Made by a program: the position numbers and the translations under genes. Shown here in pieces: positions 1 to 64,000 of a stretch of 64,000 nt of DNA. How positions within the stretch are numbered: position 1 is the stretch's first letter; every line of letters starts with the position of its first letter. The notes beneath the pieces were generated by a model. That model did no database searches, was not told the DNA's origin, and worked only from the letters and a program-made list of their open reading frames with translations. Origin of the DNA: Epithemia pelagica (taxonomy: Eukaryota > Protista > Bacillariophyta); assembly GCA_946965045.2 (NCBI GenBank), contig OX337232.1, forward strand, positions 3,658,001 through 3,722,000, written 5' to 3'.

Positions 1-132
1 ACTGGTAAATCCTTGTTTGGTATAGCGTAAAAGCCATAAGCAGGCCTTTGTGGATCATAGAATTGCATTGTTGTATGGCAGTTTTGGTTTCTCGTTGAGT
101 CGACGAACCACGAGCACGCACACCATCTTTAG

Positions 133-447
133 ACGCATAGATCCAACAGGGAGCAATGTCGAAACGCGGTTGAAGATGCAGGGGACGAAGCAAACATTCT
201 AGATTCTAGTGCAATTGATGATTTTACCAAGGCGAACGCCAAAAACTGGGAGCGTGACGAAATGTCTACGGTCGGTACGAGCGTCACACATAAACTTGAA
301 TCGACATTCTGGTGCAATTCTGTTGGTTTTTACCTCGGTGAAAGCGCCATCGTCGAGCTCAAAGACCTAGATGTAGCTTCCCGAGCCATCTATTCTATCG
401 ACAACATGACGACGTCGCTAGACTACGTAGATAAACGCCTCTACTAG
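133..447 (+). CDS. Possible terminal exon of an unknown gene
   Basis: Frame is open from 133, just after a ctttag possible acceptor, to TAG at 445-447 (…AVEDAGDEANILDSSAIDD…LDYVDKRLY). No recognisable domain. Confidence 0.2.
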   Translation, partial: THRSNREQCRNAVEDAGDEANILDSSAIDDFTKANAKNWERDEMSTVGTSVTHKLESTFWCNSVGFYLGESAIVELKDLDVASRAIYSIDNMTTSLDYVDKRLY

Positions 448-554
448 GGACCGAGCGCACGACAGACGCTTTTGCTCAAGAGCTTCCACGCGGTGTCCTC
501 GTGCTCTCTCGAGAGCTCGAAGCCAAATAAACGCGCTGTAATATATTATAATAG

Positions 555-2029
555 GTGACCATGACACTGCAAGAAGAAGCACGACAGTCGGGCCTTGTCC
601 TTTTGAACGAAACAGAGGAATGGAATGAAACGGACTGGCCTCCTCTCAAAGGTGGATGGCGTGCGCGTCAGGCTTCGGTCGTAATTGATCATACAATACC
701 GATAAGGACAACAACAACCAGGGACAGACGGTTGTCGTGTTGGGAGGACGTCAACAAGGGCAAGGCACTGTCAGTTCCATTGTTGCATTGAATCTAGCAG
801 ACCCAAACAAACAGTGGCGAGAGGGGACGCCCATGAACAGGAGACGTAGTGGACATGCCGCTGTTGTGTGCAACGGAGGTACCTACGTCATGGGAGGAGG
901 AGACAGTTTTCGTTCAAGTTTTGATTGTATGGAACGAATTGATTCAGATGACTTGCTGCAATCGTTTTCTACAACAAGAAGCAGCTCAAAGAAGATTCAC
1001 TGGAAAACATTGAATTTTCGGTTATCAACAGGAAGAGCATCATGTTGTGCTGTTGCGGTTCAAAACCGATAGATTGTTGTGATGGGTGGATGGAACAGGG
1101 AGAGATCGTCGTTGGTTGATGTCATTGATACCACGAACCACACTCTCACTGTGGGACCATGTATGAAAGTTCCTCGATCATCCTGTGCCAGTGCGGTCAT
1201 TGGTCACCGCATCTTTGTCGTTGGAGGCCGTAACGATCACGGCAATGTTGATTGGACGAGATTGGCATGTCGCTTATCAACGAGACGATCAGGATGTTGT
1301 GCTGTTGCGGTTCACAACCGATTCATTGTTGTAATGGGTGGATGGGATGGAAGGCAAAGGTTGTCGTCGGTGGATATTATTGATACCAGGAACCACACCG
1401 TCACTGTGGGACCAAGCATGACTGTTCCACGACGATTTTGTACCAGCGCGGTCATTGGTCACCGCATCTTTGTCGTGGGAGGCCAAAGAGGGCACGGCAA
1501 TCTTGACTCGATGGAGTATTTGGAGTTTGCAAAGTCGTGTGACAATGAGGAGACAAAGGAGAAGACTGATTCGTCAGCCATTTCATTCTCGTCCACCTGG
1601 ACCACTCATGCTGAGTTGATGCTTTCCGTCCCGCGAGGCTTTTACGCCGCGGTTGCCCTGGGATCCTGTCTGGTTGTGACGGGAGGACGCAGTCCAACCG
1701 TGGAAGTATTGGATACGCACAGCAAGCGTGTGTGGAATATCCCACCATTTGGAAATCTCCTTGGAGGCTGCAGTATGTTGACTCTTGCGAATCAAATTGC
1801 ACTGGTTGGTGGACGTCAGAATCCTGCCTGTGCGACATTACCACTCATGGATCGGAATTCGTGGTGTTTTCGTCGACTATGTGAACAGCAGCCCAACGGA
1901 TGGTATCATTCTCTGGAAGGAATGTGGATCCGAAATGCTGATATTTCGCGCTTCTCCACCTCGACATCAGCTCGTAAGCGAGCAATACCCGAGACGCGCC
2001 TTGGTGATGAAGGAAAGGATGAATCTTGA
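555..2029 (+). pseudogene. Kelch-repeat beta-propeller protein, disrupted
   Basis: Repeated kelch motifs (RRRSGHAAVVCNGGTYVMGG; RSSCASAVIGHRIFVVGG; RRSGCCAVAVHNRFIVVMGG). Frameshift near 690-700 (ASVVIDH in one frame, DKDNNNQGQTVVVLGG in another). In-frame TAG at 1070-1072 where the sister repeat has TTC. Confidence 0.8.
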
Positions 2030-2248
2030 AATTTGCAACATTGTGCATGATGTCCTAGAATGGCGAAATAATCGAATACTAATTTTGTTTGAACAGTGTA
2101 TTCAAGGGGGGAAACCAACTTCTACGATGATTGTTTTAGGGATGCGACTAGTGTGGTGGTGATTGATGTATGTGTGTGTGTTTTGTGTGTGAACAAAGGA
2201 GCGTATGGACAAGGAGACATGAAGGTTACCGGCACGGTTGGTTTGTGA

Positions 2249-5200
2249 TTAGTATTCACCAGCCGGGAACCCTGAACACGTGGCCATTTTCTCTTGTTTT
2301 TGTCCTTGATACGAAAATCCCAATTTGAGTTTGAGCACCAAATTCTTGGTTCCCAATTGCGTGTTGGTCACATTTACGGTTTGTGTCACGGTCGTCGATG
2401 AGGACGCGGGTGGTATCGTCGTAGAGGAAGCGGGTTCCATTTCCATGGTGACAAACTTGGGGACGGCCACTTGTAAATTCATGCCATACAAGGGTTCGGG
2501 GTTGGAATTTCGAAAGTGGGCCACCAGTCGTGATTTTTGTTTGTTCCAGGTATCCGGTTTGCTGCATTCAAATTCCACAGTCAACCCTTGATGTTCAATG
2601 GCAGCTACTCGTACCGTCGCGGGCGTTGCCGCTTGTGGTGCCGCGGGTGCTGGTGGAGCGCTATTCATGGCAGGAGCCGCTCCAAACATGTCAGTGGTTG
2701 AGTTCATGGTACTGGTCGTCGTGGCCGTCGTCGTCGAAGGACCATACAAGTCGAGTGGATTCACACTGGTTGGTGCCGGTGCTGTCGTCGTCGGCGCCGC
2801 ACCAAAGAGATCCGTGGTTGCCGAGGCTGCGGGAGGAGCCGTAGGTCCTCCTCCACCAAAAATATCCATTGTGGACGGTGCTGCTGCCGCTGTGGTAGGG
2901 GTAGCTCCAAACAAATCGGTCGTCGTCGTTGTTGTTGTGGCTGCAGTAGTAGGCGCAGGGCCAAAGAGGTCCATTCCAGTAGCCGCGGCCGCTGGAGCTG
3001 CAGCTGGTGTGGCTGCTGGTTGGGCCGAAAAAATATCCGCCAACAATTCCAAATCGCTGCTGGCCGTGGTGGTCGTTGTCGACGTGGGATTGTTGGTGCT
3101 GGTGGAAGCACTGGTGACTGCCGTATCCCCAAAGTCCAACAAATCGCCACCACCAGCGGCAGGTGCCGCCGCAGGTTTCATCAACCCCGACGATGGAGCC
3201 GGTCCGACACTATTGCCATCAGCACTGCTACTGGCGTAGGAAAATTCATCGTTCGACATGAGTCGTTTTTGCAAGAGTTTGACATCGACAATGGGCATTC
3301 GCGCCAAGGCTTCCTTGGCCGCCGCAATGACGGCACTGGAAGGAGGGAGGGACGATCCATTGCTATTGGTATTGCTGTTGTCGGTACCGCCATTGGTCAT
3401 GACACCAAACAAGTCTGGTTCGGACGTCTTGTTGTTGTTCTCATCGTCCTGCAGTGGTACGGGTTTGACCACCTTGGGGAGGGGCAAGCCTTGACTGGCA
3501 TGAACCAAGGCTTGATATTCACAGGCTCGCAATTGCAATTCCAACGACCGATTGGTCCCCTCCTTTTTCAACAAGCCTTGCAATCGTTTCAGGGCATCTT
3601 GAACGCTGGGATTGGTGTCGGCTTGATCCAAGAAGCGATGATTGAGTTTGGCATAGGCGGTCAAGGCTCGTTCTTTAATGTATTCCGGACACGACGCTCG
3701 TTTCGTGACCCGAGCAATGGTATCGACAATGGCGAGTGGTTCCAAGGGTTGGAAGGAAATGGGTTGCGACGACGCGGATGCCGACGACAAGTCGCCACCC
3801 GAAGAACCATTACCAAGAGGTGTATAGGTATAGGGTTGCAAGAGATAATCGCCATATTCTCCAATACACCAAATACCTACAGCGAGTAATCCATGTTGCG
3901 ATCCATCGTCATCCCGCAGGGCCTTGACGAGTTTGTGTGTGGCAAAGGCATGGAGGGAGGGTGACGATCGCGAAATGTACACGGCCGTGGCGGATGGAAC
4001 AGATCGATTGGCTTCCCGTCCGGCAATGGTCAAGGTGGTAATGAGGGTATCAATCCGCCAGAGCATACTACTGGATTCGTCGCCGCCGTCACTGCTGGGG
4101 GTATACCGATCCACGACTTTGAGAATGCGGGAACAAATATCGCCGCGATGTTCGCGGGGACACAGGACGAGATAATTGAGCAATTCTCCCACCAATTGTT
4201 GGACATTGTCGGCATTGACCAAATGATAAATCAATTCCAAGGCCCGTTGTCGAATACTGACATCGGGATCTTTCAAACAATCCACCACGGTCGTACGATG
4301 TCGTTGCAAGGCGGACATGGCATTGTTGATGGATGTACCAGATGCGGCTGTTGTTGTGTCGGGAAAGACATCGACGGTACTGGCACTCTTTTTCTGTTCC
4401 ACGATACACTTGGCCAGCGTATTCAAGGCCACGTATCGAATGTTATTGTCGCGATTCAAGAGGAACCGTCCCAAGATATTAATGGCCAAGACGCGCAATC
4501 CATCTTCGGATTCAATGCCCATGATGGTGAGGACACATTCGTACAAAATGGCATTGCCTGCATTCTTGGCCGATTCCGTATTGGTCGCCACTTGCGCCAA
4601 GACATCATTCATTTCTTCACTGGCCTGTACATTGTTGGTCCCCAACAAGCGCAACAGGGTCAAGAGTTGGACTTGCAAAAAGGGATCGGCAATGCCACTC
4701 ACTTCATTTTCCATGGCATATCCACTGCTGTTACTGGAATGACCGAGCAAGTTGCGGAGCATTTTGGTCAAGGTGGGTACGAGTTTCAAAAAGGCCCGAC
4801 GACAATCGGTATCCCACGGATCCACATTCTCATCGCCCTCGGCTTCTTCTTCTCGGGCCGTTTGATAATCAATCATCAACACTTGCGTCATGAGTTGCAC
4901 GACCGTGACCAAGACACCATGACTCTTGTCTTGGAGTAAACTCGTGACGCGATCGACAAAGTCTTCGACCATGTCGGGACATTTGGTCAAACAGCGGGCC
5001 ATGGCCAAACAAGCCTTTTTGCGCAAATACGAGAGCGGTGATTTCAAATGCTTGTCGACTTCGGGGGCCAAATCACGACTCATATCGGCCGTGGCCAAAT
5101 TGCCAATCGCACACAGAGCCAACCCGGCGACAAACTTATTGTCCGACACCAAATCGGATTTCAAGGCATTGGTCGCCAACATGAGCACTTCGGCTTCTTC

Positions 5201-5612
5201 ACTCAACAAGAGAAGCATGCCCAAATAGCCAATGCGCTTTTCGGGAAAGTGAGGAGAGGCCGTCAATTTCATACATTCCAATTGACCAAAATGAGTCGGA
5301 TAACCTGTGGATCGTACGTAGTAGAAGGATCAAACCATAAGAGTACAACACGCAAGCAAGGAAGACACGCCACACAACCATGAGAGGCTCTCTCTACACA
5401 AAACAGGCACAATTCCATGACACTTCTCGACCAAACGTACCCAACATGTGCATGAACAATAATTTGGCGACATTGCGATGCCGATAATGGACTTGTTCTT
5501 CTCGAATGGCCGTTCGAATCATGGCCGATTCCTTGGCAATCACAGCTCGTTCTTCCGACGCCGTCTTGCATTGTCGCACCTTGCGAATCAAATCGCGTAA
5601 TTTCATAGACAT
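2249..5612 (-). CDS. AP1G1: AP-1 complex subunit gamma (gamma-adaptin), 2 exons
   Basis: Exon 1 is 5612-5441 ([28 protein letters not shown]…). A GT-AG intron spans 5440-5305 (136 nt). Exon 2 is 5304-2249. The splice restores [18 protein letters not shown]. Adaptin trunk ([40 protein letters not shown]), low-complexity hinge and C-terminal ear domain are all present. Confidence 0.95.
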
Positions 5613-6799
5613 TTTGGCGTGACGGTGGTAGATTCAATCGAAACAAAAGAACTACGGAGAGGCACAGCGGCACCCAAACGATGCGTCCACAAGATACACA
5701 AGTTCTCTCCCAAGACAAAATCCACCAATACTCGTTGGTAGATTGAGAAACAACAACGGTACAACAACTGTGTATCCACCAAACAGTGAAATCTTGTGTA
5801 CTCTCCCAATCACACCAACCAACAACTATGTGTGTATTGGATCGTGTCAATGTCGAGTGTGTGCGGATTGGCGGTTCTGGATATCGTTGCCCGTACGTTC
5901 CGGAATGACTCGAGCGGGTTGTGGTTGGTTTGCCTATATTGTATGTTGTTGCGGATGCCTTTGGGCTTTTAGTACTCGTGGCGTTGTGTCACTCTCTCGA
6001 CAGAAGGCCTTGGCTCTTTCTCTCGATCCACCAAAAGACCACAGACGAGTTATTGGATCCAGCACAGGCCACGGGCGACGATGAGGATGAGCGTGTGTGT
6101 GTGCGGTGTGTGCCGCTTTGGCCAAAAAAGGAAAAGAGTCTTTTGTGAAGTTTCACAATGACACTCTTGAGCGATTACGCAACATAAATATTCAACGAAT
6201 CATTCAATCTTTATATACAACGAACTCTGGGTTGTTTGAAAGGGAACCCATACGAAAAACAATGTGTGTATGCACCTCAAATGCCCAACTTAGAGGAGTA
6301 GCTATACCACAATTCGATTCTCCCCACTCAAGATTCGACGCGCCAGCCATGCGAATCCGAGTGGCTCGCGTGCAGAAGCGCACCTCTCCTTTCCAACCGC
6401 CGTCTCTCTCATTCTTTCAAAAGAGCGCTTTCGAGGGATCGACCATGGGAACGACCAAACCGGAGGAAGCAGTGGAGGGATCAATGGGACGACACCAACC
6501 AAACCAAGGGGGTACTGTCTGATCCGGAAGAGAGGACCAGAGAGGCACGAGTCACTGTACTGACTGTGTTGATCAACCAACGTCGTGCTGCACTGGATGG
6601 TTCTCGCCTGGAACTCGACCCACCAAACCAACGTACTAGTGTGTTTGCGTTTCGAATGTACACGATTGCTTGGGAATGGCGATTCGGTTTGGACCCTAGT
6701 AACTGCTTGGCACAGAATGGGGATGGTGCTGGAGGAGGAGTCCTCCTCCACTCCCTGCTGTTACCTCGATAATAAGATACCAAACTTGGGGAGGAGTAC

Positions 6800-7480
6800 C
6801 ACACGACATGAAAAAGCTTTCCAATCACACAATGAATGGAGTGCTGCCATTACCATGGCACTCCTTGTCCACAGTCACCACACGACACGTCTCATGCCAG
6901 CTCTAGTTCGAGAGTTTCGAACGCCAGCAACCTGCTTGTGAGATGATGATGGTGTTGACCAAAAGCCGAATGATTCGGGTGGTACCAACATGGAGGATGG
7001 ACGAAACTAAAAGAGAAAGAGAGAGCAAGCGGTGGCTTCTTGGGTACACCTTTTCGTCACCTTTACGAATTCCAACAGTCTGGATTGGAGTTCTTGGTCT
7101 ATGCGCACTTGTCCTTTCTTGGGAAAACAACAATCGGAGGACACTGGCCATTGGTGAACGCAAGGTCTCGCACAACCATGGTCGCAAATCAAGATGAGTG
7201 AGTGTTGCGCCATTCAGATACCATCACACGCTGTATTCACCACACGACATCTCATGAAAGATGCATTCGGTGTGTTTCAACGCCAGGAATAACCTTGCGC
7301 GACATGGTGTCGACCAATCACAAGCCGAATGATTTTGAGTGGTACCAACGTTTGAGGACGGACAAAACGGAACAAGAGAGAGAGAGAGAGGGATTGTTGG
7401 ATTCTACACGGTTTTGTCACCGTGCCGGATACCAAACGTCTCGGACGTATTGTATTGTTCGGCATGTCATGAAGAAGTTG
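6800..7480. repeat. Degenerate ~360-bp tandem duplication
   Basis: gccgaatgatt…gtggtaccaac…gacgaaac/gacaaaac…gagagagag…ttttcgtcacc/ttttgtcacc starts at 6965 and at 7324. caccacacgaca.tctcatg is also present twice. Confidence 0.6.
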
Positions 7481-8126
7481 GCGAATCACTTCCTTTGCAT
7501 GCTTGATTCCGGAAGATTCGAGTTTGATGTATGAATGCTCTCTGGTTTCCGGGCAGCGACTAGAGTGTGTGATCGCCTATTACGAGGAACTATCGGCAAG
7601 TAACTTACTGGATTGGATTTTTTGGTCTATGTTACACAGTTGTCCGTTCTTGGGAAATTGCAGGCTCTCGACAAGAATCCAAAGTTGTGCGGGGACAGTC
7701 CCGTCCGCAGTGGGACTTTGCCTCTGAGCATCTTTGGCGTACCATTTGCTGGTGTACAGCTCTCACTGGCATCCATTCCTTGATCCAGACCCCCCCCCCC
7801 CCCCCCCAAATAGCCAAGAAAGGAAGCGCTAGTATCCTTCAGTGACTTTTGGAGCCTTTGGACTTGCTCATGGACTTGGAGAATCTTCTCCACGAAACTA
7901 GGTAGAAGCTCCTCCTCTGCTAGCACATTGGTCGCCTAGTTTGTTCGGATTGAACGTCTCGCAACATGGTTTGAATGTTCAAAATCGAAAGGATCGAGGT
8001 TTTGCACAAAAACCCGAAATCGATTGAAATGGACTGAGGAAAACTCGACGCACGCCGGATCGACAGAGCGCGGTTTTCATCCTGACACTCCAATGATGAT
8101 GTTCTCACAACTACGAACCTCATCGC

Positions 8127-9728
8127 TTGCTGCTTGAAACCATTGCTCTCAGCATGATTCAGCCCGGTGTAACTGTAACATCCTCTACCAATGGATCCAC
8201 TAATAATATATGGGACCTTCACAGCTCTCTGATGGCGCTCAATGGGCCGTCCGGTATTGCGTATGCACAGTCGATCAACCCCCAGACATTGCAATCGAAT
8301 CTTCATATCGTACTCCTTCAACCACCAAGTCAGGACCTGTCATCGGAAATTGCCTTCGAGTTCATTTCCAAGTTGATCGAATTGAACCCGGCAGCACTTG
8401 TGTGGCAAGATCACTATGGAAATCTCCCAATTCATTACCTTTGTCGTCGAGGATGCAAGGACACACGAACCCTGGAGCTGTTTTGCGGCAGCCCGTTATC
8501 CATGCTAGGTTTATCGACAGCAAATGGCATGGGACAATTGCCGATTCACATTATTTGTGCTTCGGGGCTAAATTCTTCTCCAGACTGTGCCCAATGGATT
8601 TTGAACATGTATCCTCTGGGAGCCAAAACGACGGATGGCAATGGAAATTTACCAGTGCATTTTGTGGCGTGTATACCCGAGAATGAGAAATTGTTGGCCC
8701 AACTTTATGAACTACACCCACTGGGGTTTACCCACCGGAATTGTCATGCAAAACTTCCTCCTGTGCACTTTCAAAAGGTGCAAGTGAACCAACTGGAACA
8801 GGCCCTGGCTTTGGAAAAGGCAAAAGTGACATTGGTGGAAGAAACGAACAACGAGTTGCTTTGTCAATTGGATGCTCTCCAAAAAGAAATGGAGAAAATG
8901 AAGGTTCATGCCAATCTCTGTGCAACGTCGGCGGAGGACGCAAATGCGCAGAAAGACAATGCGTTGAACGAGTTGCAAGTCCTTCGCCGAACCAGGACGG
9001 AATTGGAGGCTCAAGCAAGTGTACGTGAAAAGGTTTTGGACGAACAAAAGGAGCAAATGAAACAACTCACTGCTAAACGAAGCGAGTTGGAAACGGAGTT
9101 GGATGTTCTTCGGAACAAGACAAAGGAATTGGAGGATTCCGGCGCGGAGAGTCAGCGACAACGAGAACGTGACGAGACAGCCTTGCAAATGGTTCAGGAT
9201 ACCAACCGAAAGTTGAAGGATCACATTGAGAAACTTGGCGCAAACTATTTGACCTTCCAGCGGGACATCCGAAACGACTACGCGGGATTGACCGATGAGC
9301 TGGAACTCCTACAAAGCACTCATGGGAAAATGGTGCGGGAAGTTGTCCAATTGGACACGGCATTGATGGACGCGATGGATCCTTCCGCCGACGATCATTC
9401 TACAGCACCCCTGTTGCCTATGGGGGTACTAAAGACCTTTGCCATATCGCTGCAGAACCGAAAATACCTCTTGGAAGGGCAGGAAGACTCTGACGACTTG
9501 AAGAAGAAACAGTCCAAGGTCAACATCATGTTTGACACGTTCCTGTCAAGCCCCCAACTAAGCCGGTCGTCGTTGGAGGCGTTTATTCGTTGTTCGTATA
9601 CGGAACTGGAACAAGCCGTGTCGTGTTGGGACATGAGATGCTCACCTCATCCTACCACCTGCCACGACACGTGCAGCGATGATTCAATGACCATCGAAAC
9701 GCTAGATGATTCATCGGAAACAAGTTAG
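8127..9728 (+). CDS. Ankyrin-like repeat / coiled-coil protein, paralog 1 (533 aa)
   Basis: Three D..GNLPIH/GQLPIH/GNLPVH ankyrin-like repeats, a long heptad region, and a C-terminal family motif PLLPM…IMFDTFLSSPQLSRSSL. Confidence 0.8.
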   Translation: MLLETIALSMIQPGVTVTSSTNGSTNNIWDLHSSLMALNGPSGIAYAQSINPQTLQSNLHIVLLQPPSQDLSSEIAFEFISKLIELNPAALVWQDHYGNLPIHYLCRRGCKDTRTLELFCGSPLSMLGLSTANGMGQLPIHIICASGLNSSPDCAQWILNMYPLGAKTTDGNGNLPVHFVACIPENEKLLAQLYELHPLGFTHRNCHAKLPPVHFQKVQVNQLEQALALEKAKVTLVEETNNELLCQLDALQKEMEKMKVHANLCATSAEDANAQKDNALNELQVLRRTRTELEAQASVREKVLDEQKEQMKQLTAKRSELETELDVLRNKTKELEDSGAESQRQRERDETALQMVQDTNRKLKDHIEKLGANYLTFQRDIRNDYAGLTDELELLQSTHGKMVREVVQLDTALMDAMDPSADDHSTAPLLPMGVLKTFAISLQNRKYLLEGQEDSDDLKKKQSKVNIMFDTFLSSPQLSRSSLEAFIRCSYTELEQAVSCWDMRCSPHPTTCHDTCSDDSMTIETLDDSSETS

Positions 9729-9859
9729 CCAACGGGGGATCGGACTCATTGCAAACAAGCCTGTCCAAACAGTGAATTTCAGTATCATTATCATGATGAT
9801 ATTATCCAGAGACAGAATCGAAAGAGAACGATTCAATTCTACATACTACGGATCTGGCG

Positions 9860-10130
9860 AAAGCTGATCCTCGCGTACCGACTTGGTCCAGAGTAGATAC
9901 CCCGCGACTCTTCTGCCACTCTTTCACTCTACGACAAACCCAATTTTTTCAATCTAGATGTGTGGTGGATTCTCCTAGCGTTCTTCCCGATGACGCCGCT
10001 GTGTGCTGTCTGGGTCGAATATAAAATAAAATGGCCTGTTCCAGGCACCCGGATCCAAAGTAAAGAGGGGTTTGGAACGAGGGTTCCATTAGATTTAGAC
10101 GAGTCGGCAGGAATCTCATTTGTTTCCACT
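9860..10130 (-). pseudogene. Degenerate copy of the 3' end of the HCF173-like gene
   Basis: ILFYIRPRQHTAASSGRTLGES here matches KSFYIRPKQHTTASSGRGLGES at ~16700-16780, and the nucleotide match is clear. Confidence 0.7.
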
Positions 10131-10276
10131 TGTTGTGTGCCGCCGGCAGGAAACAAACCAGGGATCGAGAGTCGCTGCGTGTGTCAATGGTTTGCAGTTC
10201 CAGATTTGTGAGATCGATTCCACACCGAGGGTCCATCGGCGTGCGCGTTGTGTATGACCGCGCGTGCCATGCGAAG

Positions 10277-10570
10277 ACAGAGCGCGGTCCAATCCACTCG
10301 CTCTTTTTCGTGTGGACCACATCTCGATCGACCATGACGAAAAAGGCCGCACTGGAAGCAATACCTTGGGGACAAAGCGACACTATGATATCCTGAATGG
10401 CCAAGAGAAGAAGAGATGGTGCTCTTCGGTCCATTCCACTCGCTCTTTCCTTCTCTTGGACCAACAACCATCAATCGACCATGATGGAACAGGACGAGGA
10501 GGCCGCATTGGACGCAAGACCTTTTGGACACAACCACATTGTGATATCCTAAATGACTCAGAGAAGAAGG
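10277..10570. repeat. ~142-bp tandem duplication
   Basis: cggtcca.tccactcgctcttt…ggacca…tcgaccatga…ggccgca.tgga…gatatcct.aatg…agagaagaag starts at ~10285 and ~10427. Confidence 0.7.
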
Positions 10571-11235
10571 GATAGGCGCTCCTTTAACAATCAACCCAAG
10601 TGCTGCGCCTGTTAGCTCTGTTTCCATTGCAATGATCGAGAAATCAAAGGTGTGAGATGCAAATTATATGAGTTGTTTGTACCATGCTTTTGATTGATCA
10701 TACCTGGGTGCAGCTCAGCGGAAGCACCAACGTTCGTGTCACGCCGACGTATCGTTATTTTCTGGTGTTGCTGGAACCAAAACACTCCTCTTTCGGTTCC
10801 AAAAATAAGCTACGATACCATTTCGAAATAGACCATGGAACCCACTTTATTGACAAAACCCTTGGGTAGAATTGAGGACTGTTCAGGAACTTTGAAATGG
10901 ACCCGAACTGAAATCAAGTTCCAACGTTGCTAATCAGACGCAAGGGACTCTCAGAATCGAGTTGCACCACCAAATATATCTCGCTGCAAGTGGTTGTTAG
11001 AGTTGGATTGTGTATGCGCGAATGATGCTTTGCAAATTGCGACGTCAGGAATCTTATAAGACGATGGTTTCGACAAGCCTGTTGATACGATATTTAGGGA
11101 CGGAAGGAACCAAAGTGGAATCCATCGATGGACCGCGAGGCAGAGTCAGTCAGTGGAGCTTGGACTGGATTCATTGAAATTTACCGGACGCTGGCCACTT
11201 GTCGCAGCTATCGTCTTTTGATGCCGCGTGAATCT

Positions 11236-11236
11236 G

Positions 11237-11326
<90 letters not shown>
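11236..11326. repeat. (CT)n microsatellite
   Basis: About 90 bp of near-perfect CT repeat. Other microsatellites: poly-C 7789-7807, (TTG)n ~19727-19760, (CT)n ~30413-30455, (CAA)n ~31898-31940, (CAC)n ~38355-38407. Confidence 0.95.
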
Positions 11327-11329
<3 letters not shown>

Positions 11330-11843
11330 GTGTGTGAAAAAGGATCAAGTAGATCGCTGTATGGGACGAGCACTACGATCCGTTGGTGGTGGGACCTTTC
11401 TGCACCACCATTGGTGTACGTTCCCTGGTCTCTCCAGCTACACTGAACTCTGTGAATACAGAGGAAACATTGGCAGTGAGTCCGACAATTCTTGAGAAAA
11501 AGTGTCTAGTCTCTTCGAAGTCCATGTACCAGCGAGTCTTCAACGGGGAGTGCCACGAACCATTCGTCCATGGGACGGATCACTGTACGTACTCTCCTGC
11601 AAAGTCCTTTGAATAACCGAGAGAGCCATCCAGTTCTTGTTCGAATGTTCCAACTGGACTGTTCAAAAAGGGTGTGTGTGGGTACCTGTCGACTACTGTT
11701 TTCCGGATTGAGAGCTCAACGAGAGTTCGCTGAGTGGCGATGCACACACGCCGGGCCGACAACGCTGTATTTATCCTGAAAACTCGAAAAATCTCTCCGT
11801 ATGGATTGTCACAGCTTCTCCTACACAAGTTCCTCGGACTGTC

Positions 11844-14096
11844 ATGTCGAACTTTGATCAATTTCTGTCCATGCTCAATGGGGAGTCTGGCCCTGGCTTT
11901 GCAAAACTCTCAGATAGAGAGACACTGAAGTATACCCTTCACTCATTTCTCGATGTCCAACCAAAAGAGGTGCTGTCTCCGGAAGATGGGTTGAAAGTCA
12001 TTGTGAAATTGGTCGATCTGTATCCGGACGTTTTAATGCTACACGATCGATCAGGAAATCTGCCCATTCATTACCTTTGTGATAGCTACAAAGATAAACG
12101 CGCCATTGAGTGTTTTTCTCTTGTTCGGCCTGCTTGTCTATCAAAATCCAACCACCAAGGGCAACTACCCATTCACCGAATTTGTTCCTCGGGGCTCAAG
12201 TCGGATCCAGAACGAGAAGGTGCCCAACTGATTTTGGACTTGTATCATCAGGGTGCCAAAACGACGGATGCTTGTGGTAATTTACCGGTGCATCTCGTGG
12301 CCTGTACGACAGGGAACGAACAACTCTTGACAAAGCTTCACGCCCTCTATCCAGAGGGCTTTTTGCAAAAGAACAAGCAGGGAAAGATACCGCTTTCTCT
12401 GTGTTGCGGAAGCGATGAAATGTTTTGCAGAATGGTGGAACTGTGTCCGGCAAGTCTTTTGGGCCCTTGCGACCAATCCAGTGCACCATTTGGGCCCTTT
12501 CTCGATTCTGTTATGGGTCGAATGAAAGTACCGCGCCCCCAAACTTACTTTCTTCGAAATGTCTTTTGTCATGCCATCCAGCCGTTCGTCTCGTGTAAGA
12601 TAGCTTTTCAAGAACACAAAGCCCTACTGGATCAGCTGAAAAAGGCTCAGACGAAGGATAAAGCACAAGCAAAAACATTGAGGGCCGAAAACAAGAAGTT
12701 GAAGAGTGAGCTGGAAGTTTGTCAGAAAGAAATAAAGGAACTCAAGGACCAGCAGGATCAACGTGCAAGGGCTCTTGAGAACAAGGAAAAGGAGGTCCAA
12801 CAAGCTCTGGATCAAACCAAGCAGTTGCGAAAGATGCTAGAAGTTCAAAAAGCGGCTCTTGTGAACAAGGAAAAGCAGGCCCAACAAACTTTGGGTCAAA
12901 ACATGCAATTGAAAAAGTCATTAGAAGTTCTACAGGAACAAAATCTTAAATTGGATGAACGGGCCAAGTCATGCGAAAGGGATGTTAAAGAGAAAGAAGC
13001 ACAGCTAAAACAGATTTCTCACAAGAACGCCAGTGAGGTGGATGTTCTCCGCAAGAAGAACAAAGAGTTGGAGAATGTGATAGAGGCGAGTCAACAAGAA
13101 GACCAAAAGACGTTGCAAAGCGTTCGTAATGAAAACAAACGAATTCGGGATGAGTATGAAGTTTACCGACAGAAAAGTCGCGACGATTTTGCCAACATTA
13201 AAGCAAAATTTGAAGCGCAGGTAAAACAGATTACGGGCAATACCAAGGTGTTGGAAAGTGAGCTAGATGTTTTGAGGAAGAAGAATAAGGAGCTCGAGGA
13301 GGGAAAAGAGAATGAACTAATACGAAGAGAAAACGAAAAACGAACTTTGCAGAGCGCTCGTGATGAAAACAAACGAGTTCAGGATGAATATGAAGCTTAC
13401 CGAAAGAAAAGTCGAGACGAATTTGCCAACATGAAAACGAAATTTGAAGCACAGATAAAACAGATAATGGGCAAGACCAAGGTGTTGGAAAGCGAGCTAG
13501 ACGCTATGTTGAAGAAGAATAAGGTGCTCGAGGAGATGGAAAGGGAGAATGAACTACGAAGAGAAAACGAAAAAAGGACTTTACAGAGCGCCCGTGATGA
13601 AAACAAACGAGTTCGGGATGAGTATGAAGCTTACCGAAAGAAAACTCGTGAAGAGTTTGCACGTAGATTTCAGGATCATCAACATGCACAGCGACAAGTG
13701 ATTGAAGAGGGACGCAAATTAGATGGGGTGTTGATTGGCATGCTCGACCATTCGTCCAACGAGAAAACACCTCTATTGCCTATGAAGGCGATGAAAGCAT
13801 TTGCAGAGTCCTTGCACAAGCGGACAGATCTTTTGGAAGCACAAAGAGGCTCACACAACGGGAAGGCACGATGCAAGGTCGCGATCATGTTTGACACGTT
13901 CATGGCCAGTCCCAATTTGAGCCGGTCGTCTCTCACCGAATTTATCCACTGTTCGCACCAGGAACTGGAAGAAACCTTGGAAAATTATATGCAGCTATCT
14001 GCCAGGACTCCGCAACCTTGTGAGGTATCAGATGATACAACTGAGACGAGACCGGCAAAGCGCCATCGGATTTCATTGGAAACAAGCGACTCATGA
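11844..14096 (+). CDS. Ankyrin-like repeat / coiled-coil protein, paralog 2 (750 aa)
   Basis: Same ankyrin-like repeats and C-terminal motif (PLLPMKAMKAFAESLHKR…MFDTFMASPNLSRSSL). Three internal ~78-aa repeats (TLQS.R.ENKR..DEYE.YR.K.R) at ~13107, 13341 and 13575. Confidence 0.85.
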   Translation: MSNFDQFLSMLNGESGPGFAKLSDRETLKYTLHSFLDVQPKEVLSPEDGLKVIVKLVDLYPDVLMLHDRSGNLPIHYLCDSYKDKRAIECFSLVRPACLSKSNHQGQLPIHRICSSGLKSDPEREGAQLILDLYHQGAKTTDACGNLPVHLVACTTGNEQLLTKLHALYPEGFLQKNKQGKIPLSLCCGSDEMFCRMVELCPASLLGPCDQSSAPFGPFLDSVMGRMKVPRPQTYFLRNVFCHAIQPFVSCKIAFQEHKALLDQLKKAQTKDKAQAKTLRAENKKLKSELEVCQKEIKELKDQQDQRARALENKEKEVQQALDQTKQLRKMLEVQKAALVNKEKQAQQTLGQNMQLKKSLEVLQEQNLKLDERAKSCERDVKEKEAQLKQISHKNASEVDVLRKKNKELENVIEASQQEDQKTLQSVRNENKRIRDEYEVYRQKSRDDFANIKAKFEAQVKQITGNTKVLESELDVLRKKNKELEEGKENELIRRENEKRTLQSARDENKRVQDEYEAYRKKSRDEFANMKTKFEAQIKQIMGKTKVLESELDAMLKKNKVLEEMERENELRRENEKRTLQSARDENKRVRDEYEAYRKKTREEFARRFQDHQHAQRQVIEEGRKLDGVLIGMLDHSSNEKTPLLPMKAMKAFAESLHKRTDLLEAQRGSHNGKARCKVAIMFDTFMASPNLSRSSLTEFIHCSHQELEETLENYMQLSARTPQPCEVSDDTTETRPAKRHRISLETSDS

Positions 14097-14394
14097 GTGT
14101 GAGGAGCTTTACGGTCATCATGGCTTGTGTATTTCAAAATCGTTGCGATGCAACAGAAGAAGACGCCGTTTAGTGTGGTTGTTTCGTGGTTGAAAAGCGC
14201 CTTATTAGTTAGTAAAAAGAACTGGATTAACTCCTCGTCCAATCATACATCATTGCTATATTACTATTACTATTACCAGCATGGTTGCTGCAGAGATGTG
14301 CAGCATCTATGAAAACATTTCAAGAAACAAAAAGGTTGTTTGTTGGAGTACGTGTGATTGCCACTCTATCGATCACAAAGATCGTCCCATCCTC

Positions 14395-14575
14395 CATTTT
14401 CGGGTCATCGTCGTCGTCCTCCTCGTTGGAACCCTTCCATACCGAAAACAAGGCATGCTCATCGACTCCTTCTCGTCGTGATTGGGACGAATCCGGTTTA
14501 CGACGGTTGCCTTGTCTTGGTCGTCGTCGTCGTCGTCGCCGTCCAAATTTGAACAAGAAACGTTTCATGGAACGG
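14395..14575 (-). pseudogene. Internal fragment of the HCF173-like gene
   Basis: LFKFGRRR…GNRRKPDSSQSRR…VDEHALFSVWKGS here matches LFKFGRRR…GNRREPDSSQSRR…VDDHALFSVWTGS at ~18330-18490. Confidence 0.8.
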
Positions 14576-15090
14576 AGAGCTCTGGAAATGATCCATTCTA
14601 TCAAGCCAAGGCAGAGACGTTGCATTTGTTTCAACTCCGAGGGAGCTGACACGACGAAACACGGGCGTTGCTTGTGCAGTGCGATTTGCTGTCAGTTCGA
14701 GATTTGTGGGAAGTCCCTATTATTCTTGACAGACACAGTCGCCCACCGCGGCGCCGTACAGCGAGCATACATCGTCATAGTAACGCGCACGTGTCTGTGA
14801 CGTGGCCGACTTCAGCGACAGTCGAGGTGCGACCGACACCTGCGTGGAACACATAGTGCGAGCAGTTGCGAGCATCGATTGTGGTCCCGCGGCTTTTAAC
14901 GAATCAAAAGCTTCGCTAGGTAATTGGATAACGGGGAACGCAGAGTGGATGAAAAGCGAGGTGAGAACAAGAGCTCACTCTTCTCAGGCCGAGAATCCCT
15001 GCAACGACAACTCAAGGCGGGCATTGCCATAGCCCACGGTGGTGATCCATCTTCTCCTACTCTTCTCCTGACAAAACTATTACAGCAGTC

Positions 15091-16338
15091 ATGCCGAACA
15101 TTGGCATTAATGATTTCCTGCCGGTCAACGAGGGGGCATCTGGTACTGTCAATCCAGAGCTGAAGCACTTTGTTCTTCATCAAACACTCGTGAATCATTC
15201 AAGCGAGTACTTGTCCTCAGATGCGGGTTTCCGGGAAATTTCCAAGTTGGTCAAGTCTGACCCAGCAGTACTGATGCGGCAGGATCGCCATGGAAATTTG
15301 CCCATTCATTACCTTTGCTGTCGTTGCACAGATAAACGAGCGTTTCAGCTTTTTCATGACGTGAACTCGACCTGTTTTTCGATCAAAAACAAACAGTCGC
15401 AACTACCTATTCACCTAATTTGTTCCTCGTCCCCGCGTGAACGAGAATGTGCTCAACTGATTTTAAGCGCGTATCCGCAGGGAGCTCACCAGCTGACTGA
15501 TGAGTCCTCTCGTCGTAATGCAACGATGGACCGACGAAAAAAGGCTAGTACGGAAAAAGACAAGAATAAGAAATTGGAGAGTCAGTTAGGATTCCTGCGA
15601 AAACAAAATACAGAGTTGCAGCGAAAGGTCAAGCTATTTGAAAGGGATGTTAAAGAGAAAGAAATGCAGCTAAAACAAATGTCTGACAAGAAGAACACCA
15701 GTGAGTTGGATGTTCTCCGCAAGAAGAACAAGGAGTTGGAGGTTGTGATAGAGGCGAGTCAACGAGAAAAAGAAAGAGACCAAAAGACTTTGCAAGGCGC
15801 TCCTGACGAAAACAAACGAGTTCGGTGTGAGTATGATGCTAACCGAAAGAAAAGTCGCGACGAATTTGCGCACAGGGCAGAGACGTTCCAAGTTGTGCAA
15901 AAAGCACAACGAGAAGTGATTGAAGCAGGGCGCAAATTAGATAAAGTGTTGATCGGCATGCTTGACGGCCACTCTGCCGACGACAATCCTCCACTACTCC
16001 CTATCAAGGCGATGAAAGCATTTGCAGAGTCCTTGCACAAACGGACAGAACTTTTGGAAGCACAGAGTGACTCGCAAAAGCCGAAGCAACGATCCAAGAC
16101 TGAGATTATGTTTGACATGTTCATGGCCAGTCCCAATCTGAGCCGGTCGTCTCTCGCCGAATTCATCCATTGTTCGCACCAGGTACTGGAAGAAACCTTG
16201 GAAAAGAATGGCAGGACTTTGTCAACTTCCACCGCCAACAACGACGATGATTTGATGAGCACCGATGTATCAGATGAAACAACTGAGGCGAGATCGTCAA
16301 AGCGTGCTCGGGTTTCATTGGAAACAAGCGACTCATGA
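15091..16338 (+). CDS. Ankyrin-like repeat / coiled-coil protein, paralog 3 (415 aa, internally shortened)
   Basis: Two ankyrin-like repeats, then a jump to the coiled coil. The C-terminus (SLETSDS*) and ~250 bp of 3' flank are highly similar to paralog 2. Confidence 0.8.
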   Translation: MPNIGINDFLPVNEGASGTVNPELKHFVLHQTLVNHSSEYLSSDAGFREISKLVKSDPAVLMRQDRHGNLPIHYLCCRCTDKRAFQLFHDVNSTCFSIKNKQSQLPIHLICSSSPRERECAQLILSAYPQGAHQLTDESSRRNATMDRRKKASTEKDKNKKLESQLGFLRKQNTELQRKVKLFERDVKEKEMQLKQMSDKKNTSELDVLRKKNKELEVVIEASQREKERDQKTLQGAPDENKRVRCEYDANRKKSRDEFAHRAETFQVVQKAQREVIEAGRKLDKVLIGMLDGHSADDNPPLLPIKAMKAFAESLHKRTELLEAQSDSQKPKQRSKTEIMFDMFMASPNLSRSSLAEFIHCSHQVLEETLEKNGRTLSTSTANNDDDLMSTDVSDETTEARSSKRARVSLETSDS

Positions 16339-16638
16339 GTGTGAGGAGCTTAACGGTCATTGTGGCTTGTGTATTCGAAAATCGTTGCGATACAACAGAA
16401 GACGCCGTTTAGCGTGTTTGTTTCGTGGTTGAAAACGCCTTATTTGTTGGTAAAAAGAACTGGATTAACTCCTCGTCCAATCACACATAATATCTCTATT
16501 ACTATTACCAGCATGGTTCCTGCAGAGAAACAAAAAGGTCGTTTGTTGGTGTACGTGTGATTGCCACTCTCTCACGAAGGTCGTCCCGGGCAATACATGC
16601 TTGGCACTCTCCCGACTCCATCCATCACACAGTCATAA

Positions 16639-19600
16639 CTAAGAAGTGACGGAATCGGGTGGCAGAGACTTGAATTGGTCTGCCAACTGCTGATCCGTAT
16701 CCACTGACAAGGATTCTCCTAGTCCTCTGCCCGATGACGCCGTCGTGTGTTGTTTGGGTCGAATATAAAACGACTTGTTCAGGGCATTGGGATCCAATAG
16801 GGCACTGACACAGACTTGTGCCACTTGATCGTGCGTGACAGCTACCTTGTCATGCGGCGTTTGAGGTAACAAGGGACTGGCTGACAGTTCAATTCCTTCC
16901 AGAGATGCACGAGCAGCCTCGACTTGATCCTCCTCTCCATAGTAACTAGGAATCCGTACCACGGCATAGGCCAGTCCACTCTTTTTCAAAATGTCTTCTT
17001 CCATATATTTGTAATACAAGCCACGTTCCTGTGACGAGCTTGTTTCCCCATTCACAGTGCCATCAGCATTTGCCAAAGGGACATGATCTTGGTCGTTGTA
17101 CTCATGCTGCTCTTCAGTGATAGACTCCCCTTTGCTATCTTCCAGTGCAATGGCTCTGGTTTCAGCACCCAATCTTCCTGATGCACTGTCGAGGCTTTGG
17201 TGCGAGGTTGTACTTGAGGACATATGCTCTGTCTTACCCTCCTTCTGTGAGTTAGAACGGTCATTTCGATCAAGATTCGTTGGCACGACAAGCCGTTTTT
17301 CCTCATGTCGAATCATGTCAGGAGACACCTTGGGTGGAATGCGCGCATCGCTGACATGTACAAATTCCGGTTCCGGTTGCAATCGGTACAATTTAATATA
17401 GGTAAAGGCCAAATAAAAGGATTTCTCCGGCACTTGTGGGTCATTGCCAAACACTTTGTTGTAATCATAGTTGCTGTACCCATAGTAGGAATTGGAACTC
17501 AATCGGTGCAACAATCGTGATGTGTCGGTCGCAGATGTATCTCCATCAGTGTTGCTACTGCTCGCTGGTGGAACAAGGTCCAGTGGTAGATTGCTAGCTG
17601 TCTGAAACCGAAATCCAATATGTCGAACATCTTGTCCCACAAAGACCGGTACATCGTCCAGGGTTATGGGCTCTTCTGTCGCCGGTTCGTCATTCTCCGT
17701 GTGAGTCGGTCGCCGACAATGGACCGGTTGGAACCGTTCAAAGGGTAATCGGACCGTGATGAATTTATTTCGAGAAAACGAGACAGTTTGATTGCTTCCT
17801 GTGGTTGTTGTTGTTTGTTTCGTGACGGTGGTAAAGTTGCAGACATATTCGATTCCTCTGGTATCGTACAAACCGGTCCGGCATATGGCTTGGTAGGTGC
17901 CACCATCGGAACAGACCCGCAAGATAAAGCCACCAAATTGAGCCTTGGCCAAATCAATGCCTTGATCGGGTGCATCGCGGGACCGCAATCGACTGCTGAA
18001 AATGGCTGCTTGGGAATAGCGTGCCTGATTGGATGATGATGATGATGATGATGATGGCGGAAGAAGCACGGGCAACCGACCGACAAAGACACCATGATCA
18101 AACTTGTTGCGCATCCACTGTACTTGTCCCAATTGCGACGACGACGAAGATGATGAGATTGATGCTTTGTTGATTGATGTAGAGACAGCAGTGTCATTGA
18201 ATTCGGACCAGGAAGAGTCCGTTTCGTTATACGAATCGTTTGCATAATCCTCCACATCTTTGTACTTCTTTTTGTACATGAACTCCTCCTCCGTCTCGTC
18301 ATCCTCGTCTTTTCTGGTAGTACCATCCTCCATGTTCGGGTCATCGTCGTCCTCGTCGTCGGAACCCGTCCATACCGAAAACAAGGCATGATCATCGACT
18401 CCTCGTCCTCCTCGTCGTGATTGGGATGAATCTGGTTCACGGCGGTTGCCTTGTAGTGGTTGTCGTCGTCGTCCAAATTTGAACAAGGTTCGTTTGGCCG
18501 CTTGACTGGTCCCATAATCGGCATGTCGGACCGTTTGATAGGCTTGAATCAAATTTTGCAAACCTTGCCAAGAATCCTTGGCACGACTCGTTGTTGTCGT
18601 TGTCGTCCCATTTTGAGTTGTGGTTGTGGTGGTATAATAGACAATCTTGTCCACATCTGTCACGGCCAATTCCAAACTTTCCAGGTCACTGTGCAACCGT
18701 CCCGCCGGACTGTACGTGACACCCGTCCCATATTGGGACAAGGTACGAGTGTACAAGTCCGGTACCAAGACGCGGACACAAAATTCGCCCTGCAATCCTC
18801 GCAACAAGCGTTGCACGAGGAGTGGACCCAAGACATTCTGGTTGTGATCGTTGTTGTTGTTGTCGTGTAGATTGCCACAAACCACCAGCACTTCGGGGAC
18901 ATAATCATCATCCTCTTCTTCTTCGTCCTCATCAGTGTCCGTGTCCGTTTCGTCCCACCAAGACGACGATGATTTGGACGAGGAACGGGACGACGACGAC
19001 GACAAGCGATCTTCCAAATAATAGAGGGAATCTCGCAGGGTGTGCGAAGTTCGCGTCGTGGGTGGAAAGGTCGACCAGGCCGTATCCATGGTCCGTCGCA
19101 ATTGTTGACCGGCTTCAAAGGGATTGAGCCACAAGTTGTTATTCGTATTGGACGGAGATGGTTGGACCGTTCGTGTCGTCGTTGTAGACGGTGTCGTGGC
19201 CTGGGTTTGATTGGATTTTGTAGTACTTTTCCATGGTCGTTTCTTTGAGTTATAGCTATTCTTGTGGTTGTTGTTTTTGTTGGAGAGTTTGCGACCCTTC
19301 ACTTGTTGTTGCAAGGATGCCATGGAAGCACCGACGGCCTGGACCAGTTGCGCCTTTTTCTTGTCTTGTTGTTCTTGTTGTACAGAATCAAAAGTAGTCG
19401 CATTGGTTTGTAATTGTTGTTGTTGCTTTTCTTTTTTTCTCTTGAGACGTTGATTGCGATGATAATAATACGAGGCCGTCGAGGACGATGGTGGAGCCTT
19501 TTTGCGATTGGTATCTCGAGAATTGGGCGAAGCCGAAGAGGATGGTGGTTGTGCCCCCAAGGCCGTGGTTTTGGTGGTACCCCCAAAGAAGGAGGAGGAG

Positions 19601-19727
19601 AAGAAGGAGGAGGAGAATGATACGCGTCTCGGCACACCGCCCCTGGAGAACCACGTCCGACGACGATGAATTCTACGACTACCACTGATTGGAGGACTGA
19701 ATGCAACGGTCCAATGGCGGCTCGTGG

Positions 19728-19759
<32 letters not shown>

Positions 19760-20217
19760 GGAGTGGCATGAACCACTGTTGTTGTACGAGTGCTTCTTCT
19801 GGTGGTCCGGAACGAAGAGTCGTCATTGGCATCCAGTATCATTGTCATTCTATTTGGTGCAACGAAAAAGAGGAGGAGGAGGAGAAACATGCCACGAAGC
19901 ATTCGTGTCGTCGTTGCAGCTGCCGTAGTATACTGGAGAGTGGATGGTCGTTGTGCTACCTCCTGTCGTCGTCGTCGTTCTCGTCGAGAGGATTCATTTG
20001 GTGATGGTGGTTCTGGGTAGGATGGATGCATTTCCTGTGGTTCTGCTGATTCTTCTTGAGAGAATTCTCGAATGGTTCCGACGACACCAAAGCGGCTGAA
20101 AGAACAATTTGATATTTTTGTTTGTTGGCACAAACCCAAAACGACCACCACTTGGACGGGTCGTTGCTTCGTTGTCTTCCTCTTCTTGGTTTGTAACCAA
20201 GGGACAATCCACCACAA
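16639..20217 (-). CDS. HCF173-like NAD(P)-binding (NmrA/SDR-like) protein with inserted CIA30 domain
   Basis: N-terminal Rossmann half (PEVLVVCG…LGPLLVQRL…VRVLVPDLY…AVTDVDKIV), CIA30-like region (QWMRNKFDHGVFVG…FGGFILRVCSDGGTYQAICRT…FITVRLPFERF) and C-terminal half (YKYMEEDILKKSGLAYAVVR…VAQVCVSALLDPNALNKSFY). The true start is probably ATG 20031 or 19902 (signal-like MLRGMFLLLLLFFV). Confidence 0.7.
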
Positions 20218-21080
20218 GGGTCTTTTATTCCATGTATATATAGGACGAGCACGATGATGATGATATGATGATTATGAGTTGTCGTTTTTTTTTCTCTATT
20301 ACAGATTCTCTGTCGGATTCTCTGGGACCAATCATATAAACGCGACTAAAAGACGTCTCGCCCTTCATTCCCAGCGTCTGTCCATCCCCCTTTCCAAGCT
20401 ACCCGTTCTACTTGTAACCTAGTGATACCTCTAGCTAGGAGTACTCCTAGTACAAGCTGAGTTCAGACAGAATGTTCCTGACGTAGCGCTCCAGTAGGAA
20501 ATCTACGTAATCCGCGCGAGCCATCCCCTTAATATAGCCCTTTTATTTATGCCTCTACCGTTCTACCAAAAATTGACCATGGTGAACGGTCCTTTTGACC
20601 GATCTCTTGCCAAATAGGAGACGGCTCCATGATCCCATGCTCTGAACCTCTTCTCCATTCATGGGTTGAGCATGGAGAACGATGTCGGCGCTGCATTCGT
20701 TTTGTAGGTGTCGTTTTATCTAGTTGAAGGTGGTCGCCGCGCGATTTACTACGGCGACTCACGGCAAAACTTGGTGCAACCAATGCACCTCTATTGTAGA
20801 ATCGAATGATAGAAGATAGAACAAAGACTATGAACACTTGTAGCGTTGTTCACGTCAAAAATTGATATTCTTCTCGTTAGATATATGGAACTTAGACTAG
20901 AAGTTGCGTCGTTCACAACAAAGATTGATGTTCTTTTCTTTGTTGTGACTCACACAGCCGTACCTGAACGCAATGTATTGTACGGTAAACGTAACACAAC
21001 TGTAGAATTAGATCGTATTCATAGAGAATGAAGATCCTACTCAAATGATAATCATAAAACGCTGCTACATTGTTCACTAT

Positions 21081-21653
21081 CTAGGCTTGTTGATGATTAA
21101 AGAAGAGATTTTGAAGCGGGTGCTTGAGCATCATCGCACCAAGCGAAATGTTGAAGCGATCCATATCCTTGCTGCCCATGTAGATTGTAACGACCTGGGG
21201 TTCCATGCAGGCTTTAGGGTTGATGGAGCAGCGTGTGTAGAGGCGGATGCGTCCCATGGGAGGTCCGTTCTTGCTCGTCTTTCCAGAGACCTGGTCCAGG
21301 TGCGACAGAGCAATGAACCCAACTGGAACAACCAACGCTGGTTCCTCATGCTCGCTTGTTGCATCCCGGTCAAAGACTGCAATCCGTAGGTAGTCGGTCG
21401 CAAGCTCCCGCTGCACAAGCAGATGGCCACGGTCGACGATGTTGTGGCCAGTGTCCTTGTTTCTCGACATGGGCCCGATGAGCGCGCAAACATCGCTGGC
21501 ATAAAAGCACGACTTGAACGGGAGACCAGCACCACCCTCACGGCCATCCTCTTCGTTGAACTCGAACTTCGTCCTCATGTTGGTCATCTTGTTTCTTCTT
21601 CCTTGCCTCTTCCTGTCGTCTCTGTTTGATTGTTCCATTGCACGGCGGGTCAT
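21081..21653 (-). CDS. Hypothetical protein (cargo A, 190 aa)
   Basis: ATG-started ORF with GC3-rich codons (LVQRELATDYLRIAVFDRDA…). Divergent from cargo B. No recognised domain. Confidence 0.4.
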   Translation of the reverse strand: MTRRAMEQSNRDDRKRQGRRNKMTNMRTKFEFNEEDGREGGAGLPFKSCFYASDVCALIGPMSRNKDTGHNIVDRGHLLVQRELATDYLRIAVFDRDATSEHEEPALVVPVGFIALSHLDQVSGKTSKNGPPMGRIRLYTRCSINPKACMEPQVVTIYMGSKDMDRFNISLGAMMLKHPLQNLFFNHQQA

Positions 21654-21824
21654 TCGGAAGTTGCTTCATGCTGCAAGTTGATTTTGTGGCGCGCGCCGAT
21701 ATTGTTCACGAATGAGCGCGGGGGGATTCCCTAGATGACACAAGAACGGAGAGCGGGCAACAATCAAACAAACAAACACAACAATCAAACGAACGAATCC
21801 CTATTGTGTTCTCACTTTCCAACG

Positions 21825-22722
21825 ATGCGCCAGACGCGTAGTGCTACCAAACGAGCTGAGTCTGCGAAGAAGGAGCAGGAGGACTCCGCCGCAGCTCCCT
21901 CCACAACCGCATTTCCCTCCGACAAGGGAAACAAGGCAAACAAGAAAATGAAGACAAAGACGGCCGTGGACAACAAAACGTCGAAGAAGAAGAAGACGAC
22001 GACGACGAAGTCTCCCGCTTCGACAAAGAAGCATGTGACCTTCAACCTTGAGGGTCCTTCGTCGTGGCACGAGCGCGCAAAACAGTGGCAACTCACCATT
22101 GGGGATGAAGATGGTATCCCAGTGTTCTTCGTCAGCAACAAGGACGTCGAATGCGCTAACCTGTCGGATATCGCGGCAGAGCTCCTTGCGATCGAGGCTG
22201 TCGGCAAAGAAGGTAAGTTTGATTGTTCATTGTTGGTTTTGAGTCTCCCTTTCTCACGACGCGCCCTCTGCTGCCACAGACACCAAACCCAACAGCAAGC
22301 CCGACAACAAGCCCGACAGCAAGCCCGAGAAGGAGATCAAGAAGGAGGACGACGTCGAGAACAAGACTCCAGAGTCTTATGTGACCCCGAAGAAAGTAAC
22401 TTCTTCCCCGAAGGTGGCGTCTCGAGCTTTCGCACTGACCCCCTCCCAGAAGCATGCTTTCCAGCGTCGGATTGCTGAGGAACAGGTGAAGGAAAGTGGA
22501 GCGACAGACCCTCGCCAGACTTTGAATGAGTCGCTGGCATTGGGAGAAAACATCCCGTCGTCTCCTCCTTTGTTCTTTAGCAATCCTTCCCGTGCATACC
22601 GGACATCCATTGATTCGTATGCCGATGATGGATTTCTCGAGACCCAAGAAGACTTCATCGGTACGCAGCAAAACGGGCTTTTTGGTCCCGATTACTTGGA
22701 TCATGAGGACGAGGCGTACTAG
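21825..22722 (+). CDS. Lys-rich hypothetical protein (cargo B), 2 exons
   Basis: ATG at 21825 (MRQTRSATKRAESAKK…). Intron 22213-22279 (GTAAGT…CACAG, 67 nt) joins in frame to DTKPNSKPDNKPDSKPEKEIKK…DHEDEAY*. Confidence 0.65.
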
Positions 22723-23247
22723 ATATCTACTGATGGACGTTTTAGGTATCCTTAATCACTAAATATGAATCGATTTGTCATCATGGTACTTGTAGTGCTT
22801 CTACAGTCGTTCTTGTTGTGATTATCATTATTGTCGTCGTCCAAGTCCTCGTCATTGTCGTGGCTATCATTGTCGTCGTTGTATTGTAGTCGTCCTTGTT
22901 GTAGCTATCATCGCTCATCCCGTTTGTCCTCTTCATCATCGTTATGGTCGTGATTGTCATGGTCATCATCATCGTCGTCGTCGTCATCCAGCTTCCCAGT
23001 GTCGGTAGTTGGGTCCCGGTTTGCGGGCGCGTCTCGTATGGATGTACGAGGGAGTTCGTGATTGGTCCCAGACGAGCTATGATTCTTATCTCATATTTTG
23101 CGTTTTCGACACTTCATGGAAACAAACACGACAATGTACTAAAGTATAATATGAAGGAATAAACAATAAATCTTAATGTCATACTGCAACTCAACGTACC
23201 ATGGTATTCTTTTTCAACAATAACACACTTTCACCACGAGGAAAGAT

Positions 23248-26136
23248 CTAAGTTTGATCGGCTTCTTTGCTCGCGATCTTCTTACCAGGTTTATAATTCG
23301 CGGCCACAAGCACCTTACGAGGATTGTCACTTAGGACGCAAACACGCTTGTCCCCGACCCAAAGCTTAACCCCAACGAGCCCACTTCGGCGAACACCAGG
23401 GATGTCTTTGTCATGGAAGTAGTAGTCGGAAAGCCTGCTTTCTCCAGAAGGAAGGTTGTAGGTGTTCTTTGGCATGGGATCGTGAACGGTCCCATCTTTT
23501 CCTTGGTACACGTAGAAATGTGCACGTGGATTCCCCATCTCCCCAGTCTTAAAGCCACCAGCATGGACAGTATCTCCTCGAACGAGGAGAAACGTGCCAT
23601 ATGGGATATGTACCACTTTACCCAGCTCGTTCATATAATCCTTGTGCTTCTCACCGCGGAAACTCCACAATTCAACGGACATACCCTCCTCCGCCAGGGG
23701 CATGAAAACAATAAAAGGCATGCGTTCCCGGAGTGGCAGATCTGCATTCGCTCTCCGAGTCTTTTTGATTGGTTGCTTCCCGGAGGGCGTTTTGGGACCT
23801 TCGGACATGTTCCCTGTTACGCTCTGGAACAAGAAGTCGATGTGAGGTTCTTGAACTTTTGCCTCTGTGGTCTTCATGAACGAAAGGTGAATGTTGATTT
23901 GGTCCGCAAATGAATCATCTTTTGCGTAGTTCATCCCATAGAGAGCTGAGGCAAGCAGCTGCTTGAAATTGGCCGTGACCTTTGCAGCATGTTCGGGGTT
24001 AACGTGGCCGAAATACCGAATGTTGGACACCATTCCCTCATGTTCCATCATTGCCATCAACAAATTTGGTGTGTAGTCTTGAACAGATTTGAAAAATTTG
24101 CCCTTTCCTTTCTGGTCCAAGCCTGTGCTGTGCCACGCATTCTCCAACATTTCGAGGAGATCTGGCGGAGTTGTCAAAAAATATCCTCGATACATTTTGT
24201 TTTCAATATCGTACAGCCATTTGAAATACTTCGAGCGCAATTCTCTATGTAACAACTTCATTTCCTCGAAACGCTCATTCTCCTTCGCTTTCGCATCGAT
24301 CGCTTCCATCTCCTCAAAAATACTATCCGTGTCATCTTCTGCCATTACCACTGGTACGAACATTCCAGTACTAGGGCTGGGATTGGCTTGAGTGGCGGGT
24401 TGAGCTTGTGCTGCAGGTAGGACGGGACTGCTGGGAAGGAGCACGGGTTGAGCTTGTGCTGCAGGTGGGATGGGATTGCTCGGAAGGAGGTGGGGTGAGC
24501 CTTCGACCGGCTGGGTCGTGCGTTGTTGTTGCTGCTGATGATGGAGCGATGAAGGTAGAGTCCCCCCGTAACCTCCATAGTTGGGTTGATTGTAGGACGG
24601 AGGATGTCCATGGTACTGCGGCGGAGGATGACTCGTCGGAGGATGAGGATAATGCGGCGGAGGATAAGGATAATGCGGCGGAGGATGATGATTGTACTGC
24701 GGCGGAGGGTAATTGTACTGCGGCGGAGGATAATTGTACTGCGGCGGAGGATGGTGATAATATTGCGGAGGATAATGCGGCGGCAGCTGAGGGGGCGAAT
24801 TGTAGTGCTCAGAAACGTCTTGCGGAGGAGGCGGAGAAGGAAGAGCAGGAGGACGAGCAACAGCAGCAACTGGGCGGAAAACAGTAGTAGAAGAGGTAGC
24901 GAAAGCCTTCTTTGTTTTTTTCCCGTCGTCTTCATTTTCATCACTGGGTCGACCGCGTTTCTTTCCCTCGTCTTCGTCGTCGTCACCTTTCGTCGACGGT
25001 CGGATAACCTGTTCGGAGGACGTCGGCGATTCGTCCGAAAGGTTATAAAACAAAGACAGCTCGTCGCCCTTTTCGATCCGCTTGATTGCCTTGACTAGAA
25101 GATTCGGCATGATTCTCACGTTGTAATGATCATCCGATTCATCCGGTGGATTGTCTGTACCGTACCGATGGTGTAGGTGGTCGTTGATTAAGTGCAGCCC
25201 CATGCCGAAGTGATCGTCGTTGTCTGCTTGAAGCCTTCGATTGTCACGTCCGAACTGAATCGCGTACTCGTTGGGTACACCGAACTGAATCGCGTACTCG
25301 TTGGGTACAACTGTCCGAGACGTGACGTCGTTTCCCGTGTACGCACCAATCACTTCACCATCTTTGATTGTCCGAGCTGCAAAAACGCCAAACCCGGCGC
25401 CTGGGAGTTTTGACTCCTTCACCTCAAACAGAAGCACTTTTCCAAGGTAGATCTTGACTACCGGATTGTTCGCAAATGTGTAACCGACATGCTTGCCGAT
25501 CGGGAAGGTATGTTTTCTGTTCTTCTTGACAGAGAGACCCATTCCACTCGAAAGTGGCACAATCTTCCCCTTTTGCATGCCAGAACCGGGCTTCCGAATT
25601 GGAGCTTCTTGGACCGAAAAAGTGGCCGAAATCTTCCGTGAGACATACTCTCCCATAGCACAGGCAAGTACAGCACTGTCTTTGATCTTGGAGAGCGTCT
25701 TGAGGCCTTCGGTGAATTTCCTGATTGGATCCCGTCCAGAACGAGAAGGGAGTTTCTCCACTTCCTCGATGCCTTTCTTGTAGTCCTCTGTGCGCGTATC
25801 GATGAGGAGCTGCCGCATTTGAGTTTCCGAATACTGTTTGCTGTGGTCCTTCTCTGGATGGCCACGCCGAACATCTGCAAGCTTTTTATCCTTCACTTCG
25901 GCAAAGTCTTGATCCGAAAGAAACCGATGGTGCTTTGTTGTTGTCGCTTCGTCTGTTGCTGCTGCTTCGGGTGCTGCGGCTGCTGCTGCTTCGGGCGCCG
26001 CTGCTGCTTTGGCTGACTGCTCTTCCGCTGCATCTATTGCAAGTATAAGAGCGTCAAGATTTCCTTTGTCACTCATGCTGTCTCGTTTTTGAGCGCCTGC
26101 TTTTGAATACTGTTTCTTAGGGCTTGGTTTCCCCAT
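23248..26136 (-). CDS. SET domain + C-terminal 2OG-Fe(II) dioxygenase fusion protein (cargo C)
   Basis: Minimal SET domain (VKESKLPGAGFGVFAARTIKDGEVIGAYTG…LHLINDH…VKAIKRIEKGDELSLFY). Pro/Tyr/His-rich linker. DSBH motifs QEPHIDF (HxD), FIVFMPL, VHIPYGTFLLVRGDTVHAG (distal H) and NPRAHFY (R). Likely ATG at 26136. Confidence 0.8.
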   Translation of the reverse strand: MGKPSPKKQYSKAGAQKRDSMSDKGNLDALILAIDAAEEQSAKAAAAPEAAAAAAPEAAATDEATTTKHHRFLSDQDFAEVKDKKLADVRRGHPEKDHSKQYSETQMRQLLIDTRTEDYKKGIEEVEKLPSRSGRDPIRKFTEGLKTLSKIKDSAVLACAMGEYVSRKISATFSVQEAPIRKPGSGMQKGKIVPLSSGMGLSVKKNRKHTFPIGKHVGYTFANNPVVKIYLGKVLLFEVKESKLPGAGFGVFAARTIKDGEVIGAYTGNDVTSRTVVPNEYAIQFGVPNEYAIQFGRDNRRLQADNDDHFGMGLHLINDHLHHRYGTDNPPDESDDHYNVRIMPNLLVKAIKRIEKGDELSLFYNLSDESPTSSEQVIRPSTKGDDDEDEGKKRGRPSDENEDDGKKTKKAFATSSTTVFRPVAAVARPPALPSPPPPQDVSEHYNSPPQLPPHYPPQYYHHPPPQYNYPPPQYNYPPPQYNHHPPPHYPYPPPHYPHPPTSHPPPQYHGHPPSYNQPNYGGYGGTLPSSLHHQQQQQRTTQPVEGSPHLLPSNPIPPAAQAQPVLLPSSPVLPAAQAQPATQANPSPSTGMFVPVVMAEDDTDSIFEEMEAIDAKAKENERFEEMKLLHRELRSKYFKWLYDIENKMYRGYFLTTPPDLLEMLENAWHSTGLDQKGKGKFFKSVQDYTPNLLMAMMEHEGMVSNIRYFGHVNPEHAAKVTANFKQLLASALYGMNYAKDDSFADQINIHLSFMKTTEAKVQEPHIDFLFQSVTGNMSEGPKTPSGKQPIKKTRRANADLPLRERMPFIVFMPLAEEGMSVELWSFRGEKHKDYMNELGKVVHIPYGTFLLVRGDTVHAGGFKTGEMGNPRAHFYVYQGKDGTVHDPMPKNTYNLPSGESRLSDYYFHDKDIPGVRRSGLVGVKLWVGDKRVCVLSDNPRKVLVAANYKPGKKIASKEADQT

Positions 26137-26548
26137 GGTCGAAACGCAAAAACTCGAAACACGAAACACAAGAAACACGAAACGCAGCATTCTCCTCAGC
26201 CCTCAGCTCACATTCCAAAAAAAAAATCTTGAGCTCACATACTAAAAAACGGTGAAGTTTTGGTATGTGGGCTGAGTTACTTAAGGATTTGCGTGCCAGT
26301 TTTGCGATGCGTGCGCGTTTTCGGAGAGGGAGGCGTGTTTCGCGCGAGGTCTGCTCCGAAAATCGTCCATTTTCTCGCTCTCTCACATTTTCGAGGTACT
26401 TACAAACTGATAATCCAACACGCAACACGAGCACGCAACACGGAAGTGATCATTGATACCAATAACTGACAAGAAATACATTCAATAAAATGGATTGCTC
26501 TTATAAATAGTTAAGTTACATGCATTTTGATGATAAATGGAGATTAGA

Positions 26549-29500
26549 TCAGGTTTCTACTGCGCCAGATCCTTGCGTTTCTCTCCAGAGACGTGAGATG
26601 AAGCCATGATCTTGGTCGAAGGCGGATCGGTGACACTTGATTGCTTTTGACATCTTTTCAATTTCGGCATACGAGAGGCCCGCAGCTGCATAGTCTCTGT
26701 TGTTGGAATTTTGATCGTATAACAAGTACGCGAGCATATAGCGACGTGCCTTTGCTGACATTTTCCGCATGATTTCGGGTGTTGTTTTCTTCAGGCTCGC
26801 TGTCAAACATCGTAAAAAGGCAGCTTTGTCTTTCTTCTCATTCAGTGAGAAAGCACGAAAGACTTTTTTTGAGTAACCCCAGCCATACTCGATCCCCTCA
26901 CCGGCCATTTCACAGTGATACTTGGTCGATACGAGAATCTCGATCCTGCAACGATGTCGTTCAGACAAGTCTTCCGCCAGCTTCTCCATTGCAGATTTTT
27001 CGTTCTTGAAATCGGAGCATTCGCTCATCAGATGAACCATAGAGTACTTTTTGTAGTCCGCCTGATAGGCTTCTTTCACAGTCTTCTTATCCGCTTCCAA
27101 CCATGCATCTCTGGTTGTCTTGACGTACTTGATCATGTTGTTAGGGTCTATCCACCCCCGCTCCCATAACACTTGAAAGAGCCCTTTTGCAGCATTCATC
27201 CAGCCTTCCTCGATCACGTCATCTTCAATCACCGTTGCAATGTTGGAGCGTTTACAAAGGTCCTGTAGTTCACCAGCATTTTTCGATTGAAATGAACGTT
27301 GCATTCCAGGTCCCATGACCCGGACAAGTTTTGCCATGAGCTCCTTCTTTGTGAGGTTGCGCTTTTTCTTTCTACCAGTTCGGTGTGTATTCTTCGATGC
27401 GACACGCTGCGCGTCATTGAGACGATGGCCTTTTTTAGCAACTGGACCACGATCGTTCTCCTGATAGACGAGGTGTTGTACGTCACCAACTCGTAGTTTG
27501 TCGTCATGGTTGTACGGGCCAAGGCAAGCTTGATCAATAATTTGTGTGTCCCGCATGCTGGGAACAGCTCCTCCCCAGTCGTTATTCATGTTCAGAGCAT
27601 TTAACCCATCGGATTGTTGTTTTCCATGACCACTGCTTTGGTCGAACAAAAAGACAAAGTCATGGGCGGGGAACATGACCACGAGGCAATCGACAATATC
27701 CTCCAACTGCAAGGCCATGTATTCATAATTCCAATATCCCTCTTTATCTGCTCCGTATTCAAAAAAGCGAGTGAACGGTTGGGCATTGGTAATTGGAGTC
27801 TTGGCAGTGTGACCATTGAGGTTCACTGCAGCCTCGGTAGAGACGTATTTGTTGTGTGTCGCATGTAGACGGAGTTCATTAATCCAAAATAGACTCGCAG
27901 CAAGCAACGGGTTTCCGTTCATAAGGAAGCCCCATGATCGGCTTACAAAAGCGCTGATCATCATCCCATGTCCATCATCCTTTGGCAGCATTTTAGTTGC
28001 GCCATCTTTAGTGTACCATGCCTTAGACGAGAAGGAAAACTGCTTGTAGATCGGTTCGTCCTGGCCGATGAGGATGACAGGTTTGCGGTCGGAGGGAAAC
28101 CTGTGTGACAAGTTTCCATTGTGAATTGTGTTTTCTGGTTTGATGTACCGTTCAAATTCGCTTGGGAAGGCATCAACATGGTACTCCCGCATCTGCTTGC
28201 CTGTTGTTACATCAGTGTACTCAAATACAAAGCTGTTTGGCAAGAGCTTCTCCTTGCCCGCATTCCCTTCGTTTTCAAGTTTGATTGCATCCTCGGTAGG
28301 GAGCTGCACCCACCGATACGACAGCTCTTCCCACTTAAAGTACTTCTTGACAAAAGCAGCTCTGTGGGCAACATTCTCAGCATTTTCGTGTCGATCAGTG
28401 AAGTATGTTTTCGTGTGTTCCTTGAACACGAGCCCTGCAGCAGCAATACATCGCCACGCTGTGCTTTGCAAAATGGTGGAAAGCTTCATCGATGCCAAGA
28501 AGGCCTCGTACGATACTGGCGTTGCATTCGTATCCATGCACTCTTGTACGATCATGGTATGCATATCCGGAAGCAATGTTGTCCTCAGGTACATTAGAGC
28601 AGACTCTGTTGTAAGAGTGCTCAGGTTTTCCTTTGCCCAGCATTCAAACTTTACCTTTGCTTCAGGTATGTGAACGAATAAGACGGGCGATGGCTCTTTC
28701 CCAATATGAACGTGGTAGTTGGGATGAGGGAAACTGTCGTTTTCCCGAAAGTACCTGTGAAAACGAGCAATGGTCTTGGGATGTTTTTTTACTTTTTCAC
28801 CATAAATCTGTTCCATTTTGCTAATGGCTTCGCTTATGCAGTTCAGCCATGTACGACCGTGTGGCATATCAAGCAACGCTATCTTATAAGAAAGTTGTAA
28901 ATACGTTGCCTTGAGCAGTACCCTCTGTTGCTGTTCCTGGTTGAGGGGGAAGATGTCTCCCTTGTTAACCACATTCGGAAGTGCCTCCACGTTGGAAATG
29001 GCCCTTTCAAGGGTTTCTATCCATCGCTCAAGATTTCGTTTTGACGATCCTGGAGAATCGCATTTGCCGGCAAAGAGCCTACGGTTCCTTGGCTCATCAA
29101 AATAGGCCCTTTCCATTTGTTGCGATAGACCTTGGATCATCTCACTCTCGAAAACTGAAAAACCAATCGGCAAACTCTGTGGATGGTCATGGCCAATTTC
29201 GTCTGTGGCCAATTCAGGATGTTGGATTGCTCCAACAAGCACCTGATTTGTGTTGTCGTGAGGTGGTGACGTTTGCATTTCGGTAGGGCTGTCTCCAATT
29301 TGTGGCGGTTGACCATGTTGCTGCGTTGCAGTGCTCTTGATTGCTGGTGGAGTTGAAGTGTTTCTTGCTTGCTTGGATGTATTTAGCGTGCCTTCACGCA
29401 ACCCTGGTGACTCTTTGTTCCTTCGCTTCGTTGGCTTCGCTCGTCCCGACCGCCGAATCATATTCTCGTCTGCAGCCTCCAGCCATTCTTGATGATCGTC

Positions 29501-29893
29501 CAACATCACTGGCCCTGTTGTTGTGTCGGAGCTTACATAAAAGAATGTGTATCTTTTCTTTTGGATTGTGACTTTGTGGCGGTACCAGCCAAACTTGTTT
29601 GATTCCGACACCTTAGTTTCGAAACAGAGTTTAAGAACAACATCTTTAGTCAAAACAAGATTCAGTCTGAATGGCGACAGTCCTGGCAGCCAAGTGTGCA
29701 TGAAGTTCACAATCTGGGTGTCTTGGATCCACTTGTTGCAGAACCCAAACGAGGATGGGGAGCATTGCGTCTTAAAGACGTCAAGAATCTCTTGTGCCGA
29801 TAAACTTCGTTCCATCCGAGACTGTGTTGCGTGGGATGAGTCGGATGATCGCGTCATTGAGTATGATGCCAACCCCGTACCTTGTTGCCCCAT
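26549..29893 (-). CDS. Large DDE transposase, IS630/Tc1/mariner-related (1114 aa)
   Basis: Putative triad LIGQDE (D at 28060), FLFDQSSGH (D at 27643) and KYHCEMAGEGIEYGWG (E at 26890). The ORF is uninterrupted and lies between TA-flanked TIRs. Confidence 0.85.
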   Translation of the reverse strand: MGQQGTGLASYSMTRSSDSSHATQSRMERSLSAQEILDVFKTQCSPSSFGFCNKWIQDTQIVNFMHTWLPGLSPFRLNLVLTKDVVLKLCFETKVSESNKFGWYRHKVTIQKKRYTFFYVSSDTTTGPVMLDDHQEWLEAADENMIRRSGRAKPTKRRNKESPGLREGTLNTSKQARNTSTPPAIKSTATQQHGQPPQIGDSPTEMQTSPPHDNTNQVLVGAIQHPELATDEIGHDHPQSLPIGFSVFESEMIQGLSQQMERAYFDEPRNRRLFAGKCDSPGSSKRNLERWIETLERAISNVEALPNVVNKGDIFPLNQEQQQRVLLKATYLQLSYKIALLDMPHGRTWLNCISEAISKMEQIYGEKVKKHPKTIARFHRYFRENDSFPHPNYHVHIGKEPSPVLFVHIPEAKVKFECWAKENLSTLTTESALMYLRTTLLPDMHTMIVQECMDTNATPVSYEAFLASMKLSTILQSTAWRCIAAAGLVFKEHTKTYFTDRHENAENVAHRAAFVKKYFKWEELSYRWVQLPTEDAIKLENEGNAGKEKLLPNSFVFEYTDVTTGKQMREYHVDAFPSEFERYIKPENTIHNGNLSHRFPSDRKPVILIGQDEPIYKQFSFSSKAWYTKDGATKMLPKDDGHGMMISAFVSRSWGFLMNGNPLLAASLFWINELRLHATHNKYVSTEAAVNLNGHTAKTPITNAQPFTRFFEYGADKEGYWNYEYMALQLEDIVDCLVVMFPAHDFVFLFDQSSGHGKQQSDGLNALNMNNDWGGAVPSMRDTQIIDQACLGPYNHDDKLRVGDVQHLVYQENDRGPVAKKGHRLNDAQRVASKNTHRTGRKKKRNLTKKELMAKLVRVMGPGMQRSFQSKNAGELQDLCKRSNIATVIEDDVIEEGWMNAAKGLFQVLWERGWIDPNNMIKYVKTTRDAWLEADKKTVKEAYQADYKKYSMVHLMSECSDFKNEKSAMEKLAEDLSERHRCRIEILVSTKYHCEMAGEGIEYGWGYSKKVFRAFSLNEKKDKAAFLRCLTASLKKTTPEIMRKMSAKARRYMLAYLLYDQNSNNRDYAAAGLSYAEIEKMSKAIKCHRSAFDQDHGFISRLWRETQGSGAVET

Positions 29894-30409
29894 TGAGGGT
29901 GGTTCAAGTAAACCCTAAAGCGTCCGGATGCAGCTCGGCAACAAGGTACGCGGTTGGGATGGCCCTCCACCATGGTCGTTAGACAACAACCGTTTTTTCA
30001 TCATTTTCGACGGAATTCTAGCGTTCGGAAGCTGTCACACATCACGGTACGAATAAAAAAATTTATTATTCAGACACTGGGTTGTCACGAGTCGGACACT
30101 TTCATTCACTAGTCAGGCCAAACGCTATTGAGGATTATATTTTATGGTACTAAATCTACGAGGGGTCTACGTCAGGAACATACTCCCTGAACTCAGCTTG
30201 TAGGAGTAGATCTTTGTGTCCTTTGTGGGGTTTGTCCGACGCAACTTTCACTATAGATCGAAACAAAGTGTGCCAACCCAGAAGAGAATGGAAGAGAACC
30301 CACAAGTGCATACACAAATCGTGTCGAGCCCAAAATAGGTCTTGTTGTTGTGTCGCTGTTCTGTGATGCAAGCCACCACAAAAGCAGAACACATTTGTCG
30401 AGGATCGCA

Positions 30410-30447
<38 letters not shown>

Positions 30448-30653
30448 CTCTCTCTTGTCTATGGTACAAACTATGTATTAGCTACTCTTCATAACGCATG
30501 CAAAACGCCCAAGAGGGTTTATGTCACACTTTTTATGTATGGATCAGGTTCTACTAGATTGACTTGTAGGATTTTACTACTACAAAAAAAAGAAGAAACC
30601 CACCACACCAACGCAACAAGTCGTTATCTTTGGTTCGGTATTGGGTATCGAGC

Positions 30654-31778
30654 TTAGGCAAACCGGGCATCCCCCAAATCCTGCGGATCGCGAGACACAA
30701 TGTCATCCTCCTCATCTTCGTCTCGTCGAGTGGTATCCTCTTCTTCCTCTTCGGCTTCGTCAATGCGATCGTGTGGTGCCATGGAATTTTTGTTAGTGTT
30801 GTTGTTGTCGGCAATGGAGGATGACGACGTGTGTTGAAAGTGTTCGGTATCGGCCGTGGAAATGCTTTCATCGTCAAAAAACTGTGCTTGGGCGGGAGCC
30901 GGTTGTCCTGGATTGCCCGCGGCCGGGGTCCAACCAGCACCATCATCATTGCCATTGCCGGATGGCTGGGAAGGTGTTTGTTGACTGCCCGCGACATGAT
31001 GGACAAATCGTTCATCTTCATGATCGTACCAATAATCATCTTCTTCGCGTCCTCCCGGTGGTGGCATATCGGGTCGTTTGGGCGGCTGTGCCATGCTCTT
31101 GACCAGAATGGCCAACATGAGATAGGCCAGGAACGCGAAAATGGCATTGCCAGTCCCATTGGATACTTGGCACACATTTGCTTGACAAAACCAATTGCCA
31201 TACAAGAGACTGGTACAGGCCATGCAAATACTGGCCCACAAACAGCACCACAACAACCATCGTTCAAAGTTCCATGGTTTACAAAAGAAACAACAACTCC
31301 CAATTAAACAGATATAGGTGACGAGGCCCAACAAATCGCCGACATGGGCCAAATTACGAGCCCATTTCAACCAAAAATCGTACAATTCATCCGCTTCGTC
31401 GTCCGGATACAAGATGCAACCAAGATAATTTTCCTCGTCCCCATAGGCCACTTCGCGAGCAATCAAGCCATAGCCGCGTCGTGTCGTTTCCATCGGTTGG
31501 CCCGTGACTGGATTGAGTTCGGTAATGGTGGCAAATTTGCAACTCAGAATGACACACGTGTTCATCCAACGGGCAAATAAGGCTAGAATCACCCCCATGA
31601 CGGTATAACAGGGACCATGAGGACAACGACTATAGTATAGTAGGATTGTGTGTAAGAACAGTGGAATTGAACCAAAAACGTGTTGTTGGTACGAATGCCA
31701 ACCAACATCTAATCCAGTGAGCAAGCACAAGTATTGAAGAGTAATAAGGATGAGGTGGTCAATATCCATGCCACCCAA
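30654..31778 (-). CDS. Claudin-like four-TM membrane protein with acidic tail, paralog 1
   Basis: Pattern TM1-SCKF…GYGL…GCILY…D.WLKWAR-TM2…TM3…WFCQANVCQV..GTG-TM4. The 5' end is uncertain; a possible intron ends at a tatag acceptor before RCPHGPC. Confidence 0.6.
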   Translation of the reverse strand: MGGMDIDHLILITLQYLCLLTGLDVGWHSYQQHVFGSIPLFLHTILLYYSRCPHGPCYTVMGVILALFARWMNTCVILSCKFATITELNPVTGQPMETTRRGYGLIAREVAYGDEENYLGCILYPDDEADELYDFWLKWARNLAHVGDLLGLVTYICLIGSCCFFCKPWNFERWLLWCCLWASICMACTSLLYGNWFCQANVCQVSNGTGNAIFAFLAYLMLAILVKSMAQPPKRPDMPPPGGREEDDYWYDHEDERFVHHVAGSQQTPSQPSGNGNDDGAGWTPAAGNPGQPAPAQAQFFDDESISTADTEHFQHTSSSSIADNNNTNKNSMAPHDRIDEAEEEEEDTTRRDEDEEDDIVSRDPQDLGDARFA

Positions 31779-31897
31779 ACGAGAGGCTCTTCTACTCCAG
31801 TTGCTTCATCCCAAAGCAAGCAGCAAGAAAGCAAGCAAGAACACATTCAACACGGCATACGAGACAACTACACAAAGCAGCAGAGCAGAGGGACAGG

Positions 31898-31938
<41 letters not shown>

Positions 31939-32890
31939 ACAACTCGATCGAATCATACCCCGCTCCTTCAAACTACCACAGGACTCCATCTCTCGTTCCA
32001 CACACAACAGAACGGTACTTTTCGGAAACGTACCACAATCCCCACCAGAGGCAATCGGGCAATTTGCATCCAATCCAACAATTGAAAACTCGTTTCTTGA
32101 GAAACTGGATAAATTGCTTGAACGTACAACAACAAAACATGATGTTATTATTGCTGCTTGTCCACTTTCCTTTCGAGGATAGTCCTTGCGAATTGTTCGT
32201 GTTGGTGGCCAACCACACTGGGGCTTTTTCACACGGTCGATGTTTCCCTTTTTGTGGACGGCTCACAGAAATGGTTTCGGACCTTGTTGTTTTGATGAGG
32301 CATCTAGAGATTTGTTGCGACCCTCCTTTCCAATTTGCAAGAGACATTCTTGTACTCCCTATCCACACCAATAAGCAGTCGCGGTCTTCCGGTCCAGGTC
32401 ACGGTCACTTATTCGTGTTTCGTGTCGTAACGAATGGACCCAGCGTCCGTCCTTCCGCCCCATTCAAAGCTACCCGTACTATTGTGTGTCTTTGTGTCCT
32501 TTGGGTTTAGTCAGACGCAACTTTCACTATATTATCGATACACACAAATCAAACGAGAATGATGAGAACCATACACAAATCGTGTCGAACCAAAACAATA
32601 GGTCTTGTTGTTGTGCCGCTGTGCTGTGGATGGAGGATGCAAGCCACCAAAAGCAACACGGTTCTCGAGAATTGCAGCATCTCTCTCTTCTCTCTCTCTA
32701 CTATATGGTACAAACTATGTAGACACTCTTCATACCTGCAAACCGCTCTAGAGTTTGTGTCACACTTGTTATATATTATTTGGATCTGGTTCTACTTGAT
32801 TGACTTGTAGGATTTTACTACTACTGCTACAAAAAAAAAGAAGAAACCCACCACCAACGAAACAAGGTGGTTCGGTATTGGGTATCGAGC

Positions 32891-34327
32891 TTAGGCGAAC
32901 CGGGCATCCCCCAAATCGTGCGGATCGCGAGACACAATGTCATCCTCGTCGTCGTCGTCTCGTCGAGTGGTATCCTCCTCTTCCTCTTCGTCAATGCGAT
33001 CATGAGCAGGCGCCATGGAATTTTTGTGATTGTTAGTGTTGCTGTTGTCGGCAATGGACGACGACGACATGTGTTGAAAGTGTTCGGTATCGGCCGTGGA
33101 AATGCTTTCATCGTCAAAAAACTGTGCTTGGGCCGGAGCCGATTGTCCCGGATTGCCTGCCGCCGGGGTCCAACCAGCACCACCATGATTGCCTGGTTGG
33201 GAGGGTGTTTGACTGCCTACGACGGAGGGTTCGGCATAGTAGCGGGGAAAGGGTTGGGCGGGCGCTTGTTGCGCTTGTGGCGGTGGTGGAATCTGGGCCG
33301 CCTTTTCTTGCGCTAGTCGTTCTTGATGTTCCTTGTCCCGTTGCAAAAAGTCATGATCTTGCGGCGGAGCATACTTGTCTTCGGGACTCATGTATTCTTG
33401 CATTTCATCGTAATTGTCATGTTGATTGACAAAGGTACCTTCTTCGTTATTGGTGGTCGGTTGGGGACGACGACGTCGTCGTCGTTGCCACGGACGACGG
33501 GGCGGACGATGGTTGTCGGCATCGACCGTTTCATCTTGCCAGGCATCTTCGTCATCGTCCTCCTCGTCGTCGTCGTCTTCATCGTCCCGGACAAATCGTT
33601 CATCTTCATGATCGTACCAGTAATCATCTTCGCGTCCACCCGGTGGAGGCATGTCGGATCGTTTGGGCGGCTGGGCCATGCTCTTGACTTGATTGGCCAA
33701 CATGAGATAGGCCATGAACGCCGATATCGCATAGCCCGTCCCATAGGAGACTTTGCAGACATTGTCTTTACAGAACCAATTGCCATACAAGAGATTGGTA
33801 AAGGCCATGCAAATACTGGCCCACAAACAGCACCACAACAACCAGCGTTCAAAGTTCCAGGGTTCACACAAAAAGCAACAACTGCCAATCAAACAGGTAA
33901 AGGTCACGAGGCCCAACAAACCACCGACAAAGGCCAAGTTGCGGGCCCATTTCAACCAAAAATCGTACATTTCGTCCACTTCCTCATCCGGATACAAGAT
34001 GCATCCACGGTAATTTTCCTCGTCGCCATAGGCCAATTCCCGAGCAATCAACCCATAACCACGCCGGGTCGTTTCAATGGGTTTCCCCGTCACCGGGTTG
34101 AGTTCGGTAATGCTGGCAAATTTGCAACTCATGATTACATACATGTTCATCCAACAGGCTCCAAAGGCCATGATCACCCCCATGACGGTATAACAGGGAC
34201 CATGAGGACAACGGCTGTCGTGTAGTATAGTAGTAGAATTGTGTAAAGGAAAATTTGGGTCGAATCGAATCCAATCAAATCCATAGGCAACGGAAACCAA
34301 AGCAAAACGTGATGGGGTAGATACCAA
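32891..34327 (-). CDS. Claudin-like four-TM membrane protein with acidic tail, paralog 2
   Basis: Closely similar to paralog 1, with the same C-terminus (DDIVSRDP.DLGDARFA*) and ~100 aa more in the cytoplasmic tail. 5' exon uncertain. Confidence 0.65.
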   Translation of the reverse strand: MVSTPSRFALVSVAYGFDWIRFDPNFPLHNSTTILHDSRCPHGPCYTVMGVIMAFGACWMNMYVIMSCKFASITELNPVTGKPIETTRRGYGLIARELAYGDEENYRGCILYPDEEVDEMYDFWLKWARNLAFVGGLLGLVTFTCLIGSCCFLCEPWNFERWLLWCCLWASICMAFTNLLYGNWFCKDNVCKVSYGTGYAISAFMAYLMLANQVKSMAQPPKRSDMPPPGGREDDYWYDHEDERFVRDDEDDDDEEDDDEDAWQDETVDADNHRPPRRPWQRRRRRRPQPTTNNEEGTFVNQHDNYDEMQEYMSPEDKYAPPQDHDFLQRDKEHQERLAQEKAAQIPPPPQAQQAPAQPFPRYYAEPSVVGSQTPSQPGNHGGAGWTPAAGNPGQSAPAQAQFFDDESISTADTEHFQHMSSSSIADNSNTNNHKNSMAPAHDRIDEEEEEDTTRRDDDDEDDIVSRDPHDLGDARFA

Positions 34328-35631
34328 GCAACCAACCAGAAATTCAATCCAGAGAGCAAGCAGAAAAGTTTACGCAAACATGTGACGGAAACGGTCAAAA
34401 TACAAGAGTAATAATAGGGTGAGAAGGGTCATGCCACCAAAACGAGAGGTTCTGCTAATACTCCAGCGGCTACATCCCAAAGCAAGCAAGCAAGAACACA
34501 CCCAACACGATAAACGAGACAACAGCGCAAAGGCAGCAGAGCTACAAGGGGAAACAAACAATCACAACAACAACTCGATCGAATCCTTGATCTGCCGTTC
34601 CACACCACAACAAAGCAACATCCCCTGCAAGAAACGAACCACAGCACAACCAACAGTGCCACTTTTCGGGAAACGTACCACAATCCCCACCAGAGACAAT
34701 CGGGCAATTTGCATCCAATCCAACAATTCAAGACACGTTTCTTGAGAAACTTGATAAATTGTCTGAACGTACAACAACAACACATGATGATGGTATCACA
34801 ACCAGAAGAATAGTCCTCCAGGACAAGAACCACCCTTGGTAACCACTAATTGCTGGGACTGTTTCACACGGTTGTTGTATCCTCCTCCTTTTCTTTGGAT
34901 GGCTCACCCAATACTTTGGGTTGCAAAGACTGCGATTCCGTGTTGTTGTTTCGTTGTTGTCGTTGTTCGTTGTTGTTGTTGCCAAAAAGAGAATGAGACA
35001 TCCAGAGATTTGTTGCGACCCTCCTTTCCAGTTTGCAAGAGACATTCCGAGTACTCCCTATCCATTCCAAAAGCATTCCCTATATAATCTCTGCTTTCCC
35101 TACAGAGGAGCAAACGGCTTGGGAGAGGTCATGGGGACGAGTCATTTTCTCCCATAAATCGACAGGACAAAACTACCATAGCTAGGTAGACTAGCAAGAG
35201 GAGTACTACCTCTACTCTCTCTGTGGGAGCTAGCATTCGACTGGCCTTGGTGAAGAAAAATGTATCACTCTTGGATATACTTTCGTCGTTTTGTTGTCAT
35301 GTAAAGGGTGTGGAGCGCACAACTCCCTCGTCCGAGCGAGAGGAGAGCAACACATTATCCTCTATCGACTGATCTGGTACTTTTCGAGTGGACCGAGAAA
35401 CCGTACTACTCCTAACTACTACAAGAAAGAAAAGGAGGAGGAGTACGTCGGATGCCTCCAAAATGCCTCTATAATTTGTTCCGAAATGATTTCTGTTTTT
35501 CCTCGAGGTAAAACTCGATGCATGACCCATAACGAGGCATGGTCTATATATATCGTAACTCTCTATAGAAGAAAAGGAGTGGATCCGTCCCAAGAAACAC
35601 ACGTCGTTGTGGACTGTTTCTGAAACTCTGC

Positions 35632-36756
35632 TCAGGGTTCCATTCCCAAATTCCCCAGACCATTGTTGTTGTCGGCGGCATTGCCATTGCCCGTTTCGTC
35701 TCCTACGAGTCCAATGGCGGTGCAGACACAGCGGGTGGTAAAGGCATTGAGAAAGGTGCGGGGTTCCAATTCGCATTCCGTCGCAATGGATTGACATGTT
35801 TGATCGTCTCGAACGACCGTGGCCACGACGACCAGCAACAAGGCCGTGGGAATGCAACACAAGATTGCAAATTGCAAAAAGGAGGCTCGTTGGACGCGAC
35901 GCAATTCACGCATCAAGACTTGCCGACGGCGTTGTTGGACGACATCCTCGTCCGTCTCATTATCAGTCGTGGTGCCACCCGGCGTGGCTTGATCCAACCA
36001 GGCCAAGGCTGTGGCACCTCGGGCCGTAATGGTTGTGGTGGTGGTTGTATTGGTATTAGACGAAGGACCCTCCAATAAAATAACAGTCAAATCATCGTCG
36101 TCGTCCGGATTCGGTTCACCCTCGTGTGCTTCTTCGTCCGGGGGAACTGTTTCCACCACGGCAGTCGTCTTCGTGTCAAAGGGTGCTGGTTCACCAGAAG
36201 GAGGAGAAGGAGTGTTATTAGGATTGGTGTCTTGTTCGGCAAAGGGTGCCTCTTCATCCCCGTCGTTGTTGTTCGTGGTGCTGTGGGAAAACGAAGGATC
36301 GAGATTGGTACCGTCCGTGTCGTCGGCAAACACCACACTGGTTGTCGTCGTCGTAGTAGTAGTAGTACTCGCCGGCACTGTGGGAGCTTCTTGGTGGGGT
36401 GTCTCCTCTGGTACGAATGGTGCCACAATTGCGTGTGACCCTGGCTGCTGCTGCGGATTGGATGGTGGTGGTACCACTGGACCACTACGGGTGGTGGTTT
36501 CGGCTGATTCTTCATCCATGGCCATTACTTTTTCTACTTCTTTTTGTGGTGGTGAAGCAGAAGGAGACGGAGGAGAAGAAGAAGCTGAATCACTCTTGTC
36601 GTTGCTTCCACTCCGAGATACCAACGATGGTTGCAGAGACGGCTCGGATGGAAATGATGGTGCGATGGGTGTTTCAGCAGCAGTAGGCATACTAGCAGAG
36701 TCGCTCGGCGGTGGATGGTCGAGAGAAGGAGGAGGAGCTGGGGAATCGTCATTCAT
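35632..36756 (-). CDS. Low-complexity protein with C-terminal TM helix and Cys-rich tail (374 aa)
   Basis: Pro/Thr/Asp-rich N-terminus, then RRQVLMRELRRVQRASF, hydrophobic LQFAILCCIPTALLLVVVATVV and CQS…CELEPRTFLNAFTTRCVCTAI. Confidence 0.65.
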   Translation of the reverse strand: MNDDSPAPPPSLDHPPPSDSASMPTAAETPIAPSFPSEPSLQPSLVSRSGSNDKSDSASSSPPSPSASPPQKEVEKVMAMDEESAETTTRSGPVVPPPSNPQQQPGSHAIVAPFVPEETPHQEAPTVPASTTTTTTTTTSVVFADDTDGTNLDPSFSHSTTNNNDGDEEAPFAEQDTNPNNTPSPPSGEPAPFDTKTTAVVETVPPDEEAHEGEPNPDDDDDLTVILLEGPSSNTNTTTTTTITARGATALAWLDQATPGGTTTDNETDEDVVQQRRRQVLMRELRRVQRASFLQFAILCCIPTALLLVVVATVVRDDQTCQSIATECELEPRTFLNAFTTRCVCTAIGLVGDETGNGNAADNNNGLGNLGMEP

Positions 36757-37231
36757 GTTGCTACAGAGCTGCTATTTAATAGATAGAGACTCTCTCTTTC
36801 CCGGTTCGTTCGTTTGGTTCTCTTGATTTTTCCGGGTAGTGTGCAATCACCAAAAACAATTGACACTATTGGATAGAGACACTCGATAGAACTGTTCTCT
36901 TGTCGATCTATGTGGTCGTTCCAAACCTTTGTCTCTTTGTCTTCTATGGTGGTTGTTGATGTGATGCTGCGTGTGTGTGTCGGATGCTTCTTTTCTTTTC
37001 TGGGACATCAACGTGGCACATAAAAAGGGTGTCCCCCCCCTTTTTTTTTCTCTCTCTTTCCCCTCAAAAAAAGCTATCCAAGCTACCTTGCTGAACCAAC
37101 ACAGGAACAATGATATATACTCCTAGTATTAGGAGTACTCCAACTCTCTCGATGGAACTATCATTTACCCGATGCAATCTATGGAGGAAACGTACCGAAC
37201 GATCCTGTGGTCCAGTCCTGATTGGTAGTAT

Positions 37232-37545
37232 AGTTCTCTCTATCATAGTAGCTATCATTCGTAGACAGTGGCAATCGGACTCGACCAATGCCAACTGAAA
37301 CACACACCAGGATCTCCCTAGGTACGACTCTATCTCACCAATATCGATATCTGTTTCTCCTCCTCCTCCTTGTATTCGATCGCTGTCGAAACATAACACA
37401 GTTACCGTTCTCTATACAAAGTAGCTATCATTCGTAGAGTGGCAATCGGCCTCGACCAATGAAAAACACATCAGGATCTAGAGGTACTACTCTTCTATCA
37501 CCAATATCGATATCTGTTTCTCCTCCTCCTCTTTTTATTCGATAC
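37232..37545. repeat. ~173-bp tandem duplication
   Basis: gctatcattcgtag…gtggcaatcgg.ctcgaccaatg…caccaatatcgatatctgtttctcctcctcctc starts at 37251 and 37424. Confidence 0.85.
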
Positions 37546-37876
37546 CTCCCTTTTGTTTGCCAGTCTCGGTTACTAGAGTCCCAGAAACGAAATAGGGCAA
37601 ACGAGAGATCCAGTGGTCCATTCTTTTGTTTGTATTATTCGTCTCTCTAGCTATTTTATAGTCGACCACAGCCCCACCAACACGAACATACCACACCCAC
37701 AACAGCATCTATACGACGTAGAGACTACAATCCATCGATTCCAGACCCCGTGTGTGGTTCTCCTTTTTCTAGTACCCCATTGGTATTTTTTTGTTTCTTC
37801 TTGGATTCCCCGCAGCTCACTTGAGAGGCGGTTCGTTGGGGGGACGTCCTTTCTGTTGACATTCAATGGATACTAC

Positions 37877-38890
37877 CTACAGGAGTACGTAGGGTACTAA
37901 ACACACGAGGGGTGCGGCAAACATGACCCATTTCAAGGTGCCTTCGGGATTGGGCGGAACCAATTGATACAAGCCGTACGTGGCCGTCATCCAGGCCGCC
38001 ACCAAGACGGCACGAGAAAAGGTCTTGTGAGCGAACCGCAACGTTTGATTCGTCTTGTCCAATCCCGTATCGGGATGCAAAAAAATGGCACCGACCAAGG
38101 CGGCTCCCACCATGCCACAAAAGACGGCCGCCCCGGCCAGGGCATGGACGGTGAGCAAATGACGACGGCCCATGTTTTCCTTGTTTTGGTAAATGACATA
38201 CAAACCACCCGCACTCAGGAAAATCGAAGCCCATCCCAACAAGGCGTGATTCTATTGTAGGTTGAAGGTTGTCATAGACCCGAAACAGGGAGAATAGGAA
38301 GAATGTTATTGATCGTTGTGTCGAGTGATAAAAAGAAAAAGAGACAAGTGTATCACCACCACCACCACCACCACCACCACCACCACCACCACCACCACCA
38401 CCACCACAATCCAAATGCCAAGGAAGAAACAGTCAGGGGTCCATGCATGCAAAACCAAACAGAATGGATATCCCAGCAGATTGGGTTGTATCATCATTTG
38501 GGGGCAAAACAAAGCAAATCACAAACGAGCGTGAAATCCCAACAGTATTGGAATGCCAAAAGAAACACAACCAATCCAACACAGCGACGGTCCGAAAACG
38601 CACACAGATTTGTGTGAGACTCGAAACCAAGAAACCATCACAACATCATGACCCCTTCATCTTCTCGAACAACACACGCAACTTGCATTCATACATACCT
38701 TGGTATTGGTATATCCACCGAGTTTTTTCAAGCCGGCCGCTCCTCCAGGTATGGTAATCATGCCGAGGGTCATCAAGAGTGGATGCCAGGAAAAAAAGCG
38801 CCAGGTTCCCGTTGGTTGCAACCCGGCATAGGAACCAGCCGCCAACCCATAGGCTACCAAAATCACCACCAAGACACGAAATTCATTCAT
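37877..38890 (-). CDS. Cytochrome b561 family protein (188 aa), 2 exons
   Basis: Exon 1 is 38890-38699, intron 38698-38252 (GTATGT…AATAG), exon 2 38251-37877. Four His in TM context: FSWHPLLM, KNHALLG, TVHALAG, FAHKTF. Confidence 0.8.
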
Positions 38891-40403
38891 GGTGGGTTTG
38901 TACGACTACCAACCACGACAAACGAGAAAAAGAGAGAGAAAGGATAATGAGGGAGAGAGGGAGAGAACGTTGTCATCCACCAAAGGCATTTGAAAACAAG
39001 TGCAATCCAACACATCACACATCACGAAACAGATAGACGCCAGTTGCAACAAAGAGTGATCGAGAGAACGAGACGCAGTAAGCACAATATGACAGACGGA
39101 TTCTTCTTGTTCTTGCTAGATTATTGACTCGGCTTCCCAAAACATAAAGCCAACCCATGCATTCGCACATACCGGTGTTCTTGTGGCCATACGGTGGCGT
39201 TGTGAGTTCCGAGGAGAAGGGGGAAGTCGTTGATCTATTACTGAAACGAATTCGGTTTGATCTTCGATGTTGTCGTCGTTTTGGGGACTGTCTCACAGGT
39301 CGTCGTTGTCGTCTGAATGAGGAGTGGACGAGGAGATACTCTACTACTTGTTGTGTTCTTGAGAGGCCTCACCGGTCGCTTTGCCATGGCGCGATCTTGT
39401 GGGGGTTCGGAAGATCGCACCGCATAAAGGTCGCGTTACACGCGCTAATCAGTCGCGTAATATCTTGCTAGCCGGTGATAGTGACAGCTCTGTAGCATTT
39501 ACTAGCTCCTCCACGAGTCTCTATCTCCTACTCCTACTACTATGGTGTTCTGCTCCTAGGAGTAACTGGAATTGAACGTGGAACCGATAGTCATCCATGA
39601 GTTCACCCTAAACCAAAAGGGTCCAATGAATCAGCACAAGGTATTGATGACGCAGTGAATGACTGCCTACCTATCGTTTTCTCCGATACGTCCTGGGATA
39701 CGATCATCCTCATCTGTGTCACTTGGTTGCGAACCAGTTCCTCGAAAGAAGAGCATATTATGGTCCCTCACTACACGAGTGCCGGATGTTTGTTGTTCTG
39801 GTTTTGCCACTCAACGCCCTGCTGATGAACGACGAGCTGCAACACAAGAAGTCGTATGTGATTGCTACCATAGGAGCTCTGCTGGGTGTCTGAGTTTTGT
39901 TTGCACTCGAGTTTTCCACACGCGCCCTCATGGAATCCTCCCACTGTGTCAGCATGCGCAGCATCGCACTCACCGCATCTCGAGAGATGTTTCTTTGGTC
40001 GGTTTGGTTGCTCCTACGACGACGACTCCTGCTTATCATAGGTCGTCGCAAGAAAAGTCAGCAGCAGCAACAACACCCTCAACGAGAGTCAAAGACATTC
40101 ACATTGTGTTGGTTTTCATCAGGACAAGAAGTAGTAGGACATGATTGTCCCTCACTGTTTGGATGCTAGGAAGGGAGATCGCAGTCATACTGGAATTGGA
40201 AGGTGGTCATGGCGCTGCCACCAGCAATCGTATTCTTGTGTAGTATATGGGAGTCGTTGGTTTGCTGGTATAGGACGATGCAGTTGCTTGGTATTGTAGA
40301 TGGTCATCCACACCGAAAGCTCTTATAGCACTCCTTGGGATCTGAGCACACAATCTTGAACGTTATAGTAGGCATCAGTCTAATCCGGGAACAAACACAA
40401 TAG

Positions 40404-40590
40404 CAAATTACGTGTGTGATACCAAGTGAAAAACTAAAATAGTGAGCATTAAGCTATGCGTCCCTCATGGGTTAGCTACTCGCCCAAAACTCGCTTAATA
40501 TCAGTCGCCTTTCTTGGTCCCCTCACAATTGCTATGTCGGACCATCACGATATAGTCACATTTTGCCAACTTCAGAATATCACATCAACA
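40404..40590 (-). repeat. 3' LTR of the copia element
   Basis: Starts TGTTGATG on the minus strand right after the PPT. Its distal 113 bp are shared with the 5' LTR. Confidence 0.75.
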
Positions 40591-40696
40591 TATATCTTCT
40601 TCCATCTCCTCCACACCTGCTTCTGAGCGCCCCTGTATGGCGTGCAGGACGTACCCAGTCCCCTTGGTCGGGCGGGAAACGTACTCCGGGGTTGCA

Positions 40697-43600
40697 TTAG
40701 AACAGAATCATTTGTGCCAACCTTGTTCGTTCCGGACCAGTCTGAATCTTAGTAAGCAAGTCCGCTAGATTCGTCTTGGAAGGCTCAAACGCAATCTTGC
40801 ATGTCCCATTGGCAACGTTCTCACGTACAAAGTGATACGCAACTGAATTGGACTTCTTGCGCAATGTCGATTCTGGTAAGGAACTGTTGTAGACGACCGA
40901 CATGTTGTCTACTCTCACGTGTGCATGTCCGTCCAAAGGAATGCCCATCATTCTCAATTTGTACCGTAATCCTTTCAGCATCTCCACACCAACCTTGAGA
41001 GCCATAAATTCAGAACCAAAAGTCGAAGTTTCGACACTGGTTTGCTTCTTGCTGTACCATGAGATCGGTGCTCTATTCAAATAGATAAGCACTCCTGTTC
41101 TGGATCGTCGTGTCAAGAGATCACCTGCATGGTCAGAGTCGACAAAGACCGTCATCTGGACAGCCTTGCCTAAAGGTTCGGGTGCATCTGGAGGTACTTC
41201 TTCCGTGGCTCCAGGATAGAAGCCTGACCAGTCGCTTGTCGGTTCATCACCAAGTTCAATATACGACGGGTCCATGATCAACCGTGAACGCTCATGTAGC
41301 TTGAGGTATGCAAAGAGGTGCAGCATTGCCTCCACATGACCTTCTCTGGGGCCGGCTAAAAATCCAGCCAACATTGAAACCTCTGCAGCGATGTCAATCC
41401 GTCCCAATTCAACTAGCCAACGGAGTACGCCCATCTGCTGCTGGTAGAATGACATTAATTCAGGATCACAATATGGGGTTGTGTCCAACTCAGGACGATA
41501 GCCACTGGGCAAGACACTTGGAGCTCGCGTTTTCAGTTTACGATCTCGGTCTTCCAGCCATGATACAACATTCGTTATGGCAGCCTTTGCATATTTCTCA
41601 GAACTCAACGCCCAACATCGCTGTGAAGCGTCGTTATTGATATCAAATGTTTGTACCTGGGATCCCAAATAATACTTCGGAACGCCAATCGAATCCGGTT
41701 TCAGTAAGTAATGGTGATCCAGCATTGTGAGTGACTCCTTTGGTTTGTGAGAGATGATCAATATATCGTCTGTATAGACGAATAGCATTTCATAATAACG
41801 CTCTCCATTGCCTTTCGTCGCTTTCCTCAAATAGCAGTCAGGATCCGCACGGCATGGGAAATAGCCCAAGTCTTCTTGTAGGGTCGTGGACAGGAGATCA
41901 CGCCACGCGTAGGCGCTAGTCTTTAGGCCGTAGAGTGCCTTTGTTATAATCGCAATCCGACCTTGGTACTCGGTGCCGAATTCCAAACCACAGCTTGTGC
42001 AGACCTTTTCAAGGCATGGAGCATTAAGGTATGCACCAGCAATATCAGCCGCTTGAATCTCCAATCCATTTAGAGCCGCTAGCATAAATCCAATACGCAC
42101 ACTTTCACGACTGACTACGCTTGCGTATGTGGGCGCCTCAGGCTCTTCAGTTTTGTGTCCTCCGGCCACATATCTGGCCTTTCGGGTGAAATCCATCTTG
42201 ACATCAAAGACGATGTGACAAGGGATTACCTGATACCCCACTGGTTCATTTACGCCGTCGTCCAAGATATTGACAGCAGGAAAAATCTTCGACATCTCCA
42301 GTTTCAAAGCTTTTCGCCAATAGTCCGTGCCAGTTTCACGATCAATTTGGAGTGCTCGTTCTACTGTTTTGGGGACCTCAATGCCGTATTTTTGGGATTG
42401 ACGCATATATCTTGTCATCTTGGCGGCTTTGATCAGCCTCGTTCTCCTTCGGAGGGTGAATGGTACCCACCATGCGAATGCTGGTTGTTTCTCGATCTTG
42501 TTCGCAACCGCATACTCAGCGACTTCAATTGGATACGACTCCTTGAGATCCTTCAAGGCTTCCCAACTTGAAGAGCCATCTTTCCATTGCACGCATAAGG
42601 ACCATCCTCTAGTCTTCTTCTTCTTATGCTTGCGACCATTCAATTCGAATTCTCCCTCTGAGAGAGGAACAGCCGTTTTATCAGACTTGTGATCTGTGAT
42701 CTCTTCAACCATTCGATATAGATTGCCCTCATCATCGAGCTGTTCGTAAATATTTTCAGCTATAATGTTGGCAGCATAGGATTGCACATGGCCATCGTCG
42801 AATTCGACTTCGTAAAGTGTTGTGTCCAAGTATGGATTGGACGATGCGTGTCCGAGGACTCGACCTTCCGCGTCTCGTTTCCGTCTCCGAACAGTCCCCT
42901 TTCGTTGATCATCACCTAGGGGCAACATGACTTTTGCAGAGATGAGTTTATCGTATGCATCTGGTGCATAATCATCTGCTTCCGGCATGCGTACGTCCGG
43001 CTGCTCGTCGTCTTCATAAGCTTCGAACGTGGGTGTATCCGCATCATGGTCATCATCTGCCTCGATCAGAATACCCGCCATTCTGTCACCAAGGGCCGCT
43101 TGTAAATTTTCCATATATGTGGTTTGTTGTGCTTTGTGAGCATCATCCATTTGTAGATCTCTGTTGATTGGCCAGACAGAAGTGCGATGCACGATCTTGC
43201 CCTTTTCGGTCAGGACTTTTGCGCACATTGCCTGGCCCACAGTATGACTTGGACCCAACCAGCGTCCGAGTTTACGTCCCTCAAAACCAGGGTTACTATA
43301 CCACACAAAATCAAACCATCGATGCTCCACCAAATGGGAAATGTCTGGAGTATCTCCAGTGAGTTGCTGAATGGGCGGACCGTTGACATTACTTCAAAAG
43401 CTCGTATGGGAGCGTCGCTCCGCCATCAGCATGAGACAGTGGTCCCAGAGTACTGCTGGCGCATTGCTGCGTCTCATTTCTCTGCGGTAGAGGCGCTTTA
43501 ATTCTCGAATATTGGCCTCAGCCAGGTTTTGGTTGGGCGTCCATGCTTCCACTGGTTTTATCCGGCACCCGTACTTGTGAGCTACCTTCCGAAATTCTTG

Positions 43601-44674
43601 CGAGGTTAGTTCTGGTGCATTGTCTGGAATAATATGGTTGAAGATGCCATAGCTGTCAAAGACAGCTGGCAATGTTGTCGGTGCTTCACTTTTCTTTCTC
43701 ATAGGGATAAAATGCACCCAACCAAAGTCCGTAGCGAATATTTGCCCGCATGTATTTTGATCAAGAGACTTGGTCTCTGAGAACAGAGTGTCAGTGTACA
43801 CGTCTGCTCGTAATCGACGATGTCGCAATTGGTATGCGGTATGTTTCAAACGTCGACTGCCGCCTCGATCGGTGAATTCACGGACACCAAGTTGTGTCGT
43901 TTGATTGAACGTCCGTTCTCCACTGGGGAGTCCAATATTCCATCGTTGTGCCAATTCATTCGGACGTACTGTCCCCTTTCGCCTATGTCCAATGTCTGAG
44001 ACGTGGACATGGATGGCGCGATTGTTGACTCGGAGAGTCTTGGTCATTGCGAGATTGATCGTCCGCTCACGTGTTGCATTTACTACGTTCGTCTGTATCG
44101 ATTCCCTGAGTGTTCTTTCATCAACATCTGGTGTTGAGTCATTCGGTTGCCACTCGGGTCGTTCATTCGTCATATCAATACGACAGGAAGGATCGATTGA
44201 ATCAATCTCCTCCTTCGTGGGCTTGCGTGTGCGAAATTGGCTTAAGACGCCGATTAGGTCGAGAGGGATTCGCAATTCTTCCATTTCTGTATCCCTTGCA
44301 ATGATGCTGTGGGATCTTTCATTTCGGTCCCCTGGTTTCAAGTACTTCAAGGGGATATCATTGACTTCAATCCCGGCCTCCCGCATTTGATTCGGATTGA
44401 GAAGGCACTTGTCTTTTAATTGCGGCAAGTGTAGTGCTTGGTGGAAATAAAGGAGGAACGTTTGGCCAGTATCTGGATCATCATATGCCAAAACACCAGT
44501 AATGACGCTGGCCTCTTTAATCTTACCCAGACTCTCAACAAAACCACTGACATCAGCCGTATCAGTCTGATACAGAACGTAACAGTTGCCCAGACAGCAA
44601 GTGTCGGCATGACTGTCGAGCTCACACCGGATTAGGGGAACCGAAATCTCACGAGAAGTTGTTGCAGACATCAC
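40697..44674 (-). CDS. pol: Copia pol (protease, integrase, RT, RNase H) with one in-frame TGA at 43394-43396
   Basis: PR: CELDSHADTCC. IN: VYTDTLFS, IIPDNAPE, NLAEANIRELK. RT: DIAGAYL, KALYGLK, YTDDIL. RH: VFVDSDHAGD, RVDNMSV. The frame continues through the TGA (HTSF*SNVNGPPIQQLTGDTPDISH). Confidence 0.9.
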
Positions 44675-44680
44675 ATTGTG

Positions 44681-46096
44681 TCAAACGCTTCTCTTCTTAC
44701 GTTGGCTCATGATAGCGCCGACACCCTTTGTGTCGTTATCATGACCATCAGACGATTCATCCGAAATGTCGGGTGTTTCGTCTCCATTGGTACGCGGTTT
44801 CTTGTTGGATTTGCTTGAGATTGCTCCAACTCCACGCCTCTTGTCACGCTTCTCTCTTGCGTCTCGTACCCTTTGACGCTCTTCTCCGCTTAACTTAGCC
44901 CATTCATTGGGTTTATAATAGCGATCAGTGACTTCTCTCTCTTTCTTAGTTTCATTCTTCTTTCCACTTCCTTTATTCTGTTTAGAAGTCGATACTCCAG
45001 AGATTCTTGCTTGTTTCCTACTTGCTGCGCTGTAGGATACCTTGCTGTCCAATACTTCTGCAAGGAAATTAGATGCGTTCTCGAAGGTTGAACGTAAGAA
45101 TGGCGTCGCCAAGATTTGGTTCTTAGCGCTTTCAAGCCGAGAATCTGAGGTACCAGTCATCAAGATTCTAACTTTTCTTTCCTCACTGACATTTTCGCCT
45201 GTGGATTCAAGATCCGTAAAGGCACGTTGCAATGTTTCGATATATCGTTCATATGTGAAGTTGCGCTTGGAACCGTCAAAGTAGGTGCTTTCCAAGATCT
45301 GATCGGCTTTGGCTCGGAGACGAGACTGAAAGACGTCACCTAGGTAGTGCGTCTTAAGGGCCAAGTATGCAGCACGTCCATTGCGGGTGCGGGCGAAGGA
45401 CATCACCCATCCCCAGCCAGGACCGTCATGAGTGATATGTCGAATGACTTCCCATACGGCAACCATGTCAGTGGTTGCTGTAGGGCCTTGATGCGATGCG
45501 CGCCGAATCATCTCAGCTAAAATAGTTGGGGTGCCAAACCCATTTGGATCTGTCGTTTCCTGTTGGACGTCGGGATTTTCTCTCACATAGGCAGCAAGGG
45601 GAATTCCAGTTGCTCCACGCTTGCGTTCCAAATAGTTATCCAAGTCTTCAAGAACAACTCGAATATTATCGACGCTGCTGAGTTTCCCAGGTAGTTCAAC
45701 TTCGTTATCATACTCGTCTTCAGCTTCTTTGAACCGATACAACAGGGTCAAGTCATTCATCGTCGGTGGAACTGCAGCGAAGGTGCGATTGATTTTCCCA
45801 ATGTGAACGATGTAGTAACGGAGCATCTTGAGTTTCTTTTCAACCAGGTGCCCGATGAGGACTCCTGGATTAGCTATCATTGCTGGTACTCCAGCCGGAT
45901 CAGGGTTGGGGATGAGGCCACCAGGTTTACGAGCGTTGGTACAAATTTTGGCGACGTCTGCCTCGCTGAGGGCTTCAAAGTCATAGACGGAGGTTAGGCC
46001 TTGACCATTGAGAGCAGTACGAACTGCTGGATCGTTAATCTGCAGGACGACATCCAAATACACGTTCAGTAGTTGCATAGGATTCGGTGCTGCCAT
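44681..46096 (-). CDS. gag: Copia gag (471 aa)
   Basis: CoDi-type gag motifs (RNGRAAYLALKTHYLG, NFTYERYIETLQRAF, YYKPNEWAKLSGEER). Ends in a TGA that is in frame with pol. Confidence 0.85.
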   Translation of the reverse strand: MAAPNPMQLLNVYLDVVLQINDPAVRTALNGQGLTSVYDFEALSEADVAKICTNARKPGGLIPNPDPAGVPAMIANPGVLIGHLVEKKLKMLRYYIVHIGKINRTFAAVPPTMNDLTLLYRFKEAEDEYDNEVELPGKLSSVDNIRVVLEDLDNYLERKRGATGIPLAAYVRENPDVQQETTDPNGFGTPTILAEMIRRASHQGPTATTDMVAVWEVIRHITHDGPGWGWVMSFARTRNGRAAYLALKTHYLGDVFQSRLRAKADQILESTYFDGSKRNFTYERYIETLQRAFTDLESTGENVSEERKVRILMTGTSDSRLESAKNQILATPFLRSTFENASNFLAEVLDSKVSYSAASRKQARISGVSTSKQNKGSGKKNETKKEREVTDRYYKPNEWAKLSGEERQRVRDAREKRDKRRGVGAISSKSNKKPRTNGDETPDISDESSDGHDNDTKGVGAIMSQRKKRSV

Positions 46097-46537
46097 GGTT
46101 GCGATTGTTCTCCTTTTTCGGACTTGTTCGGACTTTCCAGCGAAGTGAGCTTCATTAGTTTTGGGGGAATTTCCACGTCATGGTCTGAATTCTACTTGCG
46201 AGCGAGCGGTAGAATCGGAGTTGGAGTGCTTGCATAAGGTGCTAGGACGGCGCACGCCATTTAAGTAATGAACATGTCCGTATAGCGGCATCCTTCAACG
46301 GCAGGATGTGCGGCGCGTCCGCCATTGCCCGGTGTGTGCGCATACGCTGACCACACACCACAATCATCCATCTCGAGCCCCGTTGCAGGCGAGATATTAG
46401 TGAGATGAAAGGGAGTACAGGTATCCAACCTAGGGCAGTCATTCTTCCAAGCGAATGATCTAGATATTTCGCGACCTTCCCAGGCCATGGTAGTGTAACA
46501 TCTCCTTCATCGGTTAATGCAGTTGGGTCTGATAAAC

Positions 46538-46734
46538 CAAATTACGCGTGTGATACCAAGTGAAAAACTAAAATAGTGAGCATTAAGCTATGCGTCCCTC
46601 ATGGGTTAGCTACTCGCCCAAAACTCGCTTAATATCAGTCGCCTTTCTTGATAGGTCTGCCATCATCTGATCGGATATTGTAAGATTATTCGCTCTATGT
46701 CATCATCATCTGATTATCTCTCTCTCTGATTTCA
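46538..46734 (-). repeat. 5' LTR of the copia element (only 46538-46650 matches the 3' LTR)
   Basis: 113-bp match to 40404-40516. The rest is unrelated to the 3' LTR. A possible TG start lies at 46734 on the minus strand. Confidence 0.6.
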
Positions 46735-47481
46735 TGGGCGTTCTTGGATGCGAACCATCATAGTAAAATGTTGGGCCTAAATAAAGAAGACCCCAATCCC
46801 CCATCTCCAACCGAAAATCGACGACTATGACTCGGATTGGAGAGAGGTGAAAAAGGTGTGATTCGGGGTGTGGTTCGGGGTGTGGTTTCCGGGTTCCAAG
46901 GTGAGATTCAAGATAGCTATCTTAGAAAGTTAGCCTAGTTTACACCATCTTAGCCGTTCATTCAATAAATAATTCACGAGAAATATTATTGCCTTTATTG
47001 CCCCATTTACTATAGAGATATTCAGTAGGTAAAAAGGTCTGATTCGGGATATCCTTATCCTTAATAATTTACTGAATCACACCTTTTTCACCTCCAGCCC
47101 ATCAAATGGTGAAAAAGGTGTGGTTCGGGGTGTGATTCGGGGTGTGATTCGGAGAAATAGTTCTCCTCTACAACAACTCATTACACTAATATAGTAATCC
47201 CTAGCGATATTCTACAAGATAGCGATAGTACAATATTCGGCGATTAGCGAGGATCGTATGTGTATGTTCCTTTGAGTTCCTTCGAGAGCGCACGATTGAT
47301 TTTGGCACGAATCGGTTCATTCGCGCCTCAATGCTATGAGCGACTATGAGTGAGCGATACCTTTCCGCGGGAGCATTTCAACGTCAAAGATGACATTTTG
47401 TTCTCATTGACTTCCTGTTCTCATTATTTCATGAAAACAATTTCATCAAGCCTCAAACTTAAACTACAGCAACCAACCGTG

Positions 47482-48378
47482 ATGCAAACGCCCAACCTTC
47501 ATTACCTCACATTGGCACTACTACTAGCCACGACGATAAATGCCGACAACGACGTCCCGGGATGTGCTTGCCAGGCCGACACGACCTGCGGAACGAAACA
47601 TTTGAACGCCGAAGTCTTGTATCCCGATTCCTTGTTTCCCGACGTCTTAGCGTGCTCCTTGGCCCAGCGCAGCGACCCTCCCTATCGCTTTCCTGACGTT
47701 TTGGATCAACCCCTTTGCGATGGCTTGGAAGCCGACCCCGAGTTCCAACGAGCCGTGGGAAACGAATCGATCCCCTACTATATCAATGGACAGGGCGAGC
47801 CGTACTACGAAACGGGATTCGTGGCCATGAAGATCGCCCAGGGAAGTTGCGAGGATTTGATTGCTGAGCAGAATTCCTGTCCAGTGGCTACTGACGGAAG
47901 CAACCAAGACCCAGACGAGGAGGATGAGTTTGGTTCCGGAAATTCCTACAGCAGAGTCGAACCGAAAGCCTGTACCTCCTTGGGAAGGACGCTTCCCACC
48001 ACCAATTCGACGCTGAAGGTATCCTTTGCGTGCGAATCATGGAATTCACCCGACAAGAACATTACGGGCGGGTACGAGGATGGGATTTCCATCCACGCGA
48101 TCCTCGGAGAGGACCTGGATCTTTGCGGCGACGACAAACAAGCTTTCCCTCCTTCCCTGACACGGGAAGACTGGATCGAGCCCAAGGCCGGCAGCAGCCG
48201 CCGATACATGACCAAGGAAATCGTGGATGACGGGACCGAATATTGTCTGTTGGTAATGTCCATTGGGAACGAGCCCTGCCGAGGCCCACAACCCGCCTCC
48301 TCTTCGTCACGCACGACGAACAGAACTCTGCTCATGGTCGGTCCGCTCGCGCTTGCTTTTCTTTCTTGGGTTCTTTAA
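47482..48378 (+). CDS. Secreted Cys-rich protein with GPI-anchor-like C-terminus
   Basis: Signal-like MQTPNLHYLTLALLLATTINA, many Cys, and C-terminal PASSSSRTTNRTLLMVGPLALAFLSWVL. Intact ORF inside the MULE-like element. Confidence 0.75.
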   Translation: MQTPNLHYLTLALLLATTINADNDVPGCACQADTTCGTKHLNAEVLYPDSLFPDVLACSLAQRSDPPYRFPDVLDQPLCDGLEADPEFQRAVGNESIPYYINGQGEPYYETGFVAMKIAQGSCEDLIAEQNSCPVATDGSNQDPDEEDEFGSGNSYSRVEPKACTSLGRTLPTTNSTLKVSFACESWNSPDKNITGGYEDGISIHAILGEDLDLCGDDKQAFPPSLTREDWIEPKAGSSRRYMTKEIVDDGTEYCLLVMSIGNEPCRGPQPASSSSRTTNRTLLMVGPLALAFLSWVL

Positions 48379-48589
48379 GCTAGCGATCTTTCCTCTAACT
48401 TTTGATTATTGATGGATCACGTGCTCCATTTGGTAAGCTCTGCATTGGGGAAGATATACGAAGCAGTCCCAACATTAAGAATATGCCGACATGATATACT
48501 TGCCTGGAATCGGCCGCACTACAGCATGGGCCTCGCCAGAACTAATATTCTAGAATATAACAAGCTATTTGCTATAAAAATATTACACA

Positions 48590-49474
48590 GATTATTATGT
48601 CTACGGTTATCAAGTTGGGTGGCACAATGCCATGAGGTGGAAAGACACGTGGGAGTCTCTCAACGGGCAGCGTCTACAACTCTGGAAGAAATTCTTGAAA
48701 ACAGAAACTCCATGGCCGACCCACGAAATTCTTCCTTGGTGATATTTGCCTTTTGCAGTGTCGACAAGCATGCATCGTGTATAGCAGGATTAATCTGTCT
48801 GATCTTGAGTTGAGAGCGTGAAGGATAGCTTGTGATATTATTGTTCTTGGCAGCGGCGTGCGCATCGGAAATGGGACACAAATCCTCGGATAGTAAAAAG
48901 TAGCACGTCGTGGACGAGTTGTCGTTGCTGGGGCAAGTAAGTTGGTCCCGAAAGTTCCATGGTCGAGCTGAGATGAGACGCTGGCCGAGCCTCATGCCTC
49001 TGCACATGGCAAGGGACCACAGGTGCAAATCACTGCCCATTCCGCAGCAGTTTCGCCATCGAAATGTTGCCTCGGGCATACTAAGGTACAAGAACTTTGA
49101 TGAGCTGCGATTCGTTTGGCCATGGGAGAGTGCAGGTCCAATTGCGTCCAATCCAGTCGCAAACGAGCAGAAGGGACCGGCAAGGACTCTTTGTGCTCCC
49201 CAATGGATGTATCATTCGCAACGGTTGCCGGATCACGTTGAGATGTCCGATTGTCGACGTCCTGTGCGGAAGGATCTGCGGCCGTTGTGAAAGCTTGATT
49301 GTTCATAACAGTTGCGAACGGGGTCCACATGCTTTGAGAAAGACGCACACTTAAAAGGATCTGACATAGGAACACCCACACAAACACGAAGAGGGTCATC
49401 CATACAGCTTTGCTACGAATGGTGGGAAACTCATTGCGGGTGGTTCGACCTGTCTTTACTAGTAGCGGCGACAT
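48590..49474 (-). pseudogene. 5' fragment of a type II membrane fucosyltransferase-like glycosyltransferase
   Basis: N-terminal TM (WMTLFVFVWVFLCQILLSV), RIAAHQSSC, frameshift, FRWRNCCGMGSDLHLWS…PWNFRDQ…C…CYF…EFLFSRIS, stop/frameshift, VPPNLITV, then truncation. The family call is from recalled motif resemblance only. Confidence 0.5.
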
Positions 49475-50162
49475 GGAACCAAACGAGTCCACACGACAAG
49501 TATCATCGTCGTTTGTGTGTTTGTGTGTTGGGGTTTGGGGACTTCTACGACTTATCCTTAGGACTGGTCTTATCATCAGTGAGAAATATCGCCGTGGAAT
49601 GACGTGGACTCCAAAAAATTGCGGGTCGAACTACCTCTCCTTTTTCAACTACAATCGAAGTTGTTAACTTTGGAGTGAACTCTGGGTCATCTATGAAGGA
49701 CGAGATTGCGTCTTTCTCACGAGATTTGTTGGTCTCACAAACATCACCGTCTCTGCTGCTGTAGGGCAAGGTTGATTGGCCTGTAACTTTTGCCCATACC
49801 CACTTAACGCCATACGTAAGGGAGCAGTATATATACTTATCCCATAAATTCGAGCAGTATATACACTCCTCCCATAACTTTGAAGACATCTAATAATTGG
49901 AATATAGATGTCATCAGCTTTTTGACAGGTCAGTCGAATTTATCACGGAATTTTGAACATTTCTATATATCATAGTCTACACTGATTTTCCAATCCTACT
50001 CACTGTTCCGTCGATCAAAGATTGGCCACTTTCGCTCATTTTCCGCCTCCCTCGCCAGAGGTGCTACTTCGACGACCTCTATCTTCATCCACATTTACTT
50101 TGCACTGGCACCACTCTCCATTCTGGTCTGTCATATACTGAACAAGACACATTCCTAAGAGC

Positions 50163-53100
50163 ATGTCCTCCCAGGCATCGGCTGTGCCAGGAGAGACGCA
50201 GACGTCAGAATCAGTGAAATCTCCAAATTTGCTGGTCGACTCGTCCCAGCCATCTCAAGGGGAACCACCACCTCATGTTCCTGTACAAAGATCGCGTTTT
50301 TCCTATGCAAAGAAGAAGCTCATCGCCCCTCATACCTTTTGGTTGGACAGGAATTACTTGGACCGCTTTTCCGAAACTTTCCCACGCTGTGATGCGAGAA
50401 CCCCTCTTCACATGGACGGCCAGGTCGTGTCCTGCCCAACATCGAAGAATGGACAAGTGTATGTCATAGTCTGGAATCAACTACCCCATCCGAATCTAAA
50501 TTCCCAGTGGGTCAGAAGTCATTTCAAGTCGTCTCCATACGTCAAGAATATGCTGAAGGAGTACATTTTGGATTTTGTTTATCCGGGCAAACAGTCTTCA
50601 CCTCAACGAAAGAAACCCCCGCCCAATCAAGAGAATCCTATGACGGAACCCAACAACACTCGGCCAATTGATAGTCAAAGAGTAACGATGCAGGATGATA
50701 CGCGAGCAGTGACACAAACCGACAGACCTCATCTTCCACCAGCCAAAAAAGCCCCTCCCAACCCAAATGAAGACGACGACGATAGTTCAGTGTCTTCTGG
50801 GCAATTGATCCCTCAATCACAACTTCCCTCGACAACCGAACGCGCACAGCGACGGGCCCAGCTAAAAACGGCTACCGAGGAAGACACATCACCTGCTATT
50901 GGAAATAGTTCAGGTCGTTCAAACAACCAACAAGGAGAAGATACAACACCAACCCACGCTGTTGGGCCACAACAACCCGCAAGGCTTTTTGGTAGTGGGA
51001 ACACGACGGATACTGGTGTAACCTCTAGAGCTTCCCTGCGGAGTGACCCTCCGAATCAAAATGTGTCTTCTGATTCCGAATCAGAAGATGAGGAGGACAA
51101 TGCCAGAACATTCGAGGAGCACACCGATCGACCGGAGAATGTGTTGGACGAAGACAGGAGATCGGAAGCAGACGATGAAGAAGAAACAGAAGATGACGAG
51201 GCCGCAAACAACCAGAAAGAACAAACAACTATTCGTGAGATGATGAATGCCCTTGTGTTCTCTTATCAGGAAACTCCCTTGTCGCAACAAGCATCACACT
51301 GGATAGGCAACGACGCAAACCATCGATCAATGTACAGTGGTCCGGATGGCCTGAAAGACAACGTGGCGGAGAACTTCAGTAATCCCTTTGAATGTCTCCA
51401 GTATGTTGGCGGCCTCTCTATGGATGTAATAGCACACATTGCGAACTCAACAAATGACTACTTTCATCAAAGGATTGAGCCAAACCTTCCAAGGAAACGA
51501 ACTTACTATCATTCCCAAAAATGGGTTGATGTGTCAATAGAGGAAATGGTACGATTTTTGGGTTTGATTCTGATGATGTCGCTCCGACCAGTTGACGCAG
51601 GAGGATATGCGGCTCATTTTCAAACAACCAACCGTGTCTACAATATTGGAATGGCCCATCCGGTCATCGAGATAAAAGACAGTGCCGGGTGGGCTTCCAA
51701 GTACATGAAACTGGGCCGCTTTAGACAAATCCGAGGAGCTTTCCACTTGGACGAAAAGTCCAGCCAAAGAGGTGGCGACAAGTGCTACCAGTTGCGCAAG
51801 ATCTTGACTGCAGTGAATGCTGGATCCAAACGAAGCTTCAGAGTTCCACGCGACCTTGCCTTTGATGAAGGAGGTATTGGATGCCGCTCAAGATATTGCC
51901 CCGTCAGGCAATACAACAAAGATAAGCCACAAAAATTTCGTGTGGATTTCTTTATTTTATCATCATCCTCAACGTATGCTATCCTACACATTGATGTGTA
52001 TCAGGGCAAAAATCCTACGAACTCATACATCAAGAAGCAAGCACGACAGCTCCCAACCACAATGAAGGCTGTTGTGAACGCCTGTTACGCCCTACAGCTC
52101 CATAAGAGGACGGATGGCTATCGCCATGTGGCAATGGATAACCGGTACACAGCCCCAAGATTGGCTGTTGTTCTTCGTGACAGACTTCGACTGTTCTCCA
52201 CCGGAACTTGCAGAGCCAATCGGAAAGGTTGGGACAGTAAGAGATTGAACCTAAAAAAAGACCGGACCAATCGTGGGGAGTCACTGTTGTTCCATGATCC
52301 GGTGAACGGATTGATTTTCGGACAGTGGGTTGACTCCAAGGTCGTAAATTTTGTATCTTCCTACGAGGATGTGGGAAGTGGGACAGTGCGTCGTCAAGTG
52401 GGGCAAAATAAAGAAGAGTTTCTCTGTCCAGTTCCATTGATCCGATACCAGATGACTATGGGAGGGGTTGATAATGGGGACCAAATGCGATTGCAGTTTG
52501 GCGGTTTCGGCACCCGTGTGAAGTTCAAGAAATGGTACAAAAAGGCTGCCTTAGGGATTCTTGACGTCATGTTACTGAATTCCTATATAGCCTGGAACTT
52601 GTCATCAAGCGACCGTCCCCGTGCGCGGAGAATCAAACTTACACGGTTTGGGTATTATACAATCGTTGCTCAGCAGATGTGCGAATTTGTTGCTCCGATG
52701 GAAGTGGATGCTCTTGGAAGACGGGTCTCTACCAACACCGGTCGCAGAGTCTGTGAAAATGGTCATTTCCCTGTTCCAGTAGATCCCAACAAGCAAATTG
52801 GCTGCGCGGTATGCCTATTAGAATATCGATGGAGGAAAGACAAGCTGAAGATGACGGGTCTGCATTCCAACGTTGGAACCTGTGTCAAATGCGGAATAAC
52901 AGCTCACTTGGTCCATTGCGGTCACAAAAAACAACAAGGCTGGCACATTCACAATCTACCGGAATTCGACAAGCTCACATGTTTCGAAATCGTACATTCG
53001 GAACACGGAAGACAAATGTTTGTCCAAAATCACCCGTCCAGCAGATACAAGTATTCGATAAGAAAAAGCCATCCGTTGATGGTACAGCTTCGTGAAATGC

Positions 53101-53528
53101 ATGGTCTCACACCAAGGCACACAAGAACACGACGAGCACGGAATGATAGGCGAATGGAACAACGGCAACAACAACAACAACAAAGTAACGCTGCACTGCA
53201 TGACGAAGAGCAAATGCAACAAAAGCGAGGAAGAGCTCGTCTGTCACAGAATGGGATGGACTCTGACAATGACTTAGACGAAAGTGACGACAGAGAGGCC
53301 AACAGCTCATCACAGGTAGCCAGATCAAAAAGACCAAGACGATCATCCCGTCCAAGAAATATTGTTACCCAAACACAACAAGATTCAGACGAAAGTAATG
53401 ACTTGGACGATGAGACAGACAACGACTATTCGGATGGTGACAAAAGTTCATCGGACGAAGAGAACTATGAAGAATTATATGCCTCCAGTGAGGGAGAGGA
53501 CGTTCCCTCTATGACAGATACCATATAG
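50163..53528 (+). CDS. piggyBac transposase (1121 aa)
   Basis: DDD triad DLAFDEGG, HVAMDNRYT, MGGVDNGDQM. KWYKK..LGILDVMLLNSYI. C-terminal Cys-rich CAVC…CVKC…H. Intact ORF. Confidence 0.92.
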   Translation: MSSQASAVPGETQTSESVKSPNLLVDSSQPSQGEPPPHVPVQRSRFSYAKKKLIAPHTFWLDRNYLDRFSETFPRCDARTPLHMDGQVVSCPTSKNGQVYVIVWNQLPHPNLNSQWVRSHFKSSPYVKNMLKEYILDFVYPGKQSSPQRKKPPPNQENPMTEPNNTRPIDSQRVTMQDDTRAVTQTDRPHLPPAKKAPPNPNEDDDDSSVSSGQLIPQSQLPSTTERAQRRAQLKTATEEDTSPAIGNSSGRSNNQQGEDTTPTHAVGPQQPARLFGSGNTTDTGVTSRASLRSDPPNQNVSSDSESEDEEDNARTFEEHTDRPENVLDEDRRSEADDEEETEDDEAANNQKEQTTIREMMNALVFSYQETPLSQQASHWIGNDANHRSMYSGPDGLKDNVAENFSNPFECLQYVGGLSMDVIAHIANSTNDYFHQRIEPNLPRKRTYYHSQKWVDVSIEEMVRFLGLILMMSLRPVDAGGYAAHFQTTNRVYNIGMAHPVIEIKDSAGWASKYMKLGRFRQIRGAFHLDEKSSQRGGDKCYQLRKILTAVNAGSKRSFRVPRDLAFDEGGIGCRSRYCPVRQYNKDKPQKFRVDFFILSSSSTYAILHIDVYQGKNPTNSYIKKQARQLPTTMKAVVNACYALQLHKRTDGYRHVAMDNRYTAPRLAVVLRDRLRLFSTGTCRANRKGWDSKRLNLKKDRTNRGESLLFHDPVNGLIFGQWVDSKVVNFVSSYEDVGSGTVRRQVGQNKEEFLCPVPLIRYQMTMGGVDNGDQMRLQFGGFGTRVKFKKWYKKAALGILDVMLLNSYIAWNLSSSDRPRARRIKLTRFGYYTIVAQQMCEFVAPMEVDALGRRVSTNTGRRVCENGHFPVPVDPNKQIGCAVCLLEYRWRKDKLKMTGLHSNVGTCVKCGITAHLVHCGHKKQQGWHIHNLPEFDKLTCFEIVHSEHGRQMFVQNHPSSRYKYSIRKSHPLMVQLREMHGLTPRHTRTRRARNDRRMEQRQQQQQQSNAALHDEEQMQQKRGRARLSQNGMDSDNDLDESDDREANSSSQVARSKRPRRSSRPRNIVTQTQQDSDESNDLDDETDNDYSDGDKSSSDEENYEELYASSEGEDVPSMTDTI

Positions 53529-53587
53529 ATAAAAAAGAACTTTCACTTAGTAGTCTCCATTGCATATATTACTGTGAATGATACTTC

Positions 53588-54280
53588 TTATTCTTCTTCC
53601 TCATTACTGGGACGAAAGCCAACGTAGGGTTCGGAGGTGTTTTCATTCGGAAAATTGTCCCGAATGAACTCAACAAGGCAGGGAGGAAGCTCCCTACGAA
53701 CTCCACGCCCAAGTGGACCATGGATTTTGTTTGTCAAACGCCGATACAATTGGTATCGGATGGAACGATTGGATTGCCCGGTATTCTTTAGGTGACTCGC
53801 GATGGAATGAAGGTAGGGGAGGTGTTCAAAGATAAAACAGGGGTTTCTCTTGCATGTGGAGCAAACATGCTCCCAATACATGTATCCATGTGTTGCACTT
53901 GGGGGCGTGTTGTTATTCAGCTCGTGAAGGATCCGTTCAAGGCTTTCCGGACATGCATACTCCAACGGCATGAAACGAGTCTCCGTGCATTCTGGTTTCG
54001 TTTCAATCACACCACCACTGTCATCCGTGACCAGGGTGTTCGCCCTCTGAAGGGTAAACGGAACATACTCCTCTTGGTTTGTTGGGTTGTAGAACTGATC
54101 GGTGTCGATGGTGAGGTCTGTGAAAGAAATGAATGAGGCTGATGAGGTGCAGATGGACAAATATAGATACAACGATGGTGTAACGCAATAAGCACTCGGG
54201 GAACCCACCATCTGTTGCGTCCATCTTGTAGAGGGAAGTAGTGCGAATGTTTCAGCAAGGTAGATCCAATAAAGGGGCAA
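53588..54280 (-). CDS. Accessory protein with P2X7-ballast/KolX-like C-terminal motif
   Basis: CSTCKRNPC followed by RYQLYRRLTNKIHGPLGRGVRRELPPCLVEFIRDNFP…YVGF. Convergent with the transposase (59-bp gap). Start uncertain. Confidence 0.6.
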   Translation of the reverse strand: MPLYWIYLAETFALLPSTRWTQQMVGSPSAYCVTPSLYLYLSICTSSASFISFTDLTIDTDQFYNPTNQEEYVPFTLQRANTLVTDDSGGVIETKPECTETRFMPLEYACPESLERILHELNNNTPPSATHGYMYWEHVCSTCKRNPCFIFEHLPYLHSIASHLKNTGQSNRSIRYQLYRRLTNKIHGPLGRGVRRELPPCLVEFIRDNFPNENTSEPYVGFRPSNEEEE

Positions 54281-54619
54281 TGACAGTGGTGAACGACCGC
54301 TTCAATGGTCTTCACTGTGATGAGTGCAACAGAAATGACATTCATCTGAACTTAAAACGACTACTTTTCAAACCGTGTTAAGATGGGAGTAGTTTATGGG
54401 AGTCAAAGTACTGATCCCATATTTTTTATGGGAGTAGTTTATTTTCTACTCCGTTACCCTTAAAACCCGTTCCTTACGTATGGCGTTAAACAGCATGTCA
54501 GCGTTCGCTTTTTGAAGTGAAAGTGCAATAAGCCTATACTACCTAGACATTTCATTATCAACCGGTCCACCAACCTCCTCTTCCCCTTAAATCATATAAG
54601 TCTAACGTTCACTGTCCAA

Positions 54620-55115
54620 TTACGTGCTCATGTAAGTGGACATGTCAATCTCATCCGGAAGTTCAGGAATGTTGACTTCGAAACGTGACTGGACTTTGTT
54701 GAGGATCTCTTGGTCGGGCTCCGGACTAATAAAGGAGATGGCGATTCCCCTCGTTCCAAATCGACCTGCACGTCCGACACGATGCAAGAACTGGTCTGAA
54801 TCATCGGGAAAGTCATAGTTTATCACAACATTGACACGTTCAATATCAATACCACGTCCAAACAAATCGGTTGCCACCAAGATGCGGGCATTGAACTCTT
54901 TGAAGGATTTGTACTGAGAAATCCGCTCTTCTTGTTTCATCCCCGCATGAATGCAAATGGAAGGAAAGTTGCATTCCGTCAATAACCGATTCAACTCCTT
55001 GGCACGAGCGACCTTTGAAACAAAAATCACCACTTGATTAAACTCGAGTGCATCGAGCAAGTCGTTCAGTTTTCGGTTCTTTTCTGCCTCGGCAAGTTTG
55101 GCATAAAGTAGATTA
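54620..55115 (-). pseudogene. UAP56: Orphan C-terminal half of UAP56/DDX39 (Sub2) DEAD-box helicase
   Basis: [29 protein letters not shown]…[16 protein letters not shown]…[46 protein letters not shown]…DMSTYMST. No N-terminal DECD domain anywhere in the window. Confidence 0.9.
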
Positions 55116-55846
55116 CGGATCCCTGATGACATCTGCCCATATACTATGATTTAGATCCATATCATGTTTATTAGATAACTGAATGTCTAACAACTTATCT
55201 AATATAAATTTATCCGAATCACACCAGGAATCGCGAACCACACCCTGAACCACACTCCGAACCACACCTTTTTAGATCTCCCCCTCGGATCAGGGTTGTG
55301 AAGTACGCACACTCACACCTTGTACTTGACTACTAGTCCTTAAGTACACTAAAACTAGTAGCTGTTACTTTACTCTTAGTACTTTAAGTACGTCTAATGA
55401 AAGCATGTACTTTTCTTGTGATACTTACAAGATTAGTTGTCTGTGCTGATTAATTAACGTACTTAACTTTAGATAAGTAAGTACAACAATCTAACCAGAC
55501 TTACTTTACTTAGCAAAAGTATCTGTTGCCGATACTGTGCTGGTACTTTAATATCAACAAGTACCACATCATGAGAGTTTCCCTCGCCTTACTTACTCCA
55601 AGTAAGTACCTTGCTGTCTAACCCAAAGTACTTAATTTAAAACATTAAGTACGTACTTTCAAGTAATCAAAGTACCTACTTCACGCATCAATTTATCACT
55701 TACCTGTTACAGTCTGTTACATACTACTGCTCTCCAAGCTCCAAGGTACAAGTGCAGCGTTCAGTGCAGTGCATAGTGCATCCTGTGTTCCTTGCCCAAT
55801 TCCAATCCCATTTTCCAATCCAAGTAATGAGACATCCCCATTCACC

Positions 55847-57574
55847 ATGTCGATGGATTCTCTCATAGATGACAATTCTCTTCTGCAATTCACATCAACT
55901 TGTCACATCGAGTGGTCTCTGTCATGCTGTGACTCATATTCTCTTTTCATTGCGGACAGTATTACTTCATGCATTCTGGCTCCGCACGAGGAACAATTAC
56001 ATGCGGTTGTTACTGCCTCTGCCTCCTGGCTGAACCGTAATCAGCATTCGATAAAACTTCAGACTCTCTCGGAATGTCAAGCAAGTCACCATTGTATTAT
56101 ACCCAGATTTTCTTTCGAACAACTCCTTTTTCAAGTTAGCTCCCTTATTCTCCAATGGCTCAATGGAACAGACGAACACAACCTTATTTCCATCACATCA
56201 CATGACGAAACAACCGATCTTTATCTTGAAGTAAAATGCACACCGAAGTTCTCAATCTCCCCATGTATGGGTTGTTCCCAGTGCACCTCCTTTGTCATTG
56301 ACGAAATCAAGGAATATCCCGACGACTCTTTGCTGAGTATTGTTCTTGCATGGATACAGCGCAATCAAGCCCAATTCGTTGTCACTGATACCCTAACAGG
56401 TGTCTCCACTGTTCCCAACTCAATTGAAACGGTAATGGAAATTCTACTGAATTATATATCGGAAAAGATAACTCAATTACCGACTCCACCAGACCCCCTA
56501 AGCACACCACCCGTGTCCATCCAAGATGTATCCAAAAAAGCCTCTGACGATTCCACCACATCCTCATTATCTCAATCCACGAACTCTGTGCAGAATACGA
56601 AAACATCTTCTCCTAAAAAGCTCAGTCCATCCCGCCACAAGTACCAAACTCGGAAACAGAATTCTTTACTTTCGAGAGAAATCATTCTTGGGTCAAAATC
56701 TCGCAACAAAGTACAATACAATGATGGGAAAGGACCACGTCGGTTCATGCATGGCGACCCATTCAAAATATCCCCAAGTCGCATTACATGCCCGAATTTA
56801 CCACTCCGGCCATCCGCAACAACTATCGCAGATCGAGAAGCTTTCCTTGACGAACTACAAGCCTTCCACAACGTGCTTAAAAGTTCTGGACTCCATTCTC
56901 CTCGTGATGCCTGGGAAGAATGGATGGACATGGTGGCAGGTGATGACAAACTAGCGGACAAGGCCTTCATGTGTCTCATAATCATTCTTATGAGCTCGAG
57001 TACAACAGACAGTCAATTAGCGGCATTCATTCCCAAAATATTCTCTGCCGGTGTTACCTCCGCTGATGGTGTTCTCGAAGTGGTAGATCGCATTGGAATT
57101 GACTCCTTTTGTGCACTAATTTCTCCAGTTGGCCGTTTCCATCAAAATGCCGAAAGGATTGTCCATTCGGCATCGTACTTTGTCACCAGATATAACGGCA
57201 GGATCCCCAAGGACATATCCATACGAGAGTTGACCTCCTTGTTTGGAATTGGATACAAGACAGCACAAATTGTTGTATCCACTGCATTTGACCGAATAGA
57301 TGGCATCCCATCTGACGTCCATGTTATGCGTTGGTGCGAGGCACTGAAATGGACACCACCACTTTCAAACGACGGTCTACTCTGTTCGAAGTGCATAGAA
57401 CAATGGCTGCCTCCATCAAAATGGGGAATAATCAATCCCCTGTTTGGTGGAATTGGTCAGCTGATACAAAATCCGGAAAAACGTCCGCAATTGCTAGCAT
57501 TATTGGACGAGAACGGCTCTGACATGCTACAATCTATGATTCGCCTTATTCTGAAAGCTTACGGTAAAGACTAA
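55847..57574 (+). CDS. HhH-GPD (endonuclease III/Nth-like) DNA glycosylase with long unknown N-terminal region
   Basis: LIIILMSSSTTD, ISPVGRFHQNAERI, RYNGRIPKD, HhH LTSLFGIGYKTA (Lys at the lyase position), GIPSDVHVMR (catalytic Asp), WLPPSKWGIINPLFGGIGQ. No C-terminal 4Fe-4S Cys motif. Likely ATG at 55847. Confidence 0.85.
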   Translation: MSMDSLIDDNSLLQFTSTCHIEWSLSCCDSYSLFIADSITSCILAPHEEQLHAVVTASASWLNRNQHSIKLQTLSECQASHHCIIPRFSFEQLLFQVSSLILQWLNGTDEHNLISITSHDETTDLYLEVKCTPKFSISPCMGCSQCTSFVIDEIKEYPDDSLLSIVLAWIQRNQAQFVVTDTLTGVSTVPNSIETVMEILLNYISEKITQLPTPPDPLSTPPVSIQDVSKKASDDSTTSSLSQSTNSVQNTKTSSPKKLSPSRHKYQTRKQNSLLSREIILGSKSRNKVQYNDGKGPRRFMHGDPFKISPSRITCPNLPLRPSATTIADREAFLDELQAFHNVLKSSGLHSPRDAWEEWMDMVAGDDKLADKAFMCLIIILMSSSTTDSQLAAFIPKIFSAGVTSADGVLEVVDRIGIDSFCALISPVGRFHQNAERIVHSASYFVTRYNGRIPKDISIRELTSLFGIGYKTAQIVVSTAFDRIDGIPSDVHVMRWCEALKWTPPLSNDGLLCSKCIEQWLPPSKWGIINPLFGGIGQLIQNPEKRPQLLALLDENGSDMLQSMIRLILKAYGKD

Positions 57575-57620
57575 GTTGGTTGAATGTTCATTAAAATACT
57601 ACTTTAGTTCTTCACTGGTG

Positions 57621-60600
57621 TCAATGTTTTTCCTCGTCGTCTTCATTGGTCTCCTCATCGTCCTCATTGGAGTCGTCGTCTCCCACCTCCTCTTCTTCTT
57701 CCTCCTCATTGGCATCCTGGAACTCCTCTTCTTCCTCTTCATCCTCATTCTCCTCATGCTCTGAATTTTCATCTTTATCGTTATCTGACAAGGCATCAAG
57801 CAATCTACGAGAGAAGTTGCTCTCTTTTTCCATATTGTCCGATTGTTCATCGCTCCGACCTGATTGAGTCAATCGTTGTTTGTTCTCTTTCTTCTTCTTC
57901 TGTCTAGGAGACCGCCTCAATTCTTCGCTTCCTGATGACCTTTTTCTCGCTGGTGGTGGATTTGTCTTCTTTGTCGTTGACTTGGAACTGGATGTTGTTC
58001 TAATTTTGGACTGCTTGGCCTTCTTCTGACTCGAAGTTGTTGGTGTTTGGTTAGCCTTCCTCTTCTTCTTTGACCCGGATTCAGGTCCTGCCGTATCGTC
58101 CTTTTTTTGGCTCATCGCTTTTCTCTTTCGTTCCTCGACTGCTTGTTTCCTTGATCTTTCTAGTGATTCAAGACGGTCCATTTCTTCCTGTAGATGAACT
58201 GTGATGGCTTCATCTGTGTCAATGTCTTCTTCGACATCACTTTCCTCATTGTCATCACTGACATCAGACAAGTCCAATGATACTGGCTGTATGTCGTCTG
58301 CTGGCATCGGTACTGTGTCGTCGTTGTTGTCGTCTCCCAAGTCTGGATAGTACTCGTACACAGGTTCCGGTGTGCTACTTGCGAGAATATCGGTCGGCGG
58401 ATTTTTCTTTGCGTTGAAATCTTCCAATTCTTTAGTCGCTTCCTTCAACAACATGTTTCTCAGATATTCTGCCTGCTCTGTGTTCTCGAACAACTGTGGA
58501 GCCCGCTTCTTGCCAGGACCCGAGTGTGTTTCTGCCCCAATTTCTGTCGACGGCAAACTTGTTGCATCTGGATTGTGTTCGTCCGCTACCGAAGGTGCTT
58601 CATTCGCTGTTGTGTTTGTACCGGTGGCATCTTGCCTTGTTGTTGCTTGGTTGTCTCCCCCCTCTCGCGAGTCGTTTCCGATCGTTTCATTAGTAGTATT
58701 GCCATTGTTATCGTTGTCTTCGTCGTCCTCAATGACAATCACATCTTGTTCCTTCTTTTGATTTTCTAAGGCAATCTCCCTTTGAACAATATCCAATCGG
58801 ATTTTTCGTGTCAGCTTCTCCATCGCCCTCATCTCGAAGTTCTTGGCGGTAGTTTTGGTCTGCAACTTGTTTTGTTGAAACCACGAACCAAGGGAAAACA
58901 CACGCTCTTGGAAGGCGTTTGTGGCGGGCTTCGTGAGCCATATGACAGCTGTTGGGAAGACATGTTGGTAGTTGTCCTTGTTTTTCTCCCACCATCCCAT
59001 GACGTCGAAATACTTTCCCACAACAAGGAAATCTGTATCTTGGCATGCCGCAATGAACTGGGCTTTTTCCGGCCCTTTCCATTTCTTGGACTCGGTAGTG
59101 TATGCCTCAGTGGGGTATTTAGTGATCGCCTCTTGCCATCGACCATCGATTTCTCTTTTACATGCACGACGGAAATCTCGGAGACTATCTTCGCATGTTT
59201 GTCTCAAGACCTTGGCCACACGTGCTTCTTCCTCAGCAGCAGACGCCTTACCAGTAATGTTCAATAATGCTCTCTCGTTCAGTTCCTGAGATTCTCGAAA
59301 GTTGCGGAAAGCATTGAACTTTTTGAACGGTACATTTGCAGTTGGAAGAGAGTTGGTCTCTTGCGTCGTATTGCTTTGGGTTGTAGGAGTGCTGCTCTGT
59401 TGTTGTGTTGCCATCAACGAACCAATTCTGGAGTACGACTTGTTCGAGAATTTTTTGATCATGTCCCTGAGAAAAAGTTCCTTCACACGGGCGCCATCGT
59501 TCTGATCATACACTCCCAATGATTGGAAGAACTTAACAAAGATGTTCGTCATCAATGGATGGGCCATAAGAGCCTTTTCGGAGTCATCATTGATGGAACC
59601 ACCATCGTCGCGGACTCTACGCCGTTCCGCCAACAAGGTCTTGAACTCAGCAATGATACGTCGAATAAGAGTCCGTGGACCTGCTTTCAACTCCCCAAAA
59701 GACATGGGATCCCGTTGGCGATCTAATTGGGAAATGGTTATGTCTCCATTCCATCGTTTGTTGACTGGTGTTGTAAGTTTCACTGGAAGACAACCAATGG
59801 AATTGACTGTATTCTTCATTCGATGAGCATAAGACCGAGCGAGATAAATTTGCATTAGGGCAGCGGAAGAGGATCCTGGTTCGTCGGACTGAATGGAGAT
59901 GGAAACCTCCTGTAGTACGACCAAGATTGCCTCGTATTGGGCCAGTGTTTCCCATTGTTCCTGCTGTGGATAACTCTCTTTGAAGTCAGGGTCGGTACCA
60001 AAGTGACGTGAGGCGTAGTCGTCAAAGCACCATTTGTTCCTCAACAAATACTGGATGGTAAGCACACATCCAGAAACACGTGTTTCATTAGGTAGCGGAA
60101 TCTGGACTACGCTTTGGTTCATACGTTCCATTTCTGTGCGAACAGTATCAAACCGGTGGTTTGCCTTCTTGGACATCAACCACGCTGCAAATTTTTTGAA
60201 AACTGAGTACAGCTCCACAAAAGCCTTGTTGTCGTCCACCACTCTCTTATCTCTCGTCCGGACAACCAACCCTGTGGCGTGTTTCAAGACCAATTCGGCC
60301 TTATGCATGTCGCATTTGCCCACATTGGACGAACCCGTTATATATTTCCCTGCAAGCACAGCCGAAGCCGTGTTGTCGTTGACGGACGAGCAGAGATCAC
60401 TTTTGTGAAAGCCCACTGTCTGTAGTAAAGAGTGAGTCAGTCGCGCAACTTGTACAGCAGTGTGACCTTTAGTCTGTGCCAAACCAATTGGGATGCGATA
60501 CACGGCACAATTGCGAGGATCACAGAACATGACAGTGACCCCAAGTACATCGTACTTCTTAGCCTGCCACACATCATGGCATACAGTGGCGAAAGGGATT

Positions 60601-61459
60601 TCCTGTCGGCAAACCTTTTTGTAGTGTTGCCGGACACGGTAGGAAAGCTTGGACACTGTTCTGATGAAATCTTGATACGAAGCAACACGCATGGATGTTA
60701 CTTCGCGACGACTGATCACCTCAGGCCTGGATTCACGAAGAAGATTTGCATTTTTGATAGCAAAGTCGATCATCTTGCGGAACTCTGGCTTCTCCACAAT
60801 AGAAGCGGGTAGACAACAGTCGTTGACGCACTGGTATATGTGTTGCTGCATTTGTTGTCGAATGTTTCTCTTCGTGATCATTCCAGATCCATCGCCACGA
60901 TACATCGTCATTGTCGTTTGCGTCGGACTAGGTTGTTCTGGTGCGTTCGGATCGTCCTTTGTTCCTGGGATGACGAAGTCTTTGTGCTTTCCGTCAGTAT
61001 GCTGTTTTATATTGGAGGGCTTGCCGGTCAGCATGACAACTGCATTAGACAATGGAGTCTCTGGGTCCTTCATACACAACGGGCATAGAACACATCGCTT
61101 GGCAATGAAGGAAAACGGAGTTTTGTAGTCGTCTTTGCTGCTGAGGCTTGTTCTTTTTGGGCAGCCTTGAAAGCTTCGTTGATGCGTTGGAAACCTTTAT
61201 ACATGGTCAAATTCTGTGGATCGTGAGAACTCACAAAGGCCGAGAACTGTACCCAGTCAATGTGGACAGCAAATTTCCAAAGGGGCGACACATTGTGATG
61301 TCCAAAGTGGTCGGAAGGTAGCTCTTGACATTTGGGAACAATCTCCTTTTCTTGTAGGATGAACGACCGGAGAGACTTCTGTTGTGCAGCAATTACTTTC
61401 TCCGATTTCTTTCTCTCAGCATCACGGTCAGCTTTCTTTTTCTTTTGACGGATGGGCAT
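57621..61459 (-). CDS. hAT transposase with BED-like finger, apparently frameshifted near the N-terminus
   Basis: Motifs VCHDVW, VNDNTAS, CDMH, NETRV and ATNAFQERVFS. BED-like CVLCPLC…SNIKQH. The N-terminal segment from ATG 61459 (MPIRQKKK…PLWKF) is one base out of frame with the main ORF, with the switch at ~61110-61190. Confidence 0.85.
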
Positions 61460-61471
61460 GATGATATAATG

Positions 61472-61653
61472 ATTGAAGGAAGCACTGATGGACAAGAGAG
61501 ACTTGTTGCTGTTGTTGTAGATTATGAGAGGACAACAAGTTACAAGGGACCGAGAGGCAACAATTGAAGGAAGCACTGATGGACAAGAGAGACTTGTTCC
61601 TGTTGTTGTAGATTATGAGAGGACAACAAGTTACAAGGGACCGAGAGGCAACA
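61472..61653. repeat. 91-bp tandem duplication upstream of the hAT transposase
   Basis: attgaaggaagcactgatggacaagagag…gggaccgagaggcaaca at 61472 and 61563, with one mismatch. Confidence 0.9.
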
Positions 61654-62784
61654 ACATTCATCCATGTTGGCATGAGACATGGATTGAAAGATATAGGTGC
61701 AAGCGAGTTTTGGAGATGAATGAGAGAGTGGAGAGGCTACTTGCTCCATACTGTGATGTACTTATGGACTTAGAAGTAGATATATACAAATAATAGTACT
61801 TACCGATAGAGCTTTAAGTACGAAGAGAGGTGCTAAGGTACTTGATAGGGGTACTTAAGGTGCCGGTGAGGAGTAATGGTACTTGATAAGGGTACTTAAA
61901 GGATGAGGGTGAGGGAAGTGGTACTTCATTAAGGGTACTTAAGGTGGAAAAAAAAAGAGACGGTACTTGATGAAGAAGGCCTTGCGAAAAGTAAAGGAAT
62001 TGGTATTGATCGAAGGGACTTGGACAAAGGCAAAGGCAAAAGTACTGAAAAAGTACCGTTTTGGCGAAAAATGGGTACTTGGTACTTCACAACCCTGCCT
62101 CGGATTGCTCATTGTATTATACTCGTAATCGATGTTGCAGAGAATTAGATGACTGCTATGCTAGACCGGCTTGCTGGACTTTATCGAGATCTTCAGAAAT
62201 GTATATCTCAATGTCCGTCCAATGAGACGACCAGTGAGCAAGTAAGACTGCTGTCATGATTCATGATGGGTTGGTCGTAATACAAAGGTCATCAACAATA
62301 ATTAATTTACGACCAACGGTTTCCTCTAGAATGACCCAAGGCGTCAAACGCAAAACAATCTTTGTTGGTCCTTTGGGATGCGGAAACGCTCACAAATTGG
62401 TTCTCACATTTTTTGGAAAAGGACTCACACCGACTACACCGCAAGGAACCAACCATACCGCAAAATGGATGTTAAAAAACGAGGAGTCAATATCCCCGAC
62501 AGTGACTTGCCTGCTGAGAAACCAAATATTTCCTTTGAGAATATCAGGACAATGACATTGCGACAGCTGATGGGTATGTTGGATTCAGTTACGGACATGA
62601 GTAAATTATGCAGGATCAAAAAAGCAATCGAGTTGAAGAGAAGATGGGAAGGATTAAACAAGGCGAAGAGAAGATCCTCCTCTTCGACGAGTCGCGCATC
62701 CTCTTCGACGAGTCACGCAACCTCTTTGACGAGGAAGAAGAAACCGAACCAACGTGTGTTGGATTCCACGCAACCCGACGGTGA

Positions 62785-63417
62785 GTGTTACCTACTCCAG
62801 CCAAAGGAAAAGAAATATTTGCAGCAGATAAACGAGAAAACAACGACAAGGCTGTCCAAGATGATGTCAAGTTTCTCATGGACCACTTGGAATCGAATCA
62901 AGAGTTCTCTGTGGATCATCTTCGATCCCTCTATGTCTCGCTCTTGTCTGGGCTGGGCAATGGTGAAGATGGAGAGAGCCTTGATGTGGAAACTATGATT
63001 GATGAGGCAATTGCCAATATCGATACCAATGGCGATGGCATGATTGATGTATTGGAAATGGAGAGTGTTCACATGCCTCATGAGACTGGAGAATTCGTCT
63101 TTGACGATGTTGTAGCTTGTACTAGTACCCCTGACGAACAAGATGAAGAATGCATTACTGCAAACAATATTGTGGAGTTTCTGAATATGTTTTATGGTGG
63201 TCACAAGGTGGTTAGTGATGAGTTGGCTGAGCACATTGTGGAATTGAGTGGAGACGATCAGTGCTTTACTCGTTCCGAGTTTGAAGATGCCTTTGCTGGT
63301 GTTTCGGATGTGGATGAAATCTCGGCCGGAGTCATGTCGCACGGCTACTCCTTTGAGACATCTCTGGTGATTCCTACAGTGGCTCTTGCCGTGGCCGTGT
63401 GGTCCATGGTCATGTGA
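62785..63417 (+). CDS. EF-hand protein with hydrophobic C-terminus; 5' end unresolved
   Basis: EF loop DTNGDGMIDVLE, acidic composition, and C-terminal SLVIPTVALAVAVWSMVM. The ORF begins at GTG with no signal peptide. A possible GTGAGT donor lies at 62781. Confidence 0.6.
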   Translation: MLPTPAKGKEIFAADKRENNDKAVQDDVKFLMDHLESNQEFSVDHLRSLYVSLLSGLGNGEDGESLDVETMIDEAIANIDTNGDGMIDVLEMESVHMPHETGEFVFDDVVACTSTPDEQDEECITANNIVEFLNMFYGGHKVVSDELAEHIVELSGDDQCFTRSEFEDAFAGVSDVDEISAGVMSHGYSFETSLVIPTVALAVAVWSMVM

Positions 63418-64000
63418 ACGCCAGACTACTTGTTACCTGCTACACGATACGTGGATATTGTATTCTTGTCGAATACAGATTTCTAATGGCATACATATCA
63501 TCTTTTTAAAAATCATGTTTTTTTCATTCGTAGAGTATCAACGTGGACGAGCTTGGTTGCTGTCAATAGATTACGGCGAATACTTCTAGCTAGGAACAGA
63601 ACTTCCATGTGGTTTGTGGTTCCCATTTTACCCTAGTACCCGCTGCAATGGTTCAATGGCACAGCCAGCCACGAAAGTGTGATGATTTGTAGAACACTCA
63701 AGTGAGGAAAAAGATTGGTTGCCAACGAGCTGAGAGAAACAGTGTTGTATGAATTGTGTTCTTTCGGTGATGATAACGTTTCGACCCTTGAATAGCTTTG
63801 TCGATTGCATGTCGACAATGCGTGGAGCCTCGACCATGAACAACACAACATAGGAATCAATCATATTCCGGCATTTATAGATAGAAGCACTCAACGTACA
63901 GCGGCTGATTCACTGTTCTTGAAATTTGTAATTGGTCGTACCACCAGGAAAAGAAAAGCGTGGCGCTACAATTCGTCTCGATCACTGTCTGTAGGAGGAG

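Follow-up and report, generated by a model that had tools for sequence, protein, structure and literature searches.

Fungal transposons of 11 lineages encode TET/JBP proteins, which Kojima (2025) reads as a means of escape from silencing (PMC12730594). The DNA transposons among them are KDZ, Plavaka, hAT, Harbinger, IS3EU, EnSpm, and Helitron elements (Kojima 2025, PMC12730594). HarbingerS and MuDR families of Phytophthora encode SET histone methyltransferases according to the Repbase Reports of 2014, as quoted in PMC12730594, and the VANC protein of the Arabidopsis VANDAL/MuDR elements was shown to counter the silencing of its own element (Hosaka 2017, as quoted in PMC12730594). Another accessory protein, KolX, is present on a Kolobok element (Kol0), piggyBac-2_GrCh, and piggyBac-14_PI (Kojima and Bao 2022, PMC9587614). 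KolX is encoded by a second ORF, resembles the C-terminal portion of the P2X7 "ballast" domain by relationship, and lacks most of the seven zinc-binding cysteines (PMC9587614). In the diatom P. tricornutum, DNA methylation is depleted and young transposons are released from repression when DNMT5a is lost (PMC9998398).

The window analyzed here, a 64-kb stretch of the Epithemia pelagica genome, contains three TIR transposons, all multicopy and flanked by target-site duplications, namely E1, a piggyBac, and a hAT element, each with at least one gene that is not a transposase. They are best explained as cut-and-paste DNA transposons that belong to different superfamilies and were active recently. 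The original prediction of three DNA-transposon superfamilies with accessory genes was confirmed, as all three elements proved to be bounded and multicopy with their cargo in place. The cargo lies between TIRs flanked by TA, TTAA, or 8-bp duplications, and two of the cargo genes are indeed arranged tail-to-tail with the transposase. Hence, accessory enzymes encoded by transposons form a real pattern in this genome. Two of the three accessory proteins have domains of DNA or chromatin enzymes, a SET domain in E1 and an endonuclease III-type glycosylase in hAT. As in the fungal TET/JBP case, unrelated superfamilies in one organism group carry a modifying enzyme within complete TIR elements with target-site duplications. 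In contrast to that case, the host is a diatom, the enzymes comprise a glycosylase similar to endonuclease III and a SET-oxygenase fusion, and the pairing of hAT with its glycosylase looks like an ancestral, co-diversifying one rather than one passed between superfamilies.

The hAT element (6,807 bp, positions 55291-62097) is flanked by the 8-bp duplication CCTCGGAT at 55283-55290 and 62098-62105. Its 16-bp TIR, CAGGGTTGTGAAGTAC, is perfect, short, and starts with CAG as in the hAT superfamily, and there are four more full-length copies. The transposase is encoded on the minus strand (57621-61576; main frame, 57621-61079) and matches Pfam Dimer_Tnp_hAT (PF05699) at 26 bits (cut-off, 21.4). In other copies the transposase has a single frame of 1,335 to 1,354 aa; the window copy bears a private 16-bp deletion near 61131 that leaves two frames of 1,152 and 168 aa, which were searched separately and unjoined. 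The accessory gene (601 aa, 55769-57574, plus strand) converges on the transposase with a gap of 46 bp and combines an N-terminal region of about 370 aa, specific to the family and without similarity to the transposase, with an endonuclease III/NTHL1-like HhH-GPD glycosylase. The ORF, which likely starts near residue 29, is intact in five of six close copies and has at least 73 genomic matches. The glycosylase that had been predicted on this element was verified: profile searches matched NTHL1 (E=5e−21) and endonuclease III (E=3e−13), and the core (56951-57463, plus strand), identified by profile match and paralog alignment, retains the catalytic lysine in the HhH motif GIGYKTA (Lys497) and the aspartate (Asp516). 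In the alignment with NTHL1 both coincide with residues of its motif, and neither varies among eight paralogs with 33 to 64% identity. The match to Pfam PF00730 (20.2 bits) is under the cut-off of 26.2, and a G-T mismatch glycosylase (1kea) was matched weakly (E=0.17).

By sequence, the hAT glycosylase resembles NTHL1 and not DEMETER/ROS1. It shares with NTHL1/endonuclease III and with DEMETER/ROS1 the HhH-GPD fold, the catalytic lysine in the hairpin, and the downstream aspartate, all of the bifunctional glycosylase/lyase type. Unlike NTHL1 and endonuclease III, it is transposon encoded, has the additional N-terminal region, and lacks the [4Fe-4S] cluster of four cysteines, since the aligned C-terminal segment contains no conserved cysteines. 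It shows no detectable specific similarity to DEMETER and ROS1; no ROS1/DME chain was among the PDB matches at an E-value of ≤1, in a PDB set that may hold no such chain. Our literature search brought up no earlier account of a hAT element paired with a glycosylase.

The piggyBac element (4,678 bp, 49808-54485) has TTAA duplications at 49804-49807 and 54486-54489 that adjoin 14-bp TIRs, and a paralogous empty site in the copy of the host element on contig C17 contains a single TTAA. Its transposase (1,121 aa, 50163-53528, plus strand) matches Pfam DDE_Tnp_1_7 (PF13843; E=1.2e−45). The convergent accessory ORF (230 aa, 53588-54280, minus strand; gap, 59 bp) likely starts at Met24 and is intact in both close copies. 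Of its 723 relatives found by profile search, 50 were compared with PF20478 (P2RX7_C) and 22 of them matched, with a best E-value of 4e−6, in agreement with the ballast-like ORF that had been predicted; a direct match to PF20478 was obtained for one family member and is weak (E=0.073). Conservation extends to only four cysteines (C140, C143, C148, and C201) versus the seven zinc-binding cysteines of the ballast domain. Judged from these features, the protein belongs to the published KolX/ballast type of transposon accessory proteins, and it matches the published description exactly, cysteine loss included. Unlike published KolX, it is found in a new host group, the diatoms, and has radiated widely, a single genome containing at least 29 pairs of transposase and KolX. 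KolX-like proteins have no known chromatin role (PMC9587614). Short derivatives consisting only of piggyBac ends exist. The piggyBac element is nested in an outer TIR element (about 46839-55282) with 40-nt inverted repeats at 47112-47151 and 55234-55273, copies of which are present on C17 and C18. This outer element also holds a fragment of a host-like DEAD-box helicase gene (54620-55132).

E1 (9,748 bp, approximately 9.7 kb; 20453-30200) was delimited by its inverted repeat, the reading of its ends, and its copies. The TA target-site duplication at 20451-20452 has its partner at 30201-30202, the imperfect TIRs start with CAAGCTGAGTTCAG, and TA precedes all 12 ends inspected in other copies. 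Full-length copies number at least 16, with identities of 92 to 99%. The transposase (1,114 aa, 26549-29893, minus strand), which is intact in most copies, matched no Pfam family and no PDB sequence; Atlas features lead to DDE_3 clusters (score, 0.92; 188 common features) and to a diatom cluster. The TA duplication and the DDE_3 lead make E1 a probable element of the IS630/Tc1/mariner (ITm) kind, which is in line with its predicted ITm-like nature. Alternatively, E1 may belong to ISL2EU, elements that also produce 2-bp duplications. E1 contains two further ORFs with no known domain, ORF A (190 aa, 21081-21653, minus strand) and the lysine-rich ORF B (247 aa, 21735-22478, plus strand), which are open in eight of eight and nine of ten copies, respectively. 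Compared with a diverged relative on C7, ORF A shows 61% amino acid identity with a pN of 0.23 and a pS of 0.54, and ORF B is recognizably conserved only in a core of about 70 aa, which makes it less certain that ORF B is coding. A relative with a transposase that is 61% identical also possesses all four E1 genes.

The main accessory gene of E1 (980 aa, 23248-26190, minus strand) encodes a SET domain, a Pro/His/Gln-rich linker, and a probable Fe(II)/2OG oxygenase. All 10 copies that were fetched have it intact, and paralogs with 44% identity retain both domains. The SET domain (residues 266 to 383; 25042-25395, minus strand) matches PF00856 with 30.3 bits, over the cut-off of 22.4; PDB profile matches to PR/SET domains and EZH2 are weak. 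In our reading of the alignment it has LIND, that is, ND where canonical SET enzymes have NH (NH(S/C)xxPN), and GDELxLFYN, which retains the tyrosine of the canonical motif ELxF/Y. A 30-bp in-frame tandem duplication inside this domain (approximately 25249-25308) is private to the E1 copy in the window. The probable oxygenase module (residues 640 to 930; 23401-24273, minus strand) was located by motif conservation and an Atlas feature lead to 2OG/PhyH clusters. Its motif residues are His783, Asp785, His876, and Arg889, and the HxD motif, the distal histidine, and the arginine are invariant in seven paralogs. Weak matches (E of approximately 0.8) to FtmOx1, a small-molecule enzyme of the PhyH type, span the distal-histidine motif. 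No Pfam 2OG family, Tet_JBP included, matched at an E-value of ≤10, and the two structure predictions (pLDDT of approximately 35 in both) gave unusable models. Thus, of the predicted SET-2OG combination the SET part is supported by Pfam, and a putative oxygenase fold is suggested by its motifs. From these motifs and matches, the oxygenase looks PhyH-like, not like JmjC or TET.

E1 resembles the Phytophthora HarbingerS and MuDR families, as far as these are described in the source quoted above, in that a stramenopile DNA transposon carries a SET gene. It differs from that description in being TA flanked and ITm-like and in the fusion of SET to a probable Fe/2OG oxygenase. SETMAR is a fusion of a SET gene and the Hsmar1 mariner transposase in primates, a domesticated single-copy host gene. 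E1 shares with it the combination of a SET domain and a TA-targeting transposase, but consists of two separate genes on an active multicopy element.

How stable is the association of the accessory genes with their transposases? Genome-wide, an accessory match lies within 3 kb of 35 of 40 hAT transposase matches and 29 of 40 piggyBac transposase matches, and every pair is convergent; no partner was detected for the other 5 and 11 matches, respectively. Conversely, 29 of the 31 genomic KolX-like homologs adjoin a piggyBac transposase. Most of the glycosylase-like (at least 73) and KolX-like (31) genomic matches have no internal stops. The pN of the glycosylase core is 0.126, compared with 0.123 for the hAT transposase, and that of the KolX-like C terminus is 0.092, compared with 0.088 for the piggyBac core, with pS values of approximately 0.7 to 0.8 in both cases. 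The hAT glycosylase and the KolX-like protein are as constrained as the cores of their own transposases, and position and orientation are fixed beside transposases that have diverged to 40 to 60% identity. The trees of the hAT transposase and the glycosylase (seven pairs) are congruent, and both recover the same three pairs with full support; the glycosylase co-diversifies with its transposase.

These data support the view that the accessory genes of the three elements are element borne and long-standing partners, no random captures. They are mostly intact, are under purifying selection, and recur with their own transposase over many diverged families and, hence, do not represent a random, decaying sample of host genes. 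The extra ORFs could in principle be host gene fragments captured by chance in the style of Pack-type elements, without any function for the element, and the helicase fragment in the outer element around piggyBac shows that gene capture does occur in the E. pelagica genome. However, full-length ORFs maintained in dozens of diverged families, pN values far under pS, the fixed orientation, and the congruent hAT trees already contradict this explanation, to which we give almost no credence. We lean toward the reading, drawn from sequence comparison, that each element lineage has long carried at least one extra gene that serves the element. The hAT protein would be an active enzyme of the endonuclease III/NTHL1 type, with both glycosylase and AP-lyase functions, that removes a modified or damaged pyrimidine, most likely 5-methylcytosine or its oxidized or deaminated product. 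Base-excision repair would then restore plain cytosine and could delay methylation-based silencing or mutational decay of the copies. The SET-oxygenase may change lysine marks on chromatin or another protein to the benefit of E1. The piggyBac protein with its KolX/ballast fold may be a cofactor common to TTAA-targeting transposons, with a role in or regulating transposition more likely than chromatin rewriting.

An explanation that is possible, though we consider it rather unlikely, extends such a role to all accessory proteins, which would act as transposition cofactors in complex assembly, target choice, or DNA end and gap processing and have no part in silencing. Its models are the Myb-like protein of Harbinger, MURB of MuDR, and TnpA of CACTA, and interactions between accessory proteins and transposases are documented in these three groups (PMC12973397). 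KolX-type proteins occur in both Kolobok and piggyBac, unrelated superfamilies that each target TTAA (PMC9587614), a distribution that suggests a mechanistic tie to transposition. The tight and conserved convergent pairing, with both genes under equal constraint, fits as well, and an AP-lyase or repair enzyme could plausibly work at excision or insertion sites. However, hairpin-mediated hAT excision offers no evident step for a base-excision glycosylase, hAT and piggyBac transposases elsewhere act alone, and some transposases of both families here are without a partner. The short end-only piggyBac derivatives imply that the KolX-like gene is dispensable in cis. A further proposal, improbable in our judgment, concerns only the hAT glycosylase, which would be a self-repair enzyme against mutational decay, acting on T:G pairs from deaminated 5-methylcytosine or on oxidized pyrimidines and leaving the methyl mark itself in place. 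NTHL1 removes oxidized pyrimidines, and it and endonuclease III, which also acts on these substrates, are the nearest solved relatives; the weak match to the G-T mismatch glycosylase and the retained lysine and aspartate are likewise compatible with this role. A diffusible enzyme, however, repairs the whole genome, so that the benefit to the element would be diluted unless the N-terminal region, itself unlike the transposase, targets element DNA.

Within the reading that each accessory gene serves its element, a single common function as an epigenetic countermeasure is plausible for two of the three elements. The general strategy proposed originally is only partly supported: it would fit the two proteins with DNA- or chromatin-enzyme domains but not the KolX-like protein, which has no known link to chromatin. 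The proposed analogy to VANC holds as a strategy, an element-encoded factor against epigenetic silencing of its own element, suggested here and shown for VANC. It is conceptual only because VANC, as characterized in the source quoted above, is not an enzyme but a sequence-specific factor on Mutator-type elements. Closer precedents are the fungal TET/JBP and oomycete SET transposons (PMC12730594).

The observed/expected CpG ratio is 0.80 to 0.99 in the elements, versus 0.94 in the whole window, and is uninformative. The relatives of the glycosylase and the SET-oxygenase all come from the E. pelagica genome or from one other assembly, which contains an identical copy of the SET-oxygenase protein.

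The original prediction saw accessory genes on three DNA transposon superfamilies in the window, namely, the TA-flanked TIR element E1, a piggyBac, and a hAT. Our work confirmed that all three elements carry such genes and extended this observation: the genes are element-borne, selected, and have traveled with the transposases over the long term. It is very probable that they are under selection because they serve their elements, and the data show that these "cargo" genes are a stable part of the design of transposon lineages rather than accidents. The own-genome searches covered the 60.5-Mb assembly (23 contigs), in which the window occupies C5:3658001-3722000. Mobile elements are nested throughout 20 to 62 kb of the window, and the sole clear host gene seen in it is an adaptin at 2249 to 5281. 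GC content is about 48% across the whole window, and the observed/expected CpG ratio did not separate elements from host DNA.

The hAT (55291 to 62097) has perfect 16-bp TIRs starting with CAGGG, is flanked on both sides by CCTCGGAT, and has four further full-length copies that are 98 to 100% identical. In other copies the transposase is a single frame of 1335 to 1354 aa, and it contains the hAT dimerization domain (Pfam). The window copy carries a private 16-bp deletion near 61131 that shifts the frame of the N-terminus, and the two pieces were analyzed separately. Because this deletion splits the transposase, the window copy is probably not autonomous, although it has intact ends and an intact second gene. 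A 91-bp tandem duplication (61472 to 61653, perfect to 99%) lies just upstream of the deletion.

The second gene of the hAT, at 55769 to 57574, is convergent with the transposase, 46 bp from its stop, and its frame is open in 5 of 6 close copies. A four-sequence profile matched human NTHL1 at 5e−21 and bacterial endonuclease III at 3e−13. The hairpin lysine (GIGYKTA) and a downstream aspartate align with the corresponding motifs of NTHL1, which carry its catalytic Lys and Asp. Both residues are invariant in eight paralogs of 33 to 64% identity, which lack the Fe-S cluster cysteines. All requirements of a bifunctional HhH glycosylase/AP-lyase are present in the protein, and this activity is predicted for it. 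Its N-terminal region does not resemble the hAT transposase.

Is this pairing a recent capture? The glycosylase family has at least 73 scored matches in the genome, mostly uninterrupted frames of about 600 to 690 aa. Forty scored transposase matches are 39 to 100% identical to the window protein; 35 of them have a glycosylase-like match within 3 kb, all convergent, and in a 36th the partner is parted from the transposase by an insertion. Separate trees of seven transposase/glycosylase pairs agreed on three pairs, each with full support in both, and on the long outlier, an agreement expected by chance about once in 105 (105 possible pair sets by our own arithmetic, assuming that both trees resolve three sister pairs). 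The glycosylase core and the transposase have equal pN (0.126 and 0.123, respectively). Judged by these comparisons, the hAT and its glycosylase are an old two-gene transposon design and not a capture.

The piggyBac was delimited by comparison within the genome, in which 49802 to 54489 recurs as a unit at 99% identity on another contig (C2). Both ends consist of TTAA followed by CGCCATACGTAAGG, and the flanks belong to another TIR element, whose uninterrupted copy on contig C17 has a single TTAA at the empty site and otherwise identical flanks. This outer element (46839 to 55282) has 40-nt terminal inverted repeats (47112 to 47151 and 55234 to 55273) built of GGTGTG(A/G)TTCGG units, with a further similar copy at 46850 to 46887, and contains the C-terminal fragment of a DEAD-box helicase (54620 to 55132; Helicase_C, E = 3e−29). 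What it contains varies between the C17 and C18 copies; the nested guest is the piggyBac in the window copy and a copy of E1 in the C18 copy.

The 1121-aa piggyBac transposase matches DDE_Tnp_1_7 at 1e−45, and the accessory ORF of 230 aa (53588 to 54280, minus strand) lies on the opposite strand, 59 bp past its stop. The C-terminal 90 residues define the ORF's family, to which a profile search of 1.8 billion representatives found 723 matches; 22 of the best 50 of these relatives match Pfam P2RX7_C. A PDB search with the family profile gave nothing meaningful. Kolobok KolX proteins have a P2X7 "ballast" fold, and a KolX-like protein missing most of the seven cysteines has been described in "a few piggyBac families," one of a red alga and one of Phytophthora (PMC9587614). 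Only four cysteines are conserved in the family studied here; given the P2RX7_C matches and this published type with few cysteines, the ORF was rightly called ballast-like. For two environmental relatives examined, either the contig was too short to show a transposase or an unrelated gene adjoined.

Within the genome, a piggyBac transposase match adjoins 29 of 31 KolX-like matches, and 29 of 40 transposase matches have a KolX-like partner within 3 kb, convergent every time. Against a family at 73% nucleotide identity, pN was 0.092 for the KolX-like C-terminal domain and 0.088 for the transposase core, with synonymous sites saturated. At least 10 short elements (e.g., C5:1345000-1345817 and C16:1371760-1372578) have matches to 222 bp of the left end (85 to 89%) and 142 bp of the right end (83 to 95%) of the piggyBac; with about 600 to 800 bp between the ends and neither gene, they have the appearance of MITE-like, non-autonomous derivatives. 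Across the genome, the two convergent frames of hAT and piggyBac pairs are usually separated by only about 50 to 140 bp, so their 3′ ends may overlap or use a common terminator, and small RNAs could arise from the convergent transcription itself.

E1 is bounded by the longest inverted repeat of the window (20444 to 20497 paired with 30156 to 30209), and alignment with other copies places its true ends at 20453 and 30200, with TA adjoining each. TA precedes all 12 ends examined in other copies, and at least 16 full-length copies of 92 to 99% identity are present in the genome. The transposase (26549 to 29893, minus strand, 1114 aa) is followed on the same strand, 358 bp downstream, by the SET-containing protein (23248 to 26190, minus strand, 980 aa); the two small ORFs are ORF B (21735 to 22478, plus strand) and ORF A (21081 to 21653, minus strand). 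The transposase has no match in Pfam and no sequence match in the PDB. Its protein-language features lead to Atlas clusters of DDE_3 (IS630/Tc1-mariner), and its neighbors in the Atlas are mostly from Bacillariophyta. Because Pfam and the PDB are silent and the DDE_3 features are a lead only, the label "ITm-like" is probable. A relative on contig C7 with a 61% identical transposase keeps all four genes and their order. Among young copies, dN/dS cannot inform on selection in ORFs A and B, since the flanking noncoding DNA is equally conserved, and selection was judged on the diverged C7 relative in their place. ORF A is 61% identical in this relative (pN 0.23, pS 0.54), and ORF B is recognizable over a core only.

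The SET domain of the E1 protein passes the Pfam cutoff (30.3 bits versus 22.4), and its motif is atypical. The frame is open in all 10 readable copies, and all indels are in frame; a 30-bp tandem duplication within the SET domain occurs in the window copy alone. Own-genome paralogs of 44 to 48% identity keep the SET block and share a C-terminal block with an invariant HxD and a distal His and Arg about 90 to 105 residues beyond. Pfam did not match the C-terminal module, and predicted models were unusable (mean pLDDT, 34.6 from the single sequence and 36.1 from a 7-paralog alignment). The HxD/His/Arg pattern, an Atlas lead to "2OG-Fe(II) oxygenase" and PhyH clusters, and weak FtmOx1 matches spanning the distal-His motif (E about 0.8) support the prediction that the module is likely a PhyH-like Fe(II)/2OG oxygenase; there was no sign of JmjC or TET/JBP in the protein. 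Mosaic copies of one E1 subfamily (e.g., C16:642850-648800) match the window copy at 99.7% in the flanks (left 2.8 kb) and at 98% over the SET portion, whereas in the oxygenase module amino acid identity falls to only about 72% and dS is 0.35; the module was therefore swapped between E1 lineages by recombination. Another paralog (C9:1353000-1362999; 926 aa, 44% identical) is accompanied by two unannotatable ORFs (448 and 492 aa) and bounded by inverted arrays, at least 1 kb long, of tandem units of about 193 bp. No transposase was recognized across the 10 kb read there.

Do these genes share a role against silencing? The original prediction of a general epigenetic countermeasure is partly supported: it fits the enzyme domains of the hAT and E1 genes, but not the KolX-like protein, which has no known chromatin link. 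From the predicted domains, we regard a common countermeasure as a tentative and somewhat doubtful reading for the hAT and E1 genes and give it still less credence for the piggyBac gene. Because the KolX-like protein is present on two TTAA-targeting superfamilies, it may act in transposition itself. The SET-oxygenase fusion could write or erase lysine marks. The hAT enzyme would profit the element if it removed 5mC, or oxidized or deaminated 5mC, from its DNA. When DNMT5a is lost in P. tricornutum, also a diatom, methylation disappears and young transposons are de-repressed (PMC9998398), and the selective pressure therefore exists. The nearest relatives of the glycosylase act on oxidized pyrimidines, and no tie to the DEMETER/ROS1 type was found. 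Candidate roles of the hAT enzyme are demethylation, the repair of damage that methylation causes, and participation in transposition. It seems unlikely that the transposons of Epithemia pelagica jointly encode a DNA-demethylation and chromatin-resetting toolkit, in which the hAT glycosylase would excise 5mC or its oxidized forms from element DNA, the SET-oxygenase would rewrite histone lysine marks, and one selective pressure, methylation-based silencing, would lie behind convergent acquisition by the superfamilies. If true, this would make the hAT glycosylase the first base-excision "demethylase" carried by a transposon.

The general idea of transposon-borne silencing countermeasures is already published. 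Diverse fungal DNA transposons carry TET/JBP, and, as cited in the same source, SET is encoded by HarbingerS and MuDR families of Phytophthora and VANC by VANDAL elements (PMC12730594). The combination of piggyBac and a KolX-like protein, also found here, is likewise published (PMC9587614). Our literature search, with Repbase Reports outside its scope, found no paper on a hAT or any other transposon with an endonuclease III-like glycosylase or on a SET-oxygenase fusion on an ITm-like element. Word-based protein searches with the glycosylase, the oxygenase module, and the 230-aa ORF returned only their own clusters or close paralogs, and a metagenome scan with patterns drawn from the family-specific region of the glycosylase alignment found no relative. 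For both the glycosylase and the SET-oxygenase, every relative belonged to this genome or to one ENA assembly, which by its sequences is probably from the same or a very close organism; a locus in it was rejected as a second species because the assembly holds an identical SET-oxygenase protein.

Only a few systems are documented in which transposons counter their epigenetic silencing: Arabidopsis has VANC, and TET/JBP on fungal elements has been inferred to act likewise. Diatoms are an independent eukaryotic lineage with known repression of young transposons by DNA methylation, and the system described here offers large, young, and intact hAT families with their own base-excision enzyme, as well as ITm-like elements with a SET-oxygenase fusion. 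Because these are compact enzymes with identifiable catalytic residues, the counter-silencing hypothesis lends itself to direct biochemical tests and to expression studies in a transformable diatom.

Two further features lie between E1 and the outer element. Just to the right of E1, a local segmental duplication (30631 to 32151 versus 32868 to 34796) consists of four blocks that are 87 to 95% identical and offset by about 2.2 to 2.6 kb; the ORFs there have no Pfam match. A Copia-type LTR retrotransposon on the minus strand (40404 to 46650) has an RVT_2 match and a weak rve match, and its terminal direct repeats (40404 to 40516 and 46538 to 46650) are 99% identical.

Follow-up and report, generated by a model that had tools for sequence, protein, structure and literature searches.

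A SET domain fused to a 2OG/Fe(II) dioxygenase is carried by two unrelated DNA transposons in the genome of Epithemia pelagica

Results

The window, i.e. the whole stretch of 64,000 nucleotides of the Epithemia pelagica genome that was analysed, contains a DNA transposon (element A) whose features are collected in Table 1. The similarity to five other copies (L001-L005) begins and ends exactly at positions 20453 and 30200, and the flanks are unrelated among all six copies, whereas their ends are identical and read TA followed by CAAGCTGAGTTCAG. A TA duplication of the Tc1/mariner type and terminal inverted repeats are present in 6/6 copies. The claim that the gene studied here is transposon-borne is thus borne out: element A is a young, multi-copy, TA-duplicating transposon with terminal inverted repeats (TIRs), of which the SET-2OG gene is a genuine accessory gene, and it is Tc1/mariner-like, of the cut-and-paste type and recently active.

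Table 1. Coordinates of element A and of its features in the window
Feature	Position	Strand	Basis and remarks
TA target-site duplication, left	20451..20452	.	TA flank in 6/6 copies
Family-A DNA transposon, 9748 bp (9.75 kb)	20453..30200	-	Ends from comparison with copies L001-L005; all genes minus-strand except the third ORF
Left terminal inverted repeat, ~45 nt, imperfect, starts CAAGCTGAGTTCAG	20453..20497	+	Inverted-repeat search, end sequences, arm-to-arm comparison
Third conserved ORF, 247 aa	21735..22478	+ (opposite strand)	Gene calls in other copies
SET-2OG fusion gene, 962 aa counted from conserved M19; interval includes the stop codon	23248..26136	-	ORF and paralogue alignment
2OG/Fe(II) dioxygenase domain, aa 620-940, H783-x-D785, H876, R889	23371..24333	-	AF2 model, fold searches, invariant columns; motifs at 23833-23850, 23551-23571, 23512-23532
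Low-complexity His/Pro/Gln/Tyr-rich linker, aa 386-619, preceded by basic KKRGR...KKTKK stretch	24334..25035	-	21-bp repeat families D2, D6, D13
PR/SET-like SET domain, aa 256-383	25042..25425	-	Pfam PF00856, PDB sequence matches, protein-language-model features
In-frame 30-bp tandem duplication within SET	25249..25308	-	Two units, one synonymous base apart
Conserved N-terminal module, aa ~87-204, HRFLxDxD ... GRDP ... APIRK	25579..25932	-	Alignment of families A and B
Putative transposase, 1114 aa	26549..29893	-	ORF; protein-language-model features, DDE_3 (Tc1/IS630-type) clusters
Right terminal inverted repeat	30156..30200	-	Inverted-repeat search, end sequences, arm-to-arm comparison
TA target-site duplication, right	30201..30202	.	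TA flank in 6/6 copies

The putative transposase was recognised by protein-language-model features only (top DDE_3, Tc1/IS630-type, feature score 0.96, with 214 shared features), and no sequence match was obtained in Pfam, NCBIfam or PDB. A reading of its motifs suggests D612, D751 (FDQSSGH) and E995 as a candidate catalytic triad, in which the second spacer would be very long. The third ORF has no Pfam match and is present as a gene call of 249-250 aa in L001-L005 and L008.

The SET-2OG gene sits 412 nt downstream of the transposase, as a single ORF adjoining it, in agreement with the original prediction. An alternative upstream ATG at 26190 would give a protein of 980 aa. The product is a single polypeptide in which an N-terminal module is followed by a PR/SET-like SET domain, a basic stretch, then a low-complexity linker and finally a 2OG/Fe(II) dioxygenase. 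The possibility that two genes are read through the linker was rejected, since 10 or more protein variants and a 46%-identical second family (family B, see below) have the same continuous ORF. The N-terminal module is 46% identical between the families, with many invariant positions, and has no match in PDB sequences or Pfam; as for the linker, its composition is kept in family B but its sequence is not. The 30-bp duplication, a 10-aa insertion in the SET domain, is specific to the window copy; the only other aligned paralogue to have it, P0007, is probably the window's own ORF.

The 90% protein cluster of family A contains 14 variants, mostly full length, and the mosaic divergence among the family-A copies probably results from recombination. 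P0015/P0165, a candidate for a separate host gene, was rejected: it is the dioxygenase part of L008, an element copy that is broken and mosaic. Low-complexity words dominated a word-based search with the full-length protein, in which no cluster other than that of the protein itself came up, and the same search with the SET part alone gave no match. Of the three sequencing runs found, X1 and X2 are genomic (contigs up to 509 kb, flat depth) and X3 is ambiguous; none of the runs listed had 'RNA' in its library description, and no canonical intron ends were found at any of the joints.

The compact SET domain announced in the original prediction was recovered with the Pfam model PF00856 (E 5.8e-7, 30.3 bits for a threshold of 22.4) over model positions 1-105 of 105, and its family-B homologue scored 18.2 bits, under the threshold. 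PDB sequences matched in MECOM, PRDM16 and PRDM12, in each case at the PR domain (E 1.4e-4 to 2.5e-3), and protein-language-model features pointed to haptophyte and giant-virus proteins of the small SET and PR/SET kinds (score 0.96). SET motifs are defined as GxG (I), YxG (II) and ELxF/YxY with the catalytic Tyr (IV), and the corresponding residues G264-A-G266, Y284-T-G286 and E377-L-S-L-F-Y382 are invariant across all copies and family B. Decay of the SET residues across copies, which had been named as an argument against the prediction, is therefore not seen in motifs I, II and IV, but the canonical motif III, the AdoMet-binding NH(S/C) pair, is absent: family A has N336-D-H338 at this place and family B N-D-P, so that the two families share just N-D. 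PR-type SET domains likewise lack the canonical NH. The AF2 model of aa 78-393, covering the N-terminal and SET half and built on an 8-sequence alignment of both families, was unusable (pLDDT 35.4). Because of this poor model and of the ND(H/P) form of motif III, SET catalysis is considered a candidate activity only. Like the small SET and PR-SET proteins of giant viruses and algae, among which PBCV-1 vSET is a viral example, and like PRDM3, PRDM12 and PRDM16, the domain is compact and has neither pre-SET nor post-SET. Unlike in the PRDM proteins, it is embedded in a multidomain protein of ~960 aa devoid of a zinc-finger array, no C2H2 zinc finger being found in the SET-2OG protein by profile search, and the PR-domain profile PF21549 reached only 12.1 bits against it (cut-off 27).

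The AF2 model of the dioxygenase domain was of good quality (pLDDT 85.3) and, together with the fold searches, presents the double-stranded beta-helix that the HxD...H...R motif had led to expect. Its topology is the usual one, with the distal His after strand 247-252 and the Arg at the start of strand 270-277. Across 40 aligned homologues H783, D785 and H876 never vary and R889 hardly does, and all four are kept in family B. The model and these columns identify the C-terminal domain as a predicted 2OG/Fe(II) dioxygenase of an uncurated family, with metal triad and 2OG-binding arginine intact. The fold, the HxD...H triad and the position of the Arg on the strand after the distal His are shared with PhyH-like and prolyl-4-hydroxylase/PHD oxygenases. 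The Foldseek comparison called for in the original prediction returned the 2OG fold for the dioxygenase. The Pfam 2OG models, including JmjC, AlkB, TET/JBP, PhyH and P4H, gave no match to any of the 40 members searched, even with the threshold relaxed to E<=10, and the family profile against PDB sequences had FtmOx1 as its best match (E ~0.1), in addition to a spurious staphylocoagulase match. The structural match scores form a smooth gradient from Z 12.2 to 9, and a viral structure library yielded generic 2OG oxygenases only.

This dioxygenase family comprises at least 241 sequence clusters from marine protists, has no curated sequence family, and has relatives in the MMETSP transcriptomes. 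One host homologue (P0020) is surrounded by PGK, WD40 and TPR genes, in a gene order that three samples share. Since the family is thus also represented by ordinary single-copy host genes in protists, it follows that the domain was captured. In another host homologue (P0034), the same dioxygenase and a TFIIS N-terminal domain (PF08711, E 3e-12) are joined in one protein, which is a hint of a nuclear location.

In the same genome, a second type of element of 11-14 kb (family B) encodes a SET-2OG protein (P0178, 921 aa) that is 46% identical over its whole length and keeps all SET motifs and the HxD/H/R residues. The transposase of this element matches DDE_Tnp_1_7 (PF13843, E 1.1e-8, 35.2 bits for a threshold of 22.4), and three copies show perfect TIRs with 4-bp duplications, CTAG or CTAT and not the canonical piggyBac TTAA. 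Element B is a piggyBac-type transposon. TIR linkage of the fusion, whose verification had been recommended, is found in both families. The dioxygenase domains of A and B are sisters (support 100/100), and a third SET-2OG lineage is present as a decayed relic in L009. The complete architecture has a single origin and is carried today by two unrelated DNA-transposon superfamilies in one genome.

Between A and B, pN and pS are 0.26 and 0.65 for the SET domain (dN/dS ~0.21) and 0.36 and 0.72 for the 2OG domain (dN/dS ~0.20), these ratios being approximate because synonymous sites are near saturation. This comparison was used for selection because the one on the 2OG domain within family A is underpowered (1-3 substitutions); for the SET region, the copies of family A yield dN/dS of 0.22-0.49, from very few substitutions among near-identical sequences. 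The ratios indicate purifying selection on both catalytic domains. Taken together, the 46%-identical piggyBac-borne fusion, the sister relationship of the domains and a dN/dS of ~0.2 show that this accessory gene is under selection and has passed from one transposon superfamily to another.

Discussion

Since the fusion also occurs on a second, unrelated type of transposon, the SET-2OG gene probably helps its elements; this benefit is deduced from its conservation and from precedents in other transposons. We propose, with a confidence a little short of an even chance, that it is a counter-silencing or chromatin-conditioning cargo acting on nuclear proteins. The SET-2OG protein would be made alongside the transposase and enter the nucleus, where it would covalently modify proteins, the likeliest targets being histones or else further chromatin or transcription factors: the SET domain could methylate their lysines and the 2OG domain would oxidise or hydroxylate them, the modification favoring the expression or the mobility of the encoding element. 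For the oxygenase, a protein is a more likely substrate than DNA, RNA or a small molecule. A bolder form of this proposal, which we consider rather doubtful, would be a self-contained mobile counter-silencing enzyme: one polypeptide that alters two types of mark on chromatin or on nuclear proteins at or near its own element, that owes its passage between mariner-like and piggyBac-type transposons to a gain in their fitness, and that defines a new nuclear protein-modifying (possibly nucleic-acid-modifying) 2OG family of marine protists.

The original prediction favored a combined writer and eraser, in which the oxygenase is a demethylase or base oxidase of the JmjC, AlkB or TET/JBP type stripping repressive methyl marks from lysines or DNA at the element, the SET domain writing another mark. 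The association of a SET domain with a dioxygenase stands, but the kinship with JmjC or TET/JBP enzymes is sustained neither by fold rank nor by Pfam: no such structure appears among the top 50 of either VIA search (Foldseek-guided or Foldseek-independent) or among the 50 Foldseek matches listed, AlkB relatives rank ~2 Z units under the best matches, and the absence of JmjC, AlkB and TET/JBP Pfam matches in the 40 members goes the same way. Demethylation is hence not the likeliest chemistry of the 2OG domain, and the writer and eraser combination seems improbable. A somewhat less probable reading is that the oxygenase is a PhyH-like metabolite hydroxylase unrelated to chromatin, with a SET domain that methylates a non-histone protein or is vestigial. 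Grouping with PhyH-like enzymes had been foreseen as an argument against the prediction, and the best structural neighbours of the domain are indeed small-molecule enzymes; their lead over protein prolyl hydroxylases is, however, only ~0.5 Z within the gradient given above, and the Pfam model PhyH (PF05721) matches no family member. Furthermore, the fusion to a protein-lysine methyltransferase fold here, and to the TFIIS N-terminal domain in the host paralogue, points to nuclear protein partners, and a metabolite enzyme would have no obvious reason to be retained by two transposon families.

The gene could also be a neutral passenger, a host gene or fragments picked up in the Pack-TE style and amplified with the transposon without any function for it. 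The occurrence of the dioxygenase family as ordinary host genes fits this idea, as do several broken copies (P0004, P0011, P0014/P0165 and L006, the latter with an in-frame TGA) and the finding of a single intact family-B product, P0178. We nevertheless judge it quite unlikely, given that the four-part architecture and all catalytic motifs are kept across 54% sequence divergence and two unrelated superfamilies, that dN/dS is low in both catalytic domains, that the SET-2OG gene is the sole sequence common to elements A and B, and that the full 2.9-kb ORF is retained in ~14/19 of the family-A gene calls listed. Least probable of all would be a self- or partner-directed prolyl hydroxylase, in which the oxygenase hydroxylates its own Pro-rich linker or similar nuclear proteins and thereby tunes the stability or assembly of the SET enzyme; the argument is purely circumstantial, low-complexity linkers being common, and no P4H Pfam model matches.

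Chromatin- or DNA-modifying enzymes borne by transposons are a recently recognised means of fighting host silencing, examples being the anti-silencers of VANDAL elements, fungal TET/JBP genes, and the SET, methylase and oxygenase genes carried by transposons of red algae, brown algae and oomycetes. The SET-2OG case adds to these a diatom-type host, two more transposon superfamilies and a single-chain fusion with selection and recent mobility. It provides a compact, clonable candidate for testing the role of such cargo, and draws attention to the uncurated 2OG-oxygenase family of marine protists with its at least 241 sequence clusters.

SET and 2OG cargo in the form of separate genes has been published before for algal and oomycete transposons; what is new here is the presence of the whole fusion in a piggyBac-type element of the same genome and of a third lineage as a decayed relic. 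In red algae, accessory genes with SET and 2OG-oxygenase domains are carried by DNA transposons and pass from one superfamily to another, PAG2 (N6-adenine methylase and SET) and PAG3 (ParB-like domain for DNA binding, with oxygenase) being found on Plavaka, Mutator and Zisupton elements of Bostrychia and Chondrus (bioRxiv 10.1101/2025.02.11.637652). The likeness lies in the SET and 2OG domains as non-transposase cargo of large DNA transposons and in the switch of superfamily, and the role proposed for the PAG genes is an epigenetic manipulation for the benefit of the element. In contrast to these two genes, and as judged by domain descriptions only, the diatom protein is a single polypeptide on mariner-like and piggyBac-type carriers, and no methylase or ParB domain was found in it by profile searches.

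HarbingerS and MuDR transposons of Phytophthora carry a gene for a SET histone methyltransferase (Kojima and Jurka 2014, via PMC12730594), which is likewise a SET cargo in a stramenopile; they belong to other superfamilies, and no SET-fused dioxygenase is reported for them. The statement that fungal KDZ transposons carry TET/JBP genes was confirmed, such dioxygenase genes being described on KDZ/Plavaka and other DNA transposons (PMC12730594). There too, a 2OG/Fe(II) dioxygenase recurs on mixed transposon lineages, but the domain described here is not TET/JBP-like, either in fold rank or in sequence, and is fused to SET. SETMAR/Metnase joins a SET gene of the host to a transposase that is domesticated and immobile (PMC9062482). 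The link between SET and the mariner superfamily is shared with element A, whereas here the SET domain lies in a separate cargo gene, the transposase is an ORF of its own, and the element is mobile.

A SET domain and a dioxygenase in one chain

The SET-2OG gene fuses a SET domain to a 2OG/Fe(II) dioxygenase in a single ORF. All motifs quoted in the original prediction were found in this ORF, and the predicted coordinates 23248-26136 match it as read from M19 (MGKPSPKK), taken as the conserved start since the upstream ATG is absent from copy L007. No canonical splice joints were seen across three read runs with SET-2OG sequence, these runs being genomic or ambiguous; none of the runs listed carried an RNA label.

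Pfam SET (PF00856) matched aa 266-383 end to end (E 5.8e-7, 30.3 bits for a gathering score of 22.4). The nearest domains by sequence are of the PR type (MECOM, E 1.4e-4; PRDM16, E 2.1e-4; PRDM12, E 2.5e-3, the latter alignment spanning the entire domain including the ELxxxY end), and in protein-language-model features the closest are small SET and PR/SET proteins from haptophytes and Nucleocytoviricota (0.96). The canonical form of motifs I, II and IV is kept without variation, and motif III reads ND(H/P) against the canonical NH. AlphaFold2 gave no usable model of the SET half, so catalytic competence is rated as no more than plausible. The in-frame duplication in the variable middle of this domain is present, among the other aligned paralogues, only in protein P0007, which is probably the window's own ORF.

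The C-terminal third of the protein had no Pfam match. Queried with aa 620-980, an exhaustive HMMER search recovered 241 representative clusters at E<=1e-3 (63 at E<=1e-10). Forty of these were aligned; H783, D785 and H876, together with Q780, D873 and G878, are invariant in the alignment and R889 nearly so (full-protein numbering, converted from the alignment). The AlphaFold2 model built on this alignment (pLDDT 85.3, pTM 0.82) led to 379 Foldseek matches in the PDB at E<=1e-3, all matches listed being 2OG/Fe(II) oxygenases, and the fold search of Swiss-Prot models agrees. Both domains announced by the original prediction are therefore present, one by a Pfam match above the gathering score, the other by model, fold search and invariant HxD/H residues; the observation is confirmed far beyond chance.

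Coordinates of the features (window positions unless a locus is named)
Feature	Position	Strand	Remark
Element A	20453-30200
Flanks of element A	20440-20452, 30201-30213
Lys-rich ORF	21735-22478	+ (opposite SET-2OG gene)	247 aa; 249-250 aa in L001-L005, L008
SET-2OG ORF	23248..26190	minus	uninterrupted, 980 aa
C-terminal tail	23248-23370		aa 941-980
SET tandem duplication	25249-25308		in-frame, 30 bp; window's copy
Conserved start M19	26136
Duplicated outer segment	30631-31337, 32868-33922
Putative cargo transposons	46831-62097
Element B copies	L013:1893-16220, L006:740-12905, L014:2637-13665
Mosaic copy of element A	L008:8084-11086
Third SET-2OG lineage	L009:9227-10672

Two transposon carriers

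The linkage of the gene to terminal inverted repeats, a check proposed with the original prediction, was found: the gene lies inside element A, bounded as TA-CAAGCTGAGTTCAG...CTGAACTCAGCTTG-TA, and the TA flanks are the exact end of similarity between the window and the other family-A copies. In one assembly (ERZ21939226), five loci that share internal gene order and have different neighbours encode P0002, a 98%-identical variant. The 90% cluster of the protein comprises 14 variants and 19 gene calls; nine variants and about 14 calls are full-length (948-970 aa), the remainder being truncated or frameshifted. The candidate for the transposase expected beside the gene is an upstream ORF of 1114 aa. 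It had no profile match, but protein-language-model features group it with transposases of the DDE_3 (Tc1/IS630-type) clusters (top score 0.96); D612/D751/E995, with an FDQSSGH motif, form a plausible candidate triad. With its TA duplication and inverted repeats, element A has the behaviour of a very divergent member of the Tc1/mariner superfamily. In 5 of 6 family-A insertions a G comes after the TA, several flanks reading CTA|TAG (window, L001-L005), and this suggests that the preferred target extends beyond TA. The Lys-rich ORF, without Pfam match, is a candidate third cargo gene.

A second carrier is the piggyBac-type element B. P0172 (523 aa) matches the linker-plus-dioxygenase part at 42% identity, and the ORF directly upstream, with a weak Pfam SET match, has 45% identity to the N-terminal-plus-SET part (E 9e-79); both share one frame split by TGA. 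Another locus encodes an intact version, P0178 (921 aa). At all three loci examined the opposite strand encodes a piggyBac-type transposase (PF13843, E 1.1e-8), and the termini are perfect, with terminal inverted regions of ~1.2 kb occupied by tandem arrays of a ~193-bp repeat, in numbers that vary among copies. Their 4-bp duplications are CTAG, CTAT and CTAT, the canonical one being TTAA. The arrays resemble the tandem repeats adjoining PAG3, an accessory gene of red-algal Plavaka elements, which were proposed as binding sites (bioRxiv 10.1101/2025.02.11.637652).

Apart from the SET-2OG gene, elements A and B share no similarity. Their proteins are 46% identical along the entire length, keeping the N-terminal module, all SET motifs, the basic stretch and the dioxygenase core, with a His/Pro/Gln/Tyr linker of similar composition, and their dioxygenases are sisters (100/100 support). 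Between families, pN and pS are 0.26 and 0.65 for SET and 0.36 and 0.72 for 2OG, with dN/dS ~0.2 for both, synonymous sites being near saturation. Taken together, the full-length alignment, sister dioxygenases and dN/dS indicate that the fusion arose once, was kept by selection and switched carriers. A tail of ~75 aa in family A, without family-B counterpart, was modelled at low confidence as a beta-hairpin plus helix and could be a small binding module.

In L008, the SET half is 94% and the dioxygenase half ~61% identical to family A, a mosaic indicating a divergent A' subfamily recombining with A. Within family A, dS is likewise mosaic (0.05-0.13 in SET, 0.013 or less in 2OG). The third lineage is decayed, its SET and dioxygenase fragments being 59% and 51% identical to family B with a far shorter spacer; no transposase homologue was detectable within 10 kb of them.

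Proposed role and genomic context

Comparable cargo is known from red algae: PAG2, which joins an N6-adenine methylase to SET, and PAG3, which joins a ParB-like domain to a 2OG oxygenase, ride on Plavaka, Mutator and Zisupton elements, and this cargo has moved between superfamilies; Helitrons captured SET and 2OG, and SET is also noted in HarbingerS (bioRxiv 10.1101/2025.02.11.637652). SET genes on Phytophthora HarbingerS and MuDR elements are described in PMC12730594, which also places TET/JBP on diverse fungal DNA transposons, and in Ectocarpus a ParB-methyltransferase gene rides on a Sola1 element (PMC12477816). PAG2 and PAG3 keep SET and 2OG oxygenase in separate genes, whereas here they form one chain; in the literature searched, neither a single-chain SET-2OG fusion nor SET/2OG cargo on mariner-like or piggyBac elements of diatoms is reported.

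Given the usual substrates of SET folds, a TFIIS-domain paralogue, retention in two transposon families and these precedents, we infer a nuclear protein-modifying enzyme that would benefit its element, probably through altered chromatin or transcription-associated proteins. Of the writer-plus-eraser reading originally put forward, the fusion itself stands; demethylation is a possible chemistry for the dioxygenase but not the best-supported one.

Just outside element A, a tandemly duplicated segment (2.2-2.6 kb spacing, 87-95% identity; repeat families D3, D8, D10, D11) encodes a 374-aa membrane-like protein. Further along the window, other putative cargo-carrying DNA transposons were read from sequence, namely a hAT bearing an HhH-GPD glycosylase, a Pack-MULE-like element and a piggyBac; they suggest that transposons of the Epithemia pelagica genome commonly carry enzymes acting on DNA or chromatin.

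Follow-up and report, generated by a model that had tools for sequence, protein, structure and literature searches.

In plants, new chimeric genes are known to arise when transposons duplicate parts of genes, a process that is, to our knowledge, hardly documented in algae. The cargo of plant Pack-MULEs typically consists of short fragments, often from several loci, such a multiple origin being frequent, not obligatory, in Pack-type elements, whose target site duplications measure 9 bp (8-11 bp). A locus of the diatom Epithemia pelagica, in which transposon ends enclose pieces of host genes, raises the question of whether the same process is at work in this alga and how the host DNA came to lie inside the element. 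The locus spans C5:3704831-3720107, from the left to the right copy of the duplication CTCGGATTG, and is located in a stretch of 64,000 nucleotides (GCA_946965045.2, contig OX337232.1, positions 3,658,001 to 3,722,000), hereafter the window. A first-pass annotation had proposed a Pack-MULE-like element carrying pieces of several host genes.

Borders and ends of element A

The features of the locus are collected in Table 1. The claim that a 9-bp duplication flanks the element at both ends once the hAT is taken out is confirmed: CTCGGATTG is perfect, is found at two places only in the whole window, and is restored by in-silico removal of the hAT immediately after base 55283, the last one of element A. 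The hAT, which encodes a hAT dimerisation domain in one ORF and is flanked by its own duplication (copies at 55283-55290 and 62098-62105), splits the right 9-bp duplication and was inserted later than element A.

Table 1. Features of the element A locus (positions in the window)
Feature	Position	Strand	Remarks
Element A (non-autonomous DNA transposon)	46840-55283		flanked by perfect 9-bp duplication CTCGGATTG
Target site duplication, left copy CTCGGATTG	46831-46839		read from sequence
Right duplication, first 7 bases (CTCGGAT)	55284-55290		last 2 bases (TG) past the hAT, at 62106-62107
CTCGGATTG as read after the hAT	62099-62107		hAT-made duplicate of 7 bases plus original TG
Left terminal inverted repeat	46840-46910	+	starts GAGAGAGGTG-AAAAAGG, then three 12-bp units GGTGTGRTTCGG
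Own 5' region of element A	46840-47258	+	99% identity to C18 copy
Captured host DNA, part 1	47260-49807	+	copy of C17:2304715-2300735 (minus strand)
Intact 342-aa ORF	47350-48378	+	copied from C17
GT23-like gene fragment	48596-49492	-	frameshifted; residues 38-354 of ~531
Nested piggyBac	49808-54485	+	perfect 14-bp ends CGCCATACGTAAGG; TTAA duplicated at 49804-49807 and 54486-54489
piggyBac transposase ORF (1121 aa)	50163-53528	+	PF13843, E 1.2e-45
Captured host DNA, part 2	54490-55106	+	copy of C17:2300734-2300118; adjoins part 1 at donor
170-aa UAP56/DDX39B ORF	54620-55132	-	Helicase_C; covers the C-terminal helicase domain
Own 3' region of element A	55103-55283	+	99% identity to C18 copy
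Right inverted repeat of element A	55213-55283		terminates in AGATCTCCCC
hAT insertion (6807 bp)	55291-62097		perfect 16-bp ends CAGGGTTGTGAAGTAC; 8-bp duplication CCTCGGAT

The inverted repeats had been described as imperfect, about 100 bp long and in exact register. The register holds, AAAAAGG lying exactly 10 nt from the duplication at either end, and the length has to be reduced to ~50-60 bp of similar sequence: compared as inverted repeats, the two ends agree at 39 of 48 sites over positions 11-58, and at just 2 of 10 over the outermost 10 nt. Within the 5' region, the left-type end repeat recurs twice, at 47074-47103 in inverted and at 47108-47161 in direct orientation, showing that end sequences of this family can become duplicated. 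Reading 46840-47103 as a separate MITE beside a second element was rejected, its inner ends fitting no 9-bp duplication; this reading is also contradicted by the recurrence of the entire 420-bp arrangement in the copy on C18.

Other copies of family A

The family to which element A belongs (family A) is small, with four copies in the genome (four right ends found). A genome search for the terminal motif revealed that it is associated with 9-bp duplications elsewhere too, as expected of the element proposed in the first-pass annotation. The copies on C18 and C9 have the same ends and different interiors, and each is bordered by its own perfect 9-bp duplication (ATGTTTTCG and GACGACAAC, respectively), so that identical termini and independent perfect duplications are found in three copies (C5, C18 and C9). 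What is common to the copies is confined to the ends (420 bp at 98.8% and 181 bp at 99.4% identity). An internal deletion has left the C9 copy short, and, in the sequence covered (the C5, C18 and C9 copies and all but the left part of the C6 copy), host DNA is carried by the C5 copy only.

The search for an autonomous MULE with these inverted repeats gave a negative answer: none of the four right ends is linked to a full-length transposase, and the assembly contains no autonomous family-A element, the kind of co-resident partner with matching ends by which Mutator membership is judged. The C18 copy was rejected as a candidate for this role: its 794-aa ORF encodes neither the DNA-binding domain nor the first two of the catalytic Asp residues, and its homology to the 1277-aa protein of the sister family described below covers only that protein's part from residue ~599 on. 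With this ORF, the ESM Atlas pointed only weakly, at scores under 0.9 throughout, to UCH/USP clusters and to a single MULE cluster, and a PDB sequence search found nothing.

Origin and content of the captured DNA

The cargo consists of ~3.2 kb of chromosomal sequence that originates elsewhere in the genome. It had been thought to combine fragments from several loci, each with its own donor; a donor was indeed identified, and it is a single one, since the whole cargo is a colinear copy, 99-99.7% identical, of one contiguous block at C17:2300118-2304715. This block begins ~100 bp ahead of a small gene for a cysteine-rich product, takes in a decayed fragment of a GT23-like gene and reaches into the 3' half of the UAP56 helicase gene. 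C17 exceeds part 1 of the cargo by 1440 bp: at the donor locus, a 121-bp direct repeat flanks a segment of 1319 bp, and the cargo lacks this segment together with one of the repeat copies. Differences from the donor comprise 6 mismatches in 2251 bp and ~10 in 1000 bp, the first kilobase being more diverged (~1% vs 0.27%) and containing a 30-bp indel. Across the genome, the cargo is present at C5 and C17 only, and no family-A ends were found at the donor locus. At the right junction, cargo and element overlap by 4 bp (ATAA), and at the left one there is one extra T. The left junction corresponds, to the base, to the start of a mariner-like fragment in the C18 copy; the site of this mariner-like element reads GGATCGTA.

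Regarding the genes, the first-pass annotation had listed an intact surface-protein gene, a glycosyltransferase fragment and a UAP56 fragment. The first one is an intact ORF whose identity as a surface protein is not borne out by any significant family match, the ESM Atlas giving no usable lead; its product may be secreted or surface-anchored, with its many cysteines and with hydrophobic segments both close to the N terminus and at the C-terminal end. The second one is a gene fragment, already fragmentary at the C17 donor locus, from a diatom gene family with a weak, sub-threshold resemblance to GT23 (FUT8/NodZ) fucosyltransferases, and its assignment to the glycosyltransferases reaches no significance. 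In this dispersed repeat (48.6-49.5 kb), tblastx settled on no frame, which was read via long ORFs at paralogous loci. A PDB sequence search with the family protein found nothing, and its AlphaFold model (pLDDT 29) was too poor for a fold search. The UAP56 fragment is verified, both by its domain and by the full UAP56/DDX39B gene at C17 (E 1.6e-154 to 8enk). The ATG of the 170-aa ORF lies within the 3' region of element A, and this ORF is therefore an element/host chimera. Among all cargo ORFs of at least 90 aa, Pfam gave no match other than Helicase_C.

The interior had also been said to be devoid of transposase. This is correct for the element's own family: tblastn with the 1277-aa and 794-aa proteins against the whole window gave nothing significant, and no remnant of element A's own transposase is left. 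Taken literally, the statement does not hold, the interior containing a transposase that belongs to the nested piggyBac. The latter shows all three features of its kind, a TTAA duplication, short perfect ends (49804-49821 and 54472-54489 with the TTAA) and a DDE_Tnp_1_7 transposase, and C17 represents its empty site. The region as a whole is dense in transposons (mariner-like, LTR-like, piggyBac and hAT).

A sister family and its transposase

Elements of a sister family (family B) are 6.5 kb long, are flanked by 9-bp duplications (GGTATTTAC; CCATTATTG/T) and have the same asymmetric ends as family A. Over their outermost 10 nt, which are specific to each end, the two families agree at 7 of 10 positions on the left and 8 of 10 on the right. 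Their subterminal repeats differ (GTGAGTT in family B vs GGTGTGRTTCGG in family A), and mobilization of family A by family B thus stays a candidate idea. Deletion derivatives of family B are present on C7 and C9.

Family B encodes a 1277-aa protein with an N-terminal zinc finger of the WRKY-GCM1 type, matching GCM and WRKY domains, a DDE core (residues ~390-700) and, at the C terminus, a long extension faintly resembling ubiquitin-specific peptidases. MULE transposases, including those of the MuDR/MURA type, bind DNA with WRKY-GCM1 fingers (PMC1702500); at the sequence level, no significant link between MuDR and the family-B protein was found. In 34 relatives, the Cys/His of the finger, D445, D523, C561, H564 and E660 are invariant as in the family-B protein, and Pfam GCM matches five of them. 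The predicted fold of the DDE core most resembles that of ISCth4, a transposase of the IS256 family (PDB 6xg8, 6xgx), at a sequence identity of just 8-13% and by a modest margin (structural Z of 11.4 vs 9.8, 9.2 and 8.9 for Transib, hAT and P, respectively). Transposase_mut (PF00872) matches one of the 34 relatives, weakly (E 0.002), and none of them matches a KDZ, hAT, P or CACTA family. Pfam MULE (PF10551) does not match the family-B protein, sequence and profile comparisons of this transposase with the genome's 29 canonical MULE genes revealed no significant similarity, and a PHROGs search gave no match. Membership of the family in the Mutator superfamily is likely from finger and predicted fold, short of a demonstration at the sequence level. 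This transposase lineage has ~900 relatives in public data.

Classification, history and alternative explanations

Element A is a genuine Pack-type element, documented by one recent capture. This is supported by the independent 9-bp duplications of three copies, by their differing interiors and by the close identity to the C17 donor, and also because the window contains no transposase of the element's own and because the DDE protein of related elements, which likewise make 9-bp duplications, is Mutator/IS256-like. Inverted-repeat ends with such duplications at independent insertions, a host-derived interior with its donor and the lack of an own transposase, as are characteristic of Pack-type elements, were all seen, the cargo deriving from a single colinear block and not from several loci. 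In all likelihood, the locus is a non-autonomous, divergent Mutator-like element, the interior of which was replaced by a recent contiguous copy from C17, and which later received a piggyBac and a hAT.

Element A would have inserted at CTCGGATTG, producing the 9-bp duplication, and its internal region would then have been replaced by the block copy, turning it into a Pack-type (transduplicating) element. A double-strand break within element A may have led to this replacement, the repair copying an ectopic template and reconnecting the strands through short homology. A nested mariner-like element probably had one of its ends at the break, as the left cargo junction is, to the base, the mariner-like end seen in the C18 copy. 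The piggyBac would later have entered the cargo at a TTAA, and the hAT would have hit the last base of element A. Mobility would require a transposase in trans, for which the family-B protein is the nearest candidate. There is no sign that element A moved after the capture, with its cargo at C5 and C17 only, so that the capture may have occurred in place.

The main competitor to this break at a mariner-like end is the classical Pack-MULE route, in which the gap left by excision is refilled from the sister copy, the polymerase switching to C17 and back, the match with the C18 mariner-like end being then incidental. Template switching would fit the short ATAA homology on the right and the imperfect homology (ATTAGCGAG) close to the left one, and the C9 internal-deletion derivative is of the sort made by abortive gap repair; yet this route does not predict a left junction agreeing to the base with a mariner-like end, and we regard it as possible without favouring it. 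It is rather doubtful that the family stands outside Mutator, in a separate DDE superfamily with 9-bp duplications, which would make "Pack-MULE" a mislabel and leave the capture intact. Against this speak the combination of 9-bp duplications, GCM/WRKY-type finger and IS256-family fold expected of Mutator (PMC1702500), the weak Transposase_mut match of one relative and the lack of KDZ, hAT, P or CACTA matches among the 34 relatives.

A composite (macro-)transposition, in which two family-A elements flanking the C17 block moved it to C5 by their outer ends, could draw on the three left-type end repeats of the 5' region (direct, inverted, direct). It is nevertheless very improbable: C17 has no family-A sequence today, the C18 copy has the same 420-bp and 181-bp ends, triple repeat included, around unrelated contents, and the cargo junctions are without inner ends. 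Even in this transposon-crowded region, a chimeric join of repeats during assembly is hardly conceivable, as the 9-bp, TTAA and 8-bp duplications are all intact, matching and in register, and as point changes and an indel distinguish the cargo from C17.

Comparison with known systems and outlook

Element A resembles plant Pack-MULEs, as cited in PMC6446971, in being non-autonomous, in its inverted-repeat ends and 9-bp duplications (Jiang et al., 2004, cited therein), and in its host gene interior, the absence of an own-family transposase and the chimeric element/gene ORF. In contrast to them, it resides in a diatom, is single-copy and contains one ~3.2-kb block with a whole small gene, its outermost 10 nt are not mutual inverted repeats, and its transposase lineage is unseen by Pfam MULE. 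In the diatom Phaeodactylum tricornutum, an active MULE likewise makes 9-bp duplications and shares long inverted-repeat ends and recent movement, but is autonomous, with a transposase containing Pfam MULE and SWIM domains (bioRxiv 10.1101/2023.01.02.522487), whereas the family described here has a GCM-type finger and no MULE match. In another stramenopile alga, Ectocarpus, giant non-autonomous DNA transposons carrying only non-transposase genes are termed "analogous to Pack-MULEs"; the passage in question names no donor loci (PMC12477816), whereas for element A the donor and both junctions are exact to the base.

A bolder proposal, which we put forward tentatively and with more doubt than confidence, is that this is the first base-resolved Pack-type capture in a diatom, made by an unclassified Mutator-related lineage (GCM-type finger, IS256-like DDE core, long C-terminal extension) and triggered by a break at a nested mariner-like end. 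If true, it would reveal a transduplication route in which the cleavage of one transposon loads cargo into another. The lineage, widespread and missed by standard domain models, also matters for the annotation of diatom genomes.

The first-pass annotation had generalized to Pack-type shuffling at work in this alga; this rests on one single-copy event, and a process shaping the genome at scale is hence not demonstrated. Nevertheless, the acquisition of genes for which plant Pack-MULEs are known takes place in this diatom too, with one event documented. The locus resolves donor, recipient, both junctions and the order of the three transposon events at single-base level, all under ~1% diverged, and hence constitutes a clean natural example on which to ask how such a capture happens.

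Element A and Its Transposon Family

With its ends read directly, the Pack-type element of the window (element A) spans 46840-55283 (8444 bp). Its left flank reads ...gacgactatga CTCGGATTG before the element starts with GAGAGAGGTGAAAAAGGTGTGATTCGG, and its right end reads ...CCGAACCACACCTTTTTAGATCTCCCC, the last base (55283) being followed by CTCGGAT and by a hAT element with perfect end repeats. Deleting the hAT along with a single copy of its own duplication places CTCGGATTG directly after element A, and these two flanks are its only sites in the window; the 9-bp duplication that the first-pass annotation had restored in this way is thus correct. Regarding the inverted repeats, which were described as ~100 bp long and in exact register, the register holds but the length does not: positions 11-58 match at 39/48, and the outermost 10 nt (GAGAGAGGTG vs GGGGAGATCT) are identical at 2/10 only. 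One ORF of the hAT carries a hAT dimerisation domain; another of its ORFs, of 601 aa (55769-57574, +), has a sub-threshold match to an HhH-GPD glycosylase (E 7.5e-4), and towards its right end (61472-61653) the hAT contains a tandem pair of 91-bp units that are 99% identical. On the other side, a repeat present at least 40 times (46340-46653, 40404-40516) ends ~186 bp from the insertion site, and its pieces recur as pairs ~6 kb apart, like retrotransposon LTRs over ~40.4-46.65 kb.

In the 60.5 Mb searched (23 contigs), the terminal motif is found in a handful of places only. The copy on contig C18 begins and ends with the same bases as element A and has ATGTTTTCG on both flanks, the copy on C9 has GACGACAAC on both flanks, and a fourth right end is located near the start of C6. 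Three independent copies, including that of the window on C5, thereby show perfect 9/9 duplications in exact register, each with a chance probability of ~4e-6, which excludes coincidence: family A is a real transposon family making 9-bp duplications, and the proposed link between the terminal motif and such duplications extends to other loci. The C5 and C18 copies have in common only 420 bp on the left (98.8%) and 181 bp on the right (99.4%); on C9, a short derivative retains ~310 bp of family sequence, broken up by other insertions. The 5' region common to the two long copies contains three left-type end repeats, of which the inner ones, rejected as a separate element, are taken as internal structure since no 9-bp duplication fits them. 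The comparison of interiors covered the copies on C5, C18 and C9 and the right-hand portion of that on C6. hAT-type ends CAGGGYTGTGAAGTAC are found on the right end, or at most ~40 bp from it, in two of the four copies (window 55283-55291; C9, L009:6413-6436, L-numbers being sub-stretches with their own coordinates), and piggyBac ends inside two of the four (C5, and C6, L057:5664-5681). Either these transposons prefer such targets, or the surroundings may just be rich in transposons.

Inside the C18 copy lie the first 2194 bp of a mariner-like element that is flanked by TA and present in high copy number; its family also occurs at 20453-30200 of the window. The C18 copy further contains a 794-aa ORF with no Pfam match. 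This ORF matches a long 1277-aa protein, encoded by the sister family B, from residue ~599 onward only; it is devoid of the finger and of the first two catalytic Asp of that protein, so the C18 copy is also non-autonomous. An autonomous partner with the ends of element A was sought, and this assembly contains no full-length family-A transposase. Short-form ORFs of 794-850 aa (among them proteins P0001 and P0169) occur at two loci here (L008:6223-8607 on C18 and L055:~5750-8182 on C4) and in another assembly, where a 1395-aa long form shares a 90% cluster with them. All are devoid of the DNA-binding domain and of the first two catalytic Asp, and represent deletion derivatives that arose repeatedly or else an accessory protein that has been retained.

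Coordinates of element A components, nested elements, cargo and family B copies (window positions unless a contig is named)
Feature	Position	Strand or orientation	Details
hAT element	55291-62097		6807 bp; perfect 16-bp end repeats CAGGGTTGTGAAGTAC
hAT 8-bp duplication	55283-55290 and 62098-62105		CCTCGGAT
Left-type end repeat 1	46846-46887	direct
Left-type end repeat 2	47074-47103	inverted
Left-type end repeat 3	47108-47161	direct
Cargo piece 1	47260-48295		C17 2304715-2303688
Cargo piece 2	48175-49807		C17 2302368-2300735
Cargo piece 3	54486-55106		C17 2300738-2300118
Complete 342-aa ORF	47350-48378	+
Frameshifted piece of multi-copy diatom gene family	48596-49492	-	residues 38-354 of ~531
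170-aa ORF	54620-55132	-	C-terminal helicase domain of UAP56
Nested piggyBac	49808-54485		perfect 14-bp ends, TTAA on both sides
piggyBac-type transposase, largest interior ORF	50163-53528		1121 aa; PF13843, E 1.2e-45
Family B copy, C6	C6:3166074-3172543		L054:4074 to L060:543
Family B copy, C16	C16:~819242-825778
Family B copy, C17	C17:~2890737-2896530

Cargo and Donor Locus

Apart from one nested element, the whole stretch between the family-specific ends duplicates a single block on the minus strand of contig C17. The second and third cargo pieces differ from C17 by 6 mismatches over 2251 bp, and the first by ~10 mismatches over 1000 bp plus a 30-bp indel. Missing from element A are 1440 bp of the block, made up of the 1319-bp segment C17:2302369-2303687 and one of the two perfect 121-bp direct repeats on either side of it, the whole arrangement lying at C17:2302248-2303808 (L022:8248-9808); a 97% copy of the 1319-bp segment is present elsewhere on C17 (C17:1651171-1652458). 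In the whole-genome search, the cargo sequences had no occurrence beyond C5 and C17, and no family-A ends were found on C17, where the UAP56/DDX39B/Sub2 orthologue is complete (DEAD and Helicase_C; E 1.6e-154 to human DDX39B structures) and extends well past the homology boundary. Together, these observations indicate that C17 is the donor and C5 a partial copy. The internal genes are hence duplicates and not syntenic single-copy loci, and the single contiguous block contradicts the multi-locus capture initially proposed. Some 870 bp outside the donor block, a 1265-aa ORF (C17:2305581-2309375; L023:1581-5375) encodes a hAT dimerisation domain.

The interior had been read as holding no transposase. 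This is correct for the element's own family, which gave no significant tblastn match with the family proteins in the whole window, but not for the nested piggyBac, whose transposase is the largest interior ORF. C17, which reads ...CCCACTTAAACAGC... across the insertion site, is its empty site, and the piggyBac therefore came after capture.

Among the cargo genes, the "surface-protein gene" is intact: its 342-aa ORF is rich in cysteines and is hydrophobic both in a stretch near the N terminus and in its C-terminal tail. From these features the name was a fair guess, although neither a protein family nor the Atlas nor any other match backs it. Within residues 1-211, about six substitutions and a 10-residue indel separate the encoded protein from that of the donor. 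At C17, the 121-bp repeat provides this small cysteine-rich gene with two alternative hydrophobic C-terminal tails, the second of which is borne by the copy in element A. The adjoining frameshifted piece was already a fragment at C17. Its assignment to glycosyltransferases is plausible but weakly supported: the family has no Pfam match of its own, and the GT23 fucosyltransferase models FUT8_N_cat or NodZ give weak, sub-threshold matches in five of eight homologues. Homologues are found in the raphid pennate diatoms Mayamaea, Amphora, Cylindrotheca, Pseudo-nitzschia and Epithemia, so that the host very probably belongs to this group. This diatom-restricted family of ~480-530 aa (L013:969-2561, -; paralogues L014-L017) occupies at least 10 loci in the genome, and an AlphaFold model from five close paralogues gave no usable fold (pLDDT 29). 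The UAP56 fragment is real. As the ATG of its ORF (55130-55132) lies in the element's own 3' region, beyond the end of C17 homology at 55106, this ORF is a transposon and host chimera, as known from Pack-MULEs.

Proposed Capture Mechanism and Order of Events

At the right cargo junction, C17 sequence and the 3' region of the element overlap by 4 bp (ATAA), while the left junction, ...GGATCGTA / T / GTGTATG..., contains one extra base. In the C18 copy, the mariner-like fragment, which has TA as its target, begins directly behind that same ...GGATCGTA; the cargo boundary on C5 and the nested mariner-like end on C18 thus coincide to the base. This coincidence suggests a sequence of events in which a common ancestor would have carried the mariner-like insertion, a break would have occurred at its end, and repair by copying C17 would have been completed by rejoining at short homology. 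We consider this route tentative, its likelihood falling somewhat short of even. In the classical alternative, element A itself was excised and the polymerase switched templates while the gap was being repaired; this fits the junction homologies but not the base-exact coincidence with the mariner-like end. Under either route, the product is a Pack-type element, and, the element being single-copy, there is no sign of movement since capture.

Regarding the order of events, family A inserted at CTCGGATTG, and the cargo was copied from C17 before or after this insertion. The piggyBac then entered the cargo, as shown by the empty site at C17, and the hAT inserted on the last base of element A, as shown by its own duplication. 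With divergence of at most 1% everywhere, all steps are recent.

Family B and the Transposase Lineage

Paralogues of the C18 794-aa ORF led to family B (6.5 kb), with copies on C6, C16 and C17, intact ORFs and 99.6% identity between the two best copies. It is flanked by 9-bp duplications (GGTATTTAC on C16; CCATTATTG/T on C6) and its termini are GAGGGAGGATAATTTTGTGAG... and ...CACATTTTTGTATCTCCCC. The first 10 nt of families A and B agree at 7/10 on the left and 8/10 on the right, with no match between left and right; judged from these termini, the two families are clearly related and have a common end asymmetry.

The 1277-aa protein of family B (L054:5666-9499) has no Pfam transposase match, and Pfam, PHROGs and word-indexed searches say little about it, while an exhaustive HMMER search of public data returned 902 relatives. 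Aligning 34 of these relatives shows an invariant Cys/His finger (C228, C234, C239, C264, C277, H319) along with invariant D445, D523, C561, H564 and E660; Pfam GCM matches five of the 34, Transposase_mut one (weakly) and Ulp1 peptidase one. The AlphaFold model exceeds a pLDDT of 90 over most of residues 180-700, and Foldseek relates it to the GCM domain 1odh (E 2e-5) and to the transposase ISCth4 of the IS256 family (E 6e-5, probability 1.0), compared with E 0.02 for the hAT transposase Hermes. Besides its GCM/WRKY-type finger and IS256-like DDE core, the protein has a C-terminal extension of ~550 aa that faintly resembles ubiquitin-specific peptidases and bears a Cys-rich motif at its end. 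The eukaryotic Mutator has its bacterial relative in IS256. MULE transposases bind DNA through WRKY-GCM1 fingers (PMC1702500). Taken together with the invariant finger and DDE residues, the fold matches and the 9-bp duplications, this background makes a divergent Mutator-superfamily lineage the best, and a probable, reading of this transposase family. Against it, sequence and profile comparisons with the 29 canonical MULE genes of this genome were all negative.

The diatom Phaeodactylum is known to harbour active MULEs that make 9-bp duplications (bioRxiv 10.1101/2023.01.02.522487), Pack-MULEs have been described as a plant phenomenon (PMC6446971), and a recent report on the brown alga Ectocarpus describes giant non-autonomous DNA transposons "analogous to Pack-MULEs" (PMC12477816). 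Pack-type elements as such are thus already known; this locus is new and unusually well resolved. Its more interesting by-products are an unannotated transposase lineage and the possibility that cargo was loaded through the cleavage of a nested transposon.
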